Positions 1-64,000 of a stretch of DNA of 64,000 nucleotides are shown here, piece after piece. The notes under the pieces were generated by a model that saw nothing but the letters and a program-made list of their open reading frames with translations, made no database searches and had not been told where the DNA came from. The DNA lies in the NCBI GenBank assembly GCA_963798085.1, contig CAWCRS010000007.1, positions 1,504,001-1,568,000 on the forward strand, written 5' to 3'. The number at the start of each line of letters is the position of its first letter. The first letter of the stretch is position 1. The stretch comes from an uncultured Gemmatimonadales bacterium. GTDB lineage: Bacteria > Gemmatimonadota > Gemmatimonadetes > Longimicrobiales > RSA9. The translations under genes were made by a program, and so were the position numbers.

Positions 1-2
1 TC

Positions 3-419
3 TGGGCCAGCGGCGTGGCCGTGGCGGCTGTGCGCGACGCCCGTGGCGTGCAGGGCCTCACGGTGAGTGCGTTCTCCCCGGTCTCGCTCGAGCCGCCCAT
101 GCTGCTGGTCTGCATTGCGGCCGATGCGCCGCTGCTCACCGCGCTGCGCGATGCGCGGCGTTTCACGGTCAACCTGCTGCGCGCCGACCAGAAGCGTGTG
201 GCCAGCGTGTTCGCCGATCGCTTCGTGGTCACGCCTGCCCATTTCCGGGAAGGCGACGACGCCGTTCTCGAGCCGGCCCTGGCCAGCTTCATCTGCAGCC
301 TCGCCGTGGAACACGAAGCCGGCGATCATCGCATCGTCATCGGCCGCGTGGAGCGCGTCGAGGTCGGCGCCGATGCACCGCCTCTGCTGCACTACCACCA
401 TGACTACCGCACGTTCTGA
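3..419 (+). CDS. Flavin reductase family protein (5' partial)
   Basis: Frame open from window edge: WASGVAV..GLTVSAFSPVSLEPPMLLVCI..F.VNLL..EAGDHRIVIGRV, typical flavin reductase motifs. Confidence 0.9.
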   Translation, partial: WASGVAVAAVRDARGVQGLTVSAFSPVSLEPPMLLVCIAADAPLLTALRDARRFTVNLLRADQKRVASVFADRFVVTPAHFREGDDAVLEPALASFICSLAVEHEAGDHRIVIGRVERVEVGADAPPLLHYHHDYRTF

Positions 420-472
420 TGCGGCCCCCGATAACCTCGAGTCACGACGGGGAGCGGAGGCGCCGTCGTCGC

Positions 473-853
473 CTACTCCCTGCGCAGTGCGATCAGCGGA
501 TCCACCGAAACCGCGCGGCGCGCGGGAAAGAAGCAGGCCAGCGCTCCGGCGCCCAGCAGCAGCACACTCACAGCGGCGTAGGTGACACCATCGCGAGCGG
601 ACACGCCGAATAACAGCGATGTCAGCACGCTGCCGATGGCCAGGGCGGCCGCCAGGCCGAGTCCCAGACCGGCGAGCACCAGCACCAGACCCTGACGCAC
701 CACCATGCCCAGCACGCGACCCGCCCGCGCACCCAGCGCCAGCCGGATGCCGATCTCGTTCGTGCGCTGCGCCACCGCATGGGAAAGCACGCCGTAGAGC
801 CCGCCGGCCGCCAGCAGCAGCGCAATCAGCGCGAACATGGCGAGGAGCAGCAA
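473..853 (-). CDS. FtsX/ADOP-type ABC permease C-terminal domain only (possible remnant)
   Basis: LAAGGLYGVLSHAVAQRTNEIGIRLALGA...PARRAVSVDPLIALRRE is the C-terminus of MacB/ADOP permeases; only 126 aa are present. Confidence 0.75.
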   Translation of the reverse strand: MLLLAMFALIALLLAAGGLYGVLSHAVAQRTNEIGIRLALGARAGRVLGMVVRQGLVLVLAGLGLGLAAALAIGSVLTSLLFGVSARDGVTYAAVSVLLLGAGALACFFPARRAVSVDPLIALRRE

Positions 854-871
854 CAGTTGCTGGGTCGAGTC

Positions 872-1729
872 CTAACCATCTGTTTGGGACCGGGCGCTGA
901 GCCAGGTCCGCAGCTCCCAGAGTTCGGGAAAGAACCGCGCATCGAGGGTGGTGCGCAGGTAGGCGACGCCGCTGCTGCCGCCGGTGCCGGGTTTGGAGCC
1001 GATCATGCGCTCGACCATGGCGACATGACGCAGGCGCCAGAGGTAGAAGGTTTCGTCGAATTCGATGAGTGCTTCGGCCAGGAGATAGAGGTCGTAATGC
1101 TCGCGCGGGTGCTGGTAGATGCGGACCAGCTCCCGCACGCGCGGCGGCATGACGGGCTCTGCGCTGCCGTGGGCATCAGCGGCGGTCGCGGCGGGCGCGT
1201 CGTTCCCGTTGAAGCCGCGACGCGCCAGCAGCGCGTAGAAACGCTCGCCCACGGTGGGACCGGCGAGGCGGCGCTCGAGCTCGGCGCGGACCGGGTTTTC
1301 GGGCGCGTGGTGCTTCAGCACTGCCGGGTCCTTGCGGCCGCAGAGGAATTCCAGTGCGCGAAACTGCGCGGACTGGAAGCCGCTGGCGGGCATGAGGTGA
1401 TCGCGGAACGTGAGGAAATCGTTGGGCGTCATGGTCTCGAGCACGTTGATCTGCTCGATGAGCACGCGCTCGATCTCAATGCAGCGGCGCAGCAGGCGGT
1501 GCGCGCCCAGCGTATCACCGGCATCGAGGCACTCGATCACGCCATCGACTTCGTGCAGCAGCTGCTTGAACCACAGCTCGTACACCTGGTGGATGGTGAT
1601 GAAGAGCAGCTCGTCGTGCTGTGGCGGATCAGAGAGCAGCTGCTGCAGGCGCAGCAGCTCGGGCAGCTTCAGGTAGCTGCCGTAGCTGAGTCGCGGTTCT
1701 CCGTCTGCGGGGGTGATGCCGAAGGGCAT
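872..1729 (-). CDS. kynA: Tryptophan 2,3-dioxygenase
   Basis: YGSYLKLPELL, HDELLFITIHQVYELWFKQ, ASGFQSAQFR, VERMIGSKPGTGGSSG; ATG at 1729 preceded by GGAG. Confidence 0.95.
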   Translation of the reverse strand: MPFGITPADGEPRLSYGSYLKLPELLRLQQLLSDPPQHDELLFITIHQVYELWFKQLLHEVDGVIECLDAGDTLGAHRLLRRCIEIERVLIEQINVLETMTPNDFLTFRDHLMPASGFQSAQFRALEFLCGRKDPAVLKHHAPENPVRAELERRLAGPTVGERFYALLARRGFNGNDAPAATAADAHGSAEPVMPPRVRELVRIYQHPREHYDLYLLAEALIEFDETFYLWRLRHVAMVERMIGSKPGTGGSSGVAYLRTTLDARFFPELWELRTWLSARSQTDG

Positions 1730-1986
1730 GAATCGCTCCGCCTCGAGGAATGCCGTTGCCATGGAATTGTCGCGGTTGCCGGACGGACGCGGCAATACAC
1801 CCGCGTGCTGACTACGTTGCCGCTGTCCGAGTCTCCACCCTATTGTGCAGGTCACAAGACCCGCCGTCCTGCTCCGGGCACCACCTCGCTGCCGGGTGCG
1901 CGCTGCTTTTCGGGCGGGAAGGGAACGCGCTGTTTGACCGGGCCGGGTCCTGTGCGTCGTTCCATTGGGGCCACTGACCGAGGCGC

Positions 1987-2433
1987 ATGCAGATACCGAC
2001 ACCGTCCTGGCTGCTGGTCTTCTGGTGCGGGCTCTGCGCATCCATCGCCAGCGAATGGCTGATGGCCGCGGCGACCGCGCTGGTGTCGCGTCCGTCGGCC
2101 GCGCGGCGGGCAGGCACGCCGCGCTTCATGACGCGTCCGCGGGGCAGCATCCCGTTCGCACTGGTCTCCGGCACACTCGTGTTCGCGCCGCTCTACGGCC
2201 TGGCGTTCGAGTGGTGGCGGCGCGCCAATGTGGCATCGGGTGCCCTGCTGGGTGTGGCGCACGGCGTACTCGCCGGCTCGATCGTGCTTTTCGGTCTGCT
2301 GCGCCGGCGCGCACGCGAACCGCGTGAAGCGACGCTCAAGCCCATGCTGTTCTACCGCGGCCGGCGCCTGCTCACACGCGTGCTCTACGGCGCGCTCATG
2401 GGTTTCCTCTACGTCGTGCCGCCGCTGCACTGA
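1987..2433 (+). CDS. Hypothetical membrane protein (about 4 TM segments)
   Basis: Hydrophobic segments; stop overlaps argR start (TGATG). Confidence 0.65.
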   Translation: MQIPTPSWLLVFWCGLCASIASEWLMAAATALVSRPSAARRAGTPRFMTRPRGSIPFALVSGTLVFAPLYGLAFEWWRRANVASGALLGVAHGVLAGSIVLFGLLRRRAREPREATLKPMLFYRGRRLLTRVLYGALMGFLYVVPPLH

Positions 2434-2891
2434 TGCCCAAGTCCGAGCGCCACACCGCCATTCGCGAACTGATGCAGAAGCATCGCATCTCCAGCCAGGA
2501 GGATCTGCGGGAGCTGCTGGCGCAGCACGGCTTCGACGTGGCCCAGGCCACGCTCTCCCGCGACATCCGGGAGCTGCGCCTGATCAAGGTGCCGGACGCC
2601 GCCGGCGGCCACCACTACACACTGCCGCCCGAGGCATGGGACAGCACACCACCGCTGCGCCGCCTGCTGCCCGCCCTCTTCGTGGGCGCCGAAGGCACGC
2701 GCAATCTCCTCATCCTCAAGACGCTCGCGGGCGGCGCGCAGGCGCTGGCCGAAGCCATCGACTGGGAGGAATGGCCCGAGGTCCTCGGTACGCTTGCCGG
2801 CAATGACACCATCCTCCTGATCCTCCGCCAGGATGACCAGCTTCCCGCAGTGCAGCGCCGTATCGAGGACATTGCCGGCGAAGTAGAATAA
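2433..2891 (+). CDS. argR: Arginine repressor
   Basis: SSQEDL..L..GFDVAQATLSRDIREL, ILKTLAGGAQ, GTLAG(N)DT. Confidence 0.95.
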   Translation: MPKSERHTAIRELMQKHRISSQEDLRELLAQHGFDVAQATLSRDIRELRLIKVPDAAGGHHYTLPPEAWDSTPPLRRLLPALFVGAEGTRNLLILKTLAGGAQALAEAIDWEEWPEVLGTLAGNDTILLILRQDDQLPAVQRRIEDIAGEVE

Positions 2892-2985
2892 ATCTCTCAA
2901 TTCCTTGCTCCTCCCAGCTCCCGCGCCGTGCCCGCCCCTCCGGGCTGGCCGGGGCTGGACCATCCCCTTGCCCTCGCCGGCGATG

Positions 2986-3024
2986 ATTGTATGTTTATGC
3001 GATCATGGTGAATAATAGCCATCC
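2986..3024 (+). promoter_or_regulatory. Tandem ARG boxes (ArgR operator) overlapping argC start
   Basis: ATTGTATGTTTATGCGAT (2986-3003), 3 nt gap, GGTGAATAATAGCCATCC (3007-3024); AT-rich island resembling the WNTGMATWWWWATKCANW consensus with E. coli-type 3-bp spacing. Confidence 0.7.
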
Positions 3025-3979
3025 GACCCGCACCGCTATCCTGGGCGCTTCCGGCTACACCGGCCAGGAAGTGCTGCGCCTGCTGCGCAACCACCCGCGC
3101 TTCCGGCTGAGCAGTGTGACGTCGGAATCGGAAAAGGGCGGTCGCGTGCCGGGCACAGCGCTGCGCTACGTCGCTTCGGACGATGTGCGGCTCGAGGATG
3201 CCGAGCTGGTGTTCGCCTGCCTGCCCCATGGCGAGTCAGGCGCGTGGTCGGCGCGTGCGCAGGCGGCGGGGGCGCGTGTCGTGGATCTGTCGGCGGACCT
3301 GCGTGCGGGCGCACAGGGTGCGGTCTACGGTGTGCCCGAGCTGTGGCGCGACTGCATTCGCGGGCGCACGCTGGTCGCGAATCCCGGCTGTTATCCCACC
3401 GGGGTGCTGCTGGCGCTGGCGCCCCTCATAACACAGGGTTTGGTGGATGCGTCGCGGCCGGTGCTGATCGATGCGGCCTCGGGTGTGACGGGTGCGGGGC
3501 GGTCGGCGAAGCGCGAGTACCTGTTTGGCGAGGTGGCGGAGGACTACCGGGCGTACGCGGTGGGCAACACGCACCGGCACGTGCCGGAGATCGCGGCGGG
3601 ACTGGCGCGCATTGCCGGAGGCGACGCACCGGAGTTCGTGTTCACGCCGCATCTGCTGCCGGTCCGGCGAGGCATCCTGGAGACACTGTATGTGCCGGTG
3701 CAGTCCGGCGTGACGCCGGCGCAGGCGATCGCCGCGAGCTGCGCGGCATACGCTGCGGAGCCGTGCATCAATGTGCTCGAGGAGGGACTGCCTTCGCTGC
3801 GCGCTGTGGTCTGCACGAATCGATTGGCCATCGGATTTGCGGAAGTGGTGGGCGTGCGCGCACCGCTGCTCACCTGCGTCGTCGCCTTCGACAACCTGCT
3901 CAAGGGCGCGGCCGGCCAGGCGCTGCAGAACGCCAACCTGATGCTGGGCTACCCGGAGCTCGAAGGGATACCGCTGTGA
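3005..3979 (+). CDS. argC: N-acetyl-gamma-glutamyl-phosphate reductase
   Basis: ILGASGYTGQE, CLPHG, DLSADLR, ANPGCYPT, SGVTGAGR, DNLLKGAAGQALQNAN. Confidence 0.95.
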   Translation: MVNNSHPTRTAILGASGYTGQEVLRLLRNHPRFRLSSVTSESEKGGRVPGTALRYVASDDVRLEDAELVFACLPHGESGAWSARAQAAGARVVDLSADLRAGAQGAVYGVPELWRDCIRGRTLVANPGCYPTGVLLALAPLITQGLVDASRPVLIDAASGVTGAGRSAKREYLFGEVAEDYRAYAVGNTHRHVPEIAAGLARIAGGDAPEFVFTPHLLPVRRGILETLYVPVQSGVTPAQAIAASCAAYAAEPCINVLEEGLPSLRAVVCTNRLAIGFAEVVGVRAPLLTCVVAFDNLLKGAAGQALQNANLMLGYPELEGIPL

Positions 3980-4743
3980 GCGCGCGCGTGGTGAAGATCG
4001 GCGGCGCCGCACTGGCGGACGCGGCCTGGCTGGCACAGTTCGGCACGCACCTGGTGCAATCGGGCGAGCCGGTGATCGTGGTGCACGGCGGCGGTCCGGA
4101 CATCAATCGTCTGTCGGAGCGGCTGGCGCTCGAGTACACCTGGGTGGAGGGCCGGCGGGTTACGTCGCCCGAGCTGATGGATGTGGTGTCCATGGTGCTG
4201 ACCGGGCTGGTGAACAAGCGCATCGTGGCGTCGCTGCTGGATGCGGGCGCGGACGCCATCGGCGTTTCCGGCGAGGACGGAGGCCTGCTGACAGCAGTGT
4301 TCGCAGAGGGCGGCGCGCTGGGGCGCGTGGGTCATGTCGATCAGGTGCGCACGGAGCTGCTGCACTGGCTCACGGAGCGGGGCATGGTGCCCGTGGTGTC
4401 GCCGGTGTCGCGCGGGCCCGATGGCCGGGCGCTGAATGTGAATGCCGATGAGGCGGCGGCGGCGCTGGCGGCGGCGCTGGGCGCGTCCGAGCTGCTCTTC
4501 ATCACGGATGTGGCGGGGGTCATGGATGGTGGTGTGCAGCGGCCCGAGCTGAACGCGGCGGAAGCACGCGCCATGATCGATGCGGGAACCGCGACCGGCG
4601 GCATGGCGCTCAAGCTGAACGCCGCGCTCAAGGCGCTGGAAATGGGAGTCACGCGAGTGCGCATCGGGCGCTTTGCCGCGCTGCACGACGCAGCGGCCGG
4701 CACGCGCGTGCGCCACGAGACGGAGGTGCTCACGTGTCTGTGA
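3976..4743 (+). CDS. argB: Acetylglutamate kinase
   Basis: VVKIGG, VHGGG, GRRVT, LNVNADEAA, TDVAGV, GGMALKL; GTG overlaps argC stop. Confidence 0.93.
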   Translation: MSARVVKIGGAALADAAWLAQFGTHLVQSGEPVIVVHGGGPDINRLSERLALEYTWVEGRRVTSPELMDVVSMVLTGLVNKRIVASLLDAGADAIGVSGEDGGLLTAVFAEGGALGRVGHVDQVRTELLHWLTERGMVPVVSPVSRGPDGRALNVNADEAAAALAAALGASELLFITDVAGVMDGGVQRPELNAAEARAMIDAGTATGGMALKLNAALKALEMGVTRVRIGRFAALHDAAAGTRVRHETEVLTCL

Positions 4744-5927
4744 TGACGACGGAGGCGGCGACGCGTGCGGCTACGAGCGCGTTGCTGGGCGTGTACAAGC
4801 GGGCGCAGCCGCTGTTCGTGTCGGGGCGTGGCTGCTACCTGATGGACGATGCGGGCCGCTCGTGGCTCGATCTCACCAGCGGGATCGGCGTCAACGCGTT
4901 CGGGTACGGCAATGCCGGGATCGAGGCTGCCATACAGGAAGCGCTGGAGGCCGGGCTCATCCACGTCTCGAACCTGTTCCGCACACGCCCGGGCGAGGAG
5001 CTGGCGGACGAGCTGGTGGCCCGTTCCTTCGCGGATCATGTCTTCTTCTGCAACTCGGGCGGCGAGTCGATCGAGGCGGCCATCAAGTTTGCGCGGCGTC
5101 ACGCGCGCGGGGTGGGCGGCGCGGCCAAGCACGAGATCGTATCGCTGAAGGGCTCGTTCCATGGCCGCCTGTTCGGTTCACTGGCCATCACGGATCGGCC
5201 GGCTTACCAGGCGCCATTCGAGCCACTCATGCCCGGTGCGCACATTGTGCCGGCCACACTGGACGACGTGGGCGCGGCGGTATCCGCCGAGCGCACGGCC
5301 GCCATCGTGGTGGAGCCGGTGCAGGGCGAGGGCGGTGTGGTGCCGCTGCCGGCCGAGCTGCTGCGCGGCCTGCGCGCCATCGCGGACGCTGCGAACGCGT
5401 TGTTAGTATTCGACGAAGTGCAGTGCGGCCTGGGTCGTACGGGCCACCTGTTCGCCTACCAGGCGACGGGCGTGACGCCCGACATTCTCACACTGGCGAA
5501 GCCGCTCGCGGGCGGCCTGCCCATGGGCGCGGTGCTGCTGACGGAAGAGGTGGCGGCGTCGCTCAAGCCGGGCGATCACGCGACCACGTTCGGGGGCGGG
5601 CCGCTGGTGGCGCAGGTGGCGCTCTCCGTGATCCGGCGCGTGGCGCAGCCCGCATTCCTGGAGAGCGTGCGCGCGCGCGGCGCGCAGATCCGTGCGGCGG
5701 CGGCGGCCTGGCAGGCGGAAGGCCGCATCGTGCAGGGTCGCGGCGCCGGCCTCATGTGGGGTCTCGAACTCGATGCACCCGCCTCGCCTGTGGTGGCGCG
5801 CGCGCTGGATGCGGGAGTGCTGGCGCTCACCGCGGGCGAGCGCGTGGTGCGCCTGCTGCCGCCCCTGGTGATCGCCGCGGCGGAGCTGGCCGAGGGTCTG
5901 GATATCCTGAGCGCCGCCATCGGCTGA
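4734..5927 (+). CDS. argD: Acetylornithine aminotransferase
   Basis: NSGGESIEAAIK, SFHGR, EPVQGEGG, FDEVQCGLGRTG, TLAKPLAGGLP. Confidence 0.93.
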   Translation: MSVMTTEAATRAATSALLGVYKRAQPLFVSGRGCYLMDDAGRSWLDLTSGIGVNAFGYGNAGIEAAIQEALEAGLIHVSNLFRTRPGEELADELVARSFADHVFFCNSGGESIEAAIKFARRHARGVGGAAKHEIVSLKGSFHGRLFGSLAITDRPAYQAPFEPLMPGAHIVPATLDDVGAAVSAERTAAIVVEPVQGEGGVVPLPAELLRGLRAIADAANALLVFDEVQCGLGRTGHLFAYQATGVTPDILTLAKPLAGGLPMGAVLLTEEVAASLKPGDHATTFGGGPLVAQVALSVIRRVAQPAFLESVRARGAQIRAAAAAWQAEGRIVQGRGAGLMWGLELDAPASPVVARALDAGVLALTAGERVVRLLPPLVIAAAELAEGLDILSAAIG

Positions 5928-6005
5928 ACGGGGCGCCGGGCTCACGCGCCCCGCCTGACACGATGCTAATGACCGGTTGATCGAGACGAAACGAGGAGGC
6001 GTTCA

Positions 6006-7232
<1,227 letters not shown>

Positions 7233-7282
7233 TGATCCGGACGCGGCACCGTAGGCTCCGCGCTGGAGCACTCGACGGCCTG

Positions 7283-8735
7283 ATGACGCACGAGAACGCG
7301 GCGGATTCCGGCGTGTCGCGGGATGGGGCACGGCCGGTGGAGGCGGGTGGCGCCGGGCATCGTCTCTGGGGTGGGCGCTACGCCGCCGGCCCCGCGCCCA
7401 CGCTGGAAGCGCTGAATCGCAGCCTGCCCGTCGATGTCCGACTCTGGCGCGAGGATATGGAAGGCAGTCGCGCCTGGGTGCAGGCGCTGCTGCGTGCGGG
7501 CGTGCTGACGGCGGACGAGGCGAGTGCGCTGGACCGCGGGCTGCAGGCCGTGCACACGCGGCTTGCCGCGGGCGCCGCTGAAGGCGCGGCCGACGAGGAC
7601 ATCCACACGCTCGTCGAGCGACTGCTGTACGAAGAGAGTCGGCGACGTCGCGGGCAAGCTGCACACGGGCCGCTCGCGCAACGACCAGGTCGCAACCGAC
7701 ACTCGCCTCTGGGCGATGCGCGCGACTCGAGCGCATCGCGGCCGCGCTGGCCGCGCTGCAGCTCGCGCTGGTCGAGCAGGCGAGCGCCACGCTCGACGTG
7801 TTCATGCCCTCCTACACGCACCTGCGGCGCGCCCAGCCCGATGCGCGTGGCGCACTGGCTGCTGGCGCATTTCTGGGCGCTGCAGCGCGACCGCGCGCGC
7901 ATTGAACGGATGCGCCGTGCGTGTGTCCGTGCTGCCGCTGGGCTCGGGCGCGATCGCGGGCAGCGGCTTCCCGGTCGACCGCATGCTGCTGTGCGAGCTG
8001 CTCGGGATTCCGGTCGGTCTCCCCGAATTCACTCGATGCGGTGGGTGATCGCGACTGGATCGCCGAGGTGGTGTTCGTTGCGCGCTCAGGGCGACGCATC
8101 TCTCCCGCCTGGCGGAGGACCTGATCATCGTTCTCGACGGAGGAATTCGGTTTCGTCGAGCTGCCCGAGGCATACACCACGGGCTCGAGCCTGATGCCGC
8201 AGAAGCGCAATCCGGATGGCCTCGAGCTGGCGCGCGGCATGGCGGCGCGGCTCATCGGTGAGGCGGCCGGTGCATTCGCCATGCTGAAGTCCATGCCCTC
8301 CGGCTATAACAAGGACTTTCAGGAAGACAAGCGCATGCTGTTCAGCGCAGTCGAGCACGCCTGATCACGCTGCTGCCCGCGACACGGCGAGACGATTGCC
8401 GGCCTGGTCTTCGCGCGGACCGATTGCACGCAGGCCGTCGGCGATGAGTCGCTCACGGCGACCGACCTGGCGGACGAGCTGGTGCGGCGAGGCGTGCCCT
8501 TCCGAGAGGCGCACGCGGCGGTGGGCCGTCTGCTGCGTCCGCGGCGGACGCGGCCGGTGTGCGCCCCAGCGCGCTGCCCGACGCGGCATGGGCGGCGGCG
8601 CACGCTGCCTTCCTCCATGGTGGCAGACCCGAGGTCAGCGCGGAACGCTCCGCCGAAGCCCGCAACGTGCAGGGTGGCACGGGCCGTGCGGCGGTGCTGC
8701 GCCAGATCGAGGAGGCGCAGGCCGCGCTCGCGTAG
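7283..8735 (+). CDS. argH: Argininosuccinate lyase (several frameshifts, probably sequencing errors)
   Basis: Motifs across frames: [69 protein letters not shown]. Confidence 0.9.
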
Positions 8736-8903
8736 GGAATTCCCGCCGCGAACGCGAACGGGAGACGTCGCCTGCAATCGTTGCACGATCCCGCCACGCT
8801 GCTGCGGCGCGCCGCCCGCATTTTCATTGCAACCGACGTTGCAGCCTCCCCTTTCTCCTCGGAACGACGCTTCGGCCAGTACGCGCGCTGGCGGGTATCT
8901 GCT

Positions 8904-8932
8904 TTGCAGGCGGGCGCTTCGCTTCCTAGATT
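8904..8932 (+). promoter_or_regulatory. Putative sigma70 promoter for the aldolase operon
   Basis: TTGCAG-17 nt-TAGATT upstream of GGAGG RBS and ATG 8971. Confidence 0.5.
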
Positions 8933-8970
8933 CGGCGCGCCAACCGGACTCAGCAAACGCGGGAGGACAC

Positions 8971-9900
8971 ATGAATGCGACCACGCTGGAGCGGTCCGCG
9001 GCGCAGGCCAGCCGCCCCATTCTTTCGGACCTGGATCTGCCGCTCGGCAAGCGGACTCGGCTGCGGCGACTGCTCTACGAAACGGTGTCGGCAACGGCAC
9101 GCTGCTCATCCTGCCCATCGATCAGGGCGATCGAGCACGGGCCGGTGGACTTCTTCCCGAATCCGGCCTCCAAGGACCCCGAGTTCCAGTGGCGGCTCGC
9201 GGCGGAAGGCGGCTACAACGCGATCGCCTGTCACTGGGGCCTCGCGCGCATGTACATGGCAAGTATGCGGGCCGTGTGCCGCTCATCCTCAAGCTGAACG
9301 GCGCAGACAACATTCCGAGCGACGGCGAAGGCATTCTCGACGTGCACGCGTCGGTCGAAGATGCCTGGCGATCGGCGCCGACGCGGTGGGCTACACGCTG
9401 TATGTAGGATCGCCCCGTCAGGACGAGGATATCGATCAGCTCCGCCGTGTTCGCGAAGCGTGCGAGAAATGGGGCATGCCGCTCATCATCTGGTCGTATC
9501 CGCGCGGCTCGGCCATCGAGGAGAAGGGCGGCCGGGATTCGCTCTACGCGGTGGACTACGCGTCCCGCCTGGCCCACGAATGCGGCGCGGACATCATCAA
9601 GCTGAACGAGCCGAAGAAGAGCGAAAAGGATGCGCAGCAGCCCAAGCCGTACAACACGCTCGAATGGACAGCCGGAGGAGGGCCGCGGCGGGTGGTCGAG
9701 TCGGCCGGCCGCTCGATGGTGCTGTTCAGCGGCGGCAGCAAGATCAGTGATGAGGATCTGCTGGACAAAGGCGAAGCGGACGATGGAGCAGGGGGCGACG
9801 GGTCTCGATCTTCGGTCGCAATCTCTGGCAGCGTCCGATGGACCAGGCGCTGAAGATCACGGAGCGCATCAAGGCCCTGTTGCGCCAGTTCCCGGCCTGA
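8971..9900 (+). CDS. Class I (DhnA/FbaB-type) fructose-bisphosphate aldolase, frameshifted
   Basis: [66 protein letters not shown] across frames. Confidence 0.88.
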
Positions 9901-10632
9901 TGCCGCCCAGCGAACCTGCAGAAAGGACGACGGGATCGGCGCAGGGAAGCGGGCAGCCGCCGTGCGGGCGGTCGAGTTCGTCGAGTCGGGCATGCAGCCT
10001 CGGACTCGGAACGGGCTCGACCGCTCGTCATTTTCTCGACGTCCTGGCCGATCGCCTGCGCGTGGGTTCGACTCAAGGACATCATCGGCGTCCAACATCC
10101 ACGGCGACGAGCGATACGCTCACGAGGTCGGCGTCACGCTGTCGACACTCGACGACTGCCAGATCTCGATCTCACCGTAGATGGCGCAGACGAAATCGAG
10201 CCGGGCCTGAACCTGATCAAGGGTCACGGCGGCGCGCTGCTGTGGGAGAAGATGGTGGCCGGCGTGTCCGCCCGTCTGATCATCATTGCGGACGACAGCA
10301 AGCTCGTCGACCGGCTCGGCTCCACGGTGTCTCTGCCGGTCGAAGTGATTCCTTTCGGATGGTCGACACATCTGCCGTTCTTCGGATCGCTCGGCGCGCG
10401 GCCGGAGCTGCAGCCGCTCCGGCATGGCTTCTCCCTACACGACCGATGGTGGACACTACATCGTCGATTGTCACGTTCGACGACGGCATCCACGATCCCG
10501 CTGCGATCGAGCGACGGATGAAGGAACGGACGGGCGTGGTCGAGACAGGGTTGTTCGTGAACCGCGCGACTGCGGCAGTCATTGGAGCGGCCACGTTGAG
10601 TGCGCGTCCTCGATCCGGCGTACTCGTCATGA
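9900..10632 (+). CDS. rpiA: Ribose-5-phosphate isomerase A, frameshifted (ends approximate)
   Basis: [58 protein letters not shown]. Confidence 0.88.
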
Positions 10633-11324
10633 CGATCAAACTGGCTCCGTCGATCCTGTCCGCCGATTTCGCCCGACTCGCCGATGCCATCGCCGAAGCG
10701 GAGGCCGCGAGGCGCGGACTGGATCCACGTCGACGTGATGGATGGGCATTTCGTCCCGAACATCACGATCGGGCCGCCTGTCGTCGCGGCGATCCGGCGC
10801 AAGGTACGAAGCTGCCCCTCGATGTTCATCTCATGATCAAGCATCCCGACGCACTCCTCGAAGCGTTCGCCGGAGCCGGGCGCCGATGTCATCACGGTGC
10901 ACCAGGAAGCCAGTACCCACCTGCACCGGACGGTGGAACACATCCAATGTGGAGCGGCGCAAAGGCGGGCGTGGCCATCAATCCGGCGACACCGGTGGAC
11001 ATGCTGAGCGAAATACTGCCGTACCTCGACATGGTGCTGGTGATGAGCGTGAATCCGGGATTCGGCGGACAGCGGTTCATTCCCACGAGTCCGCAGAAAG
11101 TGGCGCAGCTGCGTGCGTCGCTGATGGAGCGTGGCCTCGACCGCGTGGCCATCGAGGTAGATGGCGGCGTGACCCCGGACACCGCGCCGCTCGTGGTGCA
11201 TGCCGGCGCCACCGTGCTCGTGGCGGGCGCAGCCGTGTTCAACGCGCAGGCAACCGTAGCCGAGAATCTCGCACGGCTGCGTGCCGCCGCGGATGCGGCC
11301 GCCGCGAAAACGCATAAGGTGTGA
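10629..11324 (+). CDS. rpe: Ribulose-phosphate 3-epimerase, frameshifted
   Basis: [53 protein letters not shown]. Confidence 0.92.
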
Positions 11325-11395
11325 GTGTGCATTGTCGCGCACCTTCCGGCTTCCAGCGGTTACATTCCGCTGCTAGATTGGCGAGCCGCAAGGCA

Positions 11396-11479
11396 GCCGG
11401 GGTGGCGAAACGGCAGACGCAGCGGACTTAAAATCCGCGGCCTCAGAGAGGCATGAGGGTTCGACCCCCTCCCCCGGCA
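11396..11479 (+). tRNA. tRNA-Leu(UAA); CCA not encoded
   Basis: Acceptor GCCGGGG/CCCCGGC-A, D-arm GGCGAAACGGCAGACGC, anticodon arm GCGGA-CTTAAAA-TCCGC, long variable arm, GGTTCGACCC T-loop. Confidence 0.95.
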
Positions 11480-11505
11480 TGCTGGCAGTAGAAGAAACGG
11501 AAATG

Positions 11506-11532
11506 AAGGGGCCGCTTCTGACGGCCCCTTTT
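11506..11532 (+). terminator. Rho-independent terminator after tRNA-Leu
   Basis: AAGGGGCCG-loop-CGGCCCCTT followed by TT. Confidence 0.8.
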
Positions 11533-11684
11533 CACATCACCCGTGGAAGTGCTTCACGCTGCATGCTTGTTAGCGTAGCCGGTATCCGCATTGTCGGCTC
11601 GTTGCCCCGCGAGCGTCGGTCTATTTGAGGTAGCGAACGGCGCCGGCGATTGCCGCGGGCGCTGAAGCCGCTACCTTCGGATTC

Positions 11685-12011
11685 ATGAAGTTGCTCCTGC
11701 TGATTCTGGCGATCATGGGGTTCGGTGCGGCACTGCGCCTGGCAGGGCGGGGCGCGTTCCGGCTCATGCGTGGCGGCGTGGATGCGTTCCTGGCCGCGGA
11801 AGTGAGCGATGCGCACGCGCGGCGAGGCGACATCACGGCGCTGCAGGCGGCGGAGACGGCACGCTCGCTGGCGCAGCGCACGCGGCTGGGCGCGATTCTC
11901 GTGCTGGCGGCCAGTGCCGGCCTGCTGATCGCGCCCTGGCTCACGCCCTGGCCCACACTGCTCTACGCGTGCTACGCGCCGCTCTGGCTGCTCGTGCGCA
12001 GGCGGGCATAA
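11685..12011 (+). CDS. Hypothetical small membrane protein
   Basis: 108 aa ORF with 3 hydrophobic segments, 4 nt upstream of rnz. Confidence 0.65.
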   Translation: MKLLLLILAIMGFGAALRLAGRGAFRLMRGGVDAFLAAEVSDAHARRGDITALQAAETARSLAQRTRLGAILVLAASAGLLIAPWLTPWPTLLYACYAPLWLLVRRRA

Positions 12012-12015
12012 CAGC

Positions 12016-12969
12016 ATGTTGCGCGTGACTTTCCTGGGCACCGCCGCCAGCCGGCCCACGGTGGGCCGCAATGTCAGTGCGCTGGCGGTGCAGCGGGAAT
12101 CCGAAGTGATGCTCTTCGATTGCGGCGAGGGCACGCAGCGCCAGATGATGCGCTACGCCACCGGCTTCACAGTCGACGACATCTTCTTCACGCACCTGCA
12201 CGCCGATCACTTCCTGGGGCTGACCGGTCTGCTGCGCACGATGGCGTTGCAGGGTCGCGAGCAGCCCATCCGGCTGTGGTCGCCGGTGGGGTGTGCGCCG
12301 CTGCTGCGCGAGACTGTGGAGCTGGGCCGGGAGCGGGTGCCCTTCGAGGTGGCCATCGCGGAGCTGGAGCCGGAGCAGCGCCTGCCGCGCAATGGGTACG
12401 CGATCGTGGCCTACGCGAATCGCCACGGTGCGCGCTCGCTGGGCTACGCGCTCGTCGAGGATGAGCGGCTCGGCCGCTTCCATCCGGAGCGCGCGCACGA
12501 GCTGGGTGTGCCCGAGGGTCCGCTGTTCGGCCGGCTGCACAAGGGCGAAACGGTCGAGGTCGATGGGCGCATGATTCGTCCGGAAGATGTGGTGGGGCCG
12601 CCCCGCCCCGGCCGCAGACTCGTGTACTCGGGGGACAGCCGGCCCTGTCGCGCGACCGTCGCCATGGCCCGGGATGGCGATCTGCTGATCCATGATGCGA
12701 CGTTCGCGCAGGAGGAACTGGAGCGCGCCCGCATCACGGGCCACTCGACGGCGAGGGAAGCGGCGCAAGTGGCGCAGCGCGCCGGTGTCGCGCGGCTCGT
12801 GCTGACGCACATCTCGGCGCGCTACGCCGACGATCCCCGCCCGCTGGAGCGCGAGGCCCGACAGCTGTTCCCGCACACCGTCGTGGCGCACGACGGCCTG
12901 GTCGTCGAAGTGCCGCTGCGTGACAGCGCCGCAATGCAACCCGCGGAAGCACGGCAGGACGAGGCCTGA
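12016..12969 (+). CDS. rnz: Ribonuclease Z
   Basis: FLGTAASRPT, FDCGEGTQRQ, THLHADHFLG, GVPEGPLFG exosite, YSGD, HDATF, HST, LTHISARY. Confidence 0.95.
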   Translation: MLRVTFLGTAASRPTVGRNVSALAVQRESEVMLFDCGEGTQRQMMRYATGFTVDDIFFTHLHADHFLGLTGLLRTMALQGREQPIRLWSPVGCAPLLRETVELGRERVPFEVAIAELEPEQRLPRNGYAIVAYANRHGARSLGYALVEDERLGRFHPERAHELGVPEGPLFGRLHKGETVEVDGRMIRPEDVVGPPRPGRRLVYSGDSRPCRATVAMARDGDLLIHDATFAQEELERARITGHSTAREAAQVAQRAGVARLVLTHISARYADDPRPLEREARQLFPHTVVAHDGLVVEVPLRDSAAMQPAEARQDEA

Positions 12970-12973
12970 CGCC

Positions 12974-14266
12974 ATGGCAGCGGCGGCAGGCGAGCGCATC
13001 GTGCGCGTTCCCGGCGACAAGTCGATCACGCATCGTGCGCTGCTGTTCAGCGCCTTCGCGTCCGGGCCGACACGCGTGCGCAACGCGCTGCTCGCGGGGG
13101 ACACGCAGTCGACGGCGCAATGCCTGCGCGAACTGGGTGTTAGCGTCCCCGGCCTGGCGCGCGGCGAGATCGTGCTGCACAGCATGGGTCTGGACGGGCT
13201 GCACGCGGCTGCCGGTGCACTTGACTGCGGCAACAGCGGCACCAGCGCTCGGCTGCTGCTGGGTGTGCTGGCGGGCCGGCCGTTCCGCAGTGTGCTGACC
13301 GGCGATGCGTCGCTCCGCTCGCGGCCCATGCGTCGCGTCACCTCGCCCCTGGCTGCGGCCGGTGCGCGCATCGAGGAGCTGGGCGAGCCGGATCGCCTGC
13401 CCATGGCCGTGCTGGGTGGTGGCCTGCACACGATCGAGCATGACGCGCCGCGCGCCAGTGCGCAGGTCAAGAGCGCGCTGCTGCTGGCGGGTGTGAGTGG
13501 CGGTGTCGCGGTGCGCGTGAGCGAGCCGCATCTCTCGCGCGACCACACCGAGCGTATGCTGGCCGCGATGGGTGCGCGGCTGCGCGTGGTCGCGCAGGCG
13601 GGCAGGCCCGGCGTGCAACTGGAGCCCGGCGCCACGCTCCGCCCGCTCGATATCACCGTGCCCGGCGATTTCTCGTCGGCGGCATTCTTCCTGGCGCACG
13701 CGCTGCTGGGCGGTGGCCGCATCCGCATCGAAGGGGTGGGCGTGAATGCCACGCGCACGGGTCTGCTCGCTGTGCTGCAGCGCATGGGCGGGCACGTGGT
13801 CATCGAGGCGGCACGCGAAGCGGGAGGCGAGCCGGTGGCCGACATCGTGTCGTCGCCTGCAATACTCCGTTCCACACAGGTTGGCGAAGCCGAAGTGGTA
13901 CGCATGATCGACGAGATCCCCGTGCTGGCGGTGCTCGCGGCGAGGGCGGAAGGCGAGACGCGTATCACGGGCGCGGAAGAGCTGCGCGTCAAGGAGTCGG
14001 ACCGGATTCGCGCACTGGTGGAGAACCTGCGCGCCGTGGGCGTGCAGGCGGAGGAGCTGCCCGACGGACTGGTGGTGTGCGGCACGGACGCGCCGCTCCG
14101 AGGCCGCGTGCAGTGTCACGGCGATCACCGCATCGCCATGGCGTTCGGCGTGCTGGCGGCACAGCGGGGGAACGATATTGCAGTCGACGATCCGGCCGCA
14201 GCGTCGGTGAGCTTCCCGGAATTCTGGGCGCAGCTGCGCGCCACGGTGCCTGGGACGCGCGTGTGA
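12974..14266 (+). CDS. aroA: 3-phosphoshikimate 1-carboxyvinyltransferase (EPSP synthase)
   Basis: PGDKSITHRA, DCGNSGT, RPMRRV, SAQVKSA, RDHTERML, ELRVKESDRI, DHRIAM. Confidence 0.96.
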   Translation: MAAAAGERIVRVPGDKSITHRALLFSAFASGPTRVRNALLAGDTQSTAQCLRELGVSVPGLARGEIVLHSMGLDGLHAAAGALDCGNSGTSARLLLGVLAGRPFRSVLTGDASLRSRPMRRVTSPLAAAGARIEELGEPDRLPMAVLGGGLHTIEHDAPRASAQVKSALLLAGVSGGVAVRVSEPHLSRDHTERMLAAMGARLRVVAQAGRPGVQLEPGATLRPLDITVPGDFSSAAFFLAHALLGGGRIRIEGVGVNATRTGLLAVLQRMGGHVVIEAAREAGGEPVADIVSSPAILRSTQVGEAEVVRMIDEIPVLAVLAARAEGETRITGAEELRVKESDRIRALVENLRAVGVQAEELPDGLVVCGTDAPLRGRVQCHGDHRIAMAFGVLAAQRGNDIAVDDPAAASVSFPEFWAQLRATVPGTRV

Positions 14267-14946
14267 TCATCACGATCAATGGCCCGGCGGGCTCCGGCAA
14301 GAGTTCGACCGCGCAAGCGCTGGCGGAGCAGCTGCGCATCCGTCACCTCGATTCGGGCGCGTTCTACCGGGCCCTCACGCTGGCCGCGCTGCTGGCGCGC
14401 ATCGCGCCCGATCAATGGGACGTGTTGCGCGAAGACCAGCTGGAGTCGCTCCGTGTGCGCGGCGAGCCCGGTGCGGCGGGCGCGGCGGGCTATCGCATGT
14501 TCGCCGGCGATGACGATGTCACCGATCGCATCCGCTCGCCCGAGGTGAACGCGTATGTGTCGCGCATGGCGAGGGTGCCGGCTGTCAGGCGCTGGCTGCT
14601 GGGCCGGCTGCGCGCAGCGGGCACGAGCGGCAGCCTGGTGGCCGATGGTCGCGACATGGGTACAGTCGTGTTCCCACAGGCGGATCTGAAGATCTTCCTC
14701 ACGGCCAGCCTCGAGACGCGTGCGCGGCGTCGCCTGCTCGAGCGCGGCGAGGCCGAGCCGGACGCGGACATGCTGGCGGCGGAGACCGAGCGCCTGGCGG
14801 ATCGCGATCGCATTGACTCGGAGCGTGCGGTATCGCCGCTGCGTGCTGCCACCGACGCGGTGCACCTCGACACGTCGGGCATGAGTTTCGACGAGCAGGT
14901 GAGCCGCGTGCTCGAGCTGGTCGGCGACCGGCTGGGCGACGCCTGA
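14263..14946 (+). CDS. cmk: Cytidylate kinase
   Basis: ITI(N)GPAGSGKSS, LDSGAFYRA, DGRDMGTVVFP, RDRIDSER. Confidence 0.95.
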   Translation: MIITINGPAGSGKSSTAQALAEQLRIRHLDSGAFYRALTLAALLARIAPDQWDVLREDQLESLRVRGEPGAAGAAGYRMFAGDDDVTDRIRSPEVNAYVSRMARVPAVRRWLLGRLRAAGTSGSLVADGRDMGTVVFPQADLKIFLTASLETRARRRLLERGEAEPDADMLAAETERLADRDRIDSERAVSPLRAATDAVHLDTSGMSFDEQVSRVLELVGDRLGDA

Positions 14947-15012
14947 CGCCGGGTTGCGGCAGGCCCGCCGTCGGCGGGCTTGCGCGCTGTTACGCACGGG
15001 TGGCGAGTCGGC

Positions 15013-15041
15013 TTGACGGATACCACGGGTTCCGGTAGGTT
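15013..15041 (+). promoter_or_regulatory. Putative sigma70 promoter of rpsA
   Basis: TTGACG-17 nt-TAGGTT. Confidence 0.6.
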
Positions 15042-15155
15042 GCACGGCTACCGATAGCGGCCCAATGGCCAACGAGGAGGCACGGTCTGCCTCCTTTATT
15101 GTTCTCTCAACCCGCGCTGGTCCCCGGCTGGACGCGGCAAGTCGGAGCCACCCAC

Positions 15156-17022
15156 ATGACGGAACCGCAGGCAACCCCCGTGGACGAGCAGGTCGAGCAG
15201 GAAATGGCCGTCCGTCCAGCCAACCACGCGCCGCCGCGCATCAGCCTGGCCCCGCGTTCGCCATTCCTCGAGGACGACGAGTATTCGCCCGAGGAATACG
15301 AAGCGATGCTGGAGATGTACGAGGGCACGCTCGCCAATATCGAGGAAGGCGAAATCGTCAAGGCGAGAGTGCTGCGCGTGACGGACAACGCCGTGATCCT
15401 CGATGTCGGGTTCAAGAGCGAAGGCTCGATCACCAAGCGACGAATTCAAGAACGCCGACGACATAAAGCCGGGCGATGAAGTCGAGGTCTTTCTGGAGAA
15501 CCTGGAAGACTCCGAAGGCGTCGTCGTACTGTGCAAGAAGAAAGCGGACTTCCTGCGCGTCTGGGAGAAGATCAAGCGCGCATACGAAGAGAACGACAAG
15601 GTGCCGGGCATGCTGGTCCGCAAGATCAAGGGCGGCGTGACCGTGGACCTGATGGGCGTGGACGCATTCCTGCCGGGCTCGCAGATCGCGCTGCGCCGCG
15701 TGCCGAATATCGAGGACCTGATCGGCCAGACGTTCGAGTTCAAGATCATCAAGCTGAACAAGCGTCGTCGCAACATCGTGGTCAGCCGGCGCGTGATTCT
15801 CGAGGAGGAGCGCGAGACCAAGCGCGAGCAGCTGGTGAAGGAGCTGCTGGTGGGCCAGGTGCGCAAGGGCGTGGTGAAGAACGTCACCGACTTCGGCGCG
15901 TTCATCGACCTCGGCGGACTCGACGGCCTGCTGCACATCACCGACATGAGCTGGGGCCGTGTGGGCCATCCATCGGAGATCGTGCAGATCGGCGATGAGC
16001 TGGACGTGAAGGTGCTCGACATCGACTGGAACCGCGAGCGCATTTCACTCGGCCTCAAGCAGCTGCTGCCGTATCCGTGGAAGGACATCGAGCGCAAGTA
16101 CCCGGTGGGTGCACGCGTGCGTGGCAAGGTGGTGTCGATCACGAATTACGGCGCATTCGTCGAGCTGGAGAAGGGCGTCGAAGGCCTGGTGCACATCAGC
16201 GAGATGTCCTGGACGCGGAACGTGAAGCACCCGTCCAAGCTGGTGTCCATCGGCGACGAGATCGAAGCCGTGGTCCTGAAGGTGGACCGCGACGACGAGA
16301 AGATCTCGCTGGGCATGAAGCAGATCGAGGAGGATCCCTGGCTGGCGCTGCCCGAGAAGTACCCGGTGGGCACGCGCGTGCAGGGCAAGGTGCGCAACCT
16401 CACGTCGTTCGGCGCATTCGTGGAGATCGAGCCGGGCATCGACGGACTTATTCATATCTCCGACATGAGCTGGACGAAGCGCGTGCAGCATCCGTCCGAA
16501 GTGGTGCACAAGGGCGATGATGTCGAGGTCGTCGTGCTGGGCGTCGATCCGGAGAACAAGCGGATCTCGCTTGGTCTGAAGCAGACGCAGGACGATCCGT
16601 GGCCCGCCATTGCGGGCCGCCTCTCGGCGGGTGTCGAGCTGGATGGGAAGGTCGTGCGCCTGCTCGATGACGGCGTGGTGGTGGACCTGGGCGATGAGAT
16701 CGAGGGCTTCGTGCCGCGCAGCCAGGTGCCGGTGCCACCGAACAGGGAACTCTCGCACGTACTGGGCGAGGGGCAGACCATGTCGCTGCGCGTGCTCGAA
16801 TGCGACGCTTCCAATCACCGCATCGTGCTCACGGTGACGCAGATGCCGGAGCCGCCCGTGCGCCGCGAGGAGGCGCCGGCCGCGACGGCGGAGGCCACGA
16901 CCGACGAAGCAGCGACGGCGGACGCAGTGCCCGTGGCCGCCGAGGCCGTGGTCGAAAGCGCACCGGCCGAAGCCGCGGTGGCGGAGGATGGCGCAGCAGA
17001 GAGCGAAGCGTCGACCGCCTGA
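15156..17022 (+). CDS. rpsA: 30S ribosomal protein S1 (one frameshift near 15435)
   Basis: Six S1 repeats (DVGFKSEG, AFLPGSQI, DFGAFIDLGG.DGLLHITDMSW, YGAFVE, FGAFVE, IEGFVP) plus an Ala/Glu-rich tail. Confidence 0.96.
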
Positions 17023-17051
17023 AGAATGGCGGCTGTGCGCAAGGCAGCAAC

Positions 17052-17086
17052 GGATGGGGCTCGCGGCGCGGGCCCCATCCCTTTTT
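17052..17086 (+). terminator. Rho-independent terminator after rpsA
   Basis: GGATGGGGCTCGC...GCGGGCCCCATCC hairpin followed by CTTTTT. Confidence 0.85.
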
Positions 17087-17147
17087 CCGGGTCGCGCGCG
17101 ATTCTATGTTAGGCGGGACCTACACGCGGACAGCAGAGCGAAGCCTC

Positions 17148-18329
17148 GTGGCGAAACGTTGCACTCGCGTCTGGCTCGGAATCGGGCTTCTGGTCACGGC
17201 ATCCGCGTGCCGCAAGGCACCCCTGCAGGCGCCGGCCCCGCAAGCACCCACGGAGCAGCCTCCCCCCGCGCAGAAGCCGCCACCCGCAGCCGTGAAGCTG
17301 GGCGCCATCCTGCCGCTCAGTGCATCGGCGGATCTTTCCGACTACGCGGGCCTGGTGCGCGAAGGCATCGAACTGGCACTGGCGCAGTATCCCGCCGTTC
17401 AGGGTCGCAAGATCGAACTCGTGGTCAAGGATGATGCAGGCGACGCGGCAGAAGCCTCGCGCGCCGCATCCGCGCTGGAAGCGGATGGCGCGGTCGCAAT
17501 CATCGGCCCGCTCACCGGCCCGTCGCTGGACGCCGCCGCGGCGAGTCGCTCGAACAGCACACTCATGATCGTGAGTCCCACCGCAGCGCAGCAGCCTGCG
17601 GGCGCCACACACGTGCTCTCGCTCAACCTGGCGGATGCACGCGGCGCCGCAGCTCTGGCTGCGTGGGCCGTGAGCAACGGCATGACGCGGCTGGCCGTGC
17701 TGGGCGCGAATTCGGCGGACGAAAACGCGCGGGCGCGTGCTTTCGTGCAGGAGGCGACACGGCGAGGCGCGCAGCTGGTGGCGCAGCTCAATTTCGATCC
17801 CGGCACGACCACGTTCGCCACGCCCATCGAGCGCCTGAAGGACGCGCACGCGCAGGCCGTGTTCGTCCCCGCGGGGGAGCGTGACATCAAGCAGATGGCG
17901 CCGCAGTTTGCGTATTTCGGCCTCACCGAGACGCAGATCCTGGGCACCGAAGCGTGGGTAAGCGACGACGTGATGCGATCGCTCTCGGCGGAAACCCTGG
18001 AAGGCGTCGTGGCGGCCACGCCCCTGCCGTCGGCGGAAGGCACGACCGGCTGGAGCGACTTCGTGCACCTCTACGAGCAGACGCAGCGGCGCACGCTCGA
18101 CAATCCCTACCCGGCACTGGGTTACGACGCGGCCATGCTGGTGCTGCAGCAGATCGCCGCCGGCGCCACCGAGCCGGCGTCGGTGGCGGAACGGCTCGCG
18201 TCCATTCGTGACTACCGCGGCGCGACCGGCGTCCTCTCCATAACAGACGGTCAGGTGTCCCGCCGGCCGTTCCTGGTGCGCGTGCGCGGCGGCAAGCTCG
18301 CGTCGATCACCTTCGCGGGCGATTCGTGA
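17148..18329 (+). CDS. Lipoprotein with type I periplasmic-binding fold (LivJ/LppC-like)
   Basis: Signal peptide with lipobox TASAC, Pro-rich linker, [25 protein letters not shown]. Confidence 0.8.
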
Positions 18330-18342
18330 GGCGCCACGGTCC

Positions 18343-19884
18343 ATGAGCGTGAGCGAACATCTCCGACGACTGGAGGAGCTCGCGCGTCGCGCCGAGCTGG
18401 GTGGTGGCGAAGACCGGCTGCGCGCGCAGCACGAGCGCGGCAAACTCTCGGCGCGCGAACGCCTCGACATGCTGCTCGATGAGGGCAGCTTCGTCGAGCT
18501 GGATCGCTTCGTCACGAATCGCAGTGCCAATGGCGGCGATCCGATCTTCGGTGATGGCGTGGTCACCGGGTACGGCACGGTACGCGACCGGCTCGTCTAC
18601 GTCTTCAGCCAGGACTTCACGGTATTCGGCGGCTCGCTCTCTGAAGCGCACGCCGCAAAGATCGTGAAGATCATGGACCTGGCGCTGAAGAACGGCGCAC
18701 CCGTGATCGGCCTCAATGATTCGGGTGGCGCACGCATCCAGGAAGGCGTGGTGAGCCTGGGCGGCTACGCCGACATCTTCCTGCGCAACACACTGGCGTC
18801 GGGTGTGATTCCGCAGATCAGCGCGATCCTCGGGCCGTGCGCCGGCGGCGCCGTCTACTCGCCCGCCATCACGGACTTCGTCTACATGGTGCGCGGCACG
18901 AGCTACATGTTCGTGACCGGACCCAATGTCGTGAAGACGGTGACGCACGAGGCCATCGACATGGAAGGCCTGGGCGGCGCCAATGTGCACGGCGGCACAT
19001 CCGGTGTCGCGCACTTCGTGCACGATTCTGAACTCGAGTCCATCGAAGCGATCCGCCGTCTGTTCGACTACATCCCGCAGAACAACCGCGAGGACCCGCC
19101 TCGCCGGGAGACCCGCGATCCCTTCGATCGTGGCGCGGAGGAACTGCTCACCATCGTGCCGGACGAGCCCGCGAAGCCGTACGACATGCACGAGGTCATA
19201 CGGCGGGTGGTGGACGACGGCGACTTCCACGAGGTGCACCGCGACTTCGCCGGCAACATCATCGTCGGCTTTGCACACCTGGGCACGCGCGCCGTGGGCG
19301 TAGTCGCCAATCAGCCGGCCGTGCTCGCGGGTGTCCTCGACATCAACAGCGCGGTCAAGGGCGCGCGCTTCGTGCGCTTCTGCGATGCCTTCAACATCCC
19401 GCTGGTCGTGTTCGAGGATGTGCCGGGATTCCTGCCCGGCGTGGCGCAGGAACACGGCGGCATCATCCGCCACGGCGCCAAGCTGCTGTACGCATTCTGT
19501 GAAGCCACCGTGCCGCGCGTCACGATCATCACACGCAAGGCGTACGGCGGCGCGTATGACGTGATGAACTCGAAGCACATCCGCGGTGACATCAACCTGG
19601 CGTGGCCCACCGCGGAGATCGCGGTGATGGGTCCCAAGGGCGCCGTCGAGATCCTGTATCGCAGGGAGATCGCGGATGCGTCCGACCCGGAGGCCGTGGT
19701 CCGTCGGCGCGAGCTGGAGTACCGCGAGCAGTTCGCTCACCCCTACATCGCCGCGGCGCGCGGCTACGTCGATGACGTGATCGACCCGCGCGAGACCCGC
19801 GCCCGCCTCATCAGCGCCCTCGAAATGCTGCGCAACAAGCGCGACACCAATCCGCCCCGGAAGCATGGTAATATTCCGTTATAG
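18343..19884 (+). CDS. pccB: Acyl-CoA (propionyl-CoA) carboxylase beta subunit
   Basis: [64 protein letters not shown]. Confidence 0.93.
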
Positions 19885-19905
19885 GGCTGGGGCTGGGGCT
19901 CTGAC

Positions 19906-21406
19906 ATGAAGAAGGTACTGGTCGCCAACCGCGGGGAAATCGCGGTGCGCATCATCCGGGCGTGCCGCGAGCTGGGATTGCGGTCAGTGGCGGTGTACTC
20001 GACGCCGGATCGGCTGGCGCCGCACGTGCTGCAGGCGGACGAGGCGTACTGGATCGGCGAAGCGCCATCGGCGCAGAGTTACCTGCGGGCGGAGGGGCTC
20101 GTCGCGGTGGCCCTGCGAACGGGCTGTGATGCGGTCCATCCCGGGTACGGCTTTCTCTCGGAACGCGCCTTTTTCGCGGAGGCTGTTGCAGCGGCGGGGC
20201 TCACGTTCGTGGGTCCGCCCGCCGCGGCCATCACCGCCATGGGTGACAAGACCGAGGCCAGGCGGCGCATGATCGCCGCGGGCGTCCCGGTCGTGCCGGG
20301 CACTGCGGAACCGCTGGCGGATGTGGCGGCGGCCCAGCGCGCCGCGGCAGCGATCGGGTTTCCGGTGATGCTGAAAGCGTCTGCGGGTGGAGGGGGCAAG
20401 GGCATGCGCGCGGTGCGCGCCGCGGCCGACCTGCCCCGCGCCTTCGAGGGCGCGGCGCACGAGGCGAGGACCGCGTTTGGCGATGGCCGCCTCTACCTCG
20501 AGAAGTTCCTCGAGCATCCTCGTCACATCGAGATCCAGGTGCTGGCCGATGCGCACGGCAACACGCTCTCGCTGGGTGAGCGCGAGTGTTCCGTGCAGCG
20601 GCGCCATCAGAAGATGATCGAGGAAGCGCCATCGCCCGTGCTGACACCGGAACTGCGCGCAGGCATGGGGCTGGCCGCCGTGACCGCCGCACAGGCGGTG
20701 GAGTACCGCAATGCCGGGCACCATCGAGTTCCTCTACCAGGACGGCGCATTCTTCTTTCTCGAGATGAACACGCGCATCCAGGTGGAACACCCGGTTACC
20801 GAGCTGGTGACCGGCCTCGACCTCGTGCAGTGGCAGTTGCGTATTGCGGCGGGCGAAACGCTGCCGCTGGCACAGGCCGACGTGCCATTGCGCGGCCACG
20901 CCATCGAATGCCGCATCACCAGCGAGGACGCCTTTGCCGGATTCCTGCCGTCGACCGGTCGCATCGAGCGCGTGGAACTGCCGGCGGGGCCGGGCGTGCG
21001 CTGGGATGGCGCCATAACAGAAGGTTATGAGGTATCGCTGCACTACGACCCGCTGCTGGGCAAGCTCATCGTGCACGGACCGGACCGCGCCACCGCCATC
21101 GAGCGCATGCGCCGGGCGCTGGGCGAGCTGCGCATCATTGGCGTGGACACCAGCGTGCCCTTCCTGCGGCGGGTGATGGAAGAGCCCGACTTCCGCGCCG
21201 GGCGGCTCGACATTGGCTACATCGAAGCGCACCCGGCACTGCTGGCGGCTGACGGCGATCCCGTACGCGAGCGCCTCGTGGCGCTCGCCGTGGCGCTTGC
21301 GGAGGAGGAGAATCGCAAGCGACGCGCAGTGCCGCGCACGGCGCGCGACGAAACGTCCGGCGGGCAGGCATGGCGGAGCACCAGCTGGCGGACATGGGAG
21401 CGCTGA
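19906..21406 (+). CDS. accC: Biotin carboxylase subunit (frameshift near 20715)
   Basis: [67 protein letters not shown]. Confidence 0.93.
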
Positions 21407-22723
21407 TGGGCGAGCGGCCCCGGGGCGCCGCCGAGCCACGCAGACAGGGCGGAGAGGAAGGCGTGCGCATCATCGGCATCGCGGCCGGCGGTGCGGGCGT
21501 GGGCCGGCTCGAGGACGGTCGGGTCGCGTTCGTGCAGCGCACCGCTCCCGGCGACCTCGTCGACATCGCGCTCCAGGAACAGAAGCCGCGCTGGGTGCGC
21601 GGGCGCCTGCTGCGTGTGCAGGAAGCCGGCGAGGACCGCCGCGAGGCGCCCTGCCCGCATTACGCGGGCTGCGGCGGTTGCACGCTCGAGCACCTCACGC
21701 CCGCGGCGCAGCTGCGCGCCCGCGGCAGCATCGTGCGGGAAGCGTTGCGGCGCATCGGCGGCATCGACGTGAACGAACCCGACGTCGTCGCCTCACCTCT
21801 CGAATTCCGCTACCGCAACCGCGTATCGCTGACCCTGCGCCGTCCGGGCGGCGGCCGCGTGAGCGCGGGTTTTCACGAGCTTGACCGGCCCGATCGCGTG
21901 CTCGACATCGACGAACGGTGTCAGCTCATGGAGCCGCTGCTGGCAGACGCCTGGCGCTCATTGCGTGCCGGCTGGGGCGCGCATGCCAGTCGCCTGCCTG
22001 CCGGGGAGACACTGCGCCTCACCCTGCGCGCCACGCATACCGGTGAAGTCTCGCTGCTGGCGGAGAACGGCTATGGCGATGGCCAGCCCGATGCGTTGCT
22101 CGCGCACGTGCCGCAGATCGTCTCACTGTGGAAGCGCGCGCCGGAGCACGTGCCGGAACTGGTCGCGGGTCGGGCCGCACTGCTCGAACAATGGAACGGC
22201 GAGACCGTGCAGCTCGGTGGCAGCGTGTTCCTGCAGGTGAACCGGCAGGCGGCTGCGCTGCTCGAGAATCACGTACTCGCCCTCTGCGGCAGCGTGCAGG
22301 GGCAGCGCGTGGTCGACGCCTACTGCGGCGTGGGCCTGTACGCGCGCCGCTGCCAGCGCCAGGGCGCGCACATCACCGGCATCGAGCTGGACCCGCTGGC
22401 GGCGCGCGAGGCGAGGCGAGGCTGCAGTCCGCAGGCGCAGATCATCGAAGGCCGCGTGGAAGAGCACATAACCGCGTGTTTGCCAGCCGACCTGGTCATC
22501 CTGAACCCGCCGCGTGCCGGGCTGGATGCGCGCGTCTGCACGGCGCTCGTGGCAACGCCGCCTGCGCGCGTACTGTACGTCAGCTGCGATCCCGCTACAC
22601 TGGCGCGCGACCTCGGCCGGCTGAAATCCGCGTTCACGCTGACCGTCGCTGCGCTGCTTCGATCTCTTCCCGCAGACTGCCCATGTGGAAACCGTGGTGG
22701 AGCTGGCATGCGCTACTACGTGA
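21406..22723 (+). CDS. rlmD: 23S rRNA m5U methyltransferase, RlmD/TrmA family (frameshift near 22650)
   Basis: TRAM-like start, CPHYAGCGGC, YRNR, FLQVN, DAYCGVG, NPPRAG, YVSCDPATLARD; the C-terminal FDLFPQTAHVE lies in a shifted frame ending at TGA 22721-22723. Confidence 0.88.
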
Positions 22724-23210
22724 CCCTCGGGAGCAGGACCTGCGAGGTGGATCTGCGCGGCGCGCTGCCCGTCGTGGATGGCCGCGCGGTGCATGCGGAA
22801 ATGCAGCGCGTGGCGGGCACGCCGCTGCACCATCTGCTGGCGGACGGTCAGTCGTTCCCGCTCGTCCTGCGCCCGGCCGGGGGCCGGGGCCAGTGGGACG
22901 TGTACTTCGACGGACGCCACTACACCGTCGAAGTGCTCGATGAGCGCACACGCGCTATCCGCGAGATGACGGGCAGGAGCAGCACGGCACGCGGGCCTCG
23001 CCCCGTGCGCGCGCCCATGCCGGGCCTGGTGGTACGCATCGAAGTGGAAGCCGGGCAGACGGTACGCGCGGGTCAGGGCGTCGTGATCGTCGAAGCCATG
23101 AAAATGGAGAACGAGCTGAAAGCGGAGACGAGCGGCATCGTCTCGCGGGTACTGGTATCTCCGGGCCAGGCGGTGGAGAAGGGTACCGTGCTGGTCGAAC
23201 TGCAGGCGGA

Positions 23211-23214
<4 letters not shown>
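22708..23214 (+). CDS. Biotin carboxyl carrier protein (BT+BCCP)
   Basis: MRYYVTLG start, [16 protein letters not shown] biotinylation motif. Confidence 0.9.
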
Positions 23215-24883
<1,669 letters not shown>

Positions 24884-24914
24884 ATTCACTCGCAGGATTC
24901 CAACACCGGGACTC

Positions 24915-25240
24915 ATGCCGACTTACGAGTATCGCTGCGCCAACGGACACAGCTTCGAGCAGTTCCAGCGCATGAATGAAAAACCGCTGGACACATGCCC
25001 GGTGTGCGGATGCCCCCGCGGAACGACTGCTGTCCGCGGGCGCCGGCCTGCTGTTCAAGGGGTCGGGCTTCTACATCACCGACTACCGCAGCGACGCGTA
25101 CAAGAAGGCGGAAGCGGCGGAAACCGGCGGCTCGAAGGATACCGCGAAGAGCAGTGACGGCAGCACGTCGAAACCCGCCAGCGAGAGCAGCAGCGCGAAG
25201 CCCGCGTCCGGCGATGCCAAGGCGTCCGGCGATTCATGGT
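24915..25240 (+). CDS. FmdB-family zinc-ribbon protein (frameshift near 25010; end approximate)
   Basis: MPTYEYRC..GH.FE..Q..CPVCG...FKGSGFYITDY followed by a Ser/Lys-rich tail. Confidence 0.85.
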
Positions 25241-25244
25241 CCCG

Positions 25245-26907
25245 ATGGACGCGTCACTCCAGCAGCAGCTCGAAGAAATCGCGGCTCGCCTGGGCAACGG
25301 CGCACCACCCGCGGTGCAGCTGGACCGGCCACGCAATCCGGAACACGGCGATCTGGCGACTAACCTCGCACTCGCACTCGCGCGGCCGCTCTCGCGGCCG
25401 GCTCGCGAAGTGGCCGCCACCATCGATTCGAGCAGCTCGACCTGCCCGCCGCGGGCATCGCCTCCGCCGAAATCGCCGGGCCCGGCTTCATCAATTTCCG
25501 CATTGCACGCGCAAACGTGCAGCAGCGGCTGGGTGCCGTCCTGCAGGCCGACGCCGCGTACGGCCGCAGCGACGAGGGCCGCGAAGATCCGATGCAGGTG
25601 GAATTCGTGTCCGCCAATCCCACCGGGCCGCTGCACGTCGCGCACGGGCGAGGTGCCGCCCTGGGCGACGGCATTGCGTCACTGCTCGAATGGACCGGGC
25701 ACGGTGACACGCGAGTTCTACGTCAACGATGCGGGTGTGCAGATCGACAAGCTGGCGGAGTCGCTCGAGGCGAGGCTGCGCGAGCTGCACGGCGAACCAC
25801 TCGTGATTCCCGAAGGCGGGTACCACGGCGACTACCTTCGCGACCTGGCGCAGGAGCTGGAGCGCACGGAAGCGGGCCGGCTGCAGGGCATGAGCGCGGA
25901 GGAACGACTGCCGTTCCTGCGCGACTGGGCGACCACGCGACTGCGCCAGGAGCAGGATCAGGTGCTGCGCCAGTTCGGCGTGCGCTTCGATGCGTATTTC
26001 GCCGAGAGCCAGCTCTACCGCGAACACCGCCTCGAGGAAACACTGCGTTACCTGCGCGAGCGCGACCTCACCTACGAGCAGGATGGCGCACTCTGGTTTC
26101 GCACCTCGGATATCGGCGATGACAAGGATCGCGTCCTGGTGAAGAGCGACGGCACCTTCACCTATTTCCTCCCGGATCTCGCCTACCACCGGACAAGGCG
26201 AAGCGAGGCTATAAACACGTCATTAACGTCTGGGGCGCCGATCACCACGGCTATGTGCCCCGCATGCAGGCCGCGCTGCGCGCCATCGGACTGCCCGATT
26301 TCCTCGATGTCGAAATCGTCCAGATGGTGCGCATCATGCGCGGCGGCCAGGAAGCCAGACTCAGCAAAGCGCCGGGCAGTACATGACCTCGAGGAACTGG
26401 CGCAGGAAGTACGGGCCCGATGTGGCGCGCTACTTCTTCCTCATGCGCCGAGGCGATGCGCAGATGCTCTTCGACCTCGATCTCGCCTCGACCATTCCGA
26501 AAAGAATCCGGTCTTCAAGATCCAGTACGCACACGCCCGCCTGATGAGCATTTTCCGCAAAGCGGGCGTGACGCCGGAAACGATGCCACCGGGTGTTGCC
26601 CGCCTCGACCGGCTCACGCAGCCGGCGGAACTGGACCTGATCAAGCAGCTGGCGTTGTTGCCGGAAATGGTGACGCGGGCCGCAGCCGCGCGGGCGCCGC
26701 ACATGATGTGCGAATACCTCGAAGCCACGGCAGGCCAGGTCAATTCGTGGTACCACGCAGGCAATCCCAGTCGCAATCCTGAACTTGCGGTGCTGGTTGC
26801 TGATACGGAGTTGCGCGGCGCGCGGCTGGTGCTGGCCCGGGCGGCGCAGGATCGTGCTCCGCAACGGGCTGACTCTGCTGGGTCTCTGCAGCCCCTGATC
26901 GGATGGA
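25245..26907 (+). CDS. argS: Arginine--tRNA ligase (multiple frameshifts; end approximate)
   Basis: HGDLATN, AGPGFINF, VEFVSANPTGPLHVAHGR, YVNDAG, DDKDRVLVKSDG, WGADHHGY, NPVFKIQYAHAR. Confidence 0.92.
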
Positions 26908-26925
26908 TCGCGAGGAAAGCGGATC

Positions 26926-27856
26926 ATGAGCCTGCTGGTAGTGGGAAGCGTGGCGCTGGACACCATCGAGACGCCGTTCGGCCGCGCCGCGGATACACTG
27001 GGCGGATCGGCGACGTTCTTCAGTGCGGCGGCCTCGTTCTTCTGCTCCGTGCACCTCGTCGGCGTGGTGGGGGACGATTTTCCGGTACACTAGCTGGAGT
27101 TCCTCGAGCGCCGCGGTGTGGACCTCGGCGGACTGGAGCAGCGCGAAGGCGAGAGCTTTCGCTGGTCCGGCGTCTACAACTACGATCTGAACAGCCGCGA
27201 TACACTGGAGACGAGACTGGGCGTGTTCGCGGATTTCAAGCCACGCATACCGGAAGCCTTCCGCGATGCGCGCTGGATCTTTCTCGGCAACATCGATCCC
27301 GTGCTGCAGCTCGAAGTACTGGAGCAGGTGCGCGCGCCCGAGCTGGTGGCGTGCGACACGATGAACTACTGGATTTCGGGCCGGCGCGATGCGCTGCTGC
27401 GTCTGCTCGCGCACGTCAATGTGCTGATGGTGAATGACAGCGAAGCACGCGAGTTGTCCGGCGAATACAACCTGCTGCGCGCAGCCCGGTGGATCCAGCG
27501 GCACGGCCCGTCAATGGTGGTGGTGAAGAAGGGCGAGCACGGCGCCATCCTGTTTGCCGACGACATGATCTTCTTCGCACCGGGTTTCCCGCTCGAGGAA
27601 ATCTTCGATCCCACGGGTGCGGGCGATGCGTTTGCCGGCGGCTTCGTGGGCTACCTGGCGAGGAACGGCGCGATAACACCGGATCAATCTGCGGCGTGCC
27701 GTCGTCTATGGCTCGACACTCGGTTCCTACGCGGTGGAGCGCTTCGGCGTGGGGCGGCTGATCGATCTGACCGTCGAGGAGATCGATGACCGGGTCATGC
27801 GGTTCCGCGACCTCACCGCGTTCGATCAGCCGGTGGCGATCCGGCCGGGTCTCTGA
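26926..27856 (+). CDS. PfkB-family carbohydrate/nucleoside kinase (internal TAG 27091-27093, frameshift near 27690)
   Basis: MSLLVVGSVALDTIETPFG, LGGSATFF, FLGNIDP, CDTMNYWI, KKGEHGA, DPTGAGDAFAGG. Confidence 0.9.
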
Positions 27857-27863
27857 GGCGGAC

Positions 27864-28907
27864 GTGACCGACGGCGTGGAGCTGAGCTACCGCGCGGCCG
27901 GTGTCGATCGCACCGCCGCAGGTCTCGCCAAGCGCCGCATTATCGAGCTGCTCGGAACCACGGCGACGCCGGGCGTCGTGCCCAATCCCGGCGGCTTCGG
28001 CGGCCTCTTCCGCGCACCCGGCGGCGCAGGCCAGCTGCTGGTGGCCAGCGCCAATGGCGTAGGCACCAAACTCAAGATTGCATCGCGTGCGGGTCGCCAC
28101 GAAGGCGTGGGCCACGACATCGTGAATCACTGCGCCAACGACATCCTCGTCGAGGGCGCGCGCCCGCTCTTCTTCCTCGACTACATCGGCATGGGCCGCC
28201 TCGAGCCGGGCACAGTCGAACAGATCGTGGGCGGTGTGGCCGCCGCCTGTCGTGCGGCCGGCTGCGCGCTGCTCGGTGGTGAAACCGCGGAGATGCCGGA
28301 TGTGTACGCCCCCGGTGAGTACGACCTGGCCGGTTTCATCGTCGGCACCGTCCCGGAAGCGTCCCGGCTGGGTGCGCAGCGTGTACACCACGGCAATGCG
28401 CTCGTGGGTCTGGCTGCCGATGGTTTTCATACCAACGGCTATTCGCTTCTGCGCCGTCTGTTCTTCGACACGCTGCGCGTTGATGTGAATCACCGCTTCC
28501 CGGGTATCGACCTGTCGGTGGCGGATGTGCTGCTGCGCCCGCACCGCTCGTACGGGCGCGCACTGCTGCCGCTCATCGAGGACGGCCTGATTCACGCGCT
28601 GGCGCACATTACGGGCGGCGGCATCGAGGAGAACCTGGAGCGCGTGATACCGGAAAACTGTACCGCGCGTGTGGACCTCTCGTCATGGTCCACACCCCAT
28701 GAGTTCCGGGTCGTCGCGGAACGCGGCGGTATTTCGCGGGACGAGATGCTGCGCACCTTCAACATGGGCGCCGGCATGATTGCCGTGGTGCCGCAGGGCG
28801 CAGTGGAAACCGTGATCGAACGGCTGCTGTCCGCGGGTGAGCGGGCATGGCGCATGGGGCGGGTGGAGCGCGGCGAGCAGCGCGTGGTGCTGGCTGACAG
28901 AACCTGA
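27864..28907 (+). CDS. purM: Phosphoribosylformylglycinamidine cyclo-ligase
   Basis: YRAAGVD, GGFGGLF, (N)GVGTKL, PLFFLDY, GGETAEMP, HTNGYSL, AHITGGG, TFNMG. Confidence 0.95.
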   Translation: MTDGVELSYRAAGVDRTAAGLAKRRIIELLGTTATPGVVPNPGGFGGLFRAPGGAGQLLVASANGVGTKLKIASRAGRHEGVGHDIVNHCANDILVEGARPLFFLDYIGMGRLEPGTVEQIVGGVAAACRAAGCALLGGETAEMPDVYAPGEYDLAGFIVGTVPEASRLGAQRVHHGNALVGLAADGFHTNGYSLLRRLFFDTLRVDVNHRFPGIDLSVADVLLRPHRSYGRALLPLIEDGLIHALAHITGGGIEENLERVIPENCTARVDLSSWSTPHEFRVVAERGGISRDEMLRTFNMGAGMIAVVPQGAVETVIERLLSAGERAWRMGRVERGEQRVVLADRT

Positions 28908-28918
28908 GAGAAACGGCA

Positions 28919-29926
28919 ATGCACAGGGATCGGCATTCCTTGATGGTGCAGGGAGCAGGCGACGTTCTGCGGTCCGTGTCCTGCGCGGGCCTGATGCTTC
29001 TGGCCATGGCCGGCGCTCCGCGTCCGGCTGACGCGCAGATCGTCGATTACGAGACACTGTGCCGCGCGCAGTCCGGTGGCCAGACGACGCTGTGCCGCGC
29101 GGGACTGGATGCGCTGGACATCGCCATTGCCCGGGCCCTGATCCTGGGGGAGGGCGGCAATCCGGTGCCCGGTACGGCCAGCACCATGGGCCACCGCATG
29201 GGCACTTCGCCGCGCGTGGGACTGTCCGGCCGCGTGACGGTGGCTAACATTGAGTTGCCAAGGCTCGCACCCGTGGGCGGTACCAACTCGGGCGCCGGCC
29301 TGGGCCTCACCGCCAATGTGGCCGTGGGTCTGCTCAATGGCATCTCGGCGGGGCCCACCGTGGGCGGCGTGGGCTCGCTCGACTTCGTCGCCAGCATCGG
29401 CATCACACACCTGCCGGGCGGCGCGGAGTTCACCACCAGCCACCCCGTCACCTGGGCTGTGGGTGGCCGCCTCGGCGTCCTGCGCGAATCCTTCACGGCG
29501 CCGGGCATCTCGCTGTCTGCACTGTACCGGCGCCTGGGCGCACTCGCCGTCGGCAATGAATTCCCGGGCACGGACAGCGCCTACGTGTTCACCAACCAGA
29601 CCGCCGCATGGAGCACACGTGCGGCGATCGGCAAACATCTGGGCCCGCTCGGGCTGACCGGCGGTGTAGGCTGGACACGTTTCTCGACCGACGCCGCGGT
29701 CCGGTTGTTCAATACCAGTCAGCAGCCCATCGACGTGCGCAACCGCAGTTTCCACGACAAGCGTCTCAGCGCGTTCGGCAACGTGAGCTGGACGGTTCTG
29801 ATCCTCACGGTCTCGGGCGAAGCCGGCTGGCAATCCGCAGGTGACCTCACGGCGGGCGGACGCCAGACCGCCGGCGCCGCCGGTGGCGGCCTGTTCGGGA
29901 GCATCGCCGGCCGACTGACCATCTGA
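28919..29926 (+). CDS. Hypothetical exported protein, possibly an outer-membrane beta-barrel
   Basis: Signal peptide ending ADA/Q; Gly-rich alternating beta-strand patterns; C-terminal GRLTI. Confidence 0.6.
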   Translation: MHRDRHSLMVQGAGDVLRSVSCAGLMLLAMAGAPRPADAQIVDYETLCRAQSGGQTTLCRAGLDALDIAIARALILGEGGNPVPGTASTMGHRMGTSPRVGLSGRVTVANIELPRLAPVGGTNSGAGLGLTANVAVGLLNGISAGPTVGGVGSLDFVASIGITHLPGGAEFTTSHPVTWAVGGRLGVLRESFTAPGISLSALYRRLGALAVGNEFPGTDSAYVFTNQTAAWSTRAAIGKHLGPLGLTGGVGWTRFSTDAAVRLFNTSQQPIDVRNRSFHDKRLSAFGNVSWTVLILTVSGEAGWQSAGDLTAGGRQTAGAAGGGLFGSIAGRLTI

Positions 29927-29930
29927 TGCC

Positions 29931-31016
29931 GTGGACGAAGACCAGACCTTCATGGAGCGCGCGCTGCAGCTCGCCGAGGCGGGCTGGGGTCGCGTGCATC
30001 CCAACCCGCTGGTAGGCGCCGTCCTCGTCCGCGACGGCGAGGTTGTTGGTGAGGGCTGGCACGCCGAGTACGGGGGGCCCCACGCGGAAGTAGTGGCACT
30101 GCACGCCGCCCGCGAACAAGCGCGCGGCGCCACCCTCTACGTCACCCTCGAACCCTGCCGCCACCAGGGCAAGACGCCGCCCTGTACCACCGCCATCATT
30201 GCAGCCGGCATCCAGCGCGTGGTCTTCGGTGCCGCCGATCCCAGCCTCGAGGCGGGCGGCGGCGCCGGCGTACTCGAACGCGCCGGCGTGGAGGTGCGAG
30301 GCGGCGTGCTGGCCACCGCCTCGCGCCGCCTCAATGCCGCGTTCCACCATGCACTGGAACGCGACCGGCCATTCGTGGCTCTGAAGCTGGCAATGTCGCT
30401 CGACGCTCGGCTCAGTCGTGAAGCCGGCCGGCGCACTACCGTCACCGGAGAAGGGGCGCAGGCCGAGGTGCACAGACTGCGCGCCGGTTACGATGCGATC
30501 CTTATCGGACGCGGCACGGCGGCGGCCGATGACCCGGAACTGACCGTGCGCGGGCCGCTCGCGCCACGCAGGCCGCCGGTGCGCATCATCTTCAATGCCG
30601 CGGCCGGACTATGCTCGGATTCGCGACTCGCGCGCAGCGCAGCGCAGGCACCGGTCTGGGTGGTGGCCGCGGCTGACGCAGACCCGGAAGAGCTTCGTCG
30701 CCTGCAGCAGTCCGGTGTGCGCACCCTGTGCACGAAACGGGCAGAGCATGGCGTGGATGTGAACGAAGCCATCAGCCTGCTCTGGCGGGAGGGTGTGCGC
30801 TCGATACTCTGCGAAGGCGGCGGACGGTTGGCGGCGTCGCTGCTCGAGGCCGATGCGGTGCAGCGCATCTACCTGTTCGTGGCACCCGTATTCTTCGGCG
30901 AGGCCGGCACACCGGCGTTCCCGCTGCACGGCCCCGGCGGCGGCTGGGTCATCACCGGAACGCGCGCCATCGGCAGCGACGTGCTCTTGACACTCGAACG
31001 TTTCGTCGCAGGATAA
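29931..31016 (+). CDS. ribD: Riboflavin biosynthesis deaminase/reductase
   Basis: PNPLVGAV, HAE, TLEPCRH.GKTPPC, LKLAMSLD, DDPELTVR, CEGGG. Confidence 0.95.
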   Translation: MDEDQTFMERALQLAEAGWGRVHPNPLVGAVLVRDGEVVGEGWHAEYGGPHAEVVALHAAREQARGATLYVTLEPCRHQGKTPPCTTAIIAAGIQRVVFGAADPSLEAGGGAGVLERAGVEVRGGVLATASRRLNAAFHHALERDRPFVALKLAMSLDARLSREAGRRTTVTGEGAQAEVHRLRAGYDAILIGRGTAAADDPELTVRGPLAPRRPPVRIIFNAAAGLCSDSRLARSAAQAPVWVVAAADADPEELRRLQQSGVRTLCTKRAEHGVDVNEAISLLWREGVRSILCEGGGRLAASLLEADAVQRIYLFVAPVFFGEAGTPAFPLHGPGGGWVITGTRAIGSDVLLTLERFVAG

Positions 31017-31020
31017 CGCC

Positions 31021-31629
31021 GTGTTCAGCGGAATCGTCGAGGAAACCGGAACCGTGCGCGACGTGACCCGGGTCGAGAACGGCATGCGTCTGCGCATCGC
31101 GGCCCGGATCGCGCTCGATGAGCTGGTACCGGGTGCATCCATCGCCATTAATGGTGTGTGCCAGACCGTGGTCACCCGGTCGGACGCGGACTTCCAGGTC
31201 GAGGCTATCGCCACGACACTGGGTCGTACCACACTGGGTGCGCTCGCGGCCGGCAATGCGGTGAACCTGGAGCGGGCACTCGCCTATGGCGAACGCGTGG
31301 GTGGCCACCTCGTGCAGGGCCACGTCAATGGCGTGGGCACGGTGACCGCTGTGCAGCGCGAGGGCGAGCACGTGCTGCTCGATGTGCGCATGCCGGCCGA
31401 CGTCGCGGACGTTACCGTGCTGCACGGCTCCATCGCGATCGATGGCGTCAGCCTCACGGTCAATGCACTGCCTGCTGCGGACTGCGTGCAGGTGGCGCTG
31501 ATTCCGTACACGTGGGAGCACACGACTCTCTGCCGGCTGCGGCCGGGCAGCCGGGTGAACCTGGAAGGCGACATGATGGGCCGCTTCGTGACGCACTGGC
31601 TGAAGCGGCAGCGCGGCGAGGGGGTATGA
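31021..31629 (+). CDS. ribE: Riboflavin synthase
   Basis: [50 protein letters not shown]. Confidence 0.95.
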
Positions 31630-32928
31630 CAGCCGCCAGAAAGGTGGGGCGTATGGAATTCGACAAGGTGGAAGACGCCATCCGCGACATCCGCGACGGC
31701 AGACTCGTCGTGGTCGCAGACGATGAAGATCGCGAAAACGAAGGCGACCTCGTGGGCGCGGCTGCCCTGGTCACGCCCGCGATGATCAACATGATGGTCA
31801 CGCACGGCCGGGGCATGGTCTGCGTTCCGCTCACTTCAGAGCGCGCCGATGCCCTCGCACTGCCCATGATGGTCGAGCACAACCAGGACTACATGGGTAC
31901 CGCGTTCACGGTTTCCGTGGACGCACACCCGCGCTACGGCGTCACCACCGGCATCAGCGCGCACGATCGTGCCCGCACCATCCAGCTGCTGGCGGATCCC
32001 GCTACCGGTCCGGGCGACCTGCGCCGGCCCGGCCACGTGCAGCCGCTGCGCGCCAAGCCCGGCGGCGTGCTGCGCCGCGTGGGACAGACCGAGGCGTCCG
32101 TGGACCTCGCCCGACTGGCCGGTCTGCCACCGGCCGGCGTGATCTGCGAGATCATGAACGCCGATGGCAGCATGGCGCGACGACCCGATCTCGAGGTGTT
32201 CGTGCGCGAACACAACCTGCGCTTCATCACCGTGGCGCAGATCGTGGCATACCGGTTGCGCCACGAACGACTGGTGCGCCGCATCGCCGAAGCGACCCTG
32301 CCCACACCATACGGTGAGTTCCGCGTGATCGCCTTCGCCAACCAGGTCGATCAGCGCGAACACGTGGCGCTCGTGAAAGGCGATATCGCCGGACAGAAGA
32401 ACGTGCTCGTGCGCATGCACTCCGAGTGCATGACCGGCGATGTCTTCCACTCGCTGCGCTGCGATTGCGGCGAACAGTTGCACGCGGCCATGCGCCGCAT
32501 CGATGAGGAAGGCCTGGGCGCGGTCGTGTATCTGCGCCAGGAAGGTCGCGGCATCGGCCTCGGCAACAAGATCCGCGCATACGCACTGCAGGACGCGGGT
32601 CAGGACACGGTGCAGGCCAATGAATCACTCGGTTTCAAGCCCGACCTGCGCGATTACGGCATTGGCGCGCAGATCCTGCTGGATCTCGGACTCACGTCCA
32701 TCCGTCAGCTCACCAACAATCCGCGCAAGATCGTGGGTCTCGAGGGCTATGGCCTGAAGGTCACGGGTCGCGAACCCATCCAGGTCGCGCCCGGCGATCA
32801 CAACCGCCGCTACCTGCGCACCAAGCGCGAGAAGCTGGGACACCTGCTGCCCGACGCGTCGGCCGCCCCGGCGCCCCAGCCGGCGGCGCGCGCGCCCGAC
32901 TCGCCCGCCCGCGCCGGGCGAGAGCTGA
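31626..32928 (+). CDS. ribBA: DHBP synthase / GTP cyclohydrolase II (3' end approximate, probable frameshift)
   Basis: [67 protein letters not shown]. Confidence 0.94.
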
Positions 32929-32937
32929 GCGATCGGA

Positions 32938-33420
32938 GTGGGGGAACTCCGCGGCAACCCGTCCGGCGCCGGACGGCGCTTCGCCATCATCGTCAGCCGC
33001 TTCAACGACGTGGTCACCAGCCGCCTGCTGACCGGGGCGCGCGCCTGTCTTGCCCAACACGGTGTTATGGAAGGCGACATCAATGTGATCTCCGTGCCCG
33101 GCGCGTTCGAGCTGCCGCTCGCCGCCCGGTTCGCGGCTGACCGCGCTGTCTACGCCGCTGTTATCGCGCTGGGTTGCGTGATCGAAGGGGAGACGCGCCA
33201 CTTCGACTACGTCGCCGGTCCGGCGGCCGACGGCCTGGCGCGCGTGGCGCTGGATGCCCGGCTGCCCGTGGCGCTGGGCGTACTGACCACGACCGATCTG
33301 GAACAGGCACTGGCACGCGCGGGCGGCAGGCTCGGCAACAAGGGCTGGGATGCCGCCATGGCCGCGCTCGAACTGGCCGATCTCGCCGTGCAGCTGGGAA
33401 CGGACCGTGCGCAGCCGTAG
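32938..33420 (+). CDS. ribH: 6,7-dimethyl-8-ribityllumazine synthase
   Basis: [40 protein letters not shown]. Confidence 0.95.
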
Positions 33421-33844
33421 CCGCGCACGCGGGTGGGCACTGCAGATCCTCTACGCATGGGAAATGCGCGGGCCCGAGCGGCCGCTGCCCGAGGTGCTCG
33501 CCGATTTCATGACGGATCGACTGATCGGCGAAGGCAGCCGCGACTACCTGTTCCGCCTGATCCTTGCCGTTGCCGAGCATCGCGCCGACATCGATCGCAC
33601 AGTGCAGGAATGCCTGACCAACTGGCGGCTCGAGCGCCTCTCCACCATTGATCGCGCCGTGCTGCGTATTGGCGCGGCTGAAATGCTGTTCCTGCACGAT
33701 GTGCCGCCGCGCGTTTCCATACAGGAAGCTGTCCTGCTGGCCGAGAAGTACAGCACCGCCGAGAGTCCGCGGTTCGTCAATGGCGTGCTGGACGCCCTGA
33801 TGCGGCGGGCGCGCGACCCGGCCGTGCGAGGAGAGGACCGCTGA
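33407..33844 (+). CDS. nusB: Transcription antitermination factor NusB
   Basis: [48 protein letters not shown]. Confidence 0.93.
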   Translation: MRSRSRARGWALQILYAWEMRGPERPLPEVLADFMTDRLIGEGSRDYLFRLILAVAEHRADIDRTVQECLTNWRLERLSTIDRAVLRIGAAEMLFLHDVPPRVSIQEAVLLAEKYSTAESPRFVNGVLDALMRRARDPAVRGEDR

Positions 33845-35025
33845 ACATCGCTGTCATCAACTGGCAGGATCGCGAGAATCCGCAGGCCGGTGGCGCGGAG
33901 GTTCACCTGCATGAGATCTTCGGCCGGCTGGCAGCGCGCGGCCACCGCGTCACGCTGCTGGTGTCAGGCTGGAAGGGTGCACCCGCCAGCGTGCAGCTCA
34001 ATGGCATGGACGTACACCGCGCCGGGGGGCGCCACACGTTCCCGCTCGCCGCGCCGGGTGCATGGCGGAAACTGCGTCGGCGCGACTTCGACATCGTCGT
34101 CGAAGACCTCAACAAGATCCCCCTCTTCTCGCCGTGGTGGGCAGGCGCGCCGGTCGTACTCCTCGTCCATCACCTGTTCGGCCGCACGGCCTTTCAGGAA
34201 GCGGGACTCCTGGTGGCCGGCACGACCTGGCTCGCAGAGCAGCCGCTGGCCGTCATGTATCGCGGTGTGCCCGTGGAAGCCGTCTCGCAGAGCACAGCTG
34301 ACGATCTCGTGCGACGCGGTTTCAATGCCGCGCGCATCACGGTAATTCCAAATGGCGTGGCGCTCGACGCGTTCACACCGGATCCCGCCGCCCGCTTCGC
34401 CGCGCCGACGCTCCTTTACGTGGGCCGCCTGAAGCGCTACAAGGGAATAGACCTGATCCTCCAGGCTGTGGCCCGCCTGGTAGCGCAGGGCGTGCCAGTG
34501 CGCGCGATCATTGCCGGGAAAGGCGACTATGCGATGGAGCTGGAACGGTTGCGCGCGCAGCTGGGACTGCAGGACGTCGTGGAAATGACCGGCTTCGTCA
34601 CCGAGGCCGAGAAGCTGCGCCTGCTGCGGGGTACATGGGTGCATGTGCTGACCTCGCCCAAGGAGGGCTGGGGTATCACCAACCTGGAAGCCGCAGCATG
34701 CGGAACGCCCACCGTGGCGAGCGATTCCCCCGGTTTGCGAGATTCGGTCCTGCACGAGGAAACGGGCCTGCTCGTGCCGCACGGCGACGTTGCCGCGCTG
34801 GCGACCGCGCTGCAACGCATGCTGACGGATGACGTGACCCGGAAGCGCCTGGGCGAAGGCGCGCACGCTTTCGCTCAGCGATTCCACTGGGAACGGTCGG
34901 CAGAGCTGACCGAGGCACACCTTGCCGCCGTGCTCGAGGGCGCAGGCGAGGGCCAGCACCCTGGCGATTCGGCCTGGATGCCGCGTCGTGAGCAACCGGA
35001 CCAACCTTCGCACCGGAGGCAATGA
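33841..35025 (+). CDS. Glycosyltransferase family 4
   Basis: NWQDRENPQAGGAEVH, YVGRLKRYKG, EGWGITNLEA, SDSPGLRDSV; the frame begins at CTG 33841 after a strong RBS. Confidence 0.9.
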   Translation: MNIAVINWQDRENPQAGGAEVHLHEIFGRLAARGHRVTLLVSGWKGAPASVQLNGMDVHRAGGRHTFPLAAPGAWRKLRRRDFDIVVEDLNKIPLFSPWWAGAPVVLLVHHLFGRTAFQEAGLLVAGTTWLAEQPLAVMYRGVPVEAVSQSTADDLVRRGFNAARITVIPNGVALDAFTPDPAARFAAPTLLYVGRLKRYKGIDLILQAVARLVAQGVPVRAIIAGKGDYAMELERLRAQLGLQDVVEMTGFVTEAEKLRLLRGTWVHVLTSPKEGWGITNLEAAACGTPTVASDSPGLRDSVLHEETGLLVPHGDVAALATALQRMLTDDVTRKRLGEGAHAFAQRFHWERSAELTEAHLAAVLEGAGEGQHPGDSAWMPRREQPDQPSHRRQ

Positions 35026-35339
35026 TGGAAGTCACCATCTCCGCGATCCATTGCACCATCCCTGACTCCATGTACGATCACGCCAGCCGGCTGGGGCGCC
35101 GGTTGGATCGCTATGGCCTCAAGGCCGCTGCGGCCGCAATCACCTTTGAACCCGTGGGCGGTATCCGTACCGTGGAAGTACGCCTTTCCATTGCCGGCGG
35201 ACCTCCCTCGCTCGCACGCGGGACCGGCCCCACCTATCGCAACGCGCTCAACCAGGCCATGGATCGCATCGAGCGGCAGGTGAAACGCACGCGCGATCGG
35301 CGCCGGCACCGCCGGCGGGCTCTTACCTCCCCCGAGTGA
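35022..35339 (+). CDS. HPF/RaiA-like ribosome-associated protein (divergent)
   Basis: About 105 aa, ITISAIH start and ALNQAMDRIERQVKR C-terminal helix; directly upstream of hprK. Confidence 0.7.
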   Translation: MMEVTISAIHCTIPDSMYDHASRLGRRLDRYGLKAAAAAITFEPVGGIRTVEVRLSIAGGPPSLARGTGPTYRNALNQAMDRIERQVKRTRDRRRHRRRALTSPE

Positions 35340-35352
35340 GCGCGAGAAAAAC

Positions 35353-36312
35353 GTGGCCACGCTGACGGTGGAAGATCTGTTCCGGGTGAAGGGCAATGTG
35401 CTGTCACTCGAGCTGCTGACGGAGGAATGCGACCTGCGTCGTCCGATTCGCGACGCGACGATATCGAATCCCGGCCTCGTGCTGGCCGGCTTCCGCGATC
35501 GTTTCCCCGGCGGCCGCATCCAGGTTCTCGGCGAAACCGAGGTCTACTACCTCCGTTCCCTCAATGAGGCGCGCCGCCGCCACGTGATCGAGGAATTCTT
35601 CGCGCTGCCCATGCCCGCCGTCGTCGTGACCAAGGGACAGGATCTGCCGGACGACTTCCTGGCCGGCGGGCGACAGCACGGCGTGCCGATTTTCCGCTCG
35701 CAGCTCAAGACGGGCGATTTCTACCGTCGCGTTCAGCCCTACCTCGAAGAACAGTTCGCGCCCACGACCACCATGCACGGCTCCCTCGCGGATGTGTACG
35801 GTGTGGGTCTGCTGTTCGTGGGACGGAGCGGCATTGGCAAGAGCGAGTGCGTGCTGGACCTCGTCGAGCGCGGGCATCGCCTGGTGGCGGACAATGTGGT
35901 GATCATTTCCCGCCGCGGCAACGACATCCTGATCGGCCGCGGCCACGAGCTGCAACGGCATCACATGGAGATCCGCGGCATCGGCATCATCGACATCCGC
36001 GCGCTTTTCGGCATCCGCGCGATTCGACAGCAGAAGCGAATCGAGGTCGTCGTCCAGCTGGTGGACTGGGACGAGCGCGCGCACTACGATCGCACCGGGC
36101 TCGAACTGGAAACGGTCGACATTCTCAATGTCGGTGTACCCAAGGTGATGATCCCGCTGAACGCGGGGAAGAACATCACGGTGATCTCCGAGGTCATTGC
36201 GATGAACCACCTGCTGAAATACTCGGGCGTGCATTCAGCGCGTCGCTTCAACGAGAGTCTCCAGGAGGCGATGAAGCCAATGCGGCAGTACCTGGAGGAG
36301 GACTATGAGTGA
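35353..36312 (+). CDS. hprK: HPr kinase/phosphorylase
   Basis: PGLVLAGF, RIQVLGETE, HGSLADVYGVG, GRSGIGKSE, GHRLVAD, MEIRGIGII. Confidence 0.96.
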   Translation: MATLTVEDLFRVKGNVLSLELLTEECDLRRPIRDATISNPGLVLAGFRDRFPGGRIQVLGETEVYYLRSLNEARRRHVIEEFFALPMPAVVVTKGQDLPDDFLAGGRQHGVPIFRSQLKTGDFYRRVQPYLEEQFAPTTTMHGSLADVYGVGLLFVGRSGIGKSECVLDLVERGHRLVADNVVIISRRGNDILIGRGHELQRHHMEIRGIGIIDIRALFGIRAIRQQKRIEVVVQLVDWDERAHYDRTGLELETVDILNVGVPKVMIPLNAGKNITVISEVIAMNHLLKYSGVHSARRFNESLQEAMKPMRQYLEEDYE

Positions 36313-36727
36313 CGGGCAGGCCCGCGGCATCGTCGTCGCCCACGGCGCCATGGCGGAAGGTATGGTGGATGCCGTGCGCGGCATCGCGGGCTGCGATGCG
36401 GATGCACTGGCGAGCATCAGCAATCGCGGACTCTCGCCGTCGGCGCTGGCGGAGCAGGTGGGGATCGCGACCGGCAAGGGCCCGGCCATCGTGTTCACCG
36501 ACCTGCCCAGTGGCAGCTGCGGCTTCGCCGCTCGTCTGCTGGCGCGGGACAAGGGCGGACTCGCCGTGATCTGCGGCGTGAATCTGCCCATGCTGCTCGA
36601 CTTCGTGATGCATCGCGACCTGCCGCTCGACGAGCTGGTGAGCCGGCTCGTGAACAAGGGTCGCACTGCGATTCACGGCACTCCCTCGACTGTGCGGCCG
36701 AATGGCGATCCTGCTGTTCCGCATTGA
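36305..36727 (+). CDS. PTS mannose/fructose-family EIIA
   Basis: IVVAHG, FTDLPSGS, GVNLPMLL. Confidence 0.9.
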   Translation: MSDGQARGIVVAHGAMAEGMVDAVRGIAGCDADALASISNRGLSPSALAEQVGIATGKGPAIVFTDLPSGSCGFAARLLARDKGGLAVICGVNLPMLLDFVMHRDLPLDELVSRLVNKGRTAIHGTPSTVRPNGDPAVPH

Positions 36728-37199
36728 TGAGCGCCTGATCCACGGGCAGGTCGTGGTCGGCTGGGGAAACGAGCTGCGCCCGGATCGCATCATTGTAGTC
36801 GACGACGAACTCTTCGACTCCGCGTGGGAACAGGAGCTGTACTCGCTGGGCCTGCCCGAGAACATGACGGTTCGCTTCGACAACGTGGCGGGCGCCAAAC
36901 CGCACCTCGCCGAGTGGGAAAGCAATGCCTCGCGCACACTGCTCCTCACGCGCGACATTGATACCATGCGACGACTGGGTGAACACGGGGAACTGCGCGG
37001 CCGCGACATCAACATTGGCGGCCTGCATTACGCGCCCGGCCGTGACGCCGTGCTGCCTTACGTCTACCTGAGCGCGAGCGAGCGCGCGGCGCTCGAGGAT
37101 CTCCTGAAGAATGGCGCGCTCGTCAACGCCCGTGACCTGCCGGGCGCGCGCCGCGTACCCGCCGAACGACTGCTGCGCGCGGGACACGAGTCGCGATGA
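36702..37199 (+). CDS. PTS mannose/sorbose-family EIIB
   Basis: RIDERLIHGQV, INIGG, VYLS. Confidence 0.92.
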   Translation: MAILLFRIDERLIHGQVVVGWGNELRPDRIIVVDDELFDSAWEQELYSLGLPENMTVRFDNVAGAKPHLAEWESNASRTLLLTRDIDTMRRLGEHGELRGRDINIGGLHYAPGRDAVLPYVYLSASERAALEDLLKNGALVNARDLPGARRVPAERLLRAGHESR

Positions 37200-37858
37200 T
37201 CCTGCTCGCCGCCCTGCTGGCCGGGATCATTGCACTCGACGGCACCTCGTTTCCGCAGGCCATGATCTCGCGCCCGCTGGTGGCGGGTGCGCTCGCCGGC
37301 TGGGTGGTCGGCATGCCCGAGAACGGCGCGATCCTGGGCGCCATCCTGGAGGCGTTTCACCTTGCGATCCTGCCTATTGGCGCGGCGCGCTATCCGGAGT
37401 CAGGCACAGCGGCGGCAGCCGCCATCTTCGCATGGGCCTGGGCCAGCACGACCGATTCCGGCGCCGCCTTGCTCCTCGCCCTCGCCTTCGCACTGGGCTG
37501 GGAGCGACTCACAGGCGGATCCGTCACCCTGCAGCGTCGCGTGAACGAAGCCATCGTCTCCGTGGGTGGCGGGCCGCGTACACCCGGGACCCTGCAGGCG
37601 AGGCACCTGCTCGCCATGCTCGCCGATTTCTGCCGGGGCGTGCTGGTCACACTGGGCGGCGCTCTCGTGGGCATGCTGTGGCTCACCGCACTCGACCGGC
37701 TGTGGACACACGGACCCGATGTGGCGCAGGGCGTCGCTGTGGCAGCAGCGGCGGGGACAGCCGCCGCGCTGCTGCGTGTGTTCGGCGGGTGGACCGCGCG
37801 CTGGAAGCTGTTCGCGGCCGGCGTGGGCACGGGCCTGCTCGTGCTGCTGGTGCGCTGA
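37196..37858 (+). CDS. PTS mannose-family EIIC
   Basis: LDG..QAMISRPLV, GAILE, PIGAA; hydrophobic. Confidence 0.85.
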   Translation: MILLAALLAGIIALDGTSFPQAMISRPLVAGALAGWVVGMPENGAILGAILEAFHLAILPIGAARYPESGTAAAAAIFAWAWASTTDSGAALLLALAFALGWERLTGGSVTLQRRVNEAIVSVGGGPRTPGTLQARHLLAMLADFCRGVLVTLGGALVGMLWLTALDRLWTHGPDVAQGVAVAAAAGTAAALLRVFGGWTARWKLFAAGVGTGLLVLLVR

Positions 37859-38598
37859 TGCTGCGCCAGTCGGTCCGGCTCGCCATGTTCCTGAGGTCGT
37901 TCGCCATCCAGGGGTCGTGGAACTACCGTACCCTGATCGGCACGGGCTTCGGATTCGCGCTGCTGCCAGCGCTGCGTTCCATTCACGGCCGCCGGGGTCC
38001 CGAGGTGGACGCCGCTGTCGCTCGACATACCCAGCTGTTCAACAGCCACCCGTACCTCGCGGGCGTGGCCCTGGCCGCCGTGAGCCAGCTCGAGGCCGAC
38101 AGGGCTGATCCACACGTCGTCGAGCGGTTCAAGGGCGCCGTGCGCAGCTCGCTGGGCTCACTGGGTGATGGACTGGTGTGGGCCGGCTGGCGGCCGGCCT
38201 GCGCGCTGCTGGGCCTGTCAATCGTGTTCGCAGGCGCGCCCTGGTGGGTGGGGCCGGCCGTGTTCCTGGTCACGTACAACGCCGGACACCTTGCCCTGCG
38301 CGTCTGGGGTTTCCGCATTGGATTTGTTCACGGGCGCAACGTCGGAGAGGTGCTCAAACGCGCGCACCTGGCCAGCGTGCAACAGATTGTCACCCGCGCG
38401 GGCGCGTTCCTGCTGGGCATGGCCCTGCCGCTCATTCTGGTGCGGGGCGCCGGGCACGACATGGGCCGCCCCTGGATCGCGGTTGGTATCGCTGCGGCAA
38501 TCCTCGGCTTGCGCTTCGGCAATGTCGTGCGCACGCCCATTGTGGCCGGGATGGTGGTTGTGCTCATCGCCGGTCTGCTGCTGGGGACCGTGCTGTGA
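37858..38598 (+). CDS. PTS mannose-family EIID
   Basis: RSFAIQGSWNY, HTQLFNSHPY, LGSLGDGLVW, FLVTYN. Confidence 0.88.
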   Translation: MLRQSVRLAMFLRSFAIQGSWNYRTLIGTGFGFALLPALRSIHGRRGPEVDAAVARHTQLFNSHPYLAGVALAAVSQLEADRADPHVVERFKGAVRSSLGSLGDGLVWAGWRPACALLGLSIVFAGAPWWVGPAVFLVTYNAGHLALRVWGFRIGFVHGRNVGEVLKRAHLASVQQIVTRAGAFLLGMALPLILVRGAGHDMGRPWIAVGIAAAILGLRFGNVVRTPIVAGMVVVLIAGLLLGTVL

Positions 38599-38882
38599 CC
38601 ACAGTGCAGCCAGCCGAAGTGCGCCGTACCGTGCGCGTACCGAATCGCTACGGGCTGCATGCGCGGCCCGCGGCCGAATTCGTGAAGATCGCGACCCGCT
38701 TCCATAGCGAGGTATACGTCGGGAAGGAAGATCTGGAGGTCAACGGCAAGAGCATTATGGGCATGATGATGCTGGCTGCGGAGTTCGGCAGCGAGATCGT
38801 CATCCGCGCGACCGGAGAGGACGCACAGGACGCAGTGTCCGCTCTGGTCGCATTGGTGGAACGCGGTTTCGGCGAGGATTGA
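38595..38882 (+). CDS. ptsH: Phosphocarrier protein HPr
   Basis: NRYGLHARPAA (His15), VNGKSIMG (Ser46). Confidence 0.95.
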   Translation: MTTVQPAEVRRTVRVPNRYGLHARPAAEFVKIATRFHSEVYVGKEDLEVNGKSIMGMMMLAAEFGSEIVIRATGEDAQDAVSALVALVERGFGED

Positions 38883-38883
38883 C

Positions 38884-40674
38884 GTGGGGATCATCCGCGA
38901 CGGGATGGCCGCATCACCGGGGATCGTTGTGGGCCCGGCGTACGTGCTGCGCTGGGACCTCCCACGCGTGCCGCACGCCAGCGTGATGGAGCCCGAGGTG
39001 GAAGCGGAGATCGAGCGCTTCGCCGAGGCTCGTCGCTGGGCCAGTGCGCGCATTGAGGACATACAGCGCCAGACCGCCGAACGGCTGGGTCCGATCGAGG
39101 CACGCATCTTCGAGCCGCAGCTGCTCATGCTCGAAGACTCCGACATGGTGAACCGCACGGTCGCATACATCCGCGAGAATCGTTTCGCCGCGGCGCGCGC
39201 GTTCGAGCTGTGCATGCTCGAGATCCAGGCGGAATGGACGCGCAGCGGCCACCCCATGATCATGGATCGCCTCAACGATCTCACGGATGTCGAACAGCGC
39301 GTGCTGCGCCATCTGCTGGGCATGGCCGATCCCGATTTCGCGCTGGCCGATACCGGCGATGGCGTGGTGCTCGTGGCCCGCGATCTGACACCCACCATCA
39401 CCGTGCAGCTCGACAAACAGCGCATTCTGGGCATCGCGACGGATGGCGGAACGCGCACGTCGCATTCCGCGATCCTGGCGCGCTCGCTCAACATCCCGTC
39501 CGTCGTGGGCCTGGGCGACTTCTCCACGCTCGTGCAGAGCGGGCAGGAAGTGGCGCTCGATGGCCGCTCCGGCCGCGTCGTGATGCTGCCCACCGAAGAA
39601 GAGAAGAAGCAGTACCGCGACTGGGATGTGCGGGTGCGTGAATGGGAGCATGAGCTGGGACGCCTGTCCCATGAGGAGGCGGTTACGCCGGATCACCAAC
39701 CGATCGTGCTGCGCGCGAACATCGATCTGCCCGGCGAGGCTGAGCACGCACGAACCCACGGTGCACGAGGCATTGGTCTGTTCCGCACTGAGTTCCTGGT
39801 CGTGGGGCGCAATACGCCGCCTGAAGAGGAAGAGCAGTACCAGAGCTATCGCCGCGTCGCCGAAGCGTTCCCGCACGATGCCGTGTACATCCGCACATTC
39901 GACCTGGGCGGCGACAAATTCCCGCACTTCCTGCACATGCCGCCGGAAGAGAATCCGTTTCTTGGCTGGCGCGCCATCCGCGTGTGCCTGGATGAGCCGG
40001 AACTGTTCCGCCCGCACCTGCGCGCACTGCTGCGCGCCACGGCGCACGGCAATGTGCGCATCATGCTGCCCATGATCAACGACATCGCGGAAATCGAGCA
40101 GACACGGCATCTGCTCGATGAAGAAGCCGAGAAGCTGAATCGCGAGGGTGTCGCGTTCAACTCCGGGTACAAGCTCGGCATCATGATCGAGACGCCGGCC
40201 GCCGCGATGACGGCGCACGAGCTGGCGCGCTACTCGGATTTCTTCTCGGTGGGCACCAACGATCTCGTGCAGTACACACTGGCCGTCGACCGGGGCAATG
40301 CGCGGCTTGCCCCGCGCAGCTCGCCGTTCCACCCGGCCGTGGTGCGCCTGCTGGAACGCACCGCCAATGCGGGGCGCGAGGCAGGCATCGAGGTGTGCAT
40401 TTGCGGTGAGATGGCAGGCAATCCGCTCGCCATCTTCCTCTTCATTGGACTCGGGATCAACGCGCTGAGTGTGGGCCCCGCAACTCTGGCGGAGGCCAAG
40501 AAGGTCATCCGCTCGGTACCGGCCGCCGCGGCGCGCGCGGCCATGCCCGGCGTGCTGGCGGCCGGCACAACCGGCGAGGTGGTGACACGACTGCGCGAGG
40601 GACTGCGTGAATGGCTCGACCTCTCGCTCTTTTCCGATCGCTGGAATCTGTCACCCGAGGGTCGTGCCAACTGA
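38884..40674 (+). CDS. ptsI: PEP-protein phosphotransferase (Enzyme I)
   Basis: GGTRTSHSAILAR, GIGLFRTEF, RTFDLGGDK, ENPFLGWRAIR, MIETP, SVGTNDLVQY, CGEMA. Confidence 0.96.
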   Translation: MGIIRDGMAASPGIVVGPAYVLRWDLPRVPHASVMEPEVEAEIERFAEARRWASARIEDIQRQTAERLGPIEARIFEPQLLMLEDSDMVNRTVAYIRENRFAAARAFELCMLEIQAEWTRSGHPMIMDRLNDLTDVEQRVLRHLLGMADPDFALADTGDGVVLVARDLTPTITVQLDKQRILGIATDGGTRTSHSAILARSLNIPSVVGLGDFSTLVQSGQEVALDGRSGRVVMLPTEEEKKQYRDWDVRVREWEHELGRLSHEEAVTPDHQPIVLRANIDLPGEAEHARTHGARGIGLFRTEFLVVGRNTPPEEEEQYQSYRRVAEAFPHDAVYIRTFDLGGDKFPHFLHMPPEENPFLGWRAIRVCLDEPELFRPHLRALLRATAHGNVRIMLPMINDIAEIEQTRHLLDEEAEKLNREGVAFNSGYKLGIMIETPAAAMTAHELARYSDFFSVGTNDLVQYTLAVDRGNARLAPRSSPFHPAVVRLLERTANAGREAGIEVCICGEMAGNPLAIFLFIGLGINALSVGPATLAEAKKVIRSVPAAAARAAMPGVLAAGTTGEVVTRLREGLREWLDLSLFSDRWNLSPEGRAN

Positions 40675-40855
40675 CCGCCGGCGCCTGACCCGCGCCGGAG
40701 TACCGCCGGGCGGGGACGCGGGTATACATGCCGGGTGCGTGTCGCTCGGCAACGCCTGACGCGGGGAGCCACACGTGTACCCGCCGGGACGGCCGCCGCG
40801 CAGAGGTGTCATCTCGTTTCGTGCGACTCTGGAACGTGAACCACGCCGAGGTCTG

Positions 40856-41407
40856 ATGTCCGAGAAGTCGATGGTGGAAGTAAAGGTTCAGAGCCTGGGA
40901 CTGGACCGGACATCGAACACACCCGTCGTGATTCTCCAGGAATCCGGTGGGCAGCGGGTCCTTCCCATCTGGATCGGTCCCGGCGAAGCCAGCGCCATCG
41001 CGATGGAACTCGCCGGGATGAAGTTCTCCCGGCCGCTGACGCACGATCTCTTCGCTTCCGTCATCATGGGCCTGGGCGGGACACTGCAGCGCGTCATGAT
41101 CACGAAGGTGGTGGACAACACGTATTATGCGGAACTGATCATTCGACGCGACGCCGAGCTGATCAGCGTGGATGCACGGCCTTCGGACTCGATCGCCATC
41201 GCCCTGCGCATGTCCGCCGCCATCTTCACCACGGATGATCTGCTCGAGCACACCTCCATCGAAGTCACCGAGCCGGGCGAGGAATCACCGGACATTCCGG
41301 GCACCACAGGCCAGTCACCCGAGTCATCGGCCGGACTCAGTCCCGAGCAGCTGCGCGAACACCTGCGTCGCCTGAACCCCGAAGACTTCGGCCGCTTCAA
41401 CCCGTGA
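40856..41407 (+). CDS. Bifunctional nuclease family protein (DUF151)
   Basis: PVVILQE, LPIWIG..EA.AI, RPLTHDL, DARPSDSIAIALR. Confidence 0.92.
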   Translation: MSEKSMVEVKVQSLGLDRTSNTPVVILQESGGQRVLPIWIGPGEASAIAMELAGMKFSRPLTHDLFASVIMGLGGTLQRVMITKVVDNTYYAELIIRRDAELISVDARPSDSIAIALRMSAAIFTTDDLLEHTSIEVTEPGEESPDIPGTTGQSPESSAGLSPEQLREHLRRLNPEDFGRFNP

Positions 41408-41408
41408 A

Positions 41409-42050
41409 ATGGCTTTGAAACCGCGCCTCGCTTTGCTGACAGCGCTGTTCGCATTCCTCTGGAGCGCGCACGCTGCCCTTGCCCAGACCGTCTCGCTCAA
41501 GGGCCGCGCCGTCGACACGCAGGGACGGCCGGTGGCGCAGCAGGAAGTCGTGCTGCACCGCGTTTCCGGTCGCGAGGGCGCACGCGTGGGCGCCGACACC
41601 ACGGATTCCAGGGGTGGCTTCACGATCTCCGCGAACGAAACCGTGGACACCGGCGCCGTGTATTTCGCGGCCGCACGCGCCGATGGCAAACTCTATGTTG
41701 GGCCTTTTGTGCACCTGCCCGTCGACGCCGCCAGCCCGTACACACTGGTGGTGGGCGGCACACCCGTTTCCTTCGACACACCGCTGCCTGACGCGGGCAC
41801 TGGCGCTGCCGGTGCAACCGCCGCAACCGCGAGTGCGCCCGCCAGCAGCCCCGCACCGCTCATTGCCGCGCTGCTCACCATTGCGGCCGTGATCGCGCTC
41901 CTGCGGCTGGCTCGCTCGGGGCGCCCGCCCGCGCGGCGCCGCGACCTCATCCGCCTCGCAGTGCTCGATGAGGAAGCGGCCGAAGCGGCACTCAGCAGCG
42001 AACAGCGGCGGGAACGCGATCGCATCACCGAGCGATTGCTTTCCGACTGA
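41409..42050 (+). CDS. Hypothetical exported, membrane-anchored protein (carboxypeptidase-regulatory-like Ig domain)
   Basis: Signal peptide, LKGRAVD..G.PVA..V.L, TTDSRGGF, C-terminal TM helix. Confidence 0.6.
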   Translation: MALKPRLALLTALFAFLWSAHAALAQTVSLKGRAVDTQGRPVAQQEVVLHRVSGREGARVGADTTDSRGGFTISANETVDTGAVYFAAARADGKLYVGPFVHLPVDAASPYTLVVGGTPVSFDTPLPDAGTGAAGATAATASAPASSPAPLIAALLTIAAVIALLRLARSGRPPARRRDLIRLAVLDEEAAEAALSSEQRRERDRITERLLSD

Positions 42051-42061
42051 TCGGGGCTGCC

Positions 42062-42814
42062 ATGCCCGTTGTCACCGAGTCGGTCATCCTGCAGACGTTC
42101 GCCTACGGCGAGACCAGCCGCATCCTCAAGCTGCTCACCGCAACGCACGGCTTGCAGTCCGCGATCGCCAAAGGCGCGCGCCGGCCGCGCAGCCGCTACG
42201 GCGGCATTCTGGAGCCGTTCAGTGAGGGCGTGGCTACGCTCTACATACGCGAAACGCGCGACCTGCAGACGCTCTCCGACTTCGAGCTGACACACAGCGG
42301 CCAGTCGCTGGGTGCCGACCTGCTGCGCTTCGGCGGCGCTTCCCTCATTGCCGAAATCGTGCTGCGCGCCGCCATGGAGGAGCCGCATGCCGGACTGTAT
42401 CAGCGCGTGCGCCAGGCGCTGCGCCGGCTGGAGTGCGAACCGCCTGTTAGCGTGGAAGTGGCCGTGCTGTCCGAAGTGTGGCAGCTTGTTGCCTGCCTGG
42501 GCTTCGAGCCAGGCCTGACTTCGTGCCTGGATTGCGACCGCGTGCTGGACGACGATGCGCCCGTCACCTTCGACTACGCCGCCGGTGGCGTGCGCTGCAG
42601 CGACTGCGCCGCGGGCGCGCCCGGGAAGCCCATCCCCGCGCAGGCGCGCAGCGCGCTGCTCGCCATGCTGGGCGGTCAGCCCGTCGTTGCAGCACGCACC
42701 GAGGGTCACTGGTGGCTGCTCACACGCTACCTCGATCACCACGTGCTCGAGGGCAGCACACTGCACTCGCTCTCCTTCCTGGCCAGTGCCCGCGGCCAAC
42801 CATGCGACAACTGA
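42062..42814 (+). CDS. recO: DNA repair protein RecO
   Basis: YGETSRI..LLT..G...IAKGARR, LEPF, CLDC...CSDC zinc finger. Confidence 0.92.
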   Translation: MPVVTESVILQTFAYGETSRILKLLTATHGLQSAIAKGARRPRSRYGGILEPFSEGVATLYIRETRDLQTLSDFELTHSGQSLGADLLRFGGASLIAEIVLRAAMEEPHAGLYQRVRQALRRLECEPPVSVEVAVLSEVWQLVACLGFEPGLTSCLDCDRVLDDDAPVTFDYAAGGVRCSDCAAGAPGKPIPAQARSALLAMLGGQPVVAARTEGHWWLLTRYLDHHVLEGSTLHSLSFLASARGQPCDN

Positions 42815-44682
42815 TCCTGGGCACTGCCGGACACATCGATCACGGCAAGACCGCACTCGTGCAGGCGCTCACCGGCATTGACACCGACCGGCTGCCGGAA
42901 GAGAAGCGTCGCGGCATCACCATCGACCTGGGCTTCGCCAACCTGCGCATCGAGGACCGCTGCGAGATCGGCATCGTCGACGTGCCCGGCCACGAAGGCT
43001 TCATCCGCAACATGCTGGCAGGCGCCACCGGGATTGACCTCGCCCTGCTCGTGGTGGCAGCCAATGAGGGCGTCATGCCGCAGACACGCGAACACCTCGC
43101 CATCCTCGAGCTGCTCGGCGTGCGCACGATGATCGTTGCCCTGACCAAGTGCGACCTCGTCGATGCGGAGTGGCTCGAGCTGGCGCGCGATGATGTGCGC
43201 ACGCTGCTGGCAGACACACCATTCGCGACGAGTGCCATCATCGCTGTGTCCGCTCGTACTCGCGCAGGACTCGACGAGCTGCTGCAGCACCTGGATCGGG
43301 CGGCGACGACGCTTGCCGGGCGCAGCGACGCGGATCTCTTCCGCCTGCCCATTGACCGGGTCTTTACTGTGCGTGGCACGGGCACAGTGGTCACGGGCAC
43401 CGTATGGAGCGGCGCAGCCGAGCGGGACCGTGTGCTGCGCATCCTGCCGGGCAATGCAACAGCCCGCGTGCGCGGCATCCAGGCTCACGGCGAGGAGCGA
43501 ACGCGGGCGACCGCAGGACAGCGCGCCGCGCTGGCACTGGCGGGACTCAACCGCGCGGACCTGAAACGCGGCGATGCGCTTGTGGAAGGCAATGGCTGGG
43601 AGGCGGCTTCCATTCTGACGGTGAGCCTTCGTGGGCTCGCCGGCGCACTGCCGCTGCGGACGGGTCAACGCGTGCGCTTCCATCTTGGAACAGCCGAGGT
43701 AATGGGTCGGTTCGTGCCCTTTGAACCGGGCAAACTGGAGCCGGGGCAGGAGGCTCTCGCGCAGCTGCGACTCGAAGAACCAGTGGTGGCCCGCGCCGGC
43801 GATCACTTCGTGCTGCGTTCCTGGTCGCCCGTCACCACGATTGCCGGCGGGCGCGTTCTCGAGCCGGCCGCGCGGAAGCGCAAACGGCCGGATGCGGAAG
43901 TGCGCAACCGCCTGGCGTCAATCCTCGGCAAAGGCCGCAGCCAGTCGGTTGAAGCGGCCGTGTGGCTGGCCGGCAGCAGCGGCACTCCCGTCGATCGTCT
44001 GCCCGTGATCACGCCGTGGTCCGCAGCGGACCTGGCGCTGCTCGACGAGGCCGGAGACGGGCGAGTGCGTCGAGCCGGAAACGTCGTGTGGCATGAGGAC
44101 GTCATCGCGGAGGCGCGCGAACGGCTGATCCTTCGACTCACGGAGCACCACAGCAGGCAGCCGCTGAGCCCTGGATTGCCTCGCGAGGAGCTGCGTCAGG
44201 CGATCCATGCCGCCGCGCCGGCCTTCGCCGATTTCGTGATCGCGAGCCTGCTCGGCGAGGGGCGTCTCGAAAGCGATGGCTCGACACTCCGATTGGCCGG
44301 ATTTGCTGCCGTCCTCTCGGACGCGCAGGAGGACGCGGCCCGCAGGATTGTCGACTTCGTGGACGCCGCCGGCTTTTCGGCGCCGAGCGCCGTCGATCTG
44401 CCCGCCGTGCTGTCTGGCCGCGCTGACCTCGAAGACCTGCTGCACTACCTGCAGCGCCTGGGCCGCCTGACGGCCTTGCCCGACCGGCGTTTCCTGACAC
44501 CGCACAGGCTGCTCGAAGCCGCAGCTCTGGCGCGCCGCGAGTTGGCCCGTCGGGACGGGCTGAGTCCAGCGGATTTTCGGGACCTCTACGGTATTTCGCG
44601 GAAGTACCTGATCCCGCTGCTCGAGCACTTCGACCGCACAGGGGTGACCGCGCGCTCCGGGGAGCAGCGTCGCCTAACGTGA
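42802..44682 (+). CDS. selB: Selenocysteine-specific elongation factor
   Basis: GTAGHIDHGKT, DRLPEEKRRGITIDLG, DVPGHE, PQTREH, PIDRVF, C-terminal SRKYLIPLLEHFD SECIS-binding winged helix. Confidence 0.96.
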   Translation: MRQLILGTAGHIDHGKTALVQALTGIDTDRLPEEKRRGITIDLGFANLRIEDRCEIGIVDVPGHEGFIRNMLAGATGIDLALLVVAANEGVMPQTREHLAILELLGVRTMIVALTKCDLVDAEWLELARDDVRTLLADTPFATSAIIAVSARTRAGLDELLQHLDRAATTLAGRSDADLFRLPIDRVFTVRGTGTVVTGTVWSGAAERDRVLRILPGNATARVRGIQAHGEERTRATAGQRAALALAGLNRADLKRGDALVEGNGWEAASILTVSLRGLAGALPLRTGQRVRFHLGTAEVMGRFVPFEPGKLEPGQEALAQLRLEEPVVARAGDHFVLRSWSPVTTIAGGRVLEPAARKRKRPDAEVRNRLASILGKGRSQSVEAAVWLAGSSGTPVDRLPVITPWSAADLALLDEAGDGRVRRAGNVVWHEDVIAEARERLILRLTEHHSRQPLSPGLPREELRQAIHAAAPAFADFVIASLLGEGRLESDGSTLRLAGFAAVLSDAQEDAARRIVDFVDAAGFSAPSAVDLPAVLSGRADLEDLLHYLQRLGRLTALPDRRFLTPHRLLEAAALARRELARRDGLSPADFRDLYGISRKYLIPLLEHFDRTGVTARSGEQRRLT

Positions 44683-44805
44683 AGCGGGACACAGGCCGAT
44701 GCTGAGAATGCGGGCCACGAACGCCTGCGCCCGACCGGACGCAGGAGCCGACAGGCACGCGCGGGACCTGAATCAAATGCGACTAGCTGCTTCAGGCACA
44801 TACTC

Positions 44806-44834
44806 TTGACTCGATTTGTCTGAAGCGATATCAT
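44806..44834 (+). promoter_or_regulatory. sigma70-type promoter
   Basis: TTGACT-17 nt-TATCAT in an AT-richer intergenic region. Confidence 0.7.
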
Positions 44835-44934
44835 GGGCGTACCGGAGGTATGTCGGGCTGTCCAAGAGGTCCTAAACAACGGAGGGTTATCGCGAACTTT
44901 GCTACAGCACAGCTGATTCTGTGCGGAGGTGACC

Positions 44935-45372
44935 ATGAGACGCTGGATAGGCGTCGGTGTCATCCTCCTTCTCGGTTTCGGAGTCTTCACGTCGCGCGGG
45001 GAAGCGCAAGGAAACTCCGGTGGCCGAGGTGGTTCTCGGCTGGAGCAGAATTACCCGAACCCGTTCAATCCTGAAACCTGGACACCGTTCACACTGGTTG
45101 CCGAGGATTTTCGGGATGGGAAACCGGTTCTCGTCACGATCAGGATCTACAACGTGCTGCGGCAGCTCGTAGCCATCCCCACGGCTTTGAATTATCCCGG
45201 GGGGAACAACGCCGCGATCGAGAACCTGCAGTATCCAGCACCTGGCCGATACATCGCATACTGGGATGGCCGGGACAAGAACGGGCGGTCCATTGCATCA
45301 GGACTGTACATTGCCCAGCTGGAAATCAATGGAAGGAGAGTCGGTACACTGAAGATGACAGTAGCCAAGTAG
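44935..45372 (+). CDS. Small secreted protein made of a single T9SS type-A-CTD/FlgD-Ig-like domain
   Basis: GGAGGT RBS; signal peptide; LEQNYPNPFNPET, IRIYNVL, WDGRDKNGR.IASGLY, KMTVAK. Confidence 0.8.
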   Translation: MRRWIGVGVILLLGFGVFTSRGEAQGNSGGRGGSRLEQNYPNPFNPETWTPFTLVAEDFRDGKPVLVTIRIYNVLRQLVAIPTALNYPGGNNAAIENLQYPAPGRYIAYWDGRDKNGRSIASGLYIAQLEINGRRVGTLKMTVAK

Positions 45373-45384
45373 GAAAGAGTTAGG

Positions 45385-45422
45385 AAGCGCCGGGTTCCAG
45401 GGAGGGACCCGGCGCTTTTTTT
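45385..45422 (+). terminator. Rho-independent terminator (possibly bidirectional)
   Basis: AAGCGCCGGGTTCC-loop-GGGACCCGGCGCTT then TTTTT, between convergent genes. Confidence 0.88.
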
Positions 45423-45459
45423 CATCCCCGTGAATCCCCGCGCGTCGAGCGATCGCGAG

Positions 45460-45912
45460 TCATGTCGCCCTGGATTCGACCAGTGCGAGGAATTCGTCTG
45501 CCGTCTGCACGGCCTGCAGCTCCGACGCAATGTCCGCGACCTTGGCGAACTGCGCCAGCTTGCCGAGCACCGGAAGGTACTGGTTTCCCACCTCCAGCGG
45601 CGGCGCCACGATAAGGAAGAAGTGGAAGACCGGCTGATTGTCGATCGCGTTGAAATCGATGCCCTCGCGCTTGCGGCCGTAGGCAACGCGCAGCTGGTTC
45701 ACCACCAGCGAGCGGCAGTGGGGAATGGCTACGCCTCTGCCGATGCCCGTCGAGCCGAGATTCTCTCGCCGCTTGAGCATCTTGAAGAGGATGCCCTCGC
45801 TCTTCTCGTCGAGACGCAACAGACTGATGAGCTCACGGAGCACGTCATCCTTGTTTGTCCCGTTCAACTCCAGTTGCACGGCATCGCGATCAAAGAAGTC
45901 GCGTAGACGCAT
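45460..45912 (-). CDS. PTS EIIA, Ntr/fructose type (PtsN-like)
   Basis: KRRENLGSTGIGRGVAIPH, GIDFNAIDNQPV, FLIVAPP; GGAGG RBS. Confidence 0.9.
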   Translation of the reverse strand: MRLRDFFDRDAVQLELNGTNKDDVLRELISLLRLDEKSEGILFKMLKRRENLGSTGIGRGVAIPHCRSLVVNQLRVAYGRKREGIDFNAIDNQPVFHFFLIVAPPLEVGNQYLPVLGKLAQFAKVADIASELQAVQTADEFLALVESRAT

Positions 45913-45961
45913 CTTGTTTCCTCCCACGCACACCCGACCTCGCATGTATACGAGGCGGCGC

Positions 45962-45990
45962 AAGATAAGAGTGGTCTTCGACAGTGTCAA
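45962..45990 (-). promoter_or_regulatory. sigma70 promoter of the PtsN-like gene
   Basis: Minus strand TTGACA (45990-45985)-17 nt-TATCTT (45967-45962). Confidence 0.7.
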
Positions 45991-46041
45991 AGTGTCCCGT
46001 ACGCGATTGATCGACTGGAGCCTCGCGGTTAGCTTCGGCGC

Positions 46042-47037
46042 ATGTTCGATCGCATCCTGGCCGCATTCCACGCGGGCACATGCCCGCTCTACCTCGCCCC
46101 CCAGGCGGGCGTGAGCGAGAGTCCGTTCCGGCGGCTATGCCGTCGTTTCGGCGCGGATGTCGTGGTGAGCGAGTTCGTCAGCGCCGAGGGGATCCGCCGG
46201 GGCGGCGAGCGCACGCACGAGTACCTGCGTTTCGCGGAAGAAGAGCGGCCCATCGGCGTGCAGATTTTCGGCTCCGACCCCCGGGCCATGGCCGATGCTG
46301 CCGCACTGGTCGAGGCCCTCTACGCGCCGGACTTTCTCGACATCAACTTCGGTTGCCCGGTGAAGAAGGTCGTGAAGCGGAACGGCGGCTCGGGTTGCCT
46401 CAAGGATCTCGACCTCGTGCAGCGTATCATTCGCGCCGTCTCGGGGGCCGTGGCGATACCGGTGACTGCAAAAGTGCGCAGCGGCTGGAGCGACGAGACG
46501 CGACAACCGGTCGAGATCGGGTTGCGTTGTCAGGAGGCGGGCGCACGCGTGCTCACCCTGCACGCACGCAGCCGTACACAGATGTATTCCGGTCAGGCCG
46601 ACTGGGATGAGATCGCGCGCGTGGTCGAGGCGCTGGATATTCCGGTCGTGGGCAACGGGGATGTTTTTTCGGGCGAGGATGCGCGGCGCATGCGCGAACA
46701 CACGCGTTGCGCAGGCATCATGATCGCCCGCGGCTCGCACGGCTCACCCTGGATCTTCACCCAGGCGAGGGCAGCACTGACGGGCGCTCCAGTTCCGAGC
46801 GCGCCGGAAGTCGGCGATCGTTTCACGATCGTACTCGAACACGCGCGCAACGCCATCGCATTCGAAGCCGACGAAGAACGCGCCATGGTGGATTTCCGCA
46901 AACACCTCGGTTGGTACACGAAGGGATTGCCCGACGCGCGCAGGCTGCGTGAGGAACTCTTCAGTGTGCGCCGGCTGCGTGAGGCGGAGCAGCTGCTTGC
47001 GGAGTACAGCGAGCGCTGGGTAGCTGTCGTCGCGTGA
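46042..47037 (+). CDS. dusB: tRNA dihydrouridine synthase
   Basis: LAPQAGVS, QIFGS, DINFGCP, KVRSGW, HARSR, GNGDV, RKHLGWY. Confidence 0.92.
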   Translation: MFDRILAAFHAGTCPLYLAPQAGVSESPFRRLCRRFGADVVVSEFVSAEGIRRGGERTHEYLRFAEEERPIGVQIFGSDPRAMADAAALVEALYAPDFLDINFGCPVKKVVKRNGGSGCLKDLDLVQRIIRAVSGAVAIPVTAKVRSGWSDETRQPVEIGLRCQEAGARVLTLHARSRTQMYSGQADWDEIARVVEALDIPVVGNGDVFSGEDARRMREHTRCAGIMIARGSHGSPWIFTQARAALTGAPVPSAPEVGDRFTIVLEHARNAIAFEADEERAMVDFRKHLGWYTKGLPDARRLREELFSVRRLREAEQLLAEYSERWVAVVA

Positions 47038-47819
47038 CACCCGCACAGGTGCTGGCCATCCTCGTACGCGTGGCCGCCGGCGAGGTCGAACCGGGCGAGG
47101 CCTTCGAACGCCTGGCCTGGCTGCCCGTTGAGACGGTAGGCGACAATGCGGGTTCCGTGACTTTCGCCCGCCTCGATCATCACCGCACCGTCCGACTCGG
47201 TTTTCCCGAGGTCGTGTACTGCCCGGGCAAGACTGCGGCGCAGGTGCTCGAGATCTGCAACCGTCTGGACGCGCGTGGCGGCTTTCTCGTCACCCGAGCC
47301 CCCCACGAAGTACGTGCGCTGCTGGGCGCCCACTTCCGCGACGCAGAGATCAACGACATCGCGCGTACCGTGCTGCGCCGAGCCGATGATGTTGTGGCTG
47401 AGCCTGACCGCGGCACCGTGCTCGTACTGTCGGCCGGTACGGCGGACCTGCCCGTGGCGGAAGAGGCAGCCGTCACGGCGAGCGCGTTCGGTAACCCGGT
47501 CGAGCGTTTGTACGACGTCGGTGTGGCCGGCCTGCACCGGCTGCTGCAGGCAACGGACACGTTGCGCCGTGCGGCCGTGGTGATCGCCGTCGCCGGCATG
47601 GATGGCGCGCTGCCCAGTGTGGTGGGCGGGCTCATTGCCTCACCGGTAATTGCCGTGCCCACGAGCGTGGGATACGGCACATCATTCGGCGGCGTGGCCG
47701 CGCTTCTCACCATGCTCAACAGCTGCGCGTCGGGCGTCACCGTGGTCAACATCGACAACGGTTTCGGCGCGGCGTGCGCCGCCACGCGGATCACCCGTGC
47801 CGCTGCCCGGGTAGGATGA
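47034..47819 (+). CDS. larB: Nickel-pincer cofactor biosynthesis protein LarB (AIR-carboxylase-like)
   Basis: ARLDHHR..R.GFPEVVY, AGTADLPVAEEA, DVGVAGLHRL, AGMDGALPS, PTSVGYG, MLNSCA, VNIDNGFGAA. Confidence 0.92.
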   Translation: MTPAQVLAILVRVAAGEVEPGEAFERLAWLPVETVGDNAGSVTFARLDHHRTVRLGFPEVVYCPGKTAAQVLEICNRLDARGGFLVTRAPHEVRALLGAHFRDAEINDIARTVLRRADDVVAEPDRGTVLVLSAGTADLPVAEEAAVTASAFGNPVERLYDVGVAGLHRLLQATDTLRRAAVVIAVAGMDGALPSVVGGLIASPVIAVPTSVGYGTSFGGVAALLTMLNSCASGVTVVNIDNGFGAACAATRITRAAARVG

Positions 47820-47846
47820 CATTGCCAGGCCACCTTGTAATTCAAC

Positions 47847-48206
47847 GGGGCCGACCTGGTTTCGACGTGTTCAGTGAAGTCGGAGCTGCGTGCCGAGGTC
47901 CCGTCACCTCGTAAAAAAGCGGGAAAACCAACAAGTGCCAACTCTTCTTTGGCGCTGGCTGCGTAACTAGACATTACGCACCCGCTCGCCGTTGGACCGG
48001 GCCCGAGGTCTGGCGGATCGAGCGTCGATGAATCGGGCTGGTCTCCGGGTTCTGTCCTGCGACACGGAGGCGAGATCACAGCGGGGCTGGCTCGTGAGGA
48101 GGCTGTTCGCCGGCTACCGATCGAGCGAGAACTGATCGGCGGACTACGCACGTAGACGCACCGGGGGATCTGTTCGCGGACGCGGGTTCGACTCCCGCCG
48201 GCTCCA
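47847..48206 (+). ncRNA. ssrA: tmRNA; tag peptide (A)ANSSLALAA
   Basis: 5' GGGGCCGACCTGGTTTCGAC and 3' GACGCGGGTTCGACTCCCGCCGGCTCCA tRNA-like ends; tag frame 47937-47966 ending LAA-TAA. Confidence 0.95.
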
Positions 48207-48343
48207 TTTCCATGGCACGGCCGCCTGATGTGATCGCGTTATGATGACATCCGGCGGCCGTTTGCCGTCTGCGCCGTGTGCGGGGCAGCCGTATCCAACC
48301 CGGTGCCGTCGGGTAGCACTGGCAACTGACGCCATCCCGCCTG

Positions 48344-51300
48344 GTGCGCGTGAGTCACCTGACCAACGCGTTTCATCAGGAGAGTTGGCTGTTGCGCCTG
48401 CACAGGTCCTCCTCGCCCGCTCCGCCCGCTGATCCGCTGCTCCCGAAGACTCCGCCTGCGAACGTCGAAGCTCCGCCGGTCGGCCCGCTTGGCGGTGAAT
48501 TGCTGGGCGTCGATCAGCTGGGTGAGCGTGCCCGCGTGCTCGCCCGCGCACAAGTGCTCGCGACCGGTCGTCCGCGGCAGCGACATGCGCCTCTGCTGGC
48601 GCGCCTGGATCAGACCCGAGGCATTCTCGCCGCGGCCGAGGTTCAGCTCGCTGATGCCGCGGCGCGGGATGTCAATGTCGGCCCGGCAGGCGCCTGGCTG
48701 CTCGACAACTATCACATCGTGCAGGAACACATGCGCGAAGTGCGGCAGAGCCTGCCGCGCGGCTACTACAACGAGCTGCCGCAGCTGGCGTCGGGGCGCC
48801 TGGCCGGCTATCCGCGCGTGTACGACCTGGCGATCACGCTGATCTCGCACACGGAAGCGCGCATCGATCTCGACAACGTGGACCTGTTCATCGGCGCGTT
48901 TCAGTCGGAGCAGGCACTTTCGATCGGTGAGCTGTGGGCGATTCCGGCAATGATGCGGCTCGGGCTCATCGAAAGCGTGCGTCGCATGACGCTGCGCACA
49001 GTCGAGCGGCTCGTGCAGATCGAGGATGCCGATCGGCGCGGCGCACACATCCTGGACGCCACCGAGCACCACGGACTCGAGCTGGCCGCCGCATTGCGCG
49101 AGTTCATGAGCGATCCGCCGCGGCTCACCGCTACGTTCGTCTCCCGGTTCCTCTACGCATTGCGCGAAAGCCGCGCCGCGCACCCTTCGCTGATCACGCT
49201 CGAGCAGTGGATAGGCGACGAAGGACTGGGCGCCGAGCCCGCCAGCATCCAGTCGACGAGTCGTGTCGCCCTGACGCACATCATGATGGCGAACAGCATC
49301 ACGAGTCTGCGCGCCATCGGTCGTCTCGACTGGAAGGTCTTCGTGGAGCGGCAGAGCAGACTCGACGCTGTGCTGCGCAAGGACCCGGCACAGTACTACA
49401 CCCGCATGACGTTCGGAACGCGCGATCACTATCGCCACGTGGTCGAACGCCTGGCCCGGCGCACGCGACTGCCGGAGACAGTCGTTGCGAGCCATGCGGT
49501 CGCACTCGCGTCACGCGCTGAAATGCGGGACCACACGACACACGTGGGCTTCTTCCTCATCGATGACGGGCTGCCGGAGCTGGAACGGGCGTGTGGCTTC
49601 CACGCCACCGGCAGCGAGGCACTGCACCGGTTCGTGCTGCACTACCCGGGCATCGCCTTCAGCAGCGCCATCGCCGTTGTGACCGCCGCCATCCTGGTTG
49701 CACTCTGGAGCGTCGCCGGGCCGATGCCCATCGCGGCACAGATCGCAGCGACCATCCTGCTGCTCCTGCCCGCGCTCAATGTTGCGATCCATCTCGTGCA
49801 TCAGTTGTTCTCCGTGTTTCTGCCACCCCGGCTGCTGCCCAAACTCGATCTGCGCGCGCCGCGCGGGATTCCTTCCGAGTTCCGGACCGCAGTCGTGATT
49901 CCCACGCTGTTCGCCGACGTCGCCGCAGTTGCGGAAGCACTGGAAATCATCGAAGCGCAATTCCTGGCCAACCGCGATGCGCATCTGCATTTCGCTGTGC
50001 TCAGCGACTTCACGGACGCCAGCAGTGCGACGCGTGCGGACAATGAAGAGATCCTGAACGCCGCTGTGCTCGGCATCACCGAGCTGAACGCACGCTATGC
50101 CCCGGACACGGCGGACGCCTTCTTTCTCTTTCACCGGCCGCGGCGCTGGAATGCCAGTCAGGGCGAGTGGATGGGGTGGGAACGCAAGCGCGGCAAGCTC
50201 GCCGAATTCAATCACTACCTGCGCGGCGGTGCACGCGACGCGTTTTCCACGGTTGTGGGCAGGACTGCGGCGCTGGAACAGGTCCGTTATGTGATCACTC
50301 TCGATGCCGACACGGTCCTGCCGCCGGATGCCGCACCGCTGCTGGTGGGAGCCCTGGCGCATCCGCTCAATCGCGCTGTGTACGACGCTGTTCGCGCCCG
50401 CGTCGTCCGCGGCTTCGGTATTCTCCAGCCTCGCGTCGGCGTGTCACTGCCGAGCGCGTACCGCTCGCGTTTCGCCATCATCAATTCCGGACATCCCGGT
50501 GTGGATCCCTATACGACCGCAGTCTCCGACGTATATCAGGACCTGTTCGGGGAGGGCAGCTTCACCGGAAAAGGGATTTACGATGTCAATGCGTTCGAGC
50601 GGGCAACGTATGGACGCTTCCCGGAGAACAAGCTGCTGTCGCACGATCTGATCGAGGGCAGTTACGCGCGGGCCGGGCTGGTGACGGACATCATTGTGTA
50701 CGACGATTATCCTACGCACTACCTGACGTACACCCGCCGCAAGCACCGCTGGATCCGTGGCGACTGGCAGCTGCTGGATTGGCTGACACCAACAGTGGCC
50801 GGGCCCGACGGTCCGGAGCCCAACCGCCTTTCCCTGCTGTCCCGCTGGAAGATTCTCGACAATCTGCGCCGCAGCACGGTCGAGATTGCACAGCTCGCGC
50901 TACTGGTTGGCGGCTGGACCCTGCTGCCGGCGTCGGCGCTGGCCTTCACGGCGCTCGCGCTGGGCGCGATTGCGGCTCCCTGGCTGGCTGCGCTGCTGCT
51001 CGCTTCATTGCGACCGCCGCTCGACAAGTCCTGGGCCGCCTACTATTCGGCGGTCGGGCGGGACGCACGCACCAGTGCGCAACAGGTTCTCCTGACGCTG
51101 GCGTTTCTGCCGCACCAGGCCTGCATCTCGTTCGACGCCATCGCGCGGACGCTCTGGCGCATCTTCGTCAGCCGGCGGCACCTGCTCGAGTGGCAGACCG
51201 CATCGCGTACCGAGCTTCTGCTCGCAGGGCCGCGCTCACCGTGGAAGGCAATGGCACCCGGGCTGGTGTCCGCACTGACCGCGGCGGGCCTGGTGGCGGC

Positions 51301-54300
51301 GACGGCAATGCTCAGGAGTTCCGCCGCGCTTGCACCCGTGATCGCTTCAGCCCCGTTCATTGTGCTTTGGCTGGCCGCGCCGGTGCTGGCGGGCGCGCTC
51401 AGCAGGGCACCGGCGCGACAGACCCGCGAGCTGGCGGCGCATGCACGAGCCCGGGCACTGCGTTATGCACTGCTGCACTGGCGCTTCTTCGATCGGTTCG
51501 TGGGGCGGAATACGAACGGGCTGGTACCGGACAACTACCAGGAAGACCCCGTACCCGCCACGGCGCTCCGTACATCGCCGACCAACATCGGGTTGCAGCT
51601 CCTGTCCACCGTCAGTGCCTGCGACCTCGGCTTCATTACAGTCGAGGAAATGACGGGGCGCATCGAGCTGGTCTTTCGTGCGCTCGAACGGATGGATCGC
51701 TTTCGCGGCCATTTCTACAACTGGTATGACCTCGAGAATCTGCGCGTGCTCGATCCCGGTTACATCTCGACCGTGGACAGCGGCAACCTCGCGGGTCACC
51801 TGATCGCGCTGCGCCAGGCGTTGCTCGCCATTCGACAGCAGCCTGCGGCGTCGCGCAACTGGCGTGCGCTCGATACCGGCCTCGAGCTGGCCTGCGAACG
51901 CCTGCAGGAGCTCCCCACGTCGGGCATCACCGCTGCACCGCATGCGTGGCAGGCGGTGCGCACGGCGCGCGCCCATGTGCAGCGCGCCCGCATGGCGCTG
52001 GCAGACGCCGCACGATCGACCTCGATCGCCTCATCCCTCGCCAGCATCGCCGCCATGCTGCACGCCGCGCAGGACGCCCTCAGCGCGACCACGGAATGGC
52101 CCGCCCTCGAGGAGCGCGCGCGCGAATGGATCAGCTGGAGCATGGAACGCGTCACCGCGCACACGAACGGGCCGCCTGCGGTTGCTGCCCAGCTCGAGGC
52201 ACTGGCGGACCGCGCCTATGCCTGCGCGATCGAAATGGACTTTGCGTTCCTGTCTGATGCCAGCCGCAAGCTGTTTGCCATTGGGTACCACCCCGACACG
52301 CATGCGCGTGACGCTTCGTACTACGATCTGCTCGCGTCCGAAGCCCGCCTGGCCAGCTTCATCGCCATTGCCAAACACAATGTTCCTGTCGAGCACTGGT
52401 TCCATCTGGGTCGGACGCTGACGCACGCCGCCGGCGCGACCGCGCTGGTTTCATGGAGCGGCAGCATGTTCGAGTATCTGATGCCGGCACTGGTGATGCG
52501 ATTCTGGCCGTTGACGCTGCTGGATCAGACGTACCGTGGCGCGGTGCACCGGCAGATCGCGTATGGCCGCAGGCGGGGTGTGCCCTGGGGCACGAGCGAG
52601 AGCGCGTACGCCGTGCGCGACCGGCATGCGACGTATCAGTATCGTGCTTTTGGTGTGCCCGACCTGGGCCTCAAGCATGGACTCGACCGTGAACTGGTGA
52701 TCGCACCCTACGCTTCCGTGCTGGCACTCATGGTCGAGCCGGGGCGGGCCATTGCCAATCTGAGCACGCTCGAGAAGCTGGGGGCGCTGGGCCCGTACGG
52801 CTTCCGCGATGCACTCGATTTCACGCGCGCACCCGCCGGCGCCCGCTACGTGATCGTCCGCACCTTCATGGCGCATCATATCGGCATGAGCCTCGTTTCC
52901 CTGACTAACACGCTGCTTCCAGAGCTCTGGCCCGGCCGATTCCATGCAGACCCAATGGTGCGCTCCGCTGAGCTGCTGCTGTATGAGCGTATTCCGCGCC
53001 GACTCGTGCTGCAGGGAGCGACGACTTCCGCCTCGACCGAAGTCATGCCGGAACCCGGCGCGGACAGTCCCAGTGTGCGCGAATTCACGTCGCCCGACAC
53101 GGTACAGCCGCACATCGCACTGCTGGGCCAGCTTCCGTATACCATCATGGTCAGCCACTGCGGTGGCGGGTACAGCCGGTTCGAAGACCTTGCGGTTACA
53201 CGCTGGCGCTCCAATGCGACTACCGACAACACGGGACAGTTCTGCTACATCAAGGATCTGCGTCGGGGACACGTCTGGTCCGCGGCGCATCAGCCGGTCT
53301 GCGTGAAGGCCGACGAGTATCGAGCCCTGTTTGCGACCGATCGCGTCACCTTCCACCGCGTCAATGCGGACATCGAGACCCGGACGGAGATCGCCATCGT
53401 ACCGGAGGACTCGGCTGAAGTGCGCCGCGTCACCGTCACCAACCATGGCCATGAGTCACGCGAGGTGGAGCTGACCAGCTACGGTGAAGTGGTACTGGCT
53501 CCACCCGCCGCCGAGCGCGTGCACCCTGCCTTCGCCAACCTGTTCGTGAGCACCGAATTCCACGAGTGGTGCAGCGCGATCACGGCCACCCGCCGGCCAC
53601 GCTCGGCAGAGGAGCGCTCGCTGGTCTGCGTCCACGTGGTTGCCACTGGCAACGAGCGTCTTGGCAGTGTGACATGCGAGACGGATCGTGCGCGATTTCT
53701 CGGGCGCGGGCGAACCACGCGTGACCCGCTCGCGCTCGAGGTCGATGGCGCGCTCTCCGGCACGACGGGTGCCGTGCTCGATCCCATCTTCGCTCTGCGC
53801 ACGCGCGTTCGCGTGGGTCCGGGAAAGTCTGCCGCCGTCGCCTTCACAACGCTGGTGGCGGTGACGCGCAAGCGCGCGTTCGAGCTGGCTGACCGCTACC
53901 ACACACTGCACGCGGCCCAGCGCGCGCTGGACCTGACCTGGACCGCGACGCAGGTCGAACTGCGTGAACTCAACATATCACCCGCCAATGCAACCATATT
54001 CCAGGAGCTGGCCGGTCACCTGCTCTACACGGGCGAGGGGCTCGGCCCGGCGGCGCGCGATCGTGCGGACAGTCCGGGTACCCAGCCGCTGCTCTGGTCG
54101 ACAGGTATTTCAGGGGACCTGCCCATCCTGCTGGCGTCCGTCGACTCGCCGGACGCAATACCGACGCTGCGGCAGATCTTCTCGGCGCACCATTACTGGC
54201 GGCGGCGTGGACTGCACATCAATGTGGTCGTGCTCAACAATCAGGCGACGACGTATCTGCATGAACTCGACGACCTCATCATGGCCACACTCGCCGCGTC

Positions 54301-57108
54301 CACCAATGCGGGCGTGGTCGATCAGCCGGGCGGTGTCTTCCTCAGGAGGCGGGACATTGTCGGGCCCGATGTACTACGGCTGCTCAAGGCGATCGCTCGC
54401 GTGCAGGTTCAATGCGACGGACAGTCGCTCGCAGACATTCTGCAATCCGCACTCATCCTGCCCGCGCCGCGGCCCGCCCATGGCGAAGCCTCGCCTGCGC
54501 ACGGCGCTGCCAGGCTCCAGGAGCTGCCAATCGGCAATGGACATTACGACGCTCCTCCTGTTGCACGTGATGGAGCCAGGCAAGGAGAAGGCTTGCCCGT
54601 TCCGCCGTACAGCGCTGCTGCCGTCGCGTTCGCCGCGAACGAGCCGCACCCGCTGCTTTTCGACAACGGCATTGGCGGCGTTGGCGCGAAGGGCGACTAC
54701 CACATGCGGGTGCACGTCGATTCACTTCCACCCGCGCCGTGGTCGAATGTCATCGCCAACCCGCACGGAGGCTTTCTGGTTACCGAGCGCGGCGCCGGGT
54801 TCACGTGGGCAGCGAACAGTTACTTCTATCGACTGACGCCCTGGCACAACGACCCGGTCAGTGATCCGCCCGGCGATGCGCTCTACCTGCAGGATGAAGA
54901 AACCGGTTCGCTCTGGAGCCCGACACCCGCGCCGGCCGGCAGTGGTCTGAACTACGCGGTTCGACACGGGCCAGGCTCGTCTTCATTCGAGCATACATTC
55001 GAGCACATCCGCACCGTGCTGACCATGAGCATGGTGGATGGCGAGGCGGTTCGTGTCTCGGCACTCCGTCTATCCAACGTGGGCGAACGGACTCGCACCA
55101 TCCGGTTGACCGCGTACGCGGAGTGGACGCTGGGCGTGTTGCGCGAGCAGACACGTCACCATGTGCGCACCATCTGTCAGCCCGAACAGGGCGCGATCTA
55201 CGCCCGCAACACGTTCGATCCACAGTTCGCGGGCTGGGTCGCGTTCTGCGCGCTGAGTGAACCGGTGACGGCATACTCGGCGGATCGCCGTGAATTCCTG
55301 GGCCGCAATGGAACGGTTGTAGATCCGGCTGCGTTGCGCACGGGCCGCTTGAGCGGCGCGACCGGCCCGGGTCTGGATCCGTGCGCGGCGCTGCAGTGTT
55401 GCATTGGGCTCGGCTCCCGGAGAAGCCGTGACATGGTGGTGCTCCTCGGCGCGGCGGAGTGGGCGGCATGGCGCGGAGACGGTGCCGATGCGCGGTGCGG
55501 CCGTCGCCGGGCGGCCAGCGTGCGATCACCGTGAGGTGGCCGCATGGGGGGACCGGCTCTCCGTCATCACGGTGCGCACACCGGAGCCCGACCTTCGACG
55601 CGCTGATGAACCGATGGGCGCTGTACCAGGCGCTGGCCTGCCGCATGTGGGGCACGCACGGGCTTGTACCAGAGCAGCGGTGCCTACGGCTTTCGCGACC
55701 AGCTGCAGGATGTCATGGCCTTCGTCTATGCCGCGCCCGGCCGTCGCCCGTGCGCACATCCTGCGTGCCAGCCGCGCCAGTTCGTGGAGGGCGACGTGCA
55801 GCACTGGTGGCATCCGCAGAGCGGCCGTGGCGTGCGCACCCGCTTCTCCGACGACCTTGCCTGGCTGCCTTTCGTGGTCGGACCACTACGTCGGAGTCAC
55901 CGGCGACGCGGCGTGCTCGATGAGCCGGTGCCCTTCTTACCATGCGCGTGCTCCAGCCCGGCGAGCAGGAAGTCTACGACTGCCACCGCTCGGTCGAGAT
56001 CGGGAGCGTGTACGAGCACTGCCTGCGGGCTCTGCGACCGCGCGTGCACGCAGGGAGCCACGAGCTGCCGCTGATCGGCTCGGGCGACTGGAACGACGGC
56101 ATGAACCGTGTGGGTGCGGGCGGACGGGGCGAGAGCGTCTGGCTCGGCCTGGTTCCTGTCGACGACACTGCGGGCTTCGCCTCGCATCGCGGGGCGAGCG
56201 CGATGACACACTCGGCGTCGACGCTGCTGGCGAGCGGCGGATCGGTACGCGCCGCCGTCGAAGAGCATGGCTGGGACGGTGCGTGGTACCGGCGCGCATA
56301 TTTCGATGACGGCAGTGCGCTCGGGTCAGCGCCGGGAGCGAGGAGTGCCGGATCGACGCCATCGCCCAGAGCTGGAGCGTGATCTCCGGGGGCGGACGAA
56401 CCCGAGCGGCAGCAGCAGGCGATGCGCGTCGCTCGAGGAGCATCTGGTGGACGGCGAGGCCCGCATCGTCCGCTTGCTGACGCCGCCGTTCGACAAGACG
56501 GACCGCAGGACCCGGGCTACATCAAGGGCTACCTGCCCGGGGTGCGGGAGAACGGTGCGCAGTACACGCACGCCGCGCTGTGGGCCGTGCTGGCACAGGC
56601 GGTGGCCGGGACGGCGAGCGGGCGTTGGAGCTGTTGCAGATGCTGAATCCGCTGCACCACGCTCGGCACGCGCGGCGAGGTGGCGAGCTACAAGGTGGAG
56701 CCGTACGTGGTGGCGGCGGACGTGTACACCGCGGAGGGCCAGCACAAACGAGGAGGGTGGACCTGGTACACGGGCTCGGCCAGCTGGATCTACCGGATCG
56801 GACTGGAGTCGATCCTCGGATTCGTCAAGCGCGGCTCTTCACTCGTCATCACTCCGTCCGTGCCCGCTGCATGGCGGGAGTACCGCATCGAGTACCGTTA
56901 CGGCCGCAGCACGTACGACATCGTGGTGGCGAGCGCGCCTGACGTGGAGGTGACGACGACCGAACTCGACGGCGTTGCGCTCGAAGACAATAACGTTGAG
57001 CTCGTCGATGACGGACAACTCCACACCGTCCGAATCAGCCGAGCCTCCGCAGACGCACGGGAGCCGGGCGGCCGCGCGCTTCCCGGCGTTCAGGCTTCGC
57101 GGTGTTGA
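48344..57108 (+). CDS. Cyclic beta-1,2-glucan synthase (Cgs/ChvB/NdvB) with C-terminal GH94 domain; frameshifted after about 55400
   Basis: WLLDNY, YPRVY, ELWAIP, WMGWERKRGKL, ITLDADT, SHDLIEG, RWIRGDWQL, TSPTNIG, LLASEARL, SWSGSMFEYLMP; GH94 motifs YQSSGAYGFRDQLQD, GDWNDGMN, ENGAQYTH, WTWYTGSA. Confidence 0.93.
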
Positions 57109-57112
57109 GCTG

Positions 57113-57538
57113 TCAGGAATGCGCGGGGACGCCGGCTTCGATCGCCACGCTCACTTCCGCACCGTGTACGAGCGTGTTATGGGCAGGACAGCTTCGTGCC
57201 ACGCGCTCCAGCATCTCGCCCCAGTGCGGGTCGATGCCGGCGGGCAATACCACCTTTACTTCGAACTGGCCGATGCGACTCGGCTGTTTCGCGCCATGCG
57301 TCGCGACTTCCACACGCATGCCCTGATAGTCAATGCTGCGGGCCTGGCAGAACTGCTGCACGTACAGCGCAATGCAGGTGCCCAGGGCGGCGCCCAGCAG
57401 CTCAATCGGCTGCGGCGCTTCATCGCCACCGACGGGTGCGGGCTGATCCACCACCAGCCAATGGCCCCGGATATCTGCTGCGAAACGCGCACCGCCTTCG
57501 TGCGTCACGACGAGGGGTGCGTGTGCGACGGCTGCCAT
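57113..57538 (-). CDS. OsmC-family protein
   Basis: RGHWLVVDQP..GGD..PQPIELL..ALGTC...CPAHNTL; GGAG RBS. Confidence 0.9.
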   Translation of the reverse strand: MAAVAHAPLVVTHEGGARFAADIRGHWLVVDQPAPVGGDEAPQPIELLGAALGTCIALYVQQFCQARSIDYQGMRVEVATHGAKQPSRIGQFEVKVVLPAGIDPHWGEMLERVARSCPAHNTLVHGAEVSVAIEAGVPAHS

Positions 57539-57780
57539 GCTTGTTCTCCTGCTGCCGACCCGATTGAACTCGCACGCGACTGAGCGCACTGGCCACTGCG
57601 CGGCTGCGAGCGAAACATGCCATCCTGACACTATGAGACCGCGTGCGGGCGGGGTATGGGCCAGGCACCGACGCGTGCGTCAGGAGAAACCAGTCGCACT
57701 TTACACGCAACTGTAAGCCGGATACGTTGCGCCGCCCCGGTGCCGGGCGTCCCGGCCACGCTCAATCGTCCCTGGAGATC

Positions 57781-58773
57781 ATGCCCTATCTCACCGCTCA
57801 CCGGCTGAACGAACTGCTCGCACGGGCGCCCGCCGTTCGCGTTCTGGTGGTGGGCGATATCATGCTCGACCGCTATCTGCGCGGAGCTGCGTCCCGCATC
57901 TCACCCGAAGCGCCCGTGCCGGTCGTGCGCATCACAGAGGAGTGGCGCGCGCTGGGCGGCGCCGCCAACGTCGCGGCCAATGTCGTTGCGCTGGGTGCCG
58001 GGTGTACCCTGGCCGGCTGCATCGGCGAAGATGCGGAGGGTCGACTGGTGCGCGCGGCGTTGCACGAGAAGGGCATCAATGACAGTGCCGTCATCGAAGA
58101 CGCATCCCGACCGACGACCGTGAAGACGCGCATCATGGCGAGGCACCATCAGGTCGCGCGCTTCGACCGGGAAGCCGAAGACAATGTCGACAATGGCTGC
58201 GCGGCGCAGCTGGGGACGCGCATCCAGCAGGCATTGCAGCATTGCCAGGCAATGGTTCTGGAGGACTACAACAAGGGCGTGCTGGTGCAGCCGGTCGTCC
58301 GTGCCGCCATACGCGCCGCGACCGAGGCCGGCGTGCCCGTCGTTGTCGACCCGAAGTCGAGGAACTTCTTCGATTATGCGGGTGCGACGGTCTTCAAGCC
58401 CAACCGCACGGAGCTGGAGGCCGCGCTGCGCGGCGTGGCGCATCCCGATGATGCCGGCTGGATGGAACAGACGCGGCAACAGCTGTCGTGCGCGCACCTG
58501 CTGCTGACGCTGGGCGAAGATGGCATGTCGCTGATGACGGAAGCCGGCGTGTTCGTGCGTGTCCCGACGACCGCGCGCGCCGTGTTCGACGTGTCAGGAG
58601 CCGGCGACACGGTCACTGCTGCGGTGGCGGTAGCGCTGGCCGCGGGCGCGACGCCCGCCGAGGCCGCGATTCTCGCCAACCACGCGGCCGGCATCGAGGT
58701 GGGCAAGGTGGGTGTGGCCGCGGTCACGCCCGCCGAGCTGCTCGGTCACGTGCGCGAAACGCCGGCGGAATGA
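57781..58773 (+). CDS. D-glycero-beta-D-manno-heptose-7-phosphate kinase (HldE/RfaE kinase domain only)
   Basis: VVGDIMLDRY, RISPEAPVPV, GGAANVAAN, TTVKTR, EDYNKG, VDPK, DVSGAGDTV. Confidence 0.92.
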   Translation: MPYLTAHRLNELLARAPAVRVLVVGDIMLDRYLRGAASRISPEAPVPVVRITEEWRALGGAANVAANVVALGAGCTLAGCIGEDAEGRLVRAALHEKGINDSAVIEDASRPTTVKTRIMARHHQVARFDREAEDNVDNGCAAQLGTRIQQALQHCQAMVLEDYNKGVLVQPVVRAAIRAATEAGVPVVVDPKSRNFFDYAGATVFKPNRTELEAALRGVAHPDDAGWMEQTRQQLSCAHLLLTLGEDGMSLMTEAGVFVRVPTTARAVFDVSGAGDTVTAAVAVALAAGATPAEAAILANHAAGIEVGKVGVAAVTPAELLGHVRETPAE

Positions 58774-58811
58774 CACATGAGATCGCTCCCCCAAACACAT
58801 GACGAGGTGCC

Positions 58812-59198
58812 ATGAGTGCGCTGAAGCGAACCGAGACGAGCCATGCGCCATCCGCGATCGGACCGTACAGCCAGGCGATCACGACGGGCAACCTCGTGTT
58901 TACGGCAGGTCAGATCGCGCTCGACCCGGCGACCGGTCAGGTGGTCCCGGGCGCCATCCAGGAGCAGACTGAGCGCGTAATGCGCAATCTCGGCGCTATC
59001 CTCGAAGCGGCAGGCGCTTCCCTCGACTCCGTGGTCAAGACGACGGTGTTCCTGGCGGACATGGGTGAGTTCGCCGCCATGAACGAAGTGTACGCGCGCT
59101 GGTTCGGCGAGCACAAGCCGGCGCGCTCGACGGTTCAGGTTTCGCGGCTGCCGCGCGATGTGCGGGTCGAGATCGAGGCGATCGCTGTCGTGGGCTAG
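58812..59198 (+). CDS. ridA: RidA-family enamine/imine deaminase
   Basis: [42 protein letters not shown]. Confidence 0.93.
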
Positions 59199-59306
59199 CG
59201 GGCTGTTCCCACAGGACGGCACCTGCCTCGCCCGCCGCCGACATGCCCCGGGTGACCAACGCGGGCTGCAGGACACGGAGGATGGCGGCGCTGTGAAAAC
59301 TCGGAG

Positions 59307-61134
59307 TTACGGCGTCGCCTGATCCTCCAGCTGCCAGGCAATGCCCCACGCGCCCGGACCGAGGTGCGTCGCGATCACAGGTGTTGCCGGCACATCGATG
59401 ATGTCGCGCTCGCCCCAGCGCCGGCGCAACGCGCTGGACAGTTCTTCGACGATCTCCGGCCGGCCTACGTGCATGATGCCGAAGCGCAAGGCACGCGCCC
59501 CCACCGGTACCTGACGCTCCAGCAGATCCAGCATGCGGCCGGGCACGTTGCTGCTGCCGCGCACGTTGGCAAGTGGACCGACCCGGCCGTCCGGCGTGAG
59601 GGCGAGGATCGGTTTGATATCGAACAGACCCGCGATCATCACCTTGCCGCGGCCAACGCGGCCCGAGGCCAGCAGGTTGTCGAAGACGTCCACTGTGAAC
59701 AGGGTCCCGGACTGGGTACGGATGCGCGTCAGCTCGCGCTCGATCTCCTCCACCGGCATGCCCGATTCCGCCAGCTCGGCCGCGCGCAGTGCCAGCAAAC
59801 CCTGCGTCAGGCCGGCCGCGCGCGAATCGAACAACCGGAGGGATACGCCTTCGGCACGACGGGCCGCCGCCTCCGCCGAGGCGAAAGTGCCGGACAGGTT
59901 GGCGCCGACCAGGATGGCGAGCACCGACTCGCCGTCCGCCGCGGCTCGCCGGAATCCCTCCAGGAAGGATGCCGGAGCGGGCTGCGAGGTGGTGGCGCGC
60001 TCGCCCCCCTTCAGGCGCTCGGCGAAGCGCGCCGCGTCAATGTCCGCGCCGTCCATTAACACTTCGTTATCGAACACCACGAGCATGGGCACCACATGCA
60101 TGCCGTGGGCGCGCACGACCTCGTCCGGCAGATTGCAGGCGCTGTCCACGAGGATGCTGACCGGGCGCCGCGCCAGCTCAATGTGCGCGCCCGCCGCACG
60201 CTCCACTACGGCGTGCTGTACGGCCATGTCCTCGGCCTTGTGCGTGACCAGTCGACCTACGCTGCGCAGCCAGTCGAAGATGGCCTCCGGCGCATCCGTG
60301 TGAATGTGCACCTTGAGCACGTCGTCGCCACGGATCACGATCAGCGAATCGCCGCGCGCCCGCAGTGCTTCCCGCGCGGCATCAGCGCTGGGCAGCGTGG
60401 CGCCGCGCACCAGTGCCTCGGTGCAGAAGCGATAGCGCTCACTGGCGAGGGGATAGTCGACACGCGCCACGGCGGCCGACACGGCAGCGAAGACGGGCAC
60501 ATGCTCGAGCGCGCACGAACGGATCGCCGTGCAGATATGCGACGATACCCTCGAAGAGGTGCACGAAACCCTTGGCGCCGGCGTCGACTACTCCCGCTGC
60601 CCTCAGAATCGGCAGCAGGTCGGGTGTGCGCTCGAGCGCCGCGCGGGCGCGCGTGAGCAGCAGTTCGGTGAGGTCGATGAAGTCCTGCGTGGTGGCGGCC
60701 TGCGCTTCCTCCGCCACCTCGCGCATGACCGTGATGATCGTGCCCTCGACCGGCTTTTCCAGCGCGCGATACACGTGCTGCACGGCCGCATCCAGTGCCG
60801 CCGCGAACCCCGCGGCGTTCACGCGGTCCTGCGGGCGCACGGCCTCCGCAAAGCCGAGCAGGAAGTGGGAGAGGATCATGCCGCAGTTGCCGCGTGCACC
60901 CATGATCGCGGCGTCCGCCGCATGGTGCGCGATCACGTGCAGCGATGGTTCTTGCAGCGAGCGCAGCGCATCGGCGATGGCCGAAGCGGTGAGGGCGAGG
61001 TTGGTGCCGGTATCGCCGTCGGGTACAGGGAAGACGTTGATGCGATTCAACTCGGCGCGCTGCGCCTGCACATAGTCGCAGCCGGCAATCAGCGACCGCC
61101 GCAGGCTCTCGCCGTCGAGGTACTCGATGCGCAT
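59307..61134 (-). CDS. DAK2 (FakA-like)-DegV (FakB-like) fusion protein (frameshift near 60510)
   Basis: LNRINVFPVPDGDTGTNL, GARGNCG, KPVEGTI, GVVDAGA, FCTE, KVHIHT, KAEDM, then DegV motifs DSACNLP, TTSQP, LSGT, DSR, SGRV, IKPIL, HLGPGA. Confidence 0.9.
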
Positions 61135-61503
61135 GGGCGGCAAAGATACCGGAGGGGAAGGGGAGGCGGCCACCGGACCGTTTTGGCGTTGTTGGCTTCT
61201 GGCCGGTAACGACATGATTTTGCTGTCCCGCCAGGGCCCGTGACAGCCGTATGAGCCGCAAGCGGTGCTGTACGGGACACATGCGACGCGTCCTGCTGGA
61301 CAATTGGAGCGGCCGTGTGCGCAAACGGGCCACAAGCCACGAACGCCAAGACGGTCCGGGGCCGCACCACCCCCCGCGCCCGCGCCCTTGCGCTCACCCG
61401 GCCCCGCCGCGAGCCTTCGGCTTTCGTCATGGCCCATGCCCGCATGTACATCCACGCATGCAGGCCACTGGCGTCTACCGCTGCAACCGAGAATCAGGAG
61501 AGC

Positions 61504-63185
61504 ATGAGCACACCGCAATACATCTACGTCATGAAGGACCTGCGCAAGGTGGTGCCACCGAACCGCGAGATCCTGAAGGGTATCTGGCTGTCCTTCTTCC
61601 CTGGCGCGAAGATCGGCGTGGTCGGCCCCAACGGCGCGGGAAAAAGCTCGCTGCTCCGCATCATGGCCGGCGTCGATCCCGACTTTCAGGGCGAAGCCTG
61701 GCCCGCTCGCGGCACCCGTATCGGCTACCTTTCACAGGAACCGCAGCTCGATGCCGCGCTCGATGTGCGCGGCAATGTCGAGAAAGCCGTGCAGCCCATT
61801 CGCGATCTGCTGCGGCGGTTCGACGAGATCAACGCGAAATTCGCCGAACCCATGTCCGACGATGCGATGACGGCACTCCTCGAGGAACAGGCGAAAGTAC
61901 AGGACCGCATCGATGCGTCCGGCGCATGGGAGCTGGATCGCACCATAGAGATCGCCATGGATGCGCTGCGCCTGCCCCCGCTGACGCGAATGTCAGCACC
62001 CTCTCCGGCGGCGAACGGCGCCGCGTGGCGCTCTGCCGCCTGCTGCTCGAACAGCACGACATGCTGCTGCTGGACGAGCCCACCAACCACCTCGATGCCG
62101 AATCCGTCGCCTGGCTCGAGCGTCACCTGGGCGAGTTCAAGGGCACTGTGGTCGCCATCACACACGATCGCTACTTCCTCGACAACGTCGCGGAGTGGAT
62201 CCTCGAGCTGGATCGCGGCGAAGGCATTCCGTGGAAGGGCAACTATTCGTCGTGGCTCGAGCAGAAGCGAGATCGACTGCGTCAGGAGGAGAAGCAGGCA
62301 TCGGCCAGGCAGCGCACCCTGGAGCGCGAACTCGAGTGGGTGCGCATGGCGCCGCGCGCACGACAGGCCAGGAGCAAGGCCCGCATCACGGCGTACGAAG
62401 AGCTGCTGGGCAGCGATGCCCGCGAGAAGCTGGAGACGTCCGAGATCGTGATTCCGCAGGGACCTCGCCTTGGTGATGAAGTCGTCGTGGCGGAAGGCGT
62501 CGCCAAGGGCTACGGCGACCAGCTGCTGTTCGAGAATCTGACATTCCGGCTGCCGCGCGGCGGCGTGGTCGGCGTGATCGGACCGAACGGCGCGGGCAAG
62601 ACCACGCTCTTCCGCATGATCGTCGGGCAGGAGAAACCAGACACGGGTGAGCTGCGCGCAGGCGCGACCGTGCAACTCGCATACGTCGACCAGTTCCGCG
62701 ACGCGCTGGCCCCGGACAAGTCCGTGTGGCAGGAAGTGTCCGGAGGCGAAGACCAGCTCGACTTCGGCAAGGTCAAAGTCAACTCGCGCGCCTATCTCTC
62801 GTGGTTCGGCTTCAAGGGAGCGGACCAGCAGAAGAAGGTCGGCGTGCTCTCCGGCGGCGAACGCAATCGCCTGCACCTCGCCAAACTCCTGCGCTCCGGC
62901 GGCAACGTGCTGCTGCTCGACGAGCCCACGAACGACCTCGATGTCGACACGCTGCGCGCACTGGAAGAAGCGATTCTCGGCTTCGCCGGCTGCGTCGTCG
63001 TCATCACGCACGATCGCTGGTTCCTCGATCGCATTGCGACCCACATGCTCGCCTTCGAGGGAGACAGCCGCGCGGTGTGGTACGAAGGCAACTATCAGGA
63101 CTACGAGGCGGACCGCAAACGCCGCCTGGGCGCCGAGGCGGATCAGCCGCACCGCATCCGGTACAAGCGGCTGGTGCGCGGCTGA
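61504..63185 (+). CDS. ettA: Energy-dependent translational throttle ABC-F protein (frameshift near 61980)
   Basis: [56 protein letters not shown], second ABC domain, RIRYKRL. Confidence 0.95.
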
Positions 63186-63193
63186 CGACTCGC

Positions 63194-63292
63194 GGGGGCG
63201 GAGCCGTCCTGGTGGGCGGAGCGGTCTTCAAAACCGTCCTGGCCCGGGCTGACACCCGGGTTGGTGGGTTCGATTCCCACACGTCCCCGCCA
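63194..63292 (+). tRNA. selC: tRNA-Sec(UCA)
   Basis: Anticodon arm GCGGT-CTTCAAA-ACCGT (TCA at 63228-63230), D-arm CCGTCC-TGGT-GGGCGG, long variable arm, GTGGG-TTCGATT-CCCAC, extended acceptor ending GCCA. Confidence 0.93.
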
Positions 63293-63321
63293 GCGCCATT
63301 TCCTGTCGATAACCACGTGTC

Positions 63322-64000
63322 ATGACGGCACCCGACGCGAAACGGTTCGTCGCCATTGTGAACCCGACCTCGGGCGGGGGCGCTGGTGTACGCATGCCCG
63401 CCGAATTGCGGCGCGCCTTCGCGGAACGTGGCCTCGCGGTCGATCTTCAACTGACGGAACGATCCGGTCACGCCGTCGACCTGGCACGCAATGCCGCACT
63501 GCACGGCGTGCACGCGGTGGTCGCCGTGGGCGGTGATGGCACCGTGCACGAAGTGGCAAACGGGTTGCTCACCGCCCTCGAGCAGGAACCCGCCACGCCC
63601 ACCGTGCTCGGGCTCGTGCCGGTGGGCACAGGGAACGATTTCGTGAAGGTGATCGAGGGCACATCGCGACGGGATCGCGCGTACGACACGCTGGCCCGCG
63701 GCCTTGTGCAGCGCGTGGACGCCGGTTTCGCGTCATGGGATGGGAGCAGCGAGTATTTCGTCAATGCGGCAGGCACGGGAATCGACGTGGAAGTGGTGCG
63801 CGTTCTGGGCGCCCACCGCGGGACACGTGGCGCCCTGGCGTACGTGCTCGCACTGCTCGAGGCACTCCGCCGCTATCGGCACGTGCCCCTGCGCCTGGAA
63901 GCGGATGGCCACGTGATCGATCGCCCGGTAATGACCGTCGCCATTGCCAACGGCCGCTGCATCGGCGGCACCTTTCGCATCTGCCCCGATGCCAGTCCCG
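63322..64000 (+). CDS. Diacylglycerol/lipid kinase family protein (3' partial)
   Basis: Own translation: AIVNPTSGGG, AVGGDGTVHEVANG, GLVPVGTGNDF, FVNAAGTG, AIANGRCIGG. Confidence 0.9.
   Translation, partial: MTAPDAKRFVAIVNPTSGGGAGVRMPAELRRAFAERGLAVDLQLTERSGHAVDLARNAALHGVHAVVAVGGDGTVHEVANGLLTALEQEPATPTVLGLVPVGTGNDFVKVIEGTSRRDRAYDTLARGLVQRVDAGFASWDGSSEYFVNAAGTGIDVEVVRVLGAHRGTRGALAYVLALLEALRRYRHVPLRLEADGHVIDRPVMTVAIANGRCIGGTFRICPDASP

Follow-up and report, generated by a model that had tools for sequence, protein, structure and literature searches.

The window, that is, the whole stretch of 64,000 nucleotides that was analysed, belongs to a genome (G000; completeness 90%) from the Gemmatimonadota and encodes, among other proteins, ArgR, ArgG, Cmk, a PfkB-like protein, PurM, RibD, RibE, RibH, HprK, SelB and Cgs. 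Ten of these names, which were given in an earlier note on this DNA, agree with Pfam, and the PfkB-like gene lay outside that scan. The note had drawn attention to fourteen positions at which an AAT codon within the word CAATG is found where the protein family would be expected to have Asp. All fourteen do read C-AAT-G with the AAT in frame, and at thirteen of them the homologues mostly have Asp; the expectation fails at 31254, where Asp is present in one of six. A site in Cgs that had been ranked among the clearest cases, 50587, is weaker than labelled, for Asp is the commonest residue (71 of 119 homologues) but Glu (34) and Ala (9) also occur. That the conversion is only partial is borne out by the intact CGATG words at 4446 and 14643. 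The sites, together with the methyltransferase genes considered further below, are collected in Table 1.

Table 1. CAATG and CGATG sites of the window and methyltransferase genes of G000 (X1, an independent sequencing run; counts are of relatives with the stated residue).
Feature	Position	Strand	Reading	Evidence
ArgR	2801..2805	+	likely miscalled CGATG	Asp 2/2
Intact CGATG, conserved Asp	4446..4450	+	partial conversion	
ArgG	7133..7137	+	likely miscalled CGATG	Asp 3/3
Cmk	14277..14281	+	likely miscalled CGATG	Asp 5/5
Intact CGATG, conserved Asp	14643..14647	+	partial conversion	
Site absent from earlier note	18981..18985	+	likely miscall	Asp 5/5
PfkB-like gene (putative name)	27417..27421	+	miscalled CGATG	Asp 6/6; X1 G at 27418
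TCA for TCG (Ser), absent from earlier note	27512..27516	+	silent miscall	X1 G at 27513
PurM	28052..28056	+	likely miscalled CGATG	Asp 5/5
PurM	28394..28398	+	miscalled CGATG	Asp 5/6; X1 G at 28395
RibD	30593..30597	+	miscalled CGATG	Asp 6/6, then 9/9; X1 G at 30594
RibE	31254..31258	+	unsupported by conservation	Asp 1/6, then 2/9
RibE GHVDG	31326..31330	+	likely miscalled CGATG	Asp 6/6, then 9/9
RibH	33081..33085	+	probable miscall	Asp 4/6, 4/7
Control	33778..33782	+	genuine CAATG (true Asn)	Asn 6/6; X1 = window
Site absent from earlier note	33999..34003	+	miscall	Asp 5/5; X1 G at 34000
HprK, variable position	35562..35566	+	miscall	X1 G at 35563
HprK LVADD	35892..35896	+	likely miscalled CGATG	Asp 6/6
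HprK, variable position	36126..36130	+	miscall	X1 G at 36127
Site absent from earlier note	40050..40054	+	likely miscall	Asp 6/6
SelB	43062..43066	+	miscalled CGATG	Asp 6/6; X1 G at 43063
SelB, variable position	43590..43594	+	miscall	X1 G at 43591
Cgs, ten in-frame CAATG	48673..54308	+	homologues mostly Asp	119-homologue alignment
Cgs CAATG codons	48674, 49778, 50042, 50588, 52379, 53213, 53363, 53987, 54221, 54305	+		
Orphan D12-class adenine methyltransferase	G000:C5:177724-178785			
Eco57I-like methyltransferase	G000:C1:262758-266123			
Type III Mod (PF01555)	C8:331400-333298			

Alignment with orthologues, from six relatives for the window proteins and later from 15 for the tabulation of contexts (family homologues being labelled Longimicrobiales), revealed the proposed enrichment of D-to-N changes in CAATG over other contexts. 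Among 4,126 columns that are invariant in four or more relatives, 184 differ in G000, and ten of the 11 D-to-N changes within them fall in CAATG. When judged against the 15 relatives, conserved Asp in C-[G/A]AT-G is read as Asn in 12 of 38 cases, compared to 1 of 78 in the control contexts CGACG/CAACG, CGATC and GGATG (Fisher p=4e-6). In Cgs, where 119 homologues were aligned, four of the ten sites correspond to Asp throughout (115/115, 116/116, 116/116 and 111/111 homologues), the count of 111/111 being that for 54220. The Asp-to-Asn signal at CAATG is therefore real and lies far above chance.

A further property of the change is its dependence on the orientation in which the contigs were deposited. 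When CAATG is counted as a share of C[G/A]ATG on the deposited + and − strands of each contig, the share is higher on the + strand in 12/12 contigs, whichever way the genes run, including both those contigs with mostly + genes and those with mostly − genes; four control words show no consistent strand bias across contigs. For the Asp/Asn class the values are 2579/6663 (0.387) on + and 1749/6627 (0.264) on −, and for the silent Ile class they are 3656/9098 (0.402) and 2599/9013 (0.288), respectively. Likewise, of the sites with Asp in a conserved stretch of a relative, G000 shows Asn in 33/164 when the gene is on the + strand and in 7/172 when it is on the − strand, in a comparison for which the background is 1-8%, and the rpoB region, with its genes on −, has 0/23 conserved Asp sites changed. 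The 16S gene, on +, reads GTAAACAATG, and CGATG is found in 12/12 copies drawn from 11 further genomes, among them the unpublished G020. Since the orientation of a contig has no counterpart in the cell, the bias most probably arises in consensus building. About 15% of + strand CGATG words, some 2,400 sites, are miscalled, a figure that becomes a lower bound if the − strand holds a few errors. An earlier estimate of ~10,000 errors, based on G000 versus its relatives, was dropped, the − strand being nearly error-free. A species-representative genome thus carries ~2,400 false substitutions, some of them at invariant Asp residues and one at a base of the 16S gene. Redundant repeat pairs, in which 28/271 differences fall at the motif and one copy differs at 5/6 sites, lend weak support to miscalling. 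The correlation of the change along the genome is positive for the same strand and negative for the opposite strand, which in part reflects the global strand offset. No excess of premature TGA stops derived from CAT-CGA was seen, with 26 vs 29 genes ending in CAT-TGA.

What, then, is the affected word? The note had allowed for either CGATG or CGACG as the true sequence, and only the former holds, as 22 conserved Asp codons in CGACG are intact against a single CAACG. Estimated from strand bias, the miscall rate is 0.148 for CGATG, -0.006 for CGACG and 0.001 for GGATG, such that the suggested Hpy99I-type modification of the fourth base in CGWCG finds no support. Eleven of the 12 one-letter variants of CGATG give estimates within 0.010 of zero, and the one exception, CGTTG, has a negative value, since a G>A change turns it into CATTG, the mirror image of the same effect. 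An unbiased 5-mer scan of strand bias places CAATG at the top (z 18.6), as does a scan of 768 G>A pairs for CGATG>CAATG (z 23). A longer or bipartite motif was considered and rejected, with no flank needed from -14 to +14; the bias is seen with each base at every flank from -6 to +6. The miscall rate ranges from 6-30% and varies only with the two adjacent bases, a dependence that would match the expected effect of pore context. The affected word is exactly CGATG. Moreover, because CGACG is untouched and there is a single A>G change at each of nine sites in independent sequence (see below), the word is the asymmetric CGATG/CATCG rather than a palindromic CGWCG.

The same + strand bias is present in five relatives with few contigs, spread over four genera, with odds ratios of 2.62 (1.92-3.59) for G013, 2.17 for G087, 1.90 for G065, 2.50 for G051 and 2.46 for G102, all with intervals above 1; 0.13-0.54 Mb was sampled per genome. 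In G013 the CGATG word again comes first, of 760, and the four D>N changes that 415 columns contain all fall in CAATG. All five carry an orthologue of an orphan D12-class adenine methyltransferase of G000. Bias is absent from G036 (1.00, 0.58-1.73), a single genome of unrecorded platform in which no D12 orthologue was found, and also from two few-contig D12 carriers of unrecorded platform, G046 (1.01, 0.58-1.77) and G010 (0.85, 0.38-1.90). By D12 status the bias is thus found in 5/7 carriers and 0/1 non-carriers, which is a co-occurrence and nothing more. G036 has 4 frameshifts in 16,244 aligned residues, a rate that hints at unpolished long reads, and the positive G087 has none.

Independent sequence for part of the window is provided by a public sequencing run, X1, whose short contigs are 97-100% identical to it; two further runs, X2 and X3, held no long pieces near-identical to the window. 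The comparison covers 26001-46000 with single contigs at a depth of 2.4-5.9, from one sample and an unrecorded platform. X1 may come from a sister strain or from the source sample itself. Over this region there are 18 differences, nine of which replace the A of CAATG by G, eight changing Asn to Asp and one silent, and four of the positions in the earlier note (27417, 28394, 30593 and 43062) are among the nine. The nine other differences comprise seven silent changes, one Leu>Pro and one beyond any called gene, so that non-silent changes account for 8/9 at the motif and 1/8 elsewhere (Fisher p=0.003). Within eight X1 pieces (2,712 bases) a difference is found at 5/6 CAATG words, with a true Asn codon at the one that agrees (33779), and at 0/2 CATTG and 0/17 CGATG/CATCG words. 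At low depth, and from what is possibly a sister strain, the motif change is hence missing from independent sequencing.

Could the DNA truly be A, with A-to-I editing of the mRNA restoring the Asp codons? The listed sites were all on the sense strand, but this is only because nearly all genes of the window are on the + strand. The X1 contigs, which are DNA, read G; the same change occurs antisense as silent ATC>ATT and also within 16S rDNA; and − strand genes are nearly spared. The likelihood of editing is consequently vanishingly small. Real and recent mutation, for instance by deamination of a methylated C in CATCG, has more in its favour, in that there is a genuine, strand-symmetric excess of CATTG at silent Ile sites and X1 may be another strain. 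Mutation, however, cannot track the file strand in 12/12 contigs. It would also have had to alter invariant Asp residues and 16S in escape from purifying selection, when the other differences in X1 are mostly silent, and a search for C5 methylases in the five positive relatives gave none. It is accordingly highly improbable as the source of the Asn codons.

The CATTG excess nonetheless asks for an account of its own. At silent Ile codons on the low-error strand CATTG exceeds CATCG by x2.59 beyond additive context (z 14), which errors cannot explain because ~18% miscalls would be needed, compared to 4% at conserved Asp. Many-contig D12 carriers give x2.52 (1.30-4.88), G036 gives x0.84 (0.41-1.73), and a further non-carrier, G005, gives x4.19 (0.41-43), a value from a single genome with a very wide interval. 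The excess is likely to reflect slow mutational loss, or avoidance, of a marked word.

The Asp-to-Asn changes are thus an assembly error and not protein biology. The earlier note had favoured miscalls at a specific motif over mutation or editing, and both the G in the X1 DNA and the adherence of the change to the file + strand, in 12/12 contigs, uphold that preference. The reading we favour, with a probability of about 0.9, is that the assembly has CAATG where the DNA has CGATG, a methylated adenine probably leading reads of one strand to miscall G as A. Methylation is very probably the cause of the miscalls, and we infer that the mark in CGATG/CATCG is m6A rather than m4C or m5C. Mechanistically, the modified base would shift the pore signal, and G would then be called as A, or its partner C as T, in reads from one of the two strands. 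The read strands would thus disagree at the site, and the polisher may resolve the conflict wrongly more often when CGATG is on its forward strand, tying the bias to contig orientation. The source platform was presumably nanopore, and the frameshifts that the RpoB and Cgs sequences of G000 contain are consistent with an unpolished long-read assembly. It follows that claims of catalytic loss or recoding at CAATG/CATTG are suspect in G000 and in the five relatives that share the bias.

Errors of this kind are familiar. The available text of the Hammerhead paper, PMC11610603, describes R10.4.1 assembly errors that are predominantly G2A and C2T and that are gone on amplified DNA; the available part of 10.64898/2026.01.14.699587 has long-read errors clustering at methylated motifs, with eight false calls, all C2T, at the m6A word CATCTC; and pentanucleotide error motifs are on record in the accessible portion of the Modpolish paper, PMC10687267. 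The errors seen here resemble these Hammerhead/Modpolish-type nanopore errors, as far as those sources go, in being G>A/C>T, in falling at one short motif, and in being partial, linked to strand and resistant to polishing. Cases in the consulted parts of the three sources include GCAGC, GCTGG and CATCTC, the last of which also begins CATC, and CGATG appears neither in Table 1 of PMC11610603 nor elsewhere in those parts. A difference from Hammerhead-type work is that the motif was recovered here from the deposited assembly alone, via the + strand bias. Counting a word on the + and − strands is therefore a cheap and reference-free check for modification-type errors.

Which enzyme writes the mark? 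A search of the genome for methylase or dpd genes had been suggested; methyltransferases are present in G000, in the form of a type III Mod, a fragmented type I cluster, a Dcm-like C5 enzyme with Vsr, the D12-class orphan and an Eco57I-like enzyme, and a local screen gave no further DNA methylase candidate except two short matches. Neither DpdA, the marker of Dpd 7-deazaguanine modification, nor a member of the PAPS-reductase family (DndC/SspD), the marker of Dnd/Ssp phosphorothioate modification, was found in this 90%-complete genome, where absence is not proof, and there is one TGT match, such that the G-modification system offered as an alternative is unsupported. The D12 enzyme scores 94.2 bits against PF02086 (cut-off 22), and its DPF-G-AS and DPPY motifs are invariant in 15 sequences. 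It reaches 25.8 bits with the NCBIfam dam model TIGR00571, below the cut-off of 114.85, and a PDB sequence search matched no solved structure. Its gene is found in 61/72 genomes of the family and in 0/157 and 0/71 of two sister families, tallies in which a few genomes are unpublished and kin are non-independent. At six D12 loci the neighbours, among called genes, are small and shared and none looks nuclease-like. The single PF02086 match in G036 does not correspond to the D12 orthologue.

On this evidence the D12 enzyme is, by a modest margin over even odds, the probable writer of the CGATG mark. The type IIG-like Eco57I-like enzyme could act by itself or as a partner of the D12 enzyme, which would then mark the opposite strand; it counts against it that enzymes of this kind usually methylate an adenine close to the 3' end of a site 6-7 bp long. 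Its DPACGSG and NPPW motifs are intact, and its gene has a similar distribution: 61/72 genomes of the family have it, with all five positive relatives among them, as against 0/129 and 0/20 in the sister families (again with a few unpublished genomes and related kin). The gene is kept in G036 (residues 51-1120 matched), however, and yet that genome lacks both the bias and the CATTG excess, which leaves this enzyme an unlikely, if reasonable, second candidate. It is the one negative genome and the two negative carriers that set the odds of the two enzymes where they are. The type III class typically marks one strand of an asymmetric 5-6 bp word, and the Mod gene of G000 is intact and adjoins a 992-aa gene that, by position and start, is a putative Res partner. 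Against this, the Mod query has no match in 4/5 bias-positive relatives, and in the fifth the match is 40-51% identical and in pieces, making it a most unlikely writer in G000.

Dam and CcrM are lineage-wide orphan adenine methyltransferases. The D12 enzyme is like them in being a single gene, conserved in its clade, with no restriction partner seen adjacent, and it shares PF02086 with Dam. Unlike their palindromic type of target, that proposed for the D12 enzyme is asymmetric. M.FokI (GGATG/CATCC) and M.NlaIII (CATG) are also of the D12 class and belong to restriction-modification systems. Their ATG-containing sites are one letter from CGATG, but the M.FokI word GGATG has no bias here. Methyltransferases of CAT-m5C-GATG, as set out in the available part of bioRxiv 10.1101/2024.07.15.603628, produce m5C in a palindromic 8-bp site that contains both CATCG and CGATG, unlike the present case, where every flank base is tolerated and no C5 methylase turned up in the five positive relatives. 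No report of CGATG methylation in Gemmatimonadota, or of the D12 enzyme, was found in a search that left most subscription journals and REBASE outside it. The artefact hence belongs to a familiar type. The novelty lies in the motif that was inferred, in its occurrence across a family, in an orphan enzyme as candidate writer and in a strand test that needs no reference. Together they point to a methylation mark found family-wide in a phylum that has received little study, and to a specific enzyme as the candidate for writing it. The broader picture can be put forward only tentatively, at somewhat less than even odds: that a Gemmatimonadota family keeps a housekeeping methyltransferase of the Dam/CcrM kind, with an asymmetric CGATG target new to the searched literature, whose mark has slowly eroded its own word and is legible, with no need of raw data, in long-read assemblies as deposited, through the strand bias of the polisher. 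As a separate observation, the k-mer comparison of G000 with its relatives is dominated by compositional differences.

At silent isoleucine codons, CATTG is in excess over CATCG in a strand-symmetric manner in the source genome and those relatives that carry the D12-class adenine methyltransferase, the candidate writer of the CGATG mark, and no such excess was found in G036, a relative without a D12 orthologue. The excess may represent true erosion of a presumably methylated word. A miscall, with CAATG assembled where the DNA probably has CGATG, is likely present in the deposited 16S marker gene, judging by its sequence, which reads GTAAACAATG where 12 of 12 copies from other genomes have GTAAACGATG.

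The main rival writer, an Eco57I-like enzyme, is found in 61 of the 72 genomes of the family, and a search of the two sister families returned no match to it. The Dcm-like C5 methylase has a helix-turn-helix-like N-terminal part, and word scans of the source genome gave no strand bias of the CCWGG type. Among 6-mers GAGCTC is the most under-represented by genome-wide count, at 0.33 of expected, and words containing GGA/TCC are rarer than in relatives, a k-mer comparison swamped by compositional differences.

Features of the source genome (C, contig)
Feature	Location	Remarks
Dcm-like C5 methylase	C11:1487-3320	followed by Vsr; contig of 8.6 kb
Eco57I-like methyltransferase (1,122 aa) with the genes after it	C1:262758-269677	followed by 215-aa gene, then 920-aa helicase-like gene
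16S rRNA gene	C7:1582909-1584465	single copy; ~15 kb beyond window end
Type I restriction-modification cluster	C3:931400-940400	numerous short pieces
Cgs frameshifts	window 55400-57100	several, beginning after ~55,420
RpoB	C5:436380-438306	break near 437,955

The fragmentation of the type I cluster may reflect either real decay or assembly indels. The frameshifts in Cgs, whose called protein has 2,380 aa against ~2,900 aa in homologues, are likely long-read indels. RpoB also lies in two reading frames, and that of G013, a relative with the D12 gene, is likewise split.
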